The notes under the pieces were generated by a model. That model made no database searches. It saw nothing but the letters and a program-made list of their open reading frames with translations, and had not been told where the DNA came from. DNA of 64,000 nucleotides from Protoeuglena noctilucae (Eukaryota). The position numbers and the translations under genes are program-made. Of the stretch, positions 1 through 64,000 are shown piece by piece (the stretch's first letter is position 1; each line of letters starts with the position of its first letter). Where the stretch lies: positions 682,001 through 746,000 of the forward strand of contig OY253676.1 of the NCBI GenBank assembly GCA_958009085.1, written 5' to 3'.

Positions 1-2280
1 GCGCAAGGTAGGTCTGGCCGGCTGGCCATCGCGCTCCGGCCGCGTGCAAGGCCGATCCGCGAGAGTCCACAGGTGGCGATACGTCCGCGGCGTGGCTCCC
101 CGGGCGCCCGGCGGCGAGGCGGACATCTTGGACGCGATGGCTGCGGGCGGCGCATACATCGACCCAGCCACGCAGCTGGTGGCGCTGTGCGAGGTGTGCG
201 GGAGGCCGAGCAACAAGGAGTGCTGGATCTGCAAGATGCGCATCTGCGACTTCTGCACCCGCAAGCAGCACTGGCGCGGCGCGTTCGCCCTGCACTGGCC
301 CCTGGTCAACGCACGCACCATGCTCGAGACGCTGGGGAAGAAGGAGATGGAGAAGAAACGCATCGACGACGCGCGGCGGTACGAGAGACAGGACCCCAAC
401 TTCCGCACGGAGGCGCAGCTCAAAGAAGTGAGTCAACGCCCGGGGGGCACACACCGACGCGAGCCATCCCGGTTGGCTCGTATGCGTCATAACCTCTTAA
501 CCTGGCTCGCCACCCAGAGCTTCGTAGATGCTTGCTTAGCACTTGCGTTCCATGCATGTTGTCAAGTCTCTCTTGCTGGCCACCCTGGTTACCTGGCCGC
601 CCCGCAGCTCCGTCGGTTCAAGGAGGCGGCCTTCCGGAGCCAGGCCGAGCCCGGGCGGGAGGTGCGGCACGACAGGGAGCTGTCGCGCTACTGGATGTGG
701 GCCGAGACGGACCTCCACGTCATCGTGGCGTGCTACGTCCCCACGGGGTACAGCGACAAGGAGCTGGACGTGAGGGTCGAGGGAGGTGAGATGCAGGACA
801 CGAGGGTGGTGAGGATGTGAAGGCAATGAGAGCAGAGGGAGAGGGAGGTCAGAGTGGGGCAGCGCCCTGCTCGCACCCACCTCGTGTCTCCCCATCTCCA
901 CGCCCACCTCGTATCATCCCTATCTCTGCAGGCGTCCTCACCGTACAGCCCGAGGACTCCCCCGCCATCATCCGCCGTCGCCTGGCGGGCGCTGTGGACA
1001 GGAAGCGCCCCGCGGAGGTCACCAAGTCGGGGGACAACCGCCTCGTCGTCTTGCACCTGCCCAAGGCGGAGCTGGGGGAGGAGTGGGGCTCGCTGTTCGA
1101 GGGCGACCCAAGAGGGGCCAGGCGCCTGGTGCCCGCCTACCGGTGGGTTTCTGTTGTGACACGGGACTCTGACACCTGTAAGCTTCTCTGTCACACTTAT
1201 ATCTGACAGCGACGACAGCGCCGCTGTGCTGCAGGATGGCCCGCGTGTTGAGTCCTGTGCCACTGCTCTCAGGGCCTGCAACATCTGACCCAGCCCCTCG
1301 CTGCACTGCCGATTGCAGGCTGTTTGACGATGCGAGCGACGCCGTGGTGGTGGAGGTCGAGGTGCCGCGGTGGGTGGAGGAGAGGGACGTGCACGTTCGC
1401 ATCACGGGGCGCGAGGTGTCCGTGTGGGTCAACACCTCCCCTGGCGGCGGCCTGCTGCTGGACAAGGTCATGTTCATCGATGAGGAGGAGGCTAGGAAGA
1501 AGAAGGGATGCGTGGGTGAGGCCATGGAGGGGCCCGGGTTGCAACGGCGACGATCAATCAGCCCACCTTTGCGTGTGTCACTGACACAGATACAGGGTCG
1601 CATGCTCACGTGTGCTTGAATCGTTCATCCGTTTCACGTGTATCTGCTGACTTGCAGCACTCTCTACCCCGTATGCAGCGGTGGACCCCCTGCACAGTTC
1701 CTGGGGCATCGAGGACGCAGAGGGCGGGCGGCTGGTGGTCTTGACCCTGGCACTCCCGGAGCCAGACAAGGAAGACGTCACGGTGAGGCCACGATTTGAA
1801 GCACATCGCCGGTCCCCTGCCTGTACACGCGTCATGGTCGCGCCGTAGCGCGCGACAGCAGCCGGCGACGTGACGCAGGGCGTGTGCTGCCTAAACATGC
1901 TGATTACATGTTTCATGGCGTGTCGTGGTCACTACTACAACTCGACATCACCCAGGCACCACTCGCAGTACCGGCAGGGCCAGCGCCGGGACCACCGCAC
2001 CGCTGAGCGTCCTGGGGAGGGCGGCCTCAAGGGCATGCGCTTCTTCGCGGATGACGAGGACGAATTCGGTCTTGAGGACATTTTAGAGGCCGCGGTGTTC
2101 TTGGAGTGCGGGTCGGTGCGTGTGCCCCACAAGCCCTGGGAGGTGGTCAAGGGCAGGGGTGGCCGCAATGCGGGGTACGACCTGGTGAGGCACTTCGAGG
2201 GGCTGTCCAAGCGCGCGAGGGCGCACGCGCTCGCTATCCTGGACGCGTTCGAGGCCAGCTTGGGCGAGGAGGCGGTTTGA
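1..2280 (+). CDS. 5'-partial multi-exon gene: Cys-rich (B-box/MYND-like) zinc finger plus two CS/p23-like (HSP20-like) domains
   Basis: GT-AG introns at about 8-72, 428-607, 787-931, 1143-1318, 1516-1678 and 1782-1968 join into one frame ending TGA at 2280. Motifs: CEVC..CWIC..CDFC..QH, then CS-like segments YWMWAETDLHVIVACYVP and LFDDASDAVVVEVEVPRWV..VDPLHSSWGIED. Confidence 0.6.
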
Positions 2281-2504
2281 GGGACGCTGGGGCTGTGGTG
2301 GCGTGACTGCTGAGGTGCGGGGCGATGGTCGGTAGCTTGCTTGCAGAGTGAACGTTGGTATCTGAGTGACGGCAGCTTAGCGCGGCGACCAATGCGACAG
2401 TGTTGAGAGTTGATGGAAAGAGCATGTCGTGTGTTGAATGGGAGAGATGATGGCCGTGCAGGTCCCGCCAAGGTTGCTCTTGTCGAGTTCAAACACGCAC
2501 GCTG

Positions 2505-5962
<3,458 letters not shown>

Positions 5963-6345
5963 GGCCGAAGTCGACCGGCGCGCAGAGTGCTGACACTGAT
6001 TTTGCAGCGCAACGCGGTCTCCGGATGACGAGACGCTGCCTTGTGCTGAATGGGTTAGCTGGCCCGTGAGCTCAACCACGCTGGGCGTGCAGCGCCGTTC
6101 TGAGGTGCGGGGCACAAAAAAGCAGCACTGTCCCTGCTTTTCCTTGCCTCAGGGACACTGCGCGTCACCTCCTAGGCATGAATGCGGTGCATGGGGCCAG
6201 CGATGCCCCATCGCTGATGCTGATCTCGGGGAATCCCCTACTGGCAGCGGCGTGAGGCAAAAAGGATCGTTCTCGCGTCTGCCTCCTGAAAGAGCGGCAG
6301 CAGATTGCGGCTGTGCACCACATCAATAGAGACCGAGCTGTGAGG

Positions 6346-6770
6346 ATGATCTACGACGTCTCTTCGCCCCTCTTTGCGTCCTTCCTGGCGTCGTCTGGGG
6401 CGGCAAACCACTCGTTCCGGTGAGTTTGAACGTTTCATGCCGAGGGGATCCCGAGGAGGATGCGGCGAACGCGTGGTGGCGACGAGATTGCCGGCCCCAA
6501 AAAGGGACTGCGTCTGGCCGCCAGCTGCAGCGTTGCAGGCTTCCACCCTTCCGGAAGCAACGTGTTTGCAATGCAGTTGGGGCGTCCAGTGCCGCTGTGC
6601 TGAGAAGGGGCGGCCACCGGCCCCTTTTCCGGAAGTCGACGCGGCCACGGCACGAGCAGCTGTTGCAGCTCTGGGAAGCAACGTTTGCGCCTCCTTCCGC
6701 ACGCAGCCCTTCCGTAAAGAAGGCACCAGGGGAGAGGGCTTCCGACAACAAGCCCACGATGACGGAGTAG
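6346..6770 (+). CDS. Wound-induced basic protein family microprotein (45 aa, 2 exons)
   Basis: Exons 6346-6419 and 6707-6770 (intron GTGAGT..CGCAG) give MIYDVSSPLFASFLASSGAANHSFRPSVKKAPGERASDNKPTMTE*. This matches the plant wound-induced basic protein pattern MIYDVNSPLFRSFL..KASENKP.MTE. Confidence 0.9.
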
Positions 6771-7261
6771 GCGCAGGTGGGTTGCAGCTGCCTTGTATGG
6801 ACGCTTCCCATTTGTGCATGCCGCAAGAGACCCCAGTGCACGTCCCGCTCATTCCACCGCACGCCTCGCTATGCGCAGGTGATGGTTAGGCCAGGTCGCC
6901 TTGAGGCCAGTCTGTCCAAGGCCCATTGCCGGGCCTCTTGCACTCGCCCAGTTGCAATCGCCCAGGCCCTTCCAGAGGTGCCTCTCTAGCGCCCCTCGCG
7001 GCAGCGTGTCCTCGCTTCAGAGACGGCTCTGCTGGCTAACGCTGCAGCAATGCCGATGAGGTATAGTGTGCAGCGCGTGAGTCGACACGGGCTGTGGGCC
7101 TAGGCTAGGACTTCCACGCATGTAAAAGTGTGTCAGTCTCCCACTGGAAAACCGCTACGCGACCATCATGCGGTGCGCACCCATCAGGTCGCAGGAACTG
7201 GCCAGGGGCGCGCTGGCAACGAGAAAGCGAGGCCGTGGGCGGTGGCCACCTTGCCTGCCCC

Positions 7262-9540
7262 TTACAGCAGGCCGGTGGCCATGCTCCCATCGTCCCCGCT
7301 CGACTCGGTGTCGGCGACTCGCTCCGCGCAGTACACGATGAATTCGCAACCCTCCTGCAGAGCCTCGACCGTCGCGCGGAGGTGCGGCAATGCCCCCTCC
7401 ACACCCTGTGCCACGGCTGCCGCCAAATCGGCCTCCGCGCACTCCCGGTACCGCGCAGTGCAGTCCTTGACCTTGATGCCGCCGAAGCCCGCGTCCCGGA
7501 GACTGTCGGCGAAGTGCGTGGGGTCCTCCCCCGGTCGCACGAGGTCACAGACGAGGACGGTGCCCTCGGAGCGCAGGCAATGCGACAGCGTCGTCGCCAC
7601 CGCATCCGTGTCCTCGCGGATGAGGCGCATGGCGCCTTCGCGAACGACCGCGACGTCTGCGGCACACAGGTGGCGCGCGGCGTTTCGGTGGATGCGGACG
7701 CAAGGCCAAATCGGCTGCATCGGGGCGTGCAGGTGTGCATCTCACCGTATGTGCTGAGGATGGGCATGCGGCTCGAGAAGGAGCAGACCTCGAAGGCCAC
7801 GGGGACGCCCTCGTGCGACGAGTGCTGGAGCGCCGCCATGACGGCGTCGACGCTCGCATCCATGCCGTGCACGGTCGCGCCGGCCTTGGCCATCATGACG
7901 GCCGCCCCGCCCGCGCCGCAGCCGACCTCGAGCGCCTCCATCCCCGGACCCACGCCCAGCGCCGCGATCAACTCCGCCGCCAGGGAGGCGCCCCCCGTAA
8001 AGATGTGCCCTGGCCCAAGCACCTTCTGCAGCGCCGTGAGGCTCTCTGCAGAGTGGGGGCCGCCGTCGGCCACCGATCGCGACTCCGCTGTGCCAGGGGT
8101 GTCCTGGACGACCTTGACCATGCGGAAGGCCATCTGGTTCTGGTTGCCCTTGACGCGCACGTACGTGTCGACAGACCGGCAGAAATCCATCCGGTAGCAC
8201 GCCCAGGCGGCGGGCGGCGTGGACGTCGTGGAAAGCGGCGACGCGGCCGCTTCCAGCATCGACAGGTAGCTCTGGGGGTCGCGGTAGTGGGTCGGGTTGT
8301 ACCTCCGGGCCTTGTCGCCCGACTGCCGGAAACACGACTCGCGAAAGAAGAGCACCCCGCCGGGCCGCAGCCACTTCAGGGCGCGGCGGAAGAGCGACTC
8401 GACCTCGGCGTCTGACAGGTACATCAGGAGCCTGAGAGGAGAAAGAGGGCGGCTTGGGTGGGTGATGGGCGACGGGAGAGGTCGCGTGACAGGGCCGTCT
8501 GCTGTGTATGATATAGCTGACATCGCACCAGTTGCTGAAGACGACGTCGAGCGACTCGGGTGGGAGGTCGAGCTTGGTGGCGTCTGCGGCCATCCACTCC
8601 ACGTTGGCGCACCGCTGGTTGAGGCGACGGTTCTCCTCAATCAGATGAGGCATGAAGTCCACCGCCGTGATGCGCTTGCAGCTCTGCGCGCCCACGGGAT
8701 TTGGGCATGGTGGCGCGCGACATCGACGCCTCGCTCGCCGTGTCCTGGTGGCACGCCCTCACCTGGGCCAGCACGCCCGTGAAGCGGCCAATCCCCGCGC
8801 CAAGTTCGAGCACTTCTTTCCCCGCCATGTCGCCCAGCAGTCGTAAGATCTGCACACACGGCCGGGGCCCGGCTAAGGTCTTCCGCGGGTGTCGGATAGC
8901 CGCCCTCGTAGCGCGCATGCCAAGGCCCCCGCGTCGCCGAGGCGCGACGTTCCCCCAGTGCGCCGACCCATCGGAATCACAGACCCCGTGATAAATGTCC
9001 CAGCGCAACCCGCGGGCAGTCGCGGCGGCCATCGAGCGCGGCAGGCCGCCTACCCGCAAATCCGCCTCGACAGCGTCGCTGGCTCGCTGGGGCAACGGCG
9101 GGCGAAATGGCCGGCCTCGACAAGACCTATCTGTCGCTCTCTCCCGAAGAGACCCGGAACGGAGGCCCCGGCGGCGCCGGAGAGCGAGGAACTCCTTCGT
9201 GTCGCTCGCCCCGCCGCGAGCGCAAACGAAACGCGACGGCCGCAGTCTCATGCCATATATGAATGCATCAAAGCGTCGTATAATCGGAAACAGGGCGGGG
9301 GACGCTCGGGGGGGGGCCAGTCTCCCCTCATCCAATTCCACAACAACGCGGCCGTTCCCGAAGCAACGCGGTGGCCGTCCAGCCCGTCACCTCTGGCCTC
9401 TCGTGCGCGTCGATGACGGAAGCCGCCGAGTCCAGCATCATGGCCTCCACCGTGCACTGCGTGCTGTGCTCGCGCCAATAATTGGCGAACACCTCCCGCT
9501 CGCTCCCCCCCGAGTCCGGAGGAAGAGTCGTGTCCCCCAT
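7262..9540 (-). CDS. PEAMT: Phosphoethanolamine N-methyltransferase (di-domain, C-terminal domain divergent)
   Basis: [47 protein letters not shown] and [18 protein letters not shown] are plant PEAMT domain-1 signatures. A second SAM motif is LEVGCGAGG. 4 GT-AG introns. Confidence 0.92.
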
Positions 9541-9911
9541 GGCCGGAGGAAGGGCTGCTGAGGCCGTCGGCACTCGACCAGCGTGGCTCCACAAGTCTCG
9601 CCCTTCTCTGGATTGTACATCAACGTTGCCGAGCTAAGACACGCTTTGGCTGACGCGATGCATACCTCGTGAGCTGTGCTCGCCGCGAGGCCTTTTCACT
9701 CCCTGGGGCAGCGACCTGATGTCGAGTCGGCACGCAAGTAAGAGGGCCCAGGGCAGAGCGTCAGACAAGCGGCGACCGGGATGCGGAGCTTGCATTCTCG
9801 AGACAGGGCTCTTTCCACAGCGACCCGCCGCCGCTTCTACGCCTTGTCCAGCAGCGCAGGCACTCAAGTCCTGCAGCAGCCACAGCGAGGGGCAAGGCGG
9901 CGAGGGAAGGG

Positions 9912-11143
9912 ATGCCGAAGAACAAGCGCAACAAAGTAGGCGAGACGCCATCGCGCTGTCCGCGGAGGGAGCGAGGGGGAGCCGCAAGTGGCACCTTGCC
10001 CTAGCCGCCTCCGCATCGCCGCGCCGCCACCTCTGCGGCCCGCGAAACGCTCAGGCTTTTTTCAGCAGCCGATGTCTACGTCTCGCACGTGGGCTGCCGG
10101 CCCAATGCCGGCTCGGGCCACACAGAGCGGCGCCCCGGCCCGCCGCTCTTGCGTGATGTGGGCTGCCGACCGCCGCCGCTCCCGTGCCGCTCGCCGCAGT
10201 CAGCCTGACCAAGGTCAAGAAGAAGGGCAAGGAATGGAAGGACGGGGTGGTGTCGCTGGTCCGCCAGGTGAGCCGCGGACGGCGCCGTCTCGGTGGGAAG
10301 GGGCGCCGGTGTCCTTGCGTCCCCGCGTCACGCCCGCCCCACCCCCCTGCGCCTCGCAGAGCCTGGAGAGTTATCCGTATGTGTATGTCTTTAGTTTCGA
10401 GAATTTGCGCAGCGAGGCGATGCGGCAGGTGCGCGACGAGCACAAGGAGACGTGCCGGTTCGTGATGGGTGGCACGAAGCTCATGCGCACGGCGCTGGGG
10501 AAAGGCCCGGAGGACGAGCAAGCGCCCCGGGTGTCGGAGCTGGGGGAGTACCTGCGCGGGCCGGTCGGTCTCCTCTTCACGCGGCTTCCCCACGACGAGG
10601 TCGAGGCGCTGGTGGCGGGATGCGCCAGCGAGGACTTTGCTCGCGCGGGGTCCAAGGCGACGCGGACCGTGGAAGTACCGGCGGGGCCGGTGTCGGGTCC
10701 AGACGGGCCGATGGCGCACACGCTGGAGCCTCAGCTGCGCAAGAACGGGATGCCGACGCGTCTTGTGAAGGGGGTGGTGGAGCTGGTGTCGGACTACACG
10801 GTCTGCCGGGAGGGCGCGGTGCTGACGTCGCAGCAGGCGACGCTGCTCCGGCACTTCGGGATCAAGATGGCCACGTTCCGGCTGGGATTGGTGGCCGTGT
10901 GGCGCAAGGGCGAAGACGGGTCCCAGGTGCGCTTGGGTGACGCTGTGCCTGCTTTCATCGACGAGCGACTGTGCACCAGCGGCGCTCTCGCTTGTGTGGC
11001 GCGTCACGCAGCCCGCGCTTCCCTCGCAGCCGGAGGTGGAGGTGCTGGACGAGACGTACCTCGACCGATTCCGGGAGCTGACCACGGAGGAGCAATGGGA
11101 GCAGCAGGGGTTCGCGGTGGAGGTCGAGGAGCGGGAGGAATGA
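9912..11143 (+). CDS. MRT4: Ribosome assembly factor MRT4 (uL10/P0-like)
   Basis: Exons 9912-9939, 10200-10267, 10360-10926 and 11030-11143 give MPKNKRNKVVSLTKVKKKGKE..DFARAG..HTLEPQLRKNGMPTRL. The first intron is GC-AG. Confidence 0.93.
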
Positions 11144-11485
11144 CGCGCGGGGAAGAGTCGCACATTGAATGGCGCGGGGACGCATCACGCTACCAGCGCA
11201 TGTGCTTAGAGTCCGCAACCGTGACGACCCACGCCCCGGTGAAGCCGCTGGGGTGCCACTCCACGGCCGCGCTCGACGGCCACAGCGGCAGCGCGCGGCC
11301 GGCGGCAGTGGCGGCGGCGGCGGCGCTGCTGGAAGCGTCAGCCCCGTGCTCCCGGCGGCAGTCCCTGGCCTGCCTCCCGGGCTCCTCCAAAGCCAGGACA
11401 GCCGCAGCCCCGCCGTGCTGCAGGCAGTGCGAGATGCTACCACATGAGTCCAGCAGCGTCAAAACATGGCTTGCTCGTTGACATC

Positions 11486-12425
11486 TCATAAACAGCCGTC
11501 GTTTCTGCGCTTCACCTTGGCAACGAGGTCTGCCGTCACGCTCCCTGCCCCCGGCGCCCCCTGCGCTCTCACGTCCTCCAGAACCGCCGACAAGCTCCCG
11601 GGCGCGTCGTGTGCGGCGTGCCGGCAGCCATTCGAGTCGTGGTCGCTGAGGACGGAGAGCCTCTGGTGCCCTCGCTCGTTGCAGCACGTCCACGTGAGGC
11701 CAACCCCGTTGAGCACCGCGCCGCTGATCAGCGTGCCCGGGTGGTGCCGGCAGCTCACGGAGCTGTTCTCGCCGTCGGAGAACTGCCGCCGGCACCGAAC
11801 GCACTCCCGCTGCGGTGCCATATGCAAAGGAACATACGGTTTGCATGCCATGCCACGGTAGCAAACACGCATGGGGGTCTGCGCCGCGGCAGTGGTCACC
11901 TTGGCGTGCAGTGCTTTCCAAGCTACTCGCACGGCCCTCTCGGGGTCGTGCACGAGTGCGATGTCCAGTGCGACGTCCGCGACGCGCGGGTCTGCAACTG
12001 TCAAGTGGGAGTGTTCGGCTGAGACGGCTCACAGGCTCACGGCATGGCACCTGCCGGTGCTCCACGCAGTGCAGGTTAGCAATCTGTCTCTCCTGTGCTG
12101 CTCGCCTTTCACGGCTCGTCGCATAGCGGCCCGCCACACGGAGTGGTTTGTGGCGAGCCAAAGGCGCGCGTCCGAGGAGACAGTGGAGAAATCCACGATC
12201 GATTGGATATCTAGATGAGTCAAGATAGTCTCCAGGATGTCGTCTGCGCAGTATGACGTGGTCAGGAGCGTGTATGAGCCGACCTGGCGTTGCGGTACTG
12301 CCCAGGACCGCGCAGTCGTCGCTCCCCAAGGCCGCCCGGCAAAGCAACGTACCGGGAAGGCTGAGAAGGTCGTCCTCCGCAGCTGTAGGTGGCTGGAGGG
12401 TTGCGAGGGAATCACTGCCAGCCAT
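11486..12425 (-). CDS. F-box protein with C-terminal Cys/His zinc-binding (CHORD/Btk-like) motif
   Basis: Spliced N-terminus LLSLPDDILETILTHLDIQSIVDFSTVS fits the F-box pattern. C-terminus is CVRC..CRHHPG..WTCC..GC..H. The middle intron boundary is uncertain. Confidence 0.65.
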
Positions 12426-12766
12426 TTTTTTTCACGCCAAGCCTTTACAGGGCTGCCCACGCCACACCCAGGACTCGCAGAGACGCCGGATTGGCACCCA
12501 AGCCCGAACATTTGCCGGGACGCCGCGGTCGGCCCACGCTCAAGCGACTCTCTCACGAAACCCACCAGGGCTGGCAACGCACGCGCAAGCCAGTAAGCCA
12601 GTTGTCCATCAGCCGGCGCATGAGTGGGCCGCATTTCCACCGCGGACTCCGCAGCTTCAGCTCCCGAGGCCAGTCATCTCTTCACCGTCGCTCGGAGTCG
12701 CCGCAGAGGCAAGCGAAGGGAAGCCCCCACTCACGCGGCCACGCGGGAGGGGCTGCTCAGCTAGCG

Positions 12767-13386
12767 ATGGGTCCCAAGGAGCCTAAGAGGAACGAGGAGG
12801 AGGAGGCGGAGGAGGCGGCGCAGCAGCCAGGCACGTGGCCCGCGAGAGGAGACCTGGCCGCCGTGCGTGGCCCGTATCCGTGCCCACGAGTCGCCCGCGT
12901 TTGCATACGCAGCGGAGACGTCTGGGGCTGGCGCGGAGCAGACGAAAGGGCTGAGCCATTTGGCGCAGCACGACACGGCGCGGGGGCGATCCGTGTCGGT
13001 GGAGAAGCTCACAGGTGCCCGCTAAGTAATCGTCCAATGCAAACTGTCAATGCATACCTGAAGCTGGGTACTGCTTGGAAGTTTCTCCATGCATAGTATG
13101 CATGCTTGGAGAGACGGCCTCGATCCACCGGCACGCAGGGGCCATGAAGGAGCTGGTGGCGGCGCAGGTGGAGGCGGACCAGGCGCGGCGGCAGAGAGAG
13201 AAGGAGCTCAGCCGAGTCAAGGTGTCGGATGCGGACGTGCTCGTCATCGCGAAGGAGTTCGAGGTGGACAAGCGCACGGCGGAGCGCAGGCTGCGCGAGA
13301 ACGCGGGCGACCTCAAGCGGACGCTGGAGTTCATGCTCGGGGCCGTCCCCTGCACCGTGGGGACCATGGCCCAGCGCGGCCAGTAG
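12767..13386 (+). CDS. HYPK: HYPK-like protein (C-terminal NAC/UBA-like domain)
   Basis: Exons 12767-12830, 12913-13014 and 13139-13386. C-terminus REKELSRVKVSDADVLVIAKEFEVDKRTAERRLRENAGDL is typical of HYPK. Confidence 0.82.
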
Positions 13387-13615
13387 CAGCGGCCGGTAGG
13401 ACTGCCGTGTCTGGCACCTCCTGCGGCCAGCTGTCACTGACTTGACGCATGCCGTGCCCGAAGCCAAGTCATTTGTGTGTGGTTGGAAGCGCTGGGTGTT
13501 CAATCGTTAGCTATTTGCTGCTACACCACTCTGAGGGTGCCCGCCGAATCTAGTTCCCTCGAGGGAGGCCTGCCGCTCGCTCTGGAGACGCTTCGTTGGC
13601 GTTGCGCCGAGGGTC

Positions 13616-15560
13616 ATGGTGGAGTTCGAAGATGGGATGGACCCGTACGCCGTCCTGGGCATCCAGGTATGCAGGGGAGGGCCTGCTGCAGAGTGCGGTT
13701 CTTCAGGGCCCCGTAATAGCATACGCGCCACTCGGTCAAGCGAATGGGCCTCCACCGTGATATTTCGGATGTAGAAGCACCCGTTGCGCGCGTTAGGATC
13801 TCCACTGCCCTGCGGAGGCGACGCGCAGGACCTGCGGAGCACGGAGTTGGAAAGCACAGACTTCTCGCGACCGCGCCGGCCCCTGCGCCCGCACGCAGGG
13901 CGGACCGGAGCTCACGGACCATGAGATCAGGAAGGCCTATCGTAAGATGGCCTTGGAGAAGCACCCGGACAAGAACAAGGACAACCCAAAGGCCGCCGAG
14001 GAGTTCTCGCGCATCGGCAAGGCTTACGAGGTCTTGAGTGACAAGGACGCGCGCGCCGCGCTGGACGCGGTGATCTTGGCGAAGCGGAAGCGGCAAGAGG
14101 AGCTCTCGCGCCAGGGGGCGAAGCGGAGGAGGATGCGGGAGGACCTGGAGGCGAGGGAGGCCGCGCTGGGTGCGGGCCCCAGGGCTAGGGCCAAGAACGA
14201 GGAGGAGATGGCGCGGGATCGGTTCCGCGCGGAGCTGGAGCGGCTGAACCGGCAGGCGGCGGAGCGCAGGCGCGCGGCGATGGGTGCGGCAGCGGCCGAG
14301 CGGGCGCGCGCGGCAGGGCCTGTGCCGGGGGCAGCGGGGCCCACGGCATCGGCACCCGGGTCGGGGCGCGCGAGTCCGGCGCCGGCTGCGCAGACCGCGG
14401 AGCTGCGGGAGCAGCTCGCACGCACGGTGCGGGCGAGCTGGCGCGTCCCGGCCGAGGGCCCGGGGTACACGGTTGCGGATCTGAGGGAGGTGTTTGGGCG
14501 GCACGGGGTGGTGCAGGACGTCATCCTTCGAGACAGCGGGAAGAAGCGGAAGGGTGAGGAACCTTGGCCATGACAAACAGCGTTTTGAAGGCAAAGCTGA
14601 GCTGACTGGGCGCATGCATGCCACTTGGTGCTTGGCCAGTCGTTGTAGTGGGAGCGTGTGTGACAACATACTTTGATGGCCCCGCCTCACTTGCAGGGGT
14701 CGCGCTGGTGACGCTCGACTCGCCAGCCGCGGTGCAGCGGGCGGTGGCGACGGTGAACGGGTCCCTCGACAACCCCATTCTGACGATGCCTGCGTCCCGA
14801 GGGGCTTCAAATGCGGAGGCAGAGGCCGGGGGTGGGCGGCGGGAGGGGTCTCGTGCAGAGGTCGGGCCGGATGCGGCCGACGGTGGGGTGGGGAGCACCG
14901 CGGCAGGCCCGATGGATGGGGGCGTGGGCGTAGGGGGGAGGGGTTTAGTGACGGGCCGCGAGCCGGGTGGCGTCGGAGTCTCGGCACCGAGCGCCGGAAT
15001 GCGGTTCCCCGCGGCAGGGTCGGTGCCGTTGCCACCAACCAAGCCGCTGTTTGCGGCTGCGGCCTCCATGACCAGACCGGCGTCAGGGAGCGTCAGGTGC
15101 GCTTGTATTTGGAAAGCACCAATGGCAACGTGCTCGTGCAGTGTGGTGGCTCTGCTGCCCCTGGCATGTCGCATGTTGTGACTCTGTGCCGTACACACTT
15201 TCGACGCATGCAGTGAGGCCGGTGTCGCGACCTCTTTGCCCGGCTTGTGCGCGCAGTGGCTTTTCGTTCTCCTTCAGCAAAGCGACGCCCGCGGCCTCGG
15301 GCAGCGCGTCGCGCGACGACGGGGAGGGGCCGTCAAGCAAAGCGGAGGTGGCGGGGGCAGGGGCAGGGGCAGGGGCAGGGGCGGAAGCGGGGGCAGGGGC
15401 AGGGGCACAGGCTGCTGTGGCTGCTCGCGAAGCAGAGAGGGCCCGGGAGCGAGAGCGTGTTCTACGAGCGATGATGGCAGAAGAGGAAGGGGCGGGGCAT
15501 GGGGACGACGATCGTGGTGCGGCGCGGGAGGTGGCGGTGGGGGAGGAGGGCAACCCGTGA
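13616..15560 (+). CDS. DNAJC17: DnaJ subfamily C member 17 / Cwf23-like (J domain plus RRM)
   Basis: [30 protein letters not shown] (J domain with HPD), RRM-like [19 protein letters not shown], and C-terminal ERVLRAM. 3 introns. Confidence 0.85.
15352..15408 (+). repeat. (GGGGCA)n coding microsatellite (Ala-Gly repeat)
   Basis: About 9 hexamer units, some degenerate, in the last exon of DNAJC17. Confidence 0.8.
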
Positions 15561-15894
15561 GCGTGCGACGCACTGCCGGCGTCGCCGTGTGTGCTTTTGT
15601 CTGCTTGTTATGCACTTCATGGCGCTCGGTTGGCTGCCTGTCTGCGGCAGCCAGGCACGCGACGCATGCCGACTCGGCGATTGTGTTGTGTTGAACAGTT
15701 GGAGAGCGATATTGCATTATCACCACCGGCATGTTCCGACCGGTACATCGGACTGGAGCGAAGGACGTAACATGGCTCATCGCACATCTATCCCCAGGCA
15801 CTGGCGCCGGGGTTTGCTACGCCAAGCAGGGGCGCCTTGGGCTGCAAACGCATCAGCCGTGATAAAGATATTACAATCAATTAGTGTGACATCG

Positions 15895-18800
15895 TCACTG
15901 GCCCGTCAGGGACGACAGGAAGAGCAGGCCGAGGTCCGGCCTTGCCGTCATGAGGGCTCTGATCTCATCCGAGCCGTCTTGGCTGCAAGCAGTGTGGATA
16001 AGGTATGTGACAGGGTAAAGATATCGACATGTCTTGAGTACAGGGACACAGCAAGCGTCGCAGATGGCAGATGACGACGTGCATGGTGGCCAAATGCAAC
16101 AGCCAAGCTCATCTCTGTGCCTGCATCATCTCACGCATACGACATGCAACGACACGCAGCGCCGCACCTGAGGAGGGAGCCGGCAGGGCCAGGCCCGACG
16201 GCGGCAGCCACGGCTGCGAGCGCAGACAGGGGCTGGCAGAGACGGGCCACCTCTTGCTCTGACGACGCCCGGGCCAGGCGCCGCGCGACGAGGGCGATCG
16301 CCGGCGATGCGGCCGCGATGCAGCTCCACGCCCGCGCCCTGGCGTCCTGCAAGGCACCGCGTGGGTGGGGTGGAGGGTGAACCCCAAATGCCAGACTGGA
16401 ACACACAGAGGTGCCAAGGAGTCGTCGGTCACTGCGACGCGGATGTGGCAGAGACAGACACCCGCCCGGTCCACTCACCTCGTCGTGAGTGGCCCACCGG
16501 TCGCCATCGCCATCACCGTCGCCGCCTCCCTCTGCCGGCTCCAGCCACGCAGCCGCCGAAGCCACGAGGCCCAACGCGGCCCTTCCCAAACCACCCATCG
16601 CCTGCTGAGACTGTCCCCGCCCACCGCGCCCACTCGACGGCCCTGCATCACCTGCCGCGCTCGACATCGACGCCACACCTGAGGCGGCCCCTGCCAGGCA
16701 GAGGGCCACCGCGCCACCGAGGGTGCAGGGCCGGTCCACAGACGACGGATGCGATGCGTTAGAAGCAGAGGCGTCTGGGGTAAACCCCAGAATGGCCAAG
16801 CGATCCGCCCACGTCGGGTCCAGCACAGTGGCGCCATCAGGATGGGCCAACCAAAGCCCGGTATCCGGCAAGCCGGCCAGTACGCTGCAGGCAAAGCACG
16901 AACACATGGATGTGAAGTCGGTTCGCCGGTCTCGTGTCAGCGCAGTGCAAGCGCAGTGGTGCAGACTCAAGGGACACGACAGAGGGTACCTAGATGAAAG
17001 CAAAGAGTACTATCGTCAGCAAACCGCACCCCCGACCGTCACCTGACGGCCCCCGCGGCCATCTCCACGCCGCCATACAGCACACGTGCCAGAGCGTCCG
17101 CGTCGCCCTCGGCAGCTGTCGTCTCCTTGGGCCTTCCGTCGCCTGCGTTGCCATCACCGATTGCGCCTGTGATGACGACCGCTTGGCCCTGGAGCAGGCA
17201 CCCGACCCAGTCCAGCACCATCGCCGCCGATGCCGACAGGCGCTCGCACGCTTGGCTGGCTGCCATAGCGTCGCCCTTTGCGCCTGCCGCTGCCATCGCC
17301 TCTCGTCGGTGCGACGTGGCTCCCTTGCGCATCCCAGCACCCGCGTCCGGGGTGCCAAAGGCGGGGATGCCCCTGTGCGGCGCCGTCCATGCGCCAGCGC
17401 GGGCGGGCGACGCAGTGGGTGTGCGCATCTCCATGCCAGCGCCCGCCGTGGGTGACGACGGCGTCTGTGCCGGAAGGGGGGTCTTTGTAGACGCAGCCTT
17501 CGCCTCCCCCACCCCCGCTTGCGTGCGGGTCTCTGCGATGGAGACCAGACCGCCGGCAGCGGGGGACAACAGGTGCGTGATGGAGAGCCCAACCCTGCGC
17601 GAGAATGTGGGCGTCGTGTCACCACCACCAGCGCTCGCTCCTTGGCCGCCGTTGACGACGCTCTTCGCTGCTGCGAGGAAGGAAAGGACATGGTAGATGT
17701 CATGGAATCACTGGTACAACAAGGCTCAGGCTCAGGCTAAGTCAGAGCAGGGCCCGCATCTCGCCTGCTTCGAAAGAGACGGTGGGCGCGGCGCGGCCCG
17801 AGTGGTGCTGCAGCACACTGCTCGCCAGGGTGTACGGCGACAGGGGGACGCGCGACCGGGCGCCGGCAGGCCGGAGGGGCGACGACAGCGGTGCGGTGGG
17901 GGTCTCGGCGATGCCAGCGCCACCACCCTTTCGCAGCGGGGAGGCCGGGGCCACGCGGGGTGTCCCCGAGGGCGGGTGGAGTCCTTGCAGCTCAGCCAGG
18001 GGCGCACGGGGCGGGGTGCCGTCACCCCTGCGGCGCTTGGCGACGATGCCCACGGCGTCGGGCGAGGGTCCCAAAGCCCACGAAAGCTGGTCCGGGCCAC
18101 CCCCGGCGCTCGGACCCGGCCCCATCGACCAGCTCCGAACGTGATGGTCGGTGCGCGTGCCACTGCTGCCCTGCTGCAACGCGTCCGAACGCACGGCGCG
18201 GTGCCAGGTGCGCCCCGGCGGGTCGCCCCGGCGCCGCACGACTCCGCCAGTCGGCGGCAAAGGGCCCTTGGCAGAGCCGTCCGTGTGTGCCATGCGTGGG
18301 GCCAGCACAGCGGTCAGCGCTTGGACGGCGCAGGCGGCCAGGTGAGCACCTCCCGCCTGGTAGTGCGAAATACCCACGGCGCACCCCTCGCCACCCCTGC
18401 CGGCCTCGAGCGCCCCTGTGCACTTGGCAATCGATAGTGGCTCAGGTATCGGAGTGTCATGGGAGGCTGCTGTACACCACGACGGCGCGTCGCGCCCTGG
18501 GGATCCAGGCACAAGGGACCCGTGGAGGGCCTCTGCCAGCGTCGCCGACAGCGCCGCGAGGTGGGAGAGGGCCGCTGCGGGGCCCGCGACGGCGAGTGCG
18601 TCGGCCCAGAGCTGCGTGACGCGTGTCGCCTGGCCGAGTGTCGAGGATGGCGAGTCTCTTGATGGGCTCACGTGGCGCCCGGTGGGGATGCCGTTAGACC
18701 CCACTGGGCTGCCGTCCGGTGAGCTTGACGGCGTGGTGGGGCACAGGCACAGACCGAGGACGTGCGAGAGGATGCTGATGGCCGGGAGCGCCAAGGCCGC

Positions 18801-21800
18801 CTGCTCGGGCACTCGCAGGCCCAGCTGCGGGTCACGAGACGGGAGGCTTCGGTCGGCAACGCCATGCAATGGCACGACATTGCTGAGGGGCGTGGTCAGC
18901 GATTCGCAAGCAACGGAACAGCTAGCCACGGAGCACTTCGCGTGCAGGGCGCATCCACGCCCGAGCAGCACCCCAGGCCCTCACCAGTTCGCCGCGCATG
19001 GCGCGTAGGGCCGGTTGCGCGGCGTCCAGCAGCCCTGCCGCCAGCCCCCAGCGCAGCGAAATGCGCATCTCCAAGCCCGGCGCGACCTTCGGGCCGCTCT
19101 TCCGGCGCGGCGATGCCCCGTCGAAGACAAGACGCGCACGAGGGCCGCTCCGTGCCACGGGCACCTCCTCCGCTGCACCTGTGCCAAACATCTCAGGTGG
19201 CTGCGGCTGCCCGGGCTGACCTCCCGCCGCTTCCGGTAGGCCCCCGGGCAGCTGGAGGCCCCTGGCAAGGGCCGCCAGCAGCGCCAGGGGGGCACGGGAG
19301 GCCGACGCAGCTGCTTGCAGGGCGTCAGACACGACCGCAAGCCCTTGGTCCGACAGAGCGGCGGCGGCGGGCGAGGGCGACGACCCGGCATGCTGCCCCG
19401 TGCCGGCGTGTGCGGAGGGCGGCGAAGCAGGCCGGGTGGAGTCCGTGGTACCCAGGGCGGCGGTAAGGAGGTCGACAAGCGCCTTGTTGGGCGCACCCGG
19501 TGCGGTCTCGAAGGGCAGCGCAGAGGACGCGGCCCGCAAGAACGACGCCGTCGCGTGGTGAGCGAGGAGGAGGCCCACTGGCGTCCCCGCCCCACGGGCA
19601 GCATCGCACGCGGGCGCCTGGCGCATCCGCCCGGTGCGGTGCTTTGGGGCCCGCCCGACGGCCCCTGCGCCACTCCACTGACCCGCCAGGCAGGACAGGA
19701 GGTCTTGGAGACGTGACATGGCCGCCAGAATCTCGTGGCGGTCGTGAGATCCCTTCGCCACCTGCGCAGCGGCAAGTAGCCTCGCTGCCAGGCTGGCCAG
19801 ATCCCGCACCGCAGAGACGGTACGCTCGCTCCCCTGCGCAATGCAGCGAGCGCTCGGAGACTGCAACCCGTCCGGGGACGGCGCCGCGGGGCCGGTGCCG
19901 CCCGCAAGCGCTGCGTTACGCCCCACCGCAGCAACGGGCTCCCAGGCGATGGCATCCGTCGCTGCGTCCCGGCACACCGTCTCCAACGCCGATAAAAGCT
20001 CCGAGGCCACGTCCTCCGCTACCTGCACCAAGGGGTGCCGCTGTGCCTGGGCTGCCCCCGTGTGCCCCGACGGTCGCTTTGCGTCCCCAGGGCCCACACC
20101 GGGGCTCCCTGCACGCCCACTCGCGTCTCCCTCGCCCTCCATGACCACGTCCTCCCCGTCAGCAGCAACAAACCCCCTCGCAACAGCTCCTTGCCCGGGC
20201 CAGGGCGTCGACAGCCCCAGCACGAGCTTGCGGCAGGCCTTGCCCAGGCAAGCCTGCAGGTCCGCCGCCTGCGCCAGCAGCGGCTGCGACTTGCACGCGG
20301 AATCTTGAGCCACGGACCCAGTCCCTGTGGCCGCCCCATCCGCCCCTGCCTCGTCGCCCGCCTGGCACCGCCGGGCACACCGGCCCCACGCCGCCCACTG
20401 CCGCCGCAGCGTGCGGCGCAGCCCTCGCGCGAGCGATGCGAAGAGTACGTGGCACTTGGGCTCCTCGTCGCCCCGGTCGCGAGGTCCCGCGGCCAGCCCT
20501 GACGTGGCCCCTTCCTGTCCCTGGGTCAGGTCCCGCGGGGCGCGACCCTCGACCCCGTCGCCGCGCCCCGCCGTGGCTGCGAGGTCCCCCGGCGCGAGGG
20601 CGTCTGTGACGTAGACGAGAGTCGCCACAGCGGCGTCGCGGACGGAGGCGTGGCGCTCTGCGGCCAGCACCCTGTCTGGCACTGAGAGGGCCACGCGCAG
20701 TCGCGAGTGCCGGGGGAGCTGCCCGACGCGGGCGAGCGCGGGGAGCAGCGCGTCGCGCCATGCGGCGACGGCCGCTGTGGCGACGCCCGCGTCCTGGCTC
20801 TGTAGGGCGGGTGCCAGGCAGTTCAGGAGAGCTTGGGCGTGGGGACCCTCGCGGGTGAAGAGCAGGGGCCCCAGGAGCGCGACGGTGCCGGCCCACGCCC
20901 GCGTGGCCACCGCGGCATGGCCCTGCCAAGTGAGAAGCGGGGCGCTCCTGACCGTCGGCTCCCCGGGGAGGGGCGGTCGGGGGTGCGTGGCCGCCCCTCG
21001 CGGCCCGGGCGCGCGGGTGGCGTCGGCGACGCGATCGGCGACGCGCGTGGCGGCGGCGTGCAGGGTGCAGGGGGCCAGGGGCGGCGGCGGCGGGGGCCCA
21101 TTCGCCAGGAGGGCGAGGACGCGGCAGGCGCCCGTCCGCACGGCCTCGACTAAAGCCGCTTCCTCAAGATCCACGGCCGCGGGGACTTCGAGCTCAGAGG
21201 CATCGAGGGCCGCGGCGTAGTCCAGAAGGGCGGGGATGACGCAGAGGCAGCTGGGGCGGTCGGCGGGGCCCGCGCTTCCGGGCGAGGCGTCCAGCGCGGC
21301 GGCCGCAGGGCAGGCGTGCGTCTGGCGCCAGAGCTCCGCGGCGGCGGCGGGCCCGAGGGGCGCGGGCGCGCAGACGAGCTGGGTGAGGACGTCGAGCGCG
21401 ACGAGGGCGATGCGGCGCGACAGCCAGGGGTTGGCCAGGCCCAGGGCCACGCACTGGACGGAGAGGGGGAGGCCGTCGACGAGGAGAGCGGCGGGGACGG
21501 ACGGGACGAGGCATTTCAGTCCCCAGAGAGACAGGCGGCAGGCGGACTTCCTGGCAGTGACGCTGGGCTTGGCGGCGGGGGTGTCGTGGTCGGATGGGTC
21601 TGCCGCGCGCGCCGTGGCCGTCAGCCAGCAGTGGAGCAGCGAGCCGATGGTGGCGGCGGGGAGCGAGCGCACCTGTGGGGGGGGATGGAGGCGAGGGTGG
21701 GTGTGGCACACAGAGGGTAGGGGGCGAACCCGGCGTGCGGGAACGAGCTGAGGGCTTTGCGCTGGCGGTCCGCGATCGCGATGTCACCAGTTCGCTGCTC

Positions 21801-22541
21801 GCAACGTATCCGAAGAGCTCCAGCACGACTGCTTGGTCCTCGGGGCCACGGGCGCCACAGGCCACATCGCACAGAGCGCCGAGGAGCTGGCCTGCGAGGA
21901 TAAGGAGGGCGCGATGCGCACCAAGACGGCGGCGAAGGCAGAATATACACAGATGTGTGACAGATAACCGCGACATCCGCGTCTGTGGGGCGCAGCGGCG
22001 GTAGGGAGCCATGCGAAGCGCACATCGCAGCCTCTGCGGGGCCGCGTTGGCGGGAATGCAGCCGGGATTTCTCACCAGAAAACACGTCGTTGCCACAAGA
22101 AGTCAAGCAAGGACCGCGGAGAGCATCTCACCCTCGTCGCCGTTGTATATCGCTCCCGCCGCGCCATGCACTGCGGCCTTGAACGCCTCCGTGCCCTCGT
22201 CCCTGCTCCTACGTATCCACTCGAGCGTGGCGGTGGGATTAAACTCACTCAGCATGCTGCTGGCGCTCTGCAAGGGGGGCGATAGCGTGTCCATCGGCTG
22301 GCGCGGGCCGTGGGATCCGCAGCCCCTCGAGCGGACCCTCGCACGCGCCGGCGTCGCGCCATACCTACGTTCAGCGCCGCAGCGAAAGAGAAGACATCGA
22401 CATCCACCAGCAGGTACGCCCGTCGCGGGACGGGGTCAACGCGTCGCTGATCTCTCGGGGACAGCATGCACAGCAGGTCAGTGCGGACTCAGGCGACGCA
22501 GGGATGGAAACGGCAGATGGAGACGGGCGCTGCGAAATCAT
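15895..22541 (-). CDS. Large HEAT-repeat protein, probable RIF1 homologue (start uncertain)
   Basis: RAWAGTVALLGPLL..ALLNCLAPALQSQDAGVATAAVAAWRDAL resembles the Rif1 N-terminal helical domain. At least 8 introns splice in frame to TGA at 15895. The 5' end is only approximate. Confidence 0.5.
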
Positions 22542-22771
22542 GACACGACGAATTGTTGAACGGGGGGACGCGAGGCCCTGGACGAGGCCAGCGCGGGGTC
22601 CCAGCACGAGCCTGGCGTCAGACTCTGCGGGGAGGTGCAGTGAGGCTGTCCTCTCGAGAGGATTTGTGTGGCGACGGATAACACACTATCACTCTCCAAC
22701 CGTGCATCTGCCTCACTGCAAAATACCTCGCATCTGGAGGAGCTGGTGCACCGAATAGCAAGCGCTCTGCC

Positions 22772-24007
22772 ATGGCACGTCCGGTGAGGCACATGAGAGA
22801 AGCCCCCGCCCCACGCTCGCTGACTGCGCCGCTCGGTGGTCACTGACGACGCCGCTGCCTGCAGGCTGACCCACCGCGGCCGGTTGCCGTCGCTGATGAC
22901 GAGGACGAGCCCCCACCGCTGTCGAGCCTGGCGAGCCAAGTGAAGGCAGTATCGGCCAAGGCGCACGGTGGGGCGGGGACCCCTGGCGCCCTGTCAGTGG
23001 CGGAGGTCACGGCCAAGAATACCGCACCCCCCTCCTCTTCCGCCAGCGCGGCGCAGGGGGGCCTGAAACGGTGCGGCAGGATGTGGTGAAGTCATGGTGT
23101 GTCATGGTTGCTTCGGCGCGCGCGCGGAGGTGATGACGTGCGAGTGCGCGGCATGCCTGCAGGGGCTTCTTCACCAAGACCGCTTCCCGATCGGCCCGCG
23201 ACGGATCTACCTCCGCAAGCACATCAAAGAATGCGACGGATGACGTGCCGATGCTGAAGAGCTCCGGCCGGGGGCCGACCAAGTCCATCCCGGACTTTCT
23301 GCGGGTGGAGCCAGATGCATCGACGCTGGCCGCGGAGAAGATGAAGGAGACGCTGCGGACGGCCCTCAAGCCAACACAAGAGACCGTGGGGCATGTCATG
23401 CAGGACATGGAGGTGCGCCCGGGCCTATCCGGGGAACGCGGGGGCGGCTGCATTGCCTGAGTGAGCCGCTCCCACGCGCCGTTCCACCCCTCCCGCCGCA
23501 GCTCCTGAGCGGTTTCGATGACTCCGAGGTTATGGCGGCGGTGAATGAGATTGCCAAGGACCCGGCGGCGTTCAAGAAGTACCAGGGGAACGCCAAGGTC
23601 ATGCGCTTCTATCAACGAATGGCAGGGTTTGTGGGGGAGAGGCTCGAGCAGATGGGTGCGCAGCGGAAGCGGGAGTGACGCGGCGCATTCGGAGCACGCA
23701 GCTCTGTCTCGATGGAGACGCCATGCTGAGGTGCAGGGGCTGTTCACGGCATTGCAACGTGCCTGTCCACGCTGCTCTTCTCCACGTTTCACTCTCAGGG
23801 GATGGAGCCGGGGACTCGGGTGCCGCTCCGCAGCCAGCGAGCTCGTCGGCGAAGGCAGGAGGCACAAGCGAGGCTGGGGCTCAGGCAAAGTCATCTGCAG
23901 GTCCCCAGGCCTCCGGCAGCAGCGGGGGCAAGGGGCGTGGCAGCTCACGGCCTGTGCTGGAGTTTGACAGGGACGCCAAGCTGAGAGCCTTTTTGGATTT
24001 GAAATGA
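22772..24007 (+). CDS. STI1/HOP DP-domain protein
   Basis: ATG 22772. Spliced DEDEPPPL..GGLKRGFF..LLSGFDDSEVMAAVNEIAKDPAAFKKYQGNAKVMRFYQRMAG (STI1-like). Stop 24007. Confidence 0.7.
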
Positions 24008-24363
24008 GTTGGGGCGGCAGAACGCGCAGGTTCTTGAGCTAACCGGCACAGTCGTGAGAGAAGCGGAGCGCTTGCAGCAGGGAGGAGTGCACGAAAGGAC
24101 TCGGGACATGCAACAGCGCGCAGCCAATACCTGGTGGACTACGGGTCGCTGGTGACACGGTCGACGCACCGTCAGGCAGCAAGGCTCGGCGTGGCCGTCA
24201 TGGCCGCATCGAACAAGGAGAGAAGGGAGGGCTCCCGCGCAGCGCAAGCAGCAGGCAGCGAGGGCCGCGCAGCCGCGCGCGGGCTACAAAGTATTGGCGA
24301 AGGTCGGGATAAGCGGTCAGTGTCAGAGAATCCCACGCGCGCACGCATACACGGTGCTCCCTG

Positions 24364-26839
24364 TCATGCGGGGACCATGACAGGGAGGCGGATGAGGCTG
24401 ACGAGGTCCTCGGCGATGCGGAAGGTGGCCTTGGGAAACCCGAGCTTGCGCGCCTTCGCCGCCAGGCTCTGCAGGAGGGCCGGGTCGGAGAACCACCGGC
24501 TGATGGTCTCGGCGGCCTTGTCGACTTTGGTCTCAAACACCCCGACGCCGTTGTCCGTGACGAATGAGATGTTGCCTTCCTCCTGGCAGGGCACGAAGGC
24601 GTTGAGGACCGTGGGGAGGCCGCAGATCATCGACTCCGCGATCGTGCCGGGGCCGGCCTTGGTGATGATGGCGTCGCACGCCCCCATCCACTCGTGCATG
24701 TTTGAGACGAACCCGTTCACCAGCACCTGCGCGCAGAGAAGAGGTTGCCATGCTGTGTTTGGCCTATCATCTAGCACGCGAAGCTCGTCCTGCGAGCGGG
24801 GCTGCATGCACACTGCTCACCTTCATGCCTTCGGGATACTGCAAGCCCTTGAGCTTGTTCACCAGAGCCTGATTCCTGCCGCAGATGACCACGACTTGGC
24901 CCTTGGGACCCAGGACCTTAGCCAGGGCCCGCACCTGCAGGCAACACGGCCAGCGCGTCACAACGCAACACAGCACGTTCCCGTCCCATCGCTCCAACAG
25001 TCGTTTGTCCCAGCCACGCGCCTGCTTCTCGACAGGGCCCATGCCCTCGCCACCCCCCACGACCAACACCGCCGGCTTGTCTGGCAGCAGACCCAGCGCT
25101 TTGCGGAGCTCCGGCTTGGACTTCATGTCCAACGAGAAGGCGGGGCGGATGGGGAGCCCGTGCAGCACGATCTTGTTCGACGGCACCCCGTACCTGAGCG
25201 CCGCCTGCCGCACCTCCTCTGCAACGAAAGCGGGGGCGGGCGGGGGTGTTGGAAACCGAGGCACACCCGGAACGCGGGCGGTGGCGCGCGTGCCTGCGGC
25301 CGTGGCGCGTGGTATGCGGCGCACGCACCCGTGGGGACGAATAGGCGGTCGACGCGCGGATGGAACCATGTAGGGTGGCATGTGGTGAGGTCGGTGATGA
25401 CGGTGCAGAAGGCGGGCTTGCGGAAGCCACGGTGGGCGCGCGCCTCCAGCACCTGAATGGGAACGTGCTGCAGGAGCGGATGCAGCGAGACGACGAGGTC
25501 CGGGTCGTACTCGTCGAAGGCCTGCGAAGAAGCAGCAGAAGTGTGAGTAAGCCTGTCGCTGCGTTGGGGCACTGGAGTGGCTGGGGGTGCCAAGTGAAGC
25601 ACGGGCGTGCCAGACTGCGTAGCTGCGGCCAGTTGAATGCCCCTCTGCAACAGCAGACGCTCGCCTTGGCGACGGTGTGCCCGACCATGGCACGCACGAT
25701 GCGCAGCTGTGGCACGTGGATGAGTTTGGGGGACGTCATGCCGTAGGCCGCGCGCCACAGGATGGGGTACTTGACCATCGTCGAGTAGGTCTTGGGTAAT
25801 TGGTTGTGCGGCCAGGGGGTGTAGTTGGACCACAGGTCGACGATGCTGCGGGCCACGAGCGATGCCCCACGATGCAGTGGTGACATGACGTGCGAACCAC
25901 CTGCCGCCATGGCGGCTGCAAAATAGTTGACTACTTCCCCTGACACTCAGCGGCACCAGGACTCACCTGATCTCGAACTTGTCCCCGTACAGGTGCTCAA
26001 TGGCGCCCTTGACGGCCAGGGCCGAGGCACGGTGGCCGCCGCCCGTGTCCGAAATGAGCATCATGATTCGGGGCTTGCCCGACCTCCGCTTTGTTGCGGG
26101 CTGGGGAGAGCCAAAGGGAAGGGTTCATAATTGCGCAGGAAAGGGGCTGCGAAGCCGTTCGCAGACCCCATGCGTAGCTCACCGAGGCCGGTGTGGGCTT
26201 CAGTTGCTCCACCTGCCCTGCCCACGCTTTGCCTACTCCTCCCTGCGGCGGTCGAGGGCGCCGGCGGGCGGTGACGGCGCAGAGACGACACGAGAGGCGC
26301 TTTGGAGCGGGAGCGCCAAGGTGACACCCTCGCGCGCGGCAGTGGGGCCCGCCTCGCCGAAATGCGAATGCCAACGCAAAGTTTCGTGGCACATCTCGTG
26401 TGGAACTCAGCGAGCTGTGCGAGAAACGGCCCCGATGCTTCCCGCTGCCGCGATATGCGGCGCGGGGCGGGGCACGGCCACCCGGCCGCTCGCGACGCAG
26501 GAACCCGTCGCGACACAATGTGCGGCTAGCTAGCACCCGACGTCGGTCAGGGATGCCCTGGAGAGGGAGCGAATTCCCTCCCTTGCGCGCTCGCTGGCCT
26601 CCGTGACGAGGCTCGCCGTGCTGCTGGGGAAAGCGCAAGCCCGCGGAATATACAGGCTTTCCCACCGCAGCGGCTGCAGCACTCACGAAAAAGGCCCCTC
26701 CTCCGCCCAAGATTCCCCCAAGGCGCCCGATTCCCGATCCCAGCCATCGCTTTGAGGCCCCCCAGCTGAGGCCTCGAGGCTGCCTGCGCCGCGCCCCGAA
26801 ACCCCCCAGGGAGCACTTTGGGGCCACCCTCACGCCCAT
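24364..26839 (-). CDS. MGD1: Monogalactosyldiacylglycerol synthase
   Basis: MLISDTGGGHRASA, PDLVVSLHPLLQHVP, TVITDLTTCHPTWFH, VVGGGEGMG, ICGRN and CDAIITKAGPGTIAE..VPCQEEGN. Two GC-AG introns. The N-terminal transit-peptide exons are uncertain. Confidence 0.95.
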
Positions 26840-27274
26840 TGTCGCATCCTGCGACCCTCCTCGAGGCGAGGGCCCCGCCATCGGCCCCGAATTCCACGCA
26901 ATCCCGCTCGACGACCTAATCTGAGGGAAGCAGAGCAGCGATGGTTGTGCGTTGCGATTCTTCGGGTCGCCATTTGTCCCCGCATCGGTGCGAAAGCGGC
27001 CCACGACGCAGGTCCGAAGTGTTTCACTGGCACATAAATATCAGAAATCTTGGGCGCGTTTAGGGCCACCACGAGTTGCCGAGGACAGTTCATCTTGCGT
27101 CCTAACCACCCCGCGAAGCGCTGGAGAGACTAGGCTCGGCCTGGCAGTTCTCTACTCGCGACTAGGGCCCAAACTTCACGGCACCTTTCCAGGGATCGGT
27201 GGCTAGACAGCTCTGTACGGCGTCGGCGCGTCCGGGGGCATTGCGCAGGGCGCCGGGGCGACACAGCTGGCAGC

Positions 27275-28048
27275 ATGGGGGACGCCGAGCAGGCGAGTCC
27301 CGCCCGAGCCTGCCCCGGTCGCCCGGGCGCGTAGACAGCCTTGTTGTGTGTTCATCAAGCGTCCGACTTCCGAACTGCCGCGAACGGAGCTCCGCGCCGT
27401 GCGTCCAGGTGACCCTGCGGGCCAAGGAGGGGCAGGAGTTCTCGCTGCGGAGGGAGGTGGCGCTCAAGATGAAGGTGCTGGCCGACATGCTCGAGGAGGA
27501 CATCGAGCGAACGGCGATCCCCGTGGACGTGGAGGGGCCCGTCCTGGCCAACGTGGTGACGTATTACAACTGGCACGCGGACAACGAGGGCGCGCCCGAC
27601 TCGGACAAGAAGGCGTATGACCAGGTGCGGCACCGAGTCGCGCTGGGGGCGTTCTGCGGTCCGGGCCAACGCGCGGCGCCCAACGCTGCCACCTCGCCGT
27701 GCCCGCAGGCCTTCCTCTCCAACATGAAGAGGGCGATGCTGCTCGAGACCATGATTGCGGCCAACTACCTGCACGCAACGGAGCTCTTGGATGCCACGGT
27801 CGTGTTCTTCGGCCGCCTCATCTCCAACAAGGACCCGGACGGGTGAGGCCCGCGGTTCCAGCACACAAGCATGCCTACGCTTTCGCCCGTGCTCGGCACC
27901 GCTCAGCAACTCGGCGCTGCCTCTCGGCCGCAGCATCCGCGAGGTCCTCGGGATTCAGACGCCGTTCCAGCCGGGGGAGATCGAGGCGGCCATCGCGCAG
28001 AACCGGTGGACATTCAAGGTGGACACCCCGCCCGCCCAGGCCAATTAG
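27275..28048 (+). CDS. SKP1: SKP1-like protein (divergent)
   Basis: Exons 27275-27292, 27409-27624, 27709-27842 and 27934-28048: VTLRAKEGQEF..IPVDVEGPVLANVVTY..MIAANYLHATELLD..IREVLGI..NRWTF. Confidence 0.85.
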
Positions 28049-28178
28049 AGCAGTCTACAGCCTGGCGCAGTGCCTTTCCAGCGTCGTGCACGGGGTAGTA
28101 ACGACGGACCGCTGCATCGCCGGCGTTCCATTCAATGCGCGCGTGTGTGCGCGTGTGCACGGCCCGCAGCTACGCCCC

Positions 28179-29118
28179 TTAGTGCGGCTGGTCACGCCAC
28201 TCCACGAGCTTGTCAAGGGTCTCCTCCGACACGTTGTACTGCGGCAAGGGAGCTTGAGGGGGTTGTTTGAGAGCACGAATGCCCCGTGCACGGAGAGCAC
28301 AGGTCAGGGGGATGTGCATGCAGGCACTGCGGAACGGACTGATGCGGTGATACTGTCCAACGTTTCACCTTGCTGAGAATCTGCTTTAGCTCCCTCTTCT
28401 CCTTGTCCACCATCACTGCGTAGCCCTTGGGGTCCTCCAGCTGTTGCTGCGACGCCAGAGAGGACGAGCACGTCATTGCCACCGCACATCCACGGCGCTG
28501 TACATGCTGGACTGCGGTTGCTTGCGCCACTGTATGGTGAGAGCAAAAGATCCGCGGCGCTGCGGAACTTGCCCGGCGACGCGCGTTGGCAGCGAGCGAC
28601 TTGAGCATCTTAATCTCCTCCCGCTTGAAGAAAATGTTCTCCTCCGCCGACTCCTTGTCCTTGTACGAGCGGATCCCCTCCACGCTGAACGTGCGAGCGC
28701 CCAGCGCAGCCCTGCGGGAGCAAGCACTCGTTCCCGCGCCGCTTGCGAGCTAGCACGGACTCTGACGGCATCCTCGCAAGCTAGAAAAGTCGCAGAAACG
28801 TGATACGTCGCCAGAGATGGTCGGCCCGGCGTGCCAGGCCCCCAACAGCAAGCGCAGGGGGAACGGAGGGCACCGGCGAGGGGAGCGCGCGGTTCCCCCT
28901 CGCAAGCCTGCCAGCGGCCGGAGTAAAGAGCGTTCTACACAGGAGAGAGACGACTCGGCTACAGCGGCGCCCGATGCGCAAGGTAACCGCGAGCGACGTG
29001 TCCCCCCTCCCCGTGCGACTCGCAGGGCTGCCATTAGATCCCAACGCGCCGATCATCTTATCGCTGACCTGATGCTGCCGCACGCCGGCGAGCTCGCGAG
29101 CCTGCGGAGGAGCGACAT
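28179..29118 (-). CDS. Small mitochondrial protein, F1-ATPase inhibitor (IF1)-like
   Basis: 4 exons give MSLLRRLASSPACGSIRAALGARTFS (presequence-like) then VEGIRSYKDKESAEENIFFKREEIKMLKSL..LDKLVEWRDQPH*. The E-x-A-x-E-N-x-F motif is typical of IF1. Confidence 0.65.
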
Positions 29119-29321
29119 GTTGGCAGCCCTCGCTCGCGACGTGCCCGGGTCGAGCAAGGTCACCCAAGGCTACTTGGGATGCCAGGGTTCTCAGGCAATG
29201 CCGGCCACTTGGCAGTCTTGGCGGGCCTGTGTTTTTCGCTGGCGCTTCAAGTACTGACGTAACGGTCCCCCTCGGCTGATGGGGCTCAGCGGGCGATTTG
29301 GTGATGTGCAGCAGCTTCGTG

Positions 29322-31969
29322 ATGGCGGATCGGGGAGAGATCATAACCGTCAGGCTATGTGGGGCCGTCACGGGGCCCCTCTCGGTACCCGAGGCGAGCA
29401 CTGTGGGACAGCTGCGAGAACGGATACGGGCGATTGTTATCGTTGACAACGAAGCCGAAGTGGGCATCATAGTCTCCGGCAAGAAGCTGACGGATGACGC
29501 ACAGCTGCTCCACGAGGTGAGCTGCAGTACAGTCCGTGCTTTACCTGCAGTGCACGGGCCTTGCCGAGTCTCTGAGGCACGATGTCACACAGGTCGGCGT
29601 GCGGGACGGTTCGCGCGTCATGGTGCTCAAGCAGCTGGGGCAGCAGGCGCAGGCCAGCGCGAGGGAGGCCGCGGACCAAGCGGAGCGTCGTGCCGCCAGC
29701 CTCTCGCGTATCCGCGCCGCCGCGGAGGCTCTCTCCCGCCGCGGTGACGGGAGTGCCACTGGCGGCTCAGCCCCCGAGCTCTCCCTGGAGTCGCAGAGCG
29801 GCCAGCGCCTGCAGCTCCCGCCAGGTGCCATGACATGACCGCGGTGGGTATGCCTGCCCCCAGTCTGGCAGCCCGCAGCCATGCAAATGCGGACCCCTCT
29901 CTTCCATCGCAGAGGACCGCGAGGCTCTGGTTCTGGGCCTGCTGCTCTTCAGCCAGGGGCAAGCGGCCGCAGAGGGAGGGGAGTGGACACGCACGGCGGA
30001 GATGTTCACGATGTCGCTCGAGAGCTTCGACCTATGTCGATCGGACCTCGTGCATTCCGTGGACAACCCCGCACTCGCGGCCCTGGCCCTCGCCTGGTGT
30101 TACTTCCGCCTCCGCGACGCCGCGAGGCTGGCAGAGGCCTCGGCCCTCCTCACCCGCGCACGCGCGGGGCTGGAGAGGGCGCACGGGCGCGAGGGCAGCC
30201 GGGCCGCAGCGCTCGTCGCCGCCAGTGGGGCAAGCCCCGACTTCAGCGCCCCCGTGCGGACGCGACTGGACCTCTTGGAGGGGGTTGTGGCATATCACCA
30301 GGCAAGTGAGATGACGAGGATGAAGCTCTGAGACGACAAGTTCGTAGCTGCTGCTTCAATTGCGTCCGTGAACGTGCTCTGTCTCTGCTGGAGAATCGCG
30401 GATGCGGGCAACCTGGTTGGCCTCACTACCAGAGCTACGTACCACGACGACCTGCTCTGGTATGTGCAGGGCCGGCACACAGAGGCAAGGGAGCTCCTGC
30501 TTCGAGCAAAGGCCCTCGCCGAGCGGCTGCAAGTCAAGGACGAGCCTTTGGGGGAGGTCATGGCCGTAGGCGCCACGGCTGCCGAAGCACGTCAGGCCTT
30601 GGTGCTGTGTGGCGGTGAGTCATGCATTAGGATCGTGCTCTGTGAATGTCCTACCCCCTCGGTGCTTCCTGCATGGCACCGACTCGCTGAGTGACCATTC
30701 TTCCATCACCCTCTGCTGTGCTGATTGAGAGCCATGGTTGAGTCAGCCTCGTGGCCCTGTGCGCATGCAGGGTCGCCGCCCGCAGCCATCGCTTTCCTGG
30801 TGGAGCAGGCGGAGTTGAGGACGCGGGAGGCGGAGCAACGGCGCCGGCGGCAGCGACACTGGCGGGAGCAGCAGCGCTACGGGCGCAGCGCGGGAGGCGT
30901 GTTGCCTGCCATGGATGTCCTGGAGACGCTGGCCGGCATGGGCTTCCCGAGGGCCATCGTGGCTGAGGCGCTCAAGGTGAGTAACAGTGGGTGAATGGGC
31001 GGGAATGGGTAGTTGAGACATGTTGTGGTGCGGCAGGCGAAGGGTGAGATGGACCCCATGCAACCCACACCGCATGCGACCCAGTGCCCTCTTCACAACG
31101 TCAATCGTGGCCCACGCAGCAAGCGGAGAACAATCACCAGGTGGCCATGGACCTTTTGGTGAACGAGCATGCTCGCGAGGAGCTGGCGAGGAGGGCGGAG
31201 AGGCGAGCTGCCAAGGTGGCACAGGCGCAGGCCAAGCGAAGGAGGGCGAGGGCGTCCGGCACGCGACAGGGTGCCAGGGGCGCGGACCGGGGCGGAGAGG
31301 CCAGCTCATCGAACTCGCAAGAAGCTCCCACGGGGTCCGTCACCGCAGGTGAAGCGGAAGTGGGGTGGCATGCGTCGCTGTAGTGTCGCTGGGCATGCTA
31401 GCCCAGACTATGATGGCATACGGATCCTGCCTGTGACGAGTCGCATGTCACGCTATTGTTGCTGCTCGTCACGCTGTCGTTTCTCACGTGCCACGCTGTC
31501 CGTCCTGCCTCCATCTGCAGCTATGGAGAGCGTTGACCAGGTGGCCCTCGCCATCGTCATGTCGAGTGGCTTTGGGCGCTACTACGCGGCCCATGCGCTG
31601 TCGCGTGTGGGTGGCACGGCGGGCGATGTGGACGCGGCGCAGCAGCTGCTGTCGCGGTGGCAGGCGGCGGGGTGCGACGTCTCGTGGGACGGGGAGGAGG
31701 CGCCGGGCGCAGCGGGCGGGGGTGATGCGGGTGGGAGTGCGGTGGGTGAGGGAGAGGAGGGGCTGGCCAGTGATGGGAACGACGAGACGAGCGGTGAGGA
31801 CGAGAGGGGACAGGAGCGGGAGAGGGATGCGGAGATGGAGGCCGAGTTGGCGTCCCGGCTCTCTAGCACGATGCCTGGGGGTTTCGACGACTATGTGGGT
31901 GACATGTCAACGGAGTGGGAGGCGATCCAGGAGTATTTGGGAATGCTAGGAGATGCTGAGGAACAGTGA
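29322..31969 (+). CDS. NUB1: NEDD8 ultimate buster 1 (UBL plus UBA domains)
   Basis: N-terminal UBL (IIVSGKKLTDD..VGVRDGSRVMVL), VDNPALAALALAWCYF, RLDLLEGVVAYH, and UBA motifs (LAGMGFPRAIVAEALKQAENNHQVAMDLL). 6 introns, one GC-AG. Confidence 0.85.
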
Positions 31970-32183
31970 GTCTTACGATTGTGGACGAGAGGGCAGCTGC
32001 TGAGCAGAGGCGGCGTGTGTGTTAACATATCAATGGCACCTCACAGTGGGGTTGCAGCCGCATTGTCAAGTGGCATGCATATTTTCAACTTGTCTTGTAG
32101 TTAAGCAGCACACGGCGACGCATCTGAGGCGTGGCAGGCACGGCTAACTCCCTTGAAGATAAATCATCACCCACCGCACCCGT

Positions 32184-35100
32184 TCACGCGCCACCCCACT
32201 CCTCGGACCCCACGACCACGCCATCCCCGCCCAGCCCAGCCGGGACCAAGTCATCCAAGTCGCTGCCCTGTGCCTGGCAGACCCGGACCTCCCTCACACC
32301 CCACGGCGACCCCCAAGCATCCGACCCCGCATCCACCCCCACCGCGCCCTGCCACCCCACCGGGACGGGCGGCAGGGGCGCCGCGGCTCCCAGGCTCGCC
32401 AGCCGGTCCTCGATGGCAGCACGCCGCGCGTAGATGGCGTTCACGCGTGCCAGCATCGGCTGCAGCTCCGCGTCCAACGCCTGCGGGGACGGCGTAGTTG
32501 CGTAACTGAGGAATGACCCAGACGAAAAGGCGAGGCAAGAGTTGCACCGCTACTTGCATAACTTACCACCTAAACAACACGTATCTCTCAATACCATCGT
32601 GCGGCTCACCTCCAGCTCAGCCTTGAGGCGACCCTCCTCTGCCGCTCTCTCCGCCGCCTCCGCGCCCCCCGCACCCGACGCCTCCAGACCCCCACCCACG
32701 TCAAGCGCCACTGGCGTGTCTGCTGCCGCAGTCTGTGACACTCCTGGTGCCAACCCCACGTCCTTGCCCCCGCCCGGACCGACACTCTCCCGACCGACCC
32801 CAACCCCACAGCCCTCGACCCTGCCCATTGACGGCCCCTGCGCAAACCCCTCCGCGCCCTCCCTAGAAGGTATCGTTCCCATAACAGCTGCGCCACCCAA
32901 CACCGCCCGAGCCCCGCTCATCCTGCTCTGCCGCAGCGCCAGTGCAGCCGCCCTCTTGGCCTCCACTAGCTGCCTCTGCTCCTCCGTCAGCCCGGAGACG
33001 GACGAAGGTGCGCTCACAGGGCCCTCGTCGCACCTCGCCTGGCTGTCGCGCCCCTGCCCTGGCCCTGCGACATCGCCTGCAGTCCCACCTTGGGTCGCCC
33101 CACCCTCTCCCTCCCCGCAGCCGCCCTTTGTCAAACCCATCGCCCCACCCTCCCCAGCGCCGTCCTTCGTCACACCCTCCACCCCACCCTCGTCACCCAC
33201 CGCCCCCAGGTCGCCCGCACTCCCCTGCCATGCCAGCAGCCCCGGGCGGACCGGGCCATCCTCAGCCGCTCGCGTCGCTTGAGACGAAAGCAACGTGGTG
33301 TTAAGCCCAGGACGACTCCACACGTTCTGCAGAGTCGCCTCTTGGCCTCTTAAGCACCCGACACCCTCCCACGGTCCCCTGCTCTGTGCGGCCCCTGGCA
33401 GGGGCATGGTCGGGACATTGCAAGCCGCGCGCCCAGCAGCGCCCGTTGACGCAGCCCCTGCAGCATCCGGGCCTGGTGCTGTGCGCCCAGGAGAGAAGGC
33501 AGCTGCCCCTATCGATGCGCCCCTATCTATGGCCAAGCGTCCGTTGTCCGGCATCGCAGATGCAACCCCTGAAAGGCCCTGCGAGTAACCCAGCTCATCG
33601 CCCTCGCCCGTCTCTGGCGACCGCATCGCCAACGGGCGGCACCCAAAATCAACTCCACACGCCGCAACCAGCATCAAATCCTCCTCCTCCTCCTCCCCCA
33701 CCATCCCGAAACCCTGCTTGTCCACCCCCTGCTTCTCAACACCCGTCCCCATCGCATCCGGAGCCGCATTGACATACCCCATCCCCGCTACCCCATCGTG
33801 CACTGCAGCTGCATGGACCATCAGCGCAGGCGCGGCCCCGTGATGGGCGAGGGTCGGTCCCCCGCCCCGCGCCCTGTCGGACCCCACCGCACCCCCACTC
33901 CATGACCTCTCTGCGGCATCCATCAAAAGCGCCTCCAACTCTGCCAAATCATCCACAGGCCGAGGCCCAGCCGCAGCTACCGTCGCCCCCTTCACCTCGT
34001 CACCACCTCGGCCCGGCTTGCCGCAACCGGGCGTTGCTGATACCCCACCACCCACATCCCCACTCGCGGGCTCCAACTGCAGCCGACCAAGCCCCTGCCC
34101 TAGCCCACCATCACCAATCGCAGGCGCCACTTCGCCTCGCACACCAAGGCCACCCGTCACCGCTCTCTCTGCCACCACCAGGCCCCCCACATGCGAGTCC
34201 CTCGCTCCCCCCAGCGCCACTGCCTTCGTAGCACCCGACTCGAGTTCCAGCCCCGCCCTCATAGGCGAGGGGGTCTCAGGTGTCAATGGCAAGTCCATCA
34301 CATACCCCGCACCCACGGGATGGCCCCTTAAAGACTGGGGCGTGTGCGATGCCAAGTCCCAAAGTCTTCCAACTGGGCCCGGCGTCGCCATCGCAGGCCT
34401 CCTGTCCCGACGGTCGACGTGCTCACCCACGCCCTGTGGGGTTGGTGTGGGCTGCCCCGGGTGAGCTAGGGCATGGCCCATGGCCGTCGCCTCCCGTTGC
34501 GCTGCGTCGGGCAGTCCGCCCGACTGCGCACGCGGCCCTGCGACGTCGAGCCCTGCGCTCGCGCGTGCCTGGTGAGCGGGCCCGAGGAGGGACGTGGCGG
34601 CGGTGGATGGGCCTGGGAAGGAGCCGGGTGTCTTGATGGGCGGGCAGTGGGCCAAGCGGTGGTCGCGGTGCTGGCGCTTGCGGGCGGGGGAAGCTTCGAC
34701 CGACGAGGGCCCCGCGGATCCCTCACAGCTGCCTCGCCGCTGGGGTGACCCGTGCAGGGGCGACCCATCTGGAATGGGCTGCGTGGGAGGCGGCGTGGCC
34801 TGCGCACTCGGTGCGGCCTCGTGGCACCTGCCCCCGTGCGGGAAGGCAGGCGCGGATGGGCCGCGGACGATCACGCAGTCGTCGGCGAACTCGTTATCTG
34901 CGGGGTTTGGCGAGAGGCGGCGGCCTGCAGGGTCGGGGGTGCCCGGTGGGAGCGACGCCTGCGGGGTCAGCTGAGTCAGCTGCCGGAAACGGGCGATCAC
35001 GGGGGCCTGCGGGACAGGGCGAGGGGCAGGTGGGTCAGCGCAGTGCAAGGAACGCCCCAACTGTGCAGTGAGAGGGATGGCCCTCGCGCAGTGCATTTAG

Positions 35101-36362
35101 TGCCGGCGCTGCCCATCTCACCTGCGTCCACTGCATCTCCCCCATCGCCTCCTCATCCACCGCTTCCCACCCCATGCCATCGTCGCCCATTCCGGCCTCT
35201 GCCCCCACCCCCTCGCCACCGCACACGTCCCCCCAAGCCTCATCCTCTATCGCACCCACCGAGTCGTCACGCTCCACAACATCGTCGCCAATCGCTTCAT
35301 CCACCCCCACGCCACCATCCAACTCCTCCACCGCCACGCTGCCCTCAAGAGCCCCCGTTACACCCCCGCCGCCATCGTAGCCGTGATGATAGTCGCCTGC
35401 CTCCGGTGTTGCAGAAGGCCCCGAGGGACCCCCCGCGCTCGCCGATATCGCCGCCTCTGCTCCCCGAAAGCGGAAGGCTTCTAGCGGCACTGGGGGGCCT
35501 TGGCGAGCCGCACCACTGCCACCATTGCCACCATCGCTGCTTACAGACCCGGACCCTCGGGACACCGCCGGTCGCCTCAGTTGCGCTGTCCAGTCCACGC
35601 CCGCGGACTCGAGGTACGCGCGCAGCGTCCTGGCATAGTGCTGCACCGTGCGGCGAGGCCCCAGCCGCAGCCCGGCTTGCTGGAGCTGCGAGCGACCAGC
35701 GAGATGAACCACTCTGACCATAACAACGATGCAATCTTTGTATAGATGACATATAGCATGGCATGAGAAGATGATTGCGACATCTAACCGACGGTGCGAC
35801 GTCGCGGTGCCATTCTTCCACCCGACACCGCACCTGCACCTCGCTGTAGCAAAGGAGGTCGGGCGTGGTGACGCCCTGCCCGGCCAGGGCCGCTTCGTAC
35901 CGCGCCAGTCCGATCTCACGCAAGAACTGGGCCAGAGAGGGTATCGCCGGCGGCTTGCTGAGAGGACGAAGAGGCGCGATGGGTTGGAGATGGGTTGAGC
36001 AGGGCCAAAGCACGCGCGTGTTGCAGAGCGTGGCTGCACCTGGAGCCCGGCGCGACCGCCCCCGGAAGAAGCGTCTGAACTAAGGATCCGCGAGCATGCG
36101 GAGCCGACTGCAGAGCCTGCGCCGATGGCGGCGGGGGGCCCCCCCAGGGGCGCGAACCATGCTTGGTGAAGTTGTGGGAGCCCCGGTGGGGCCCAGCACC
36201 CGGCGCTTGGGCCCCCCAACCTGCGAACGTGTTGGGGTTCAGAGGGGCGACATCCACCGCCGCCGATTCCCTGCGAGGAAGGCAGGTTGGGGGGCGAAGT
36301 GTGCAAGGCAAAGCGCGGTCGCGCCTGTCGCGCGGGGCTCGCCTCGGGCAAACCCACCTCAT
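32184..36362 (-). CDS. SAM-domain protein with long low-complexity region and C-terminal coiled coil
   Basis: Spliced SLAQFLREIGLARYEAALAGQGV..LQQAGLRLGPRRTV fits a SAM domain. A 2.5-kb Gly/Ala/Pro-rich exon follows, with LTEEQRQLVEAKRAAALALRQ. Start inferred. Confidence 0.6.
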
Positions 36363-36765
36363 GGTTAGGGCAGTAAGGACATGCCTCGGCAGGATGCGAC
36401 TCGTCTTGCAAGCCGATTTGCAACCAATGCGCCGAAGCTGCCCAGCGTGCCTAGCACCGTGTGCTGCACTCCAGCGCAGCCCGCGGGCGGAACCCAGCAG
36501 CGCCTGCGGTGTTCCCCCCGATCAATTGGCACGAGTAGCGCATGGGGGCACGGAAACCAAAAGCCGAACCAATTTGTCTGACGCATGAAACGACCGAGCC
36601 GCGGGACCAGCTCCGCGGGGGGCGTCTCCCAGAGGACCACACGGCTCTTCTCGGCACATGCGTTAATCCGCCCGCCGTGGCCCGCTATCGAGTCCGAGCC
36701 CACGCAGTGACAGCAAAAGGGGTTCTGCGGCATCGCCGGGGGGTGGTCGCCGCGGGAGCGGGACC

Positions 36766-38533
36766 ATGGAAGACGATGGATACGATAGGACGGATGCGGA
36801 GGACTCGCTGGAGGCCCTCTTCGCGGAGCTGAACGGGATGCTCATGGTGCGGAGCTACCCTGCAGTGCCGCGCTGACGGCTCCGGGGCGTCCCCGGGCAC
36901 TCTTGGGAGCCAGCTACGGCGTTCGTCCTCCTGCATGTCAAACCAGGCTGCCGAGCGCCGATGGCGCCCACGCGCGAGGACGCGCCCGTGTTTTGTTCGG
37001 CACGTTAAACTCCTCGCCGCTCCCTGGCGCAGGGGGCGAACGACTCGTCACGAGATCTCGCCGAGCAGGAGGAAATCGTCCATACGTCAACAGCAAAGCT
37101 CCAGGTGGGCGCGGGTGGGCCGTTTCCGCACTCTCGTGGCCTTTCCGCGTGCGCTCTGGCCTTCCAGCGTCTCGTCCCTTGTCCAGGCCCCGGCGCGATG
37201 CTATGCGCGCTTGTTCAGCGGCAGTTGGTTTTCCCGGCAACCTGGGGCCATTCGATTCGCACGTAGCGCAGCAGGCGCGGCCGTGCGCACCCGACGTCGC
37301 TCGGCTAGCGTCCGGCCCGCCACGCGCGACGCTGACCGGCGCGCCGTGTCCGCAGGAGGCCAAGGGGCTCGTGAAGGAGTTTGAGAAGGCGGCGAACTTC
37401 CAGGGCCGGCCTCCCCAGGCCGTGGCCAATCGGAAGAAGGAGCTGGTTTCCAAGCTCAACACGCTCGTCATGCTCAATCGGGACCTGAAGAAGAACGTGC
37501 AGCAGCGAAAAGAACTCATGGGTGAGTTGACATGCGCGAGCCGCGGCAGGGGCGCTGCAGGGTGTCGGAGATACGTTCGACTTATGCATGAGTGTCTTTT
37601 TGTTACTACGCAGCGGCCAAGGAGCCCGGCCCGAGCAACGCGGGGAACGGCGGAGGCGGCGGGGGTATCTGGGGCTGGTTTGGCGGGCGGCAAGAGGAGC
37701 AGTTCGTGGACTTGGAGAACGCCGAGGCTGTGGCGGGGGCGAACAACAAGCAGCTGATGGATGCGGGCCGGAACATGTTCAACAAGGACATCGACGTGAG
37801 GAGCGGCTGCTTCGAGTGCTGCTGACGGTGCCGACGAGTGCGGAGCCAGTGTTGCAGAAGTGCAGGACGCTTGTGTGCTTGCAGAAGCTGCGAGGGATGG
37901 AGCGGTTAGTCGAGGACACCAAGCAAGTGGGAACGACGACCCTGGCGACGCTGCAACAGCAGACGGAGCAAATGGAGAACATGGTGAACGACCTGGACGA
38001 CATCCACTTCAACCTCAAGGCAAGCGAGCTTGCTAAGGGGTCGTGTGCATGTGCGTGCAAGATGACATGTGCAGTCTCGCTTGCGTCGGATCCCGGCATC
38101 CTGCATGGGCGTGCTAGTTTGCGGCGATGGTCACCTGCACCCTTTGCGCCTGGCCTGGTGGACCAAAGCGCCGCCCCATGCCCCCTCCGCCCCGCAGAAG
38201 GCATCGCAGATGATTCGGGATCTGATGAAGGGCTTTGCCACCGACAAGTGCATCATGCTCATGATGGCCGTCATCGTATGTTTGATTGTCACCCTCATCA
38301 TCCTGAAATACACGAGTGAGCCCGCGGGGGGTCACGCGCCGGCTGGCGTGTCTATGAGTGGCAAGCTTAGAATCAAACAAACGCATTTGCCGGTGTCCGC
38401 AGAGGTCCTGGGCAAGAAGTCCGTCAACATCCCGACTATCGGCCCCACCCCCGCCCCCGCGACGCCCGCCGCGACGCCAAAAGCGCGCAAGCTGTTGACG
38501 TCGCCCTTGTTGATGGAGTCCTATTTTGCATAG
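36766..38533 (+). CDS. NPSN: Novel plant SNARE (Qb-SNARE)
   Basis: EAKGLVKEFEK..RKKELVSKLN, SNARE helix VEDTKQVGTTTLATLQQQTEQMENMVNDLDDIHFNLKKASQMIRD, ATDKC followed by a TM segment, and a luminal ..RKLL tail. 6 introns, one GC-AG. Confidence 0.9.
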
Positions 38534-38834
38534 ACGTCTGTGGCCCGTGCACGTAGCCAAAGGCCGCACTAGGGCCTCTCTGCAACGCCGTCGGTGTGGG
38601 CCCGCTGTGGCTTGAAGTGTCTCACTCTCAGTTAAAGGTGCTTGTCAGATGGGACGTGGCCTTGAGTGCCCTGCGGAGCTTGCAGCTGACCGTAGTGCGC
38701 AGGGAGGGGTGGGGATGACGAGGGTATACCTCTCGAGGCCCTCTGGCGACCGGTCGCCCTGCCAGTGTGCTCATGGAAGAGCTGCAGTTGACAGCTGCAT
38801 TCCCTGGCAGGCCTGTCAGCCAGCGATTGACACG

Positions 38835-40537
38835 ATGAATGCGACGGAGCGAATGGACCGGGGAGAGGGAACCACGGGGAGGGAAGGGGATGTCGTCCTC
38901 GAGTCACCGTCGCGATATTGGCGCGTGATCCGCATCAACCGGCCAGAAGCGCTCAATGCATTGACGACAAGCATTTTGAGAGCCGCACGCGGTGTGTACG
39001 ATGAGCTTGAAGCCGTTGAGTGCGGCGCTGTCCTGCTCGAGGGCGCCGGGTGAGTGCGGAGCTGCCGCGCTTCGTCTGCAGTGACTCGTCCCTTGATACT
39101 GGCGCCCTCATACATATCGCCTTCCCCGCTATGCTTTCCGCTCAGTGGCCGGGCCCTCTGCGCCGGGGGCGACGTGCGGGCCCTGGCGCAAGGGGCGCAG
39201 TCCCTGCAAAGCCGTTCTGCGACGCCGGATGTCGAGCTCACGCCGGGGATGCTCGAAGCGTGCGAGTTTTTCACCACAGAGGTGCGAGAAGCTATGGCAG
39301 CAGGGGTCTACGTCATGGGAGGGTGCAGGGATGCGCTGCGACCCGCCAAGGTCCAGCCACCCTCCTGCTCCAGCCTTTGGACGGGGAGCGTCCTTTCATG
39401 CAAGCTGCCCCACCCTATGCACTGCAGTACGAAGTGGACTTCGACCTGTCTCAGTCCCGGGTGCCGCAAGTGGCGATGCTCGACGGCCTCGTGATGGGGG
39501 GCGGCGTCGGCATCTCCATACACGGCTGCTTTCGGGTGGCGACGGAGAGGACCGTGTGGGCCATGCCCGAGGTAAAGATCGGGCTCTTCCCCGACATCGG
39601 TGCGTCGTACTTCATGTCTCGCATGCCCGACGAGATCGGCACGTACCTGGGCATGACGGGCCGGAGCGTCAACGGCAGGGATGCCCTGGGCCTCGGCATC
39701 GCGACCCACTTCGTCCCCTCCGCCATGCTGCCGGCGCTGAGGGAGAAGCTCTTTGCCCTGCCACGGCCGACCAAGGACGCGATTGCCGGTGTTCTTGATG
39801 ACGCACAGCGGGTGACGCGCTGCTGCTTCCCTGCGACAGCGCCGACGGCTCTCTTTGTAAGGCTCACCGAGCACCCATGTCACCAGTCGTTGTCTTTCCG
39901 CCGATGCAGGCGGGTGAGGCGGTGCTGCGGGGTGTCTCTGGGTCCCTGCCGGCACCTCGGCAAGTAGCAGAGGTGTTTTCTGGCGAAAGCGTGGCGGCCA
40001 TCGTCGGGCGGCTGGTGGACCGTGCGGCATTGGGGGCGGAGTGGGCGCAGGAGGCGGTGCGGATGGTGCAGGCCGCGAGCCCCACTGCCGTGTACCTGAC
40101 GCTGCGTCTCTTGCGGGTCGGAGGGCGCCTGGGCAGCTTGCGCGAGTGCCTGCAGGTCGAGTGGCACATGGCCTGCCACTGCCTCATGCACCCCGCGAGC
40201 GACTTCCTCGAGGGCGTGGCGGCCGCCTTGCTCAGGTGTGAGGGGTGGCAGCCGTGCCGTGCTCGACTGCAGAGACCCACGACACCCACGTTGGCACACA
40301 ACGCTGCTCTCAGCAAGCCTCTCCTCGTGCTTGCATCGCCGCAGAAAGGACAAGGCCCCTCAATGGAAGATTAGGTGGCCACCTGGGTGTTTTGACGCCA
40401 CGCCCCACAATGACTCCGCATCACCGCAAATGGAGTGCGTGCCAGAGTCGCTGGTGGCATCCTTCTTCGTACCCCTGCGCGCCGACATCACGCGTCCGCG
40501 GTTTTTTCTGACCGACGGGGCTCGCTCGCGCATGTGA
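38835..40537 (+). CDS. 3-hydroxyisobutyryl-CoA hydrolase (crotonase fold), peroxisomal CHY1-like
   Basis: INRPEALNAL, GRALCAGGDV, DGLVMGGGVGIS and AMPEVKIGLFPDIGAS, plus DFLEGV. Ends in SRM*, a canonical plant PTS1. Start approximate. Confidence 0.88.
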
Positions 40538-40638
40538 GCCGCCCTGCCCTGTCGAGGATGGAACGAGACCACCGCCCACGTGCTGATTCTCCGCAACTTC
40601 AACCCTTCCCGCCCCTGACACCCCTACGCCCCGCCCCG

Positions 40639-42581
40639 TCACTCCATGCCCAGCGCGAACTTGCCCATGTTCTTCCGCACCGCGTCCAGGTGAGCGTTGT
40701 GCCTGGCCAGGCCCTGGCTGAGCAGCTCGGACCCTGCGAAGCAAGTGCAAATGGCACCGACCTCACAGCCAACCACCCTGAGCTAGGCGCTAGGTAGAAG
40801 AAGTTGCCGCACACATCTCTCTCCTCCGCAAGCATGCTGCTGCGCACACGCACGCACCCGTGCCCTCACCGCACACGCTCTTCTCGAGCATGGACCGGAA
40901 CGTGGCCTCGTCCAACACTGGCACCGTGTCTTCCCGCAGCTCCACCCGTCGCGCCGCCTCCGCGTCCAAGCGGCGCTCCACCGCGCCCACGCCCTCCCCG
41001 GCACCCGACAGGCCGTCGTTGTACCCCGCGGCGGTCGGCGTGTTGGCCAGTTCCTCCACCACAGACGCGGGCGCCACGATGAAGTCCGCCCCGGCCACCG
41101 CCAGCGCGTCGGCGCGGGATGCGACGCCAGAGACCATGACGCGCGTCCGGGGGTAGAACTTCTTGACGTAGTTGAAGATCTGCGTCGTCAGCGCCAGGCC
41201 CGGGTCCACGGGAGACCGGTAGCCCGAGTCCTCACGGGGCCTGCGGGACGGAGAGGGCGAGTAAGCTGGCAAATGAAGCAATGGCTCCCTCCATGACTGC
41301 CCTGTCAGTGCTTGTTCCATGCGCTCACCCGTAGGGATCCCTGACGACCCCCGGGTGCGTCTGGTACCAGGATCGCGTCCTGCCCATCGACACTTGCAGC
41401 ACCGACACCCCCGCCTGCGCCGCGGCGGCCGCCTGGGGGAAGCTGTACACGAAGATGGCGTGCGTGGCGTAACCCTCCTCCTGCAAGCACGAAAGCAGGA
41501 ACCCATGACTCGGTAGGGTTCCAAACAACCCGCTCATACTGGCAACAGGCGAAAGCAATGCACATGCACACCTCGAGTGCCTTCATGGCCTGGATGCCTG
41601 GCCACGTGGCAGGGATGCGCATCAGCAGGCGGTCCTGCGCGACACCGGCCTGCCGGTAAAGGCGCCCGATGGCCCTGGCGCGCGCCACCACCGCCTGGGT
41701 GTCCCCCGCGAGCCGGGGGTCGATCTCCGTCGAGATGCGGCCCGTCACGGACTGGGCCAGCATCGCCCCGACGTTCACTGCGGGACACGAGCCGGGTGCC
41801 GCGCGCTGTGTGAGCAGGAATCAGCCGGGCCGGGAGGGTCACGTTGAGGGTCACGTCACGTCACGTGACAGGGGTCTCACCGAGGGCCAGGTCGATGCGG
41901 TACGCCTCGAGCGCCGACACGTCGCCGAAGGAGGGGTAGTTGGCGGGCGGCGCCGCGACCTGGAAGGCGTTGGAGATGGCGGACTTGAACGCGCCGGAGA
42001 CGTTCGGGTTGTCGAGGATGTTGAACAGCAAGTCGATTGTCGACGCCGCCGCGGCGTTCTTGGGGCCGTCCTGCGAGGCGTAACAGCAAGGGTTCAAGAC
42101 CCTGTTAGGCGATCTGAGGTGCAGCCGTGCAACTGCACTGCGACGGCAGGTCCCTTGCCTGCATCGTGATCTCGATGGTGTCGGACAGCAGCTGCGACAT
42201 GGAGGTCAGGTCTTCCAGCTCCGAGCCCCCGCCCACGCTGGACGGCGGGACATACTGCGGACAGAGCGACCGGATGACCTTGAGCTCGGATTAGGGACAG
42301 GCTCACCTCAGCGAGCGACGGGCGGGGCAGTTCCCTAGCCCGCGTGCTTCCTCGCCCACCCAACGCTCAAGCCACAATCAGGGGGATCCCCGGCACCGCA
42401 TGTCGAACGCAATCACCTTCTCCGTTCCGTTGGCCGTCGCCTGAGCCCTGGACATCCGCAAACACGTCGCGCGGGGCACGCCTGCCCTGACGTGGCCCAT
42501 GACCCGCGCGGGAGATGCCCCGTCACGGGCCGTCGCCATCGCCGCCCGCAGCGAGGACGACATGGAAGCGATTGACAGCAT
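40639..42581 (-). CDS. Plastid transaldolase-like protein (catalytic Lys replaced)
   Basis: Transit-like N-terminus, VTGRISTEIDPRLA, LLMRIPATWPGIQA, FVYSFPQAAAAAQAGVSV and DPGLAL..IFNY. 6 introns, one GC-AG. Confidence 0.88.
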
Positions 42582-43023
42582 TTCGCGACCTATGGTCTCG
42601 CAGAGGCCCCGCGATCGGGGATAGCACCGGGGGACGACCGTTACAACGCTCCGGACCCCGGTAGTTGCAGACGAAGGCGGGGCTGCGAGATCTCAGACTA
42701 ACGAGTGATACGGCGAAGCGGCATCGGCGGAAACCTTCAGATGCCGACGAAAACAAGTGTCAGCGAGATGCCAGTGGACGTGGCGGGCCCAGCTGGGGGT
42801 CTCGCTCCAGTCCCCTCTTGAATTCGCGTCCCTTGTACCACGCACGTACTCTGTGGTCTGCTTTGGCGAACTGTCGTCCCGTCCATCTTCTGCTCGTTGC
42901 TTGCCCTGCTCCTCCAACGCACCATCTGCCGCGGAAAACGCCCGTCGCCGTAGCTGACGCACCTCTTAGCGGAAGCGGGGCGTCGCGGCCCCGAACGCGG
43001 GCTCCAGGGGCGGGGGGGAGGCC

Positions 43024-45719
43024 ATGATCAAGTCACGGGCGCGCAGCTCGCAGAGCAGGAGGCGGGAGAGGAAGCAGGACGAGCTGCCGAAGCTCGATGA
43101 GTTCCTCACGAAGAGGGACTATGTCGGGGCGCTGACGCTCGTTGAGTTCCTGCGGGCATCCAAGCAAATGCAGAACCAGGTGGGTGGCCGCGCTTCGAAT
43201 CGCCGGCGTTGCGGGGGGGCTCCGGACTTACGGTCCGACCTTTTGTTCCGACGAGGGCGCGGGGCGCTGTGCCTGGTACGCCGTCTGGGCCCCCGCGCCG
43301 CGGGGCAGAGGGGCATGCGGGGCGTATGCGAACTCGTTTGCCGCGACCCTGCGGAGGGGTCCTCCGGCCTCAGAGATCCACGACGGACACGTTGGCTGTA
43401 CGCGCGTCCACTTCTGCTCTGCAGGAGTCGCTGGAGTGGCGCGGCTACTGCCATTTCCACAACGGCGAGCACGACAGGGCGCTGGCTTGCTACCAGGAGC
43501 TGCAGCGGCTTCTGGAATCCGATCCGATGTATCACCTTTACATTGCCTGCTGCCACTACTACATGGGTGAGCCTTCAAGCACGCGTCGCCAATTCGGCAA
43601 GTCCGCATTTGCGCAGCGTATGGACAGCCGACAACCCTGGCCGCGCCCGACCGCAGGGGAGTACAAGGAGTGCCTGCAGGCGGCGAGGAAGGGTCCCAAG
43701 TGCCAGTTGCAGGCGCGCGTGCTGATGCACGCGGCAAACAAGCTGGCGGACGACGACACGGTGGTGGAGATGCATGGCCGCTTGCAGGCGGACGACTTGC
43801 AAGACCGCCTGTCTCTCGCGGCGCTGCACTACATGCGGGGCACGTACGAGCAGGCTGTCGACATATACAAGAACATCATGGTGCGTTGACCACGTCATCA
43901 CCGCGCGGTGCGGGTCCAGCTTCGGTCCCCATGCCCGAGACCCACCCTCCCGACCCTCCGCGCGCAGGTGGAGCACAAGGACTTCTTGGCGATCAACGTG
44001 TACGTGGCGCTGGCGTACGCCAAGCTGGATTACTACGATGTGTCCAACGAGGTGCTGGGGGTGTACCTGACACAGTTCCCTGACTCGGTTCTGGCCATTA
44101 ACCTCAAGGCGTGCAACCAGTTCCGCAAAGGCCTGGTCAAGGAGGCGGAGGAGGAGCTGCGGGTCGTGGAGAAGCTGGGGTAAAAGCCGCAGCACACTTT
44201 GCTTGCCGTGCGGCCGCCCCGGCTGGGCCTGCTGCTCCAGCGCCAAGGTTGCACACCGGCTCGGGGCTATCGCAGGGGCAGCATCGCGGACCACGACCTC
44301 GCGCGCCACAACCTGGTGGTGATCCGGAACGGGGAGGACGCCCTGCGGGTGCTGCCGGCCCTGGGCGACGTGCCGCACGAGGCGCGGCTCAACCTCTGCA
44401 TCCACTACATCAAGACGGGCGCAGTGGATGAGGCGTTCGCGGTCGTGCGGGACCTGGAGCCCCGCCAGGCCGAGGAGTGGATCCTCAAGGGCATCACCCA
44501 CATGCTCCTGGGGCAACAGAAGAACTCCACCGAGCACCTCCGACTCGCACGCGAGTACTTCCAGGTGACCTGAGGGGCCGTGTACCCTGGGGGCTGAGTT
44601 GCTTGTGGATGAGCAACGGAGCCTTGCAGCTTGTTGCCAGTGCAAGGCTGGTCGATGCAGACGGGCTGGCCCCTCAGTGCTTGCACCGTCGGCCCTGCCC
44701 TTGCAGACGGTGGGGACGGCCGAGAGCGACTGCGACACGATCCCCGGGCGGCAGGCCATGGCGACGGCCTTCTTCTTGGCGGGGGCGTTTGAGGACACCA
44801 ACATCTACCTGAGCTCTATTGCCGAGTACATGCAGGACGACCAGGACTTCATGTGGAACTACGGCATCTCCAAGGTGCGTATTGTATGGGACGCACCAGC
44901 AGCACCAGCGGTGTGTTTGTTCATGCTTACTAGCGAACTGTTACTGTGACAGTTACAGTCAGGTCGTCGCTACTACGGTGCTCGGTGCCGCCGGGCCGCC
45001 CTTGTCGATCGTTCACGGCCCCGCTTTGCAGGCGTCTGTGGGGGAGTTCCACGAGGCGCTGAAGCTGCTGCAGCGCGTCACGGACGCGCGCCTGCGTGCC
45101 GACTTCGTGTACCTGTCCTGGCTGTGCCGGTGCCTCATCATGACGGGCAACACCAAGGCGGCGTGGGAGGTGTACCACCAGGTGCGGCAGTGACTGCAAG
45201 GGCGACTGCATGTCCAAAGCACGACTGGGCGGTGGTAGATGTGCATGAGATATGTAGATGGCTTAATCTTAATGTAATGTAGATGCTGTGTCGTGACCGC
45301 AGATGGAGTCAACCAGGGACGCCGACACGCTCCTGCAGCAGATCGCCAACGACTGCTACCGCATGGGCCAGTTCCTGTACGCGGCCAATGCGTTCGACAT
45401 CCTGGAGCGCTCCGACCCCAAGCACCCGGACTACTGGGTCGCGAAGAGGCGAGCCGGGGCGGGTGCCTTGTTCGCGAGCAGATCGCTGTCGCTGCAGAGC
45501 AAGATGGGTGTCGTGCAGGCACGCGACCTCGCTAGTATGCTGTCCTGTGTCGCAGGGGCGCATGCGTGGGTGTCGTGCAGATGGTGCTGGCGGGGAAGGA
45601 GAGCCAGGACTCGATACGTGAGGTGTGCCAGCTGCTGGCCCAGCCGACGAACCAGGAGGCGGAGCAGCTCTACGACGTCATTAGCAACTGGGCGGAGGCC
45701 AACGGCCTGGCGGACTTGA
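43024..45719 (+). CDS. IFT56: Intraflagellar transport protein 56 (TTC26/DYF-13)
   Basis: PKLDEFLTKRDYVGALTLVEF, AINVYVALAYAKLDYYDVS, DCDTIPGRQAMA, IANDCYRMGQF and YWVAKRGACVGV. 8 introns. Confidence 0.96.
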
Positions 45720-46189
45720 GCATGTGAGCCGCTGGGGCTGGCCCTGTCAGTGACCCCGGTTTTCGGTGGGCCGCGGGTCGCTGTGCCCAAAGAAGGCGCC
45801 GTCCTTGGATCGCAACGAACCAAAGAAGTCCGCGGGTCCAACAACGCTCCCTCACCACCCTCGCTTTGGACGGGAGGACACATTCCCTCGCCTGTTCACG
45901 GGGGACCCTTGGCATTCGAGCTACGAAGCTGAGCACCCCGTAATCGCGGAAAAGTTCGCGCGCGACCGTTGGCTAGCCACCCCCGAGCTAGAGACGCACG
46001 CTTAGCGCCAAAAAAGCCGGTTCGTGGCTTGCGCGCGAAGCGTTTCATTTCGGAGCCCATTCCGTCCTCGGGTGCTTCGCGTCGCTTGTCACGTGACAGA
46101 GGCGGGCGCGGCGAGCGTTGCTTTTGCCCAGGAAGAGCAGCAGGTCTTGGGAGACGCGTGCAAACCCCACGAGCAGCGTGTGGCGCGCG

Positions 46190-47739
46190 ATGAGGTCTTG
46201 CCTGACCTGCGGTGGGCGCAACATGAGAAGTTCAAGCGATAGTGGTGAGCCCTGCTGCGCGGCATCGCCCGGCTCGCACGCTCAGGCCAGCGCGGGGAGA
46301 TCCTCGACGCACGCCCGCCCGCCACCTGCAGGTCGAGGCCGCGCCTCGCCGAGGCGTGTGTCGGGCGAGAGGGCGGCAGAGTCATCCTCTTTCTATCACG
46401 TGGACTACGCGACGTACGACAAGCTCAAGTGCGATGCCACTGGCCTTGTCCCATGGCGACCAATGCGCACTGCGCGCTCTTTTGCTTGGCCGCGGTCGTT
46501 TGCCTCTGTTCTCCCGTACCCGTCGCCTGCCCTGCATCACGCATCATCGCCTCGCGCCCGCCCTTCCACCCTCGCCGCCCTCGCTGCTCGCTCTCGCCAC
46601 CGCTTCATCACCGACCCATCACCGCCCCACCCCCAGGGCCTCGCACGGCAACTCATGGTGGCAGCGAGCGAACCGCAACTTCCGCCGGTCCACGCTGGGT
46701 CGCCTGTTCGCCCTCGCGGTCGACGAGCCGACGTACGCCGAGAGGGCAGAGTCGATGGTGAGCGCCGAGTTCGTGGCGCTGCAAAAAGGGGAGTACTCGG
46801 TCAAGGGGTCGGTCGAGCTTGATATGGAGAAGGAGGAGGTCATGCGCATCCTGCGGGATTTCGAGGGGGCGCCCAAGGTGATGCGCAGTCGCGGGCGCTT
46901 GCGGACGGAAATGCCGCAGATTGGACTAGCTGCACCTCGCAAGCGCGGATGGCGTGACGCGCATCGCTCACCGTCGTTGCCACCTTTTTACGCCCGCTGT
47001 GCCTGCACCCGTGCAGATCTTCAACAACGTGCTCGACACGCAAGTGCTCGAGAGCGTGCGTTCGTCCAAGGGACAGCGCACGCTCTTGATGCAGCGCCTC
47101 ACGTGGGAGTTTTTGGTGTTCCGGGGCTCCTTTTTCGCGCATCTGTGGGTGGACGAGAACGACGCTGACGGTACGCTGGATTTCGTGCTGAAGGAGTCGA
47201 GCTTCATGAGCACGTTCCGGGGATGCTGGACAGTGGTGCGTCCGCGGCTGCCGCAGCTCAGTGTGCACGGCAGTAGTGGATGCATGACCCGCACCATTGA
47301 CCCCTCTTATGACCGTGATCGCGTCTGCCCGGCTGTCTCGCACTTGCGGACGGCCCGGCACCTGTTCATCGACCCCCATACCATGCCTCACGGCGTCTCT
47401 TCAACCGCGCTCTGCTAACAGACGGCCCAGGACAACGGCCGCACGCTGGTGGAGCACTCGATCGCGGTGACGCCCAAGCTGCAGCCCCCACCGCCGGTGT
47501 CCTACTACACCAAGCGCATTTTTGTGCAACAAGAGAGGCAACTCCTCATCGACCTGACGGCCGAGGTCCTCAGGTGCGGTGGCAGAGACGCTGGGCGCCC
47601 GGGGATATGAGTAGAACATGGGTTGTGAGCAAACAAAGCACGCCTGTCGTGCTTGCGCAGGCGGGTCGAGGAGGGGACCAGCAAGGTGTACGAGGGCCGC
47701 GATGGCGTGATGGCCAGCAAGTCGACGCTTGCGAACTGA
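46190..47739 (+). CDS. START/SRPBCC (polyketide cyclase/COQ10-like) domain protein
   Basis: VKGSVEL..EEVMRILRDFEGAPKIFNNV..TLDFVLKESSFMSTFRGCWTV..TLVEHSIAVTPK, followed by a C-terminal helix. 4 introns. Start at 46190 or 46223. Confidence 0.75.
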
Positions 47740-47755
47740 CATTGACACGGTTTTG

Positions 47756-48823
47756 TCAGAGGCCCATTTGAGACGGGCCTTCGCTCCGGTCTTTCACGAT
47801 GCTGCTGATGGCCTTGAAGGACGGATGCTTGCTGTCCTCCATCAGGTCAAACAGCACAGACTCCACGGACCGGAGGTGCGCGCCCATGTTGGCGAGACCC
47901 TGCAGCGCGATGGAGCGCTCTTCCGGGCGGGAACTGCGGGCGGTTGCGCGCCGCGTGAGCTCGCTTTGGTTTTGGTGCATGCCTTGCCCGCCATGTCCAT
48001 GTCGGCGAAAGTGGCCACAGGCGGGCCTTACCGCCAGCTGGGTGGCCTGCGCAAGCGTGGCAACCCTTAACTTCGCTGGGCGTCGCTGTTGTGCCGCACC
48101 TGCTGATGGCGTCGCAAAGGAGGTGCACGTCGTACCCCCGGGACAGCAGTTCGCGCGTCGTCTGAAACACGCACACGTGCGCTTCCAGGCCACACAGCAG
48201 GACACTCTTCCGCTGCTCGTGTGCGCGGAGCTGCTCCTCGACCTCGGGCTGCGCGGGCAGCGTGCATGCATCGATGGTGTCGCAGGCAGGCAGGTGCGCC
48301 CGCTTGCGCCTCGACCAGGGCCTGCTGCGCCTCACCACCAGCATGGAGAAGCGGGACTTGGCGACGGCCTCCTTCCCTTGCGAAGGGAGATGCTGGGCGA
48401 TCTCCGGCACTGCGGGGCGATGGTTGGTACAACCAAACGACTCGGTTCCCCGGCATGACAGAAGCAGAGACGGTCGCGGGTGTCGAAGCGTATGCGGCTC
48501 TCACCGGTGGGCCCGAAGGCTTTCGGATATTGCTCAGAGACGAGGATGGGGATGGACAGCTCCCTGGCCGCTCGCGTCATGCGGCTCGCCGAGGCAATGA
48601 GCAGGGGCATGTTGTTGATGACGGGCCGGAAGCGCTCTTGAACATCGCACACTGCGCAAAGCAATGCTCAGCTCAGCAATGATCCAAGAAGAAGCATTGC
48701 TCGACACGTTGCGCCCGACGTTGCCTTGTCCAGCCGCCACCCTCGCTCGCGCTGGGCCCCGCTCTCACCCATCAGGATGGATCGTTCCTGCGTCAGCTTG
48801 CTGAGCAGGCGCGCCGTGTGCAT
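47756..48823 (-). CDS. Isochorismatase domain-containing protein (ISOC1/2-like)
   Basis: VCDVQERFR, SEQYPKAFGPTV, KSRFSML, LCGLEAHVCVFQT and ESVLFDLMEDSKHPSFK. 4 GT-AG introns. Confidence 0.9.
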
Positions 48824-49059
48824 CCTGCTCCCTTCTGATCCCACGCCGGTTCTGAGACGGTCTCTTGGCACGCTGTGGAGGCGAGATTCAACAATCGCTC
48901 CTCGCTGGCGCGACGCTTTACAATGTGTCAATACTGGATCATATTGTCGTCCAAGAGCGGCTCAAGGCAACGACGGGGAGCCCTCAAAACCCTATCGCAG
49001 GAAACGGATTGAAACACAGGATGTATGTTGCTTTTACTGCTCCCGTCGACACCACCCGG

Positions 49060-50409
49060 TCAGAAACGATTGCATGACCACGCCATGGCTTTGCTGTTCG
49101 CCGAGAGCTCCACCTCAGACGCTGGCCGCGTGGAGCGGGTCTCCGTTGCCGACGAGGGTGGACGGGTCGTCTTCCCAAAGCCACGCATCCCCGTCAGGAC
49201 GTCGCGTATCCACGTCTTCGTGACCAGCTCGTCGACGACGGTCTCTGCTGGGGAACTCTCCCAGCCCTGGCGCGACACAGACATATGGACGGGAGTGAGC
49301 GGTGCGCTATGCCAATATGGGACGCCGCTGCGCTGCGCCGCGCTCCTCCGCACCTCGTCTCCCTTGCGGCGCCGTGCGTCTCGGCTCCCCTGGACGCTTT
49401 GGCCGCTGGGCTGGACGCCCCGGACGCTCCCAGCCCGTGAGCTGGCGACCAGGCGCAGGTCCGCAGTGGAGCGGCCCCCTTTGCCGCGCGAGCCCTTCTC
49501 TGCTCGCTTCTTGGCCCTGGCCGTCGCCCCGAGCGTGTTGTCCAGCAACTCCAGTGTCCCGGCCGCGAACGCGTCTCCAAACATGGCAGCAAACCAGGAC
49601 GACGCCTCCACCGCATCGTCGCCGTCGCCGCGGCGGCCGTGGAGCGGACGAGGGGACCCATGCACACATCCGTGAATACCTGCAATCGCCCAATCAGGAT
49701 TGCCGCTCTCTTGTAGCAGGCGAGCCCTTCTGTGAAGCGAGGATGGCTGTCACTCCCCGCTTGCTGTGGCTTGGTGCCTTACCTCGGTGCCTTTGCCGAG
49801 GAGGATGATGATGACGACGCACTTGATGGCGTAGTACGCGGGGATGCCTGGGACGTACCGCGCCATGGCGGGGGTCCACCTCTCTGACGCTGCTTCAGCC
49901 AGCAGCTGTGAGCAGAGAGGGAGCCGGGGTCCGAGGGGCTCAGGAGGGCGGGCCGACAGGCGTGCAGGGACCCAGAGCAGCTCGGGGAGAGGCTGAGTTG
50001 GAGCCCCCGAGTCGCTAAGGGTCGCTTCACCAAAGGGCTCACGCCTTGTGCGAAGCGCATGGCGCGACGTCCCCGACCAGAGCTCGCGCGCCCTAACCTG
50101 AACTCTGTCTGCCGCAGTGATGAGTGCGAAGAGTACCCAGTACGCCAGCCATTTGCGGCACTCCCGGGCTCGGGTAGGCACCGCGCACACCGTGTCGAGC
50201 GAACGCAGGGCTGGGTAGAGCACGCCGAGCACGAAGGACAGGTGTCTGCGGCGGTGCGGTGCAGCAGAGGCTCGTAGCATCGACTGGCGTGGGCAGAAGT
50301 TGGCTATAGCGGCGCTTTCGCCACGCGCCCGCTGGGAAGAAGAACCGTCACGGGGCAGAACCAGGCGCAGATGTGCTCCGGGGAGCCACGCGCGCACCAT
50401 TGGCTTCAT
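49060..50409 (-). CDS. TB2/DP1/HVA22 (REEP) family protein; last exon frame ambiguous
   Basis: VLGVLYPALRSL..RKWLAYWVLF..IPAYYAIKCVVIIILL is the HVA22 signature. The terminal exon ends at 49194 or 49060 depending on frame. Confidence 0.7.
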
Positions 50410-50908
50410 CTCAACGAGTTATTGCTTACTCGCCTGGACAGCGTCGTGGCGCCTTGCGCGACCTGGACGAGCAGCCCCATTTCCGTCTCCCGGACCTTTT
50501 CGTTGCTCCGACTGCGTTATTTCTGCTTCGGCTAACTCGAATCGGCGAGGGACAAAGTGCTCTACGCGCCAGGCGACCTGGCGGGCATGTGGGGCGAGTT
50601 GCCAGTTGCACTGGAGGCCGAGAGTGCTCGGGCCCCGGCGCCGCGATCCAGCGCACGGTCGGCTCTGCTCTTCTCGTCTCCTGCAAAGCTCGAAAACAAA
50701 CGTGATATCTCTGGCGGGGATCTGACCCTCCGCTTGGTCTACGATCGGAGGCCCTCCGACCCGGTTACCCTAGGGTCAACCCTGTCGGAGAGTCGTGGCG
50801 CAGCCCTCTTCAGCCGCGAGCGCGACACTCCCGGCCTCAGTTCCCGATTTCTGGTCGACAACCCGGCTCATTCGCGCCCGTCGAGCGTCCGCGACTACTC
50901 TAGCGACC

Positions 50909-52681
50909 ATGGCTCTCTCTGCCTCCGTCTCTGCGCCCCGCGCCGAGCTCGTCAGCTCGCGCCAGGTGGCCCGCCGCGCTCAGACGGCGACCGTCGCTCG
51001 CGCTGCCAAGCTCGCGGTGACCTCCTCCGTCGATGCCGACGACATCCCCGAGTGAGTGACGCCCCGCGCCCTGCTGCTGCCTACCCGCCCCTCGCGCCGC
51101 GCCCGGGGCCCCGCGCGCGTGACCAGCCCCATACGCGCACGCTCTTGACGCGCTTTTGCTCTCTCCGCGGGATTTGGGGCCGCGATATTGCTTGGCGCGC
51201 GTGCTGGGCATGGTCTCGTACGGGCCACCAACGTCGACCACCCGGCCACCGATGGAGGCCCGCGACGCGCCCGCGCGAGCCTCGCCCGCCCCGCCCTCGC
51301 TATCGCAGGGTTCTGCGCTCGACGCACGGCCCCCTCTTCTTCAACGGCGCGGTCGACCGCTCCTACCTTGATGCGAGGACGAGTGAGTTATCCACCGGAG
51401 CACCGGCGGAGGCGCCTCCCCCGGCCCGATCGCGCGCGCCGCAGCGCTTGGCTGCTCTTACTGCTGCTCCTCCGGCGCTTTGCGGGGCCGTCGGGGGCCG
51501 CGCGGGCGACTTCCGCCGATGGCCAGCGCCGATAGAGTTGCCCCTCCGCGCCCGCAGACACCGTCCGCAAGCACTTCCCGGGCGCGCTCGGCATCGATGA
51601 CTTCATGGCTCGCACGGAGATCGCCCTCTACCAGCAGGGCTTCACGGGCGACAACACGATCGCCTTCCTCAACCTGTGCCGTGACGAGGTGTGCCACAAG
51701 CTCGCCCATAAGGTGCACGCCGTCTTCGGGTACTCCTTCTCCACGCACGGCCTCGGCGGTGTGCTCACGTGCGGTGTGACGGGCATGAAGGCCGGCATCT
51801 CGCACGCCCCCAACATGGACGAGGGCGGCCGGGAGCGCTACGTGTTCTTCTCCTTCCCCCACATCGCCATCGACTCCGGTGAGCCTGCGCGCCGATTTCC
51901 GCTTCTCTGCTGAGCGCGCGCGCGCGCGCGTGCCATCCCAGCGCGGCGCGGTGACCCTCATGCGATGGCCTCCATCGGAGGTTGCGCGTGGGTGGCGGCG
52001 CGCGCCGCCAGTACCCGCCCGCGCGAGCTCCGGTCCTGTCCGGCCTCGTCTAATCGTTCTCCCCACCGCTCTTTTCGCACAGACGGCAACGTGGGCAACA
52101 TCTACCGCCCGGCCCGCCTCGGTGACTCGAGCGCCTGCGGTGCCCTGATCGCCTCCCTCAACGCCATCAAGGCCGGCGAGGGCGACAAGATGGACCCCAA
52201 CGAGTTCGGCAAGCACGACGCCACAGACCCCGAGCTGTCCATCCTCAAGCAGCGCCTGGTCCGCACGATCCGCCGGGAGACGATCAACACCAACAGCCTC
52301 GACCTCGTGTCCATCACCAAGCTGGCCGAGAAGACGCACACCCGCGACCTCGAGCAGCTGATTGAGGCCGCCGTCGACCGCTCCAAGGCCGACTACGCCA
52401 TCGTGACGGGTGTCCAGATCCACAACTGGGCCGCCTACCCCCGCGACCCCAACGCCCCCGACCTCGAGTACGTCTTCCCCTCCAAGGTCGTCTCGGTCGT
52501 CCGCGGCGTGGAGACGGAGATCAGCCTCACGGACATCCCCAACCTGACGCCCCGCCAGATCCGCACCCTGGTCCGCGGCGACATGGACGCGTCGGTCGGT
52601 GAGGCGGCGGGCGCCGTCAACGCCGCCGAGCTCCGCAAGCGCATGCGCTTCGACATGGCCCGCGCCGCCACCGGCAAGTAA
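50909..52681 (+). CDS. LCIB: Low-CO2-inducible LCIB/LCIC-family protein (beta-CA-like fold)
   Basis: Transit peptide, then HFPGALGIDDFMARTEIAL..GFTGDNTIAFLNLCRDE, GLGGVLTCGVTGM..SHAP, RERYVFFSFPHIAID, SACGAL and DYAIVTGVQIHNW. 3 introns. Confidence 0.93.
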
Positions 52682-53304
52682 GCCGCCGGCCCTCGGCCAT
52701 CGGCCCGCCCGGGGCGGGGCTGCTCTGCATGCGGCGGGCCTCTGTCGTGATGCCCCACGCGCCTTGGGCCCCGGCAGCCGCCTGCCCCAGCCCGCGCCTA
52801 GTTCGCTCTCTGGAGCTCGATCGCCGCGCTTGCGTTTCCTAGTATTATTTGTTCCATGGACGCATGGCTGCGGCGAGATGCACAGGGGATGTGCCCACGC
52901 TTGAAGTGCAGAAGCAGGACTCTTACTCTAGCGCTTCACTTAGCGCCACCTGCGCTGCCTGCCTTAATTCAGACCTCACACCTGACGGCAGCGCGCCGGG
53001 GTGCTCTCAGCTGCAGACCGGCGGCTCCAGACGCAGGTGACTGGCTGTGGCAGCTGACATGCAGCCTATGACGCATGGGTGACGTGGGCAGTGCTGCGTG
53101 TCGTCACGCCCCCTTCCTGACAGGACACACAGCCACTGGCAAGTTTGAGACCAGCTTGCTTGATGGAACTTACTCAGCTGTGTCACTGACAGGCGGCGGC
53201 TCGACTCATGTCCACTCCCCCAATATGTGGTCCCTATCCGTCTCCTCCCTTGGCCTCCACGGCTGAACTTATCGTGTCGTTGCGCATCTCCGCCACAGGA
53301 AGTC

Positions 53305-55918
53305 ATGATGGCGATGAAGAGCCTTTGGCAGGCCGTGCGTGGCCGAGCCGCATGGTTCCTCCTCTGCGTCGCGGCCATGGCCTTACGCGCCTCCGCTGCC
53401 TCCTCCAGACACTGCACAGCGCAGCATTACGTCCGGATCTCCTCCGACGGTGAGGCGCCGGCCGCGGGGCGGCTGGAATGCGATCGCAGGAGCGCAGCAT
53501 CCCCGATCGCTGGCTGCCGTCGCCGCTTTGCGTCCCAGTCTTAACTGCCGTACTTAATCCGAACATAACGGCTAGGGTCAAAGTGGCAGATGCTGGCGAG
53601 AAGCGTCATCGATGACAAATTGGTCGGATGACCACCAATCGATGACAAATGGGCTTAATGGCCGCCGCCTGCCCGCCCTCCCCGCAGCGTGCATGTCGGC
53701 CCTGGCCGTGGACCAGGTGCAGCTGCTCGGGGCCCACAACACGTACCACCAGGTCCCCACGAGCCGGTCGTTCCTCCAGACCATCATGCAGGGGCTCGTC
53801 ATCGACGGGTTCCTCACATCCGGCGACCAGGCCATCGCCCAGGCCTTCGCGCGCCGCCTCAGCCTCAACTACAACAACTACACGGACATCCTCTCCACGC
53901 ACGGGATCAGCGCTGTCGAGATCGACCTGTGGAAGGACACCCAGGGAGGCCGCTTCCGCTACGCTGCCCTCAAGAAGCTCATCGGCGCCACTTCGGGCGT
54001 CAGCGGGGACCTGGGAGCCGCCATGTCGGTCCCGGGATACAAGGTCATGCACAACATCGACGTTGTGAGTGCTAGCGCAGCGCACAGCACATACGCGCGG
54101 GGACGTGTTCCCGATAACCCTTGGCTGCCAGCCATGCCATAAGCACTTCATGGTGAGCTGGCGTTTGTGACTGCTCTCATGCCTGGCCGTCCACTGCACA
54201 CGCATACCGCACGTGTTGCAATCGGCGCAGGACTACGGCACCAGCTGCCAGACGTTTGTGGACTGCCTGGGCGCCATCAACGCCACCCTCTCGTCAGCCA
54301 AGTACCCCATCTTCCTGCACATGGAGTACAAGAGCAGCCAGTCCAACACGGGCCCTTTCCTCGACGCGGTGCGTGATGACCTAGGTTGTTACGCTCTCAC
54401 CAATCTCGGGCCCCACTTGTCCATGCACTCAGGCCCACATCTGACCCTGCTTTTAGCTCTTTAGCTGACCCTGCACTTGGCCCTGCACTGACCCCCACAC
54501 GTGACCCTGCACTGAGTCCCACGCGTGACCCTGCACTCAACCCTACGCGCGACCCCACCCGCAGTCGTTCGGAGCGGGCACGTCGACCAAGGTCAATGCT
54601 CAGCTGGCTCAGATCCCGGGAGAGCCCACGGCCTTAGCGACCGCGGAGGCCGCGGCTTCGACGGACTGGTCCGACATCCAGACGACAATCCTGTCGCAGA
54701 TCCCCCGCAGCATGATTGTGGCACCCAGCGACATCACGGTGGTCAACAGCACGGTCAGCTGGCCCTCGCTCAAGGACGTGGCTGGCAAGATCTTCTTGCT
54801 GGGACAGGGCGAGTACACGGACCAGATCACGGCCCTCGGCGCAAGCCGCGTTATCCACAGGTGACAGCGGAGGCGATGAAGGGCTTGCGGTGGTTGGTCA
54901 GTCATGCCTCACAGATGGGGCCGTGAGACACAGGTAGCTGCGTCGTGCAGTTCCACTCACTGTCGGTCCGTCAAGGGCTCACCCCGCATCACCCTGCTTG
55001 TCGTTGCTGATGGGCGCAGGTACTGGACTCTTGGCTCCACTACCGACACTGCGACGTTGCTCAACACCAACAGCACCACGCCCGCCCCAGCCACCCAGGA
55101 CATGCTCTTCTTAGAAGCGCCGGGCACAGACGCGGCCACGCAGGCCCTCATCCCCAAGTTCGTCGCCCAGGTGCGGGCATGTGCTGGCTACCCCTGCATG
55201 GCTGCTACATGTCTGCCCGCGGCGGCCCTCGCTGTCGATACTGCTCTCCCCAGGCATGACACGAAGGCACGGGTACTCCCATGCTGGCGCACCGATTCAA
55301 CTCCCCTCGTTCACAACCCCGCAGAGGCAGATTGTGACGGGCTTAGGGGCGTTCATGGACAAGGCCTACGCGTCGATGAATAAGACCCAGTCAGTGAGCG
55401 ACACATTGACATCCGCCAACTCGTACATCAGCACGTACGGCGCGCTCGGCACACACGTGATCAAGACGGACTTCCTGGTCGACCAGTCGGTGCAGCTGAG
55501 CGTCAATGACAAGAACGGCGCTCCGCTGATCAGCGCCGAGACCTTCGGCACGGTGAGACGTTTGTGAGCATGTCAAAGTCTCTGTAATGATTTGCTGGTT
55601 GTGGCCCACTCACGCAAGCACTGCCGCCATGGTGTGCCCGAATGAGGTATACCTTTGCATTGCATGCTTGGAAGCCACCCCTAGGCCGTCCTTGCTCCCA
55701 AGCCACGCCTTCGCCCTCGTGCCCCGCAGGTCGGCTTCAACACGACGGGCACCGTGGGCGGCGTCATGCAGTGCAACAGCGTCACCGCTCCCAAAAGCGC
55801 CAAGGACATGGGCTGCTGCGTGCCAGACACGATCCAATGCTCGGGCGCGATGGCGTGGCGCGTCGGCACGCCCCTTCTGGCCCTTGCCGCCGTCCTGGCC
55901 GTGCTCCTCGCGGCCTAA
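53305..55918 (+). CDS. Secreted, probably GPI-anchored PI-PLC X-domain-like phosphodiesterase (Ca2+-dependent bacterial type)
   Basis: Signal peptide (WFLLCVAAMALRASA), QVQLLGAHNTYH, VEIDLWKD, GYKVMHNIDVDYGTSC and WPSLKDVAGKIF. Hydrophobic terminus PLLALAAVLAVLLAA*. 6 introns. Confidence 0.75.
54481..54552 (+). repeat. Intronic 24-bp tandem repeat x3, with degenerate copies upstream to about 54440
   Basis: CCCTGCACTGACCCCCACACGTGA / CCCTGCACTGAGTCCCACGCGTGA / CCCTGCACTCAACCCTACGCGCGA, directly before the 3' splice site at 54564. Confidence 0.85.
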
Positions 55919-56535
55919 CGTGCCCCGACGCTTCCGTTCACATGTGTAGTTCCTCTCGAGCCGATCCCCATTCACAAGCGCAGCTACTCGAGCTGATCTC
56001 CGCGATTATCGCTTAGGTGCGGTACCGTTACAGTCGTGTTTTCGTGATGGCAGCCCAAAACTATCTCAGCATCTCAGCAGAGCACATCAATGACGTGAGG
56101 CCAGTGCCGTACATCGTGACCCAACAGCGCATGCGAATGCCCCGATGTGAATTTGAAGCGACAGAGACACAGAGCACCGCTAGCCAACATGAGTAACGAT
56201 GCTCCTGACCTGTCGGGTCGTGTCCATGCATGCGTGCAGCTTAGCCAGCTATGGTGCCCCATTGGAGTTCGTCCAAAGCCACAGCGCCACCGCGAACAGC
56301 ACACCCAGAGTCCCCTCCCGGACAACCAGCCTGCATGTGCGCATGGATGGAGGGCAGGTGGCATAGTGCTTGCTCAGACATTTGGCAAGCTTGATCCTGG
56401 AAAGTGGTGTCTTTGCCGCGTAGCGTGGAGTGTGCACTCATGCCCCGACTGTCCAGCGCCATGTCTCATGTCCCACGCTGTGCAATGGCACCGTGAGTCT
56501 TGACCAATCATATCCCAGCTCTCTCTAGAGGCCTC

Positions 56536-58269
56536 TTACCTGACCCACCGGCCCACACCGCCCTCGTCCCCACCCAGCCCCGCCAGGTCCCTGAACCGCA
56601 GGTGGTGGTTGTGGAAATGGCGCAAAACGTACGTTACCCCCCGCACGTGGCCCTTGCCCACGACCCCCACCACCGTCCTGCGAGCGTCGCTAAGGAAGCG
56701 TGTCATGCCGTCGTCCATGATTCGAAGCAAACATAATAACCGGGGTCGATTGGTCAGCAAGAATCGACCTCCGCTGCAACCCCAACCGCCCTCGCGCGCA
56801 CCTGCACCCGTTCACCGCTCGCGACCGCTTCAGCGTCCACCCCAGGTACAGATCCCTCTCGTGCAGCATCGCACGAGCCAGTCCCTGCGGCACCCCTTCA
56901 CGCTGCATGACTCCCGCCAAATCATCCGCCAATCCCGACCCACGCAGCGCCCCCGACTCCCCAACCGTCCGCACCGATGCCTCCGTCCCCGCCCCGCTCG
57001 CCACCCCTTGCGTACCCGCGACACCCGCCGACCCTGCTCGCAGATCGCTGCGCTCTGCCGCTTGGGCCCGGACCGCGTCCACCCTCGCCCGCACCTCCTC
57101 GCCTCCGCGCATCCCACTCCCGACCAGCGCCGCCAGCACAGCCAGCCTGTCGCGCCGCCCCAGCAGGTCCCACGCCCGACGCAGCGTGATCTCGATGGGC
57201 CGGTCCCCCAGCACCACCTGCGCCCCGCACGCCTCCGCCGCTGCCCGCGCGGCCCTCATGTCCGTCCCCGGGACCGTCCCCGCCGCGCGCATGAGCGATC
57301 CGTACATGGCACTCACTGCAATCTGCATCAGCAGCCCCGACTGACCCCCGAGCCTGGCGGAGCGAAGTGCGGCCTCCCAGGGGCTTCTGCCCCAAAGCCC
57401 AGTGGAGTTGAAGGCTTTCGAATCACTTGCGTCCGCATCGTCGAGGTACAGGACGCCCGAGCGTGACCGGCACAGCTCCACCACGACGCACTGAGGCCCA
57501 ACGGCCGCCTGCAGGGGGTGCTTGCGGCCGCTGCTTCCATCTGGCAGCACAACACGTGCAGCCACGCAGCAGCCAACATGGCCATGCGCTGCAGTCGGCG
57601 ATCGGCGCGGAACTCACAATCACTCGGCCCACGTGGCCGGCGCTCTCGTTGCTCCAGTGGTCGGTGCCCACCAGAAACACCACCTCAGGCTCCTGCGAAG
57701 AGGGTTAGGCATCGACAATAAGCAAGACCGTCTGGATGGTATCATACATAGTATCTGCCTTTGGATAGCCCTGCTCGCCTGGTAACCGTCGGAGCGGCGC
57801 TCGACGTAGGCAGCGGGGCGCATGACGGCGACCACGACGCCCGCGTCGAAGAGGTCCTTCAGTTCCGGGTGGACGTTCACAGCCCACGCCGCGTCCGCAG
57901 CGCCGTCTTCGCTGCAGGACAGGAGAGACGCCGTGGCTGTTGCTTCGCGACGGCACCCATCTCACTCTAGGGCTGCATGCGAGCCGGATGCGAGCATGCA
58001 AGGGCTCCATTGCCTCTAGTTAAAGCCTCTCACCTGTGATTGTACCCCGCTGGCGGTCCCTGGTTCGCGAAAGCACGCACGGCAGCGTCGTCCCCGCTGC
58101 CGTTGCCCCCGCTTGTGACGCGGCCCAGCTCACCACCTCCACTGCTCAAGCCGTGTACTGCTTTCACGGACACAGCGTCCCGTCGACTCCGGAAGCATGC
58201 GGGGGCAGGGGAGGCCACAAAGAGCGAGCACGAGCGCAGCACGGGGGCCCGCATGCCGCCGCCACGCAT
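56536..58269 (-). CDS. TraB/PrgY/gumN domain protein, organellar
   Basis: EPEVVFLVGTDH, VVVELCRSR, VVLGDRPIEITLRRAW, LHERDLYL and VVGVVGKGHVRGV. Transit-like N-terminus. One GC-AG intron. Confidence 0.88.
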
Positions 58270-58695
58270 GCGAGGCTCGGGCCAACTGGCTTGCTAACTT
58301 GTAATGAGGAGACGCTCTCAGGGGTGTGGAGCCAGTCAAGTTCCAGCCCAGCGAGCAGCCAGATTGCGAGTGTTGGCGCAAGTACACCTGGGTTTCTGCC
58401 ATTTACAATCCTCTAATCAGGCTGCGCGTGGATATTGTCCAGCACTGTTCCACCACCGAGCATTGCAGGCCGCCCGCTGTGACTGCCACGCCGTAAATTC
58501 TCAAGCGACGAGTTCTTCGCGCAGGAGGGGCTGGGCGGCCGTCGTCGCGGTTTGACAGGCAGGTCAGCTGACATGGTGGGAGAGAGGAATCCAGAGTGTG
58601 GCTCAGGCAACGCGCGGTGGCCGCTCCTGGTTCAATTCCGCTTGGCCGCTGGGATCATCGACCGTTGGCCAATACCGCCCGCGCAGAGCCAGAAG

Positions 58696-61136
58696 ATGCA
58701 CCGGAAGGGCAACAAGTGGTATGACGACGACGATTTGGATTACGAGGTGCGGGTTAGCGGCCAATGGATGGCGCGGCGACTCCAGCGCTGCGTGCCTGGG
58801 ACCCCCCCACTCTCATGCCCCTCTCATGCGTCCCGTGGCTCTAGGAAGACGACTACTACGACGACTATGATGAACCTGGACCTGCTCCTAAGCCGCAACC
58901 AAAGTGAGGGGGTCGTCTGAGCGAAAAGCGCCGCGGCGAGGGGTTGCATTGTTCTTCACACATGCTGCCGTGCCTCATGGCCGCAGACCAGCGGCCGCGA
59001 GCAAGCCCGCGAGCGCGATGGCAGCGGCGGTGAAGCCACCGGCGAAGAAGGGCGGCAAGGGCGCACAGCAGGCGCCTCCCCAGACCTTCCCGGCCGCTCC
59101 CCAGGGCTCGGCCTTTGATTTCGCGATGCCAAGCCCCGATGACGAGGCGAGGCGGGCGCGGAGGCGGCCGGGCGAAGCACCGGGAACCTCCGCCGCCGCC
59201 GCCCCGGCCCCTGCGGCCCCCGCCACCGGCCCCGTCCCTGCGTACCGCCCCCCGGCGTCGTTCGTCCCGGACCCGACCGTCCTCGCCCAGTGCCGATCTC
59301 TGGCGGACGCGGAGGCGGAAGGCGCGGGCGGCAAGGGCCGGCTGCACCTTGCCGTGCTGGGTCACGTGGACGCCGGCAAGAGCACCCTGGTGGGTCGCGT
59401 GCTGCACGAGGCGGGCGAGGTGTCGGCGCAGCAAGTGGCGCGGGCGGCGAGGGAGGCGGAGCGGCTCGGGAAGGGCTCCTTTGCGTGGGCGTTCTTGCTC
59501 GACGAGAGGAGCGACGAGAGGGAAAGGGGAGTCACGGCAGACGTCGGCACAGGTGCGCGGTGCAGCGTAGGGCCACGGTGGGAACGGGACAGTTGCGAAG
59601 CAGAGCGGAACCGAACTGAACAACGAGGGGAGTTGTTGGCGTGATTATCATTAGCTATCTCCTTTCCTTGCATAGGACTGTGCAGGTACCCCACCACACA
59701 CATGCACCCCCATTCGATCCAACACGCACACCGCCGCCCTCTCCCCTCGCAGCCGTCTTCCAGACCCCCCGTCGCGTGGTGACGGTCCTGGACTCGCCCG
59801 GCCACCGCGACTTCGTGCCGAAGATGATCGTGGGCGCTGGCATGGCCGATGCCGCTGTGTTGGTCATCGATGGGGCACTGGGGGGCTTTGAGGCTGGGTT
59901 CAAGGAACCTGACTCGGGCCCGGGGGCCAACCCGGCGGCGGTGGGGGGCCAGACTAGGGAACACGCGCACCTGGCGCGCAACCTGGGCATCGTGGCGCTG
60001 GTCGTGGCCATCACCAAACTCGACACGGTCCCGGGCGGGGCGGCGGCGGCCCAGGCGCGCTTCGCGGCCATCCGCGAGGACCTCGGGGTGTTCCTGGAGT
60101 CGGTGGGGTTCGAACCCGCGCGCGTCAGCTGGGTGCCCGTGGTGCCGACGCTGGGCGAGAACGTGGCGGCTGCCCCGTCTCCCAAAGGGGCACTTGCGTG
60201 GTGGGGTGGGCCCACCCTCCTGGGGGCGGTGGACGCGTTGCCGGTGCGGGAGCGGCCCGTGGTGGCGCCGGCGAGGGTGACGGTGGCGGAGGTGGACAAG
60301 AAGCGGGGCCTGGGGGTGTATGTGGGGGGTCGTGTCGAGGCAGGGGCGCTGCGGGTGGGGTCGCGGGTGGTGGTCATGCCGGGAGGCGAGACTCACGTAG
60401 TCAAGGGCCTGGAGGTGCATGGGCGAACCGTGGAGATCGCGCGGGCGGGGGATGCAGCGGCGGTTGGGCTGGGCGATGCGGATGCGGTGACGCTCCGGCG
60501 GGGCTGCGTGGTTTGCGAGGCGGGGTTTCCGGTGCACGTGGCCCGGCGGGTCGCATGCGAGGTCGCCGTGATCGACACTGCCATTCCCATCATCCCGGGG
60601 TTCCAAGGCGAGGGTTGGGGTGGGATGGGGTGGCGCGTGCCACGCCCTTTGCGCTTGCGGCGGTTGATGTGGGGGTATCGCGCAGAACAGGTGTCGCACC
60701 CTCGCCTGGTCTTGCGCGTCGGCGATAGAGTCTAGGTCCAAGACCATCCTCGGGCTCCGTGTCGCGCAGGCGTGCTGCACATGCACACCGACTCCGCGGA
60801 GTGCACGGTCGAGAAGCTCGTGTGCCTCAAAAACACCCACACGGGCGAGGTAATCCGGGAGAGGCCGCGGGTGCTCAACCAGGGGCAGGTGACACCGCAG
60901 AATGCCACAGTTCCTTCGCGCTCCGCTGCACTTACACGTTCGGCCATCGCCGTCGCACCCGCCCTCACAGCACCGTCGCTGCCTCCGCTCGCCCGCAGTG
61001 CGCCGTGGTCCACTTGCACGTCCCGAGCGGCATCTGCTGCGAGGCGTTTGCGGACATCCCCGCCCTGGGCCGCCTGGCGGTGCGGGACGCGGGCCGCACG
61101 GTGTTTGCGGGGGTGGTCGTCGAGGTGCTCGAGTAG
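58696..61136 (+). CDS. HBS1: HBS1-like translational GTPase
   Basis: Acidic N-terminus YDDDDLDYE, G1 GHVDAGKST, GKGSFAWAFLLDE..ERERGVT, DSPGHRDFVPKMI, GQTREH, and C-terminal LGRLAVRDAGRTVFAGVV*. Confidence 0.9.
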
Positions 61137-61276
61137 GGTAGCAACTGGGACGGGCAGCTAGCAACTAAGACATGCAGCACTTCACGCTGTTTCAAAGACA
61201 TCCTGCCACCCCAATCCTGCCACCTGCATGTGACTAGGACATCCACCAACACGAAGCTGTCTAGCGCTACCCTACC

Positions 61277-62857
61277 CTACCCAATCGGCACGTAGCCCCA
61301 CACTTGCCACGCCAGTCCCCGACTCCGGTCCCACTTGCACCCCACCGCGCCCCAGGCACGCTCCAGCGTTCCGTCAAAGTCGTGGCCGATCCCGCACCTC
61401 CACCGAGCCGCCAGGCGAAGCCCCTCTTGCCCGCCCCACGTCGCCGTCGCACCCCGGGCCTCGCTGCCCAGCACCAACCGGGTTCTGACCCTCCCTAGCG
61501 CAGGCCGACAGTCCACAGACACCCGCGTGCGACCCCAGGGGCCCCGCAGCACTTGCCCCGTCACGCCCGCATGGAGCGACGTCCCCGCCCCGCTCTCCCA
61601 CCGCGTCCGCGCCTCCCATTGAATGCGCTCCGATGACCCCGCGCGAAGGCGACCGTGCACAACGCGCACGCCCCAGGAGCCTGCCCCTGCCGTGTCATTG
61701 CGCGCAGCCACCCCCACGTGCGCCTGGGCCGTTCGCGTCTGCGCGATACGCTCGTTCGCTCCGTCCTGATCGGAAAGCAACGGCATCGAACTCTGTTGGC
61801 ACCCAGGAAGCGCCACGTCCGCAGCCCACTCCACCTCCCTCACAGCACGGTGATCGTGCGACAGCCGGAGCCGCGCCGCATGCAGGCCCCTCGCGCCCTT
61901 CTCAGCCCTCCAAGCCAGCGTCGCGCGCCCGTCTATTGCGCTGCTTCCCGAAGGCCCCACCTCCCCTCGGTGGCTGTAAACCCAGCGACCCAGAAGGGGC
62001 ACCTCGCTGACGGACGCCGCACCGCTCCAACCGGCGTCGCTGCGTGTCACCGACAGGCTGGATTGTGCGCAGGTGGTGTCTTGCGAGGATGCCACGTCAG
62101 CGTCCTCGGCAGTTCCCGGCCGCTCCTGCCCCTCTCTATTGATGCGACTCTCCTCGCCGCGCAAAGACTTGGTCGCCGCAGCCGTCCACGACCATTGCTG
62201 CCGACCCGAGCCCGAGCCGCTTGCGCTGTCCCAAGACTGCCCCGGCTGGCTTCTCTCCCCGCTCCTCTCGCCTCCCTCATGCCGCGCGCATGATCGTGGC
62301 AGCTCCGGGTTCGTCACCAAGACGGTGGTGTTTACCTCCACGTCCTTCGCAAATCCGCACGTGCCGTGCCAGTTTGCAGACGCCCCAGGGCCATCCAGGG
62401 CGCTCAGGGGGATTTCCAAAGGCTCGTGGGGTCCGGCAAAGCGCGCCCCTGCGGCCGGTGCACGAACACGTCTCTTTCTGCAGCCGTACGGCTCCGATGC
62501 GCGGCAGGACGAATGATTTCTCACCCTTGGGCATTGTGAAAGAGATGCTTGCTTGATAGGGCCGGGCATTCGCACCCTCTTCTCTGCTGGAGATGTAGCC
62601 ATCGTCGTACGCCCAGCGGAGTAGCGCGGCCTCCCTGCACGTCCAGGACGCCAGGTGCATTTTACAGTTTGCGCTTCAGCAGGAACGCACAGCCTGCGAC
62701 AGTCAGATAGGGCCACCCACCTCGCTTGGGCCGGCCATGCGAGCTCTCCAGCCGCGATGGGCTCGAGCACGGGCCGATTCGTGCCCATATCGGCAAGTAC
62801 ATGGTTTGAGCTACATCCGGTCGCTCGGTTACATCGCAGGAGGCTGAGCGAACCCAA
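61277..62857 (-). CDS. Uncharacterised protein with beta-strand-rich C-terminal half (5' structure uncertain)
   Basis: A 526-codon ORF fills the gap between the HBS1 3' end and the next divergent gene. The C-terminal 250 aa show alternating hydrophobic/polar strands. Confidence 0.4.
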   Translation of the reverse strand: MGSLSLLRCNRATGCSSNHVLADMGTNRPVLEPIAAGELAWPAQARWVALSDCRRLCVPAEAQTVKCTWRPGRAGRPRYSAGRTTMATSPAEKRVRMPGPIKQASLSQCPRVRNHSSCRASEPYGCRKRRVRAPAAGARFAGPHEPLEIPLSALDGPGASANWHGTCGFAKDVEVNTTVLVTNPELPRSCARHEGGERSGERSQPGQSWDSASGSGSGRQQWSWTAAATKSLRGEESRINREGQERPGTAEDADVASSQDTTCAQSSLSVTRSDAGWSGAASVSEVPLLGRWVYSHRGEVGPSGSSAIDGRATLAWRAEKGARGLHAARLRLSHDHRAVREVEWAADVALPGCQQSSMPLLSDQDGANERIAQTRTAQAHVGVAARNDTAGAGSWGVRVVHGRLRAGSSERIQWEARTRWESGAGTSLHAGVTGQVLRGPWGRTRVSVDCRPALGRVRTRLVLGSEARGATATWGGQEGLRLAARWRCGIGHDFDGTLERAWGAVGCKWDRSRGLAWQVWGYVPIG

Positions 62858-63356
62858 GCAGCCAGCCCCCTCGTGCCAGTGGTACGCCCCTGCGCAAGCC
62901 CATCTCCTGTGACGCGCGGCCCATGACGGCGTGAGATATTATTGTGGATGCTAAAGTAAACCATCGCTGCGTTAGTAGCCATTTTCGTTGTCCCCGCGGG
63001 ACAGGGGAGGCGAAAACACTTCCCGTTGTTGCTTCTTAGCATTTTTACGAATCGCAGGCGGAGGCCTGATTATGTCGTGCGCCAGCCTCGCCCCGATGAC
63101 GGCTTCATGTGCGACGGGGACTCCGCCCGGCACGGCACTCGGGTGCGCGGCCTCGGCGCTGCAGTAGGGGCAGTCGCACGCATACCAGCATTGCAAGCTT
63201 CATGACCCAATCCTGGTCGGTCATATCTCGCGCTGCAAAGCACATCCATTCTATATTTGTGGCGCAACCAAACCTTCTGCATGTTCTCATCACCTCCCGG
63301 CTGACTGACGGTGAGCCCTCCGTCCTGCCTGCAGTGTCGGCGCGCCATGCCCAGCC

Positions 63357-63945
63357 ATGGCGGAACGAGTGGCCCGCACGATCGCCGAGTATCGCGCGGC
63401 CGCGCAGAATCCCTCGAAGGACGCCGCTAGCCCCGCTGTGCAGCGCGCGCTGACGATGCTCACGAGGAAGGTCGCCGAGTTGGAGTCGGCTCTGCGACAG
63501 AGCAACCAGGTGCCTGAAGCGAGATGCCACATGCCGTTGCACTCTGAGAGACCCGACAGGAACCTCATTCTCCGCCCAAGTCACCTACACGATCGCAGGA
63601 GCGGGACGCTGCACTTGCGCAGGCATCGACAGCGCAGCACGACTTAAAGAGCGCAGTTGAGGAGTCCGCGCGGCTGCGGGAGTCGGAGGCCCGTCGCGCT
63701 GCCGAGGAGGTGGCGCTGCGGGCGGAGTTGCGGGAGGCGGGGCGCGTGGCGGCAGCGGGGAGGGAGGCAGCAGAGAGAGTACAGGCACTGGAGGCAGGGG
63801 CAGCAGAGTCCCGGGCCGCGCTGGGGAAAGCGGAGGCCGAACTAGCGCGGTCCAAGGAGGCGGCGGGTGCGCTGGAGGCGGAGCTGCGGACCTTGCGTGC
63901 GGAGCGTGAGGCGGGACGCGATGCCGAGCTGGAGCTGGTGCAGGT
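63357..63945 (+). CDS. 3'-partial coiled-coil protein
   Basis: ATG 63357, intron about 63510-63598, Ala/Glu/Arg heptads (LTRKVAELESALRQ..LEAELRTLRAE). A donor CAG|GTGTGA near 63944 means the gene continues past the window. Confidence 0.6.
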
Positions 63946-64000
63946 GTGACGCAGTGCCAGGCACAGGACATGCGATGCGGCGCAAGGCAATTCGCGTACA

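Follow-up and report, generated by a model that had tools for sequence, protein, structure and literature searches.

In the window analyzed here, a 64-kb stretch of DNA from a GC-rich (∼66%) marine green-lineage alga, the evidence supports real GC-AG introns at about 10 times their usual frequency. The usual GC-AG share is 1 to 2%; the window (64 to 70% GC by base composition) holds 13 such introns among ∼102 coding introns, or ∼13% (95% confidence interval, 7 to 21%), a count that departs strongly from a 1% rate (P = 4e-11). The 13 sites are scattered across 51 kb and 12 genes, from a total of roughly 23 to 26 genes in the window. Ordinary U2-type introns, with GC composition pressure acting on a tolerant donor, very probably explain what is seen in the window, and the raised rate may extend genome-wide.

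Sequence and splicing of the GC-AG introns

A first-pass annotation of this DNA had proposed 13 GC-AG introns with the donor consensus AG|GCRMG. Both the ends and the consensus proved right at all 13 sites, each of which starts with GC and ends with AG at the coordinates given below. Its base counts were also right: G occupies −1 and +5 in 13/13 donors and A occupies −2 in 12/13, the exception being the IF1-like gene (GG|GCAAGT). All 13 have a purine at +3, followed by A or C, and every donor reads GCGAG, GCAAG, GCACG, or GCGCG. None of the 13 GC donors has the ATCC that is conserved in U12-type donors behind their first two or three bases. The acceptors are C/T rich and of the ...GCAG type, the same as in the GT introns. 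The sites are best explained as U2-type (major-spliceosome) introns in which C replaces T at the second donor base. The annotation had also described the nearby GTs that it checked as out of frame. This needs correcting: each site has, within 75 nt, 5 to 38 in-frame GT-AG alternatives that create no new stop codon. These rivals score poorly as donors, except at the genes called NUB1 (GT at +4) and NPSN (GT at −36).

Precise removal from RNA-derived sequence, at the exact claimed ends, was found for 4 of the 13 introns. Contigs from the metatranscriptome runs X1, X2, and X4 and from the DNA-like run X7 were compared with positions 24900 to 44899, where 15 of 42 joints were listed. Among these 15 were intron 1 of SKP1 (27293..27408, plus strand; cag|GCGAGT, phase 0; joint in X2 and X4), the intron of a small IF1-like gene (28447..28572, minus strand; cgg|GCAAGT, phase 0; X1, X2, and X4), and that of a SNARE gene called NPSN, which encodes a V-SNARE_C domain (38020..38197, plus strand; aag|GCAAGC, phase 0; X1, X2, and X4). 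Each joint was present in two or three RNA runs and none in X7, and no GT-AG reading exists within the permitted shift of any of the three joints; at SKP1, that shift allows no reading of splice-site type except GC..AG. At NPSN, the RNA makes no use of an in-frame GT donor located 36 nt upstream. The exons of the IF1-like gene have no Pfam match, and its name is a putative label carried over from the annotation. The fourth case is intron 1 of MRT4 (9940..10199, plus strand; tag|GCGAGA, phase 1), whose spliced model equals database protein P0043 at 258/258 residues. Because the source contigs of P0043 are at most 922 nt, too short for the unspliced gene of 1,232 nt, MRT4 is shown to be spliced. 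The MRT4 N terminus, MPKNKRNKVVSLTK, matches MRT4 proteins of chlorophytes.

Five further introns are supported by homologues that continue across the joint, with exact spacing in four and a less strict fit in the fifth. In IFT56 (45449..45555, plus strand; gag|GCGAGC, phase 2), splicing restores ..YWVAK-R-GACVGV.., and 6/18 homologues show EYWEGKRGACVGV in gap-free alignment with it. The intron of a TraB-family gene (57693..57778, minus strand; cag|GCGAGC, phase 0) is similarly bridged: the joint rebuilds ..YVERRSDGYQ|EPEVVFLVGT.., ungapped against 8 among the 150 homologues listed, of which P0175 is one example that has the rebuilt motif. For the HBS1-like GTPase gene (60608..60769, plus strand; aag|GCGAGG, phase 1), alignment to structure chain 5lzw_jj places the end of the upstream exon at 624/625, the split codon at 626, and the downstream exon from 627. 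The eRF3a chain 4d61_i is equally continuous (339/340, 341, and 342), and the downstream exon matches Pfam GTP-eEF1A_C from profile position 22. Two introns belong to the monogalactosyldiacylglycerol (MGDG) synthase gene. The exons flanking the first, MGD1a (25522..25664, minus strand; aag|GCGAGC, phase 0), match Pfam MGDG_synth at positions 25 to 79 and 86 to 145, and 6 residues fill the 6 intervening profile positions. At the second, MGD1b (24935..25021, minus strand; cag|GCGCGT, phase 0), the upstream exon stops opposite residue 229 of Arabidopsis MGD1 (4wyi_A), and the downstream exon rejoins it at residue 246, from its own 11th residue. Splicing would leave a loop 6 residues shorter than that of Arabidopsis MGD1, and reading through would insert 29 residues. 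The spliced form fits Arabidopsis MGD1 better than the read-through form, which lends the MGD1b intron moderate support.

The remaining four sites, in HYPK, RIF1, NUB1, and TAL, are claimed as candidate GC-AG introns from coding frame and the gene finder only. Each GC donor was forbidden in turn in the gene finder and the score loss was recorded in nats. The candidate first intron of HYPK (12831..12912, plus strand; cag|GCACGT, phase 1; loss of 10.4 nats) lies two exons upstream of the UBA domain. A long low-complexity gene, called RIF1-like, contains the next candidate (17671..17764, minus strand; cag|GCGAGA, phase 1; 6.3 nats); none of its exons has a Pfam match, and its name is a putative label from the annotation. 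The smallest margin of the four, 4.3 nats, was obtained for a UBA-domain gene called NUB1 (30302..30469, plus strand; cag|GCAAGT, phase 0), where a GT donor at 30306, four bases downstream, competes in combination with an acceptor at 30482; the only contig listed for this region is unspliced and of low depth. The largest loss, 14.3 nats, belongs to a transaldolase-family gene, TAL (42071..42158, minus strand; cag|GCAAGG, phase 0), for which coding statistics give third-position GC values of 0.93 and 0.96 in the flanking frames and all seven in-frame GT alternatives are poor. The TAL joint is not among the 15 listed of 42, and the sole homologue found begins just past it. The gene finder also called a possible 14th GC-AG intron, absent from the annotation, as the first intron of the gene called NUB1 (29394..29550, plus strand; gag|GCGAGC...CTGCAG).

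Frequency of GC donors and compensation at other positions

The denominator of the GC-AG rate came from a self-trained gene finder and counts coding introns only: 98 to 108 in the 64-kb window, or ∼4 to 5 per gene. Given this range, the ∼120 introns of the first-pass annotation are plausible if untranslated regions are included. The finder recovered 12 to 13 of the 13 claimed introns and predicted 13 to 19 GC donors, compared with 4 to 5 for the decoy donor GG and 5 to 6 for GA. Its GC share, whether started at 0.02, 0.15, or 0.4, converged to 0.18 to 0.20. Of the seven extra GC calls, about six seem to be false, since they span fused gene models or use weak sites, which leaves ∼13 to 14 GC donors among ∼102 introns.

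The rate could still be overstated through wrong GC calls where a neighboring GT is the true donor, mis-modelled genes, or a local fluke, with a true genome rate within the 5 to 8% known from GC-rich chlorophytes. We regard this as rather unlikely. Consistent with it, the four candidates have support from coding frame and the gene finder only (NUB1 with a strong GT at +4), and the finder makes ∼4 to 6 false alternative-donor calls per window. Moreover, the 9 verified introns among 102 (8.8%) are indistinguishable from 7 to 8.5% (P = 0.29 to 0.50), and even 13/102 differs from that range only at P = 0.03 to 0.09. On the other hand, GC-AG introns account for 3/17 of the RNA-supported set, the 13 sites are spread over many genes rather than clustered, and the four candidates have strong donors and acceptors whose removal costs 4 to 14 nats.

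GC donors in the window show classic compensation: outside +2, they come closer to the canonical donor consensus than GT donors do. Such a pattern is reportedly general for GC donors, as is said of work by Burset in 2000 and by Thanaraj and Clark in 2001. With donor strength scored as matches to CAG|GTAAGT at the seven other positions, the mean was 5.15 for the 13 GC donors versus 3.73 for 86 GT donors (P = 3e-6), a difference that is partly built in, as the annotation and the gene finder both favor strong-looking GC donors and weak ones, if they exist, would escape detection. The RNA set is small (3 GC and 14 GT donors) and is the only one free of this bias, not having been selected by donor type; in it, the GC donors had 6, 6, and 5 matches versus 2 to 5 for the GT donors (P = 0.004). 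A at +3 was found in 5/13 GC donors versus 2/90 GT donors (P = 3e-4). The GC share rose with donor strength, from 0/36 at two to three matches to 4/47 at four, 4/14 at five, 4/5 at six, and 1/1 at seven. This dose-response, in which a stronger remainder of the donor goes with C at +2 more often, is evidence for a simple threshold model of pairing with U1. Given the classic compensation, no variant U1 is needed.

Comparison with other GC-rich algae

Raised GC-AG use in GC-rich algae is already published, and the window adds a green-lineage case. In the haptophyte Emiliania huxleyi (65% GC), GC donors account for 135/241 curated junctions (56%), a level that is ascribed there to genome GC content, and prediction restricted to GT breaks down (Feldmesser et al. 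2014, PMC4028052). On these figures, E. huxleyi resembles the window as a GC-rich marine alga with GC donors far above 1% and the acceptor AG kept; it differs in having a GC-donor majority, whereas in the green-lineage window GT is the norm and GC makes up ∼13%. The pelagophytes Aureococcus anophagefferens (∼14 to 17%) and Pelagomonas calceolata (∼14%) have a very similar GC-AG share and are likewise GC-rich marine algae; the figures are predictions from annotation and are ascribed to GC content (bioRxiv 10.1101/2024.10.30.620910). Unlike the window, with its several coding introns per gene, these stramenopiles are given only 0.2 to 0.9 introns per gene.

Several GC-rich green algae also show a raised noncanonical share. 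Supplementary file 8 of Pucker & Brockington 2018 (PMC6310983), in a column that pools GC-AG with AT-AC, lists major noncanonical sites at 8.5% in Ostreococcus tauri, 7.0% in Micractinium conductrix, 5.7% in Chlorella sorokiniana, and 5.6% in Micromonas pusilla, compared with 1.1% in Arabidopsis; in the accessible part of that paper's main text, the algal values are left without discussion. The window estimate of 12.7% (confidence interval, 7 to 21%) tops all 121 species in the table, although not clearly so statistically. The same source gives small shares for further GC-rich members of the green algae, namely 0.7% in Chlorella variabilis, 0.03% in Monoraphidium, and 0.3% in Gonium, and GC content alone is therefore insufficient as an explanation, although these low figures may reflect GT-only annotation pipelines. 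The compensated GC sites of animals and plants are likewise U2 type with a stronger consensus elsewhere, but they make up ∼1% of introns (∼1% of human introns in the abstract of Kralovicova et al. 2011, PMC3167603), compared with ∼13% in the window, where about half of the genes carry one. The ∼1% that the first-pass annotation took as typical of eukaryotes is thus incomplete, since published figures place several GC-rich chlorophytes at 5.6 to 8.5%, pelagophytes at 14 to 17%, and Emiliania at 56%.

It is doubtful that this genome holds a green-lineage record, with a GC-AG share above 10% genome-wide and about half of its genes carrying such an intron, intermediate toward an Emiliania-like GC majority. 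A change affecting U1 or donor-proofreading proteins might have contributed to a share of that size. If true, it would offer a tractable system for a shift in spliceosomal donor preference under GC pressure.

Causes and consequences of GC donor use

The most likely cause would be composition pressure toward G and C acting on a tolerant splice site. A donor that pairs well with the 5′ end of U1 would have AG at the exon end, A and G at +4 and +5, and in many cases A at +3. Where such pairing exists, T or C at +2 would be nearly neutral and the site could drift to C, while weaker donors would be forced to retain T. Such neutral drift is a plausible source of the GC donors, which conventional U1 presumably recognizes. 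Inside the introns, GC content is 64% and C/(C+T) is 0.61, the latter near the 5/6 GC share of the strongest donors.

The first-pass annotation had favored relaxed or adapted 5′ splice-site recognition, possibly driven by extreme GC content or a variant U1 or U6. The link to GC content fits both the intron composition and the literature; relaxed or adapted recognition is not called for, as the donors compensate. We consider it improbable that adapted machinery (a U1 variant, altered U6, or protein contacts) accepts C as well as T at +2. The ∼10-fold excess of GC-AG introns would fit such machinery, as would the fact that, among annotated green algae, the rate does not follow from GC content alone. 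However, machinery indifferent to +2 would put GC donors at weak sites too, whereas they number 0/36 at two to three matches and 5/6 at six to seven, exactly the restriction that ordinary U1 would demand. No snRNA gene was found within the 64-kb window.

No evidence was found that an error in sequencing or assembly put C at +2, or that RNA editing restores U there, either of which would make these introns GT-AG. Such a reading is scarcely credible; it is contradicted for the sites in 24900 to 44899 by X7, one contig of which spans the entire 20-kb stretch with no differing letters, and by unspliced X1 contigs such as that over the SKP1 donor region (27177 to 27706), for which no differing letters are listed. 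The single difference listed across the stretch is 39987 A>C, in X4.

With composition pressure on an ordinary U2-type donor as the preferred reading, the window extends the haptophyte and pelagophyte pattern, GC pressure on the donor dinucleotide itself, to the green lineage. The finding opens no new question; its practical consequence is for gene prediction, as a predictor limited to GT donors would corrupt roughly every second gene model in the window. Restricting the gene finder to GT donors lowered its total score from 2516 to 2321 and reduced the number of RNA-supported introns that it recovered to 5 to 12 of 17.

Evidence for GC-AG splicing at individual sites

The high use of GC-AG introns in the window is real and well observed. 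The first-pass annotation had described 13 such introns sharing one donor pattern, and all 13 of the claimed intervals (MRT4, HYPK, RIF1, two in MGD1, SKP1, IF1, NUB1, NPSN, the transaldolase-family gene, IFT56, TraB, and HBS1) indeed have GC at the 5′ end and AG at the 3′ end. G is present at −1 and +5 of every donor and A at −2 of 12/13; likewise, all 13 donors carry R at +3 and A or C at +4. These donor sequences led us to reject a U12-type identity. Independent support was obtained for 9 of the 13 sites. The remaining four (HYPK, RIF1, NUB1, and the transaldolase-family gene) are retained as candidates. The regions surrounding the first three are poorly conserved, and a homologue search for the fourth (intron 42071-42158, minus strand) returned one match, database protein P0150, which starts just past the joint.

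Three metatranscriptome runs (X1, X2, and X4) and one DNA-like run (X7) were aligned to positions 24900-44899, a stretch with 7 of the 13 sites. Assessment covered the 15 joints listed of 42; both MGD1 joints and those of NUB1 and the transaldolase-family gene lie outside those listed. The SKP1, IF1, and NPSN introns accounted for three of the 15, and each of these claimed junctions was seen in at least two of the three RNA runs and never in X7. The other 12 listed joints were GT-AG, as were two further introns recovered from the pieces of one contig, giving an RNA-supported set of 14 GT-AG and 3 GC-AG introns. Within the ambiguity of the SKP1, IF1, and NPSN joints, no GT-AG reading was found. 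Low-depth unspliced contigs from X1 span 27177-27706, 30018-30498, and 25177-25550. The SKP1 introns left in place here are spliced out in X2 and X4, and we therefore read these contigs as pre-mRNA or DNA carry-over. Scans of metagenome contigs for spliced transcripts of the same organism gave 598 pattern matches for the NUB1 exon and 410 for the transaldolase-family exon, none of which was confirmed.

The MRT4 junction provides a fourth direct confirmation of GC-AG splicing. The large MRT4 exon, used as a query, retrieved database protein P0043 (258 residues), which derives from contigs of ≤922 nt, and the spliced MRT4 model matches it at every residue. The unspliced gene takes up 1232 nt of the window, and P0043 must therefore stem from spliced RNA. 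The GC-AG intron restores the N-terminus MPKNKRNKVVSLTK, in agreement with other green-algal MRT4 proteins.

Homology across the joints supports further sites. The conserved motifs that the first-pass annotation had seen rejoined in IFT56 and TraB held up: YWVAK-R-GACVGV aligns without gaps with 6 of the 18 IFT56 homologues found, and YVERRSDGYQ/EPEVVFLVGT does so with 8 full-length TraB homologues, chosen among 150 listed as those reaching the N-terminal part. In HBS1, the upstream exon ends opposite residue 624/625 of the HBS1L chain 5lzw_jj and the downstream exon picks up at 627, with room for exactly one residue, that of the split codon; an eRF3a chain gave the same outcome. The exons flanking the first MGD1 intron (25522-25664, minus strand) match positions 25-79 and 86-145 of the Pfam model MGDG_synth, with six residues between them for six model positions. 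For the second (24935-25021, minus strand), alignment to Arabidopsis MGD1 offers moderate backing for splicing, which would leave a loop six residues shorter than in Arabidopsis, versus a 29-residue insertion upon read-through.

One element of the earlier reading called for correction. The nearby GTs checked there had been described as out of frame, yet in-frame, stop-free GT-AG options exist near all 13 sites (5-38 within 75 nt). The donor scores of these alternatives are poor except at NUB1 and NPSN. The in-frame GT donor 36 nt upstream in NPSN is unused according to the RNA joint. At NUB1, CAG/GCAA/GTGAGA contains a good GT four bases downstream of the GC donor; this rival, at 30306 against 30302 for the GC donor, costs just 4.3 nats of score in our gene finder when paired with an acceptor at 30482, which is weak and lies 13 nt past that of the GC-AG intron. 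The names RIF1-like, IF1-like, and NUB1 received no confirmation from Pfam on the predicted exons.

Intron count and GC-AG rate

Introns were counted with our own two-strand gene finder. It models coding sequence as a 3-periodic Markov process, scores splice sites by donor and acceptor matrices, and treats intron length as an explicit term. Training used long open frames and RNA-supported introns first and the finder's own output thereafter. The predictions comprised about 20 genes with 98-108 coding introns; 12-13 of the 13 claimed sites and 9-14 of the 17 RNA introns were among them. Whether started at 0.02, 0.15, or 0.4, the fitted GC share settled at 0.18-0.20. When only GT donors were permitted, the total score fell from 2516 to 2321, and just 5-12 of the 17 RNA introns were recovered. 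In control runs, the finder was offered GG or GA as a decoy in place of GC, and its donor matrices were initialized solely from GT introns. Predicted introns in the window numbered 13-19 for GC, 4-5 for GG, and 5-6 for GA; the finder therefore has a background of approximately five false alternative donors per window.

This background matches inspection of the seven extra GC calls. Three join separate genes that the finder wrongly merged: 13374-13611 spans HYPK and a DnaJ gene; 45720-46331 spans IFT56 and a DUF220 gene, and IFT56 homologues stop before it; and 52674-53016 spans the LCIB and PI-PLC genes via a 20-nt exon. Another three (35958-36162, 35457-35600, and 33278-33607) have weak sites and fall in a gene that the finder modelled poorly. 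The seventh, at 29394-29550, looks genuine and is kept as a candidate GC-AG intron.

The best estimate of the GC-AG rate is 13 of ∼102 coding introns, or 12.7% (95% confidence interval, 7.0-20.8%) in one 64-kb window; against a 1% rate, P = 4e-11. The earlier manual count of ∼120 introns is plausible if one allows for introns in untranslated regions and for genes that the finder did not predict. For annotation, the distribution serves as a warning: the 13 GC-AG introns are spread over 12 of the roughly 23-26 genes in the window.

The finder also missed a plus-strand gene at 39400-40400 with an RNA-supported GT-AG intron (40236-40344). In the SNARE gene, RNA introns at 36847-37032 and 37105-37355 (plus strand) flank a 72-nt exon (37033-37104) that the finder skipped.

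Donor strength and comparison with other algae

Across the seven other donor positions, GC donors averaged 5.15 consensus matches versus 3.73 for GT donors, a comparison that is partly circular because readers and gene finders pick strong-looking GC sites. The RNA-supported set, which is small and not selected by donor type, gave 6, 6, and 5 matches for GC donors versus 2-5 for GT donors (P = 0.004). The GC share rose with the number of matches, from 0/36 at two or three to 4/47 at four, 4/14 at five, 4/5 at six, and 1/1 at seven. GT donors are nearly all GTG (G at +3 in 95% and A in 2% of 86), and A at +3 occurs in 5/13 GC donors versus 2/90 GT donors (P = 3e-4). The donor consensus of most eukaryotes is GTAAG or GTRAG, from which the strongly GC-shifted GTG donors of the window differ. 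Acceptors in the window read ...(C/T)GCAG, the ratio C/(C+T) inside introns is 0.61, and GC content is 64-70% throughout.

We read these patterns as probably reflecting a threshold model. A change from T to C at +2 or from A to G at +3 adds GC and loosens U1 pairing, and each donor would tolerate a limited number of such pairing-weakening changes; in donors that are strong elsewhere, +2 would then drift toward compositional equilibrium. As judged from donor sequences, the threshold model needs no altered U1, and the adapted U1 or U6 suggested by the first-pass annotation does not appear to be called for.

In most animals, fungi, and plants, ∼1-2% of introns are GC-AG, and genome GC content correlates with splice-site GC content (Frey & Pucker 2020). 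GC donors occupy 135 of 241 curated junctions in Emiliania huxleyi (PMC4028052), and predicted GC-AG shares are ∼14-17% of introns in Aureococcus and ∼14% in Pelagomonas (bioRxiv 10.1101/2024.10.30.620910). Major non-canonical shares are 8.5% in Ostreococcus tauri, 7.0% in Micractinium conductrix, 5.7% in Chlorella sorokiniana, 5.6% in Micromonas pusilla, and 1.1% in Arabidopsis, with further GC-rich green algae near zero in the same table (Pucker & Brockington 2018, PMC6310983). The near-zero values may reflect GT-only annotation. Every species in that table falls below the estimate for the window, with the top of their range not clearly separable from it: P = 0.03 against 7% and 0.09 against 8.5% for the 13 sites, and P = 0.3-0.5 against these two rates for the nine verified sites alone. 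The Volvox paper gives 1-2% non-canonical introns, and the Pycnococcus genome paper holds nothing on splice sites. Among the papers listed in searches of the GC-AG literature on green algae and Chlamydomonas, no title or abstract opening concerned a high rate in a green alga. Published work on other GC-rich algae, including green species, already covers both the phenomenon and its likely cause.

Gene content and lineage

Genes in the window are densely packed and rich in introns. A Pfam search of 115 predicted exons identified MRT4 (Ribosomal_L10 and RL10P_insert), HYPK (UBA domain), a DnaJ protein, MGDG synthase, SKP1, a V-SNARE, a transaldolase-family protein, IFT56 (TPR exons), an HBS1-like GTPase, a WW-FF protein, methyltransferases, and an isochorismatase. 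An LCIB/LCIC-type beta-carbonic-anhydrase gene lies at 51310-52678 on the plus strand (LCIB_C_CA, E = 1e-33 and 4e-27 in two exons), with a Ca-dependent PI-PLC-C1 family gene directly downstream (53690-54860, plus strand). The very long minus-strand gene at 15895-22255, labelled RIF1-like in the first-pass annotation, has ∼1646 predicted residues, 896 of them in one exon; it is Ala/Pro/Gly-rich, and no exon has a Pfam match. An Rfam scan of the window gave no matches to snRNAs or any other family.

Among the named sequences in the MRT4 search, the best matches come from chlorophyte green algae (51-54% identity), followed by land plants (∼47%) and Ostreococcus (47%). The organism thus belongs within the green lineage, not near any named genome in that search. 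Proteins of its nearest relatives (P0001, P0044, and P0045) show ∼70% identity. Between 25% and 53% of the words of one 10-kb stretch of the window are present in marine metatranscriptome runs. The sole base difference listed over 20 kb is A>C at 39987 in one X4 RNA contig (depth, 6); thus, RNA from the environment scarcely differs from the assembly.

Two RNA contigs carry introns of both strands in one piece. One from X4 (27111-29068) runs from SKP1 (plus strand) into the IF1-like gene (minus strand), and one from X2 (39909-41239) joins the plus-strand intron 40236-40344 with minus-strand introns of the transaldolase gene. Convergent neighbors therefore overlap at their 3′ ends or abut closely enough for joint assembly. 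Two odd joints with extra letters, 36081 to 33679 in X2 (backwards, 32 letters) and 27509 to 44134 in X4 (2 letters), may represent chimeric contigs. Finally, the IFT56 gene is complete (43024-45720, plus strand; eight introns) and 56-59% identical to the better-matching homologues found, which implies that the alga builds flagella at some stage.
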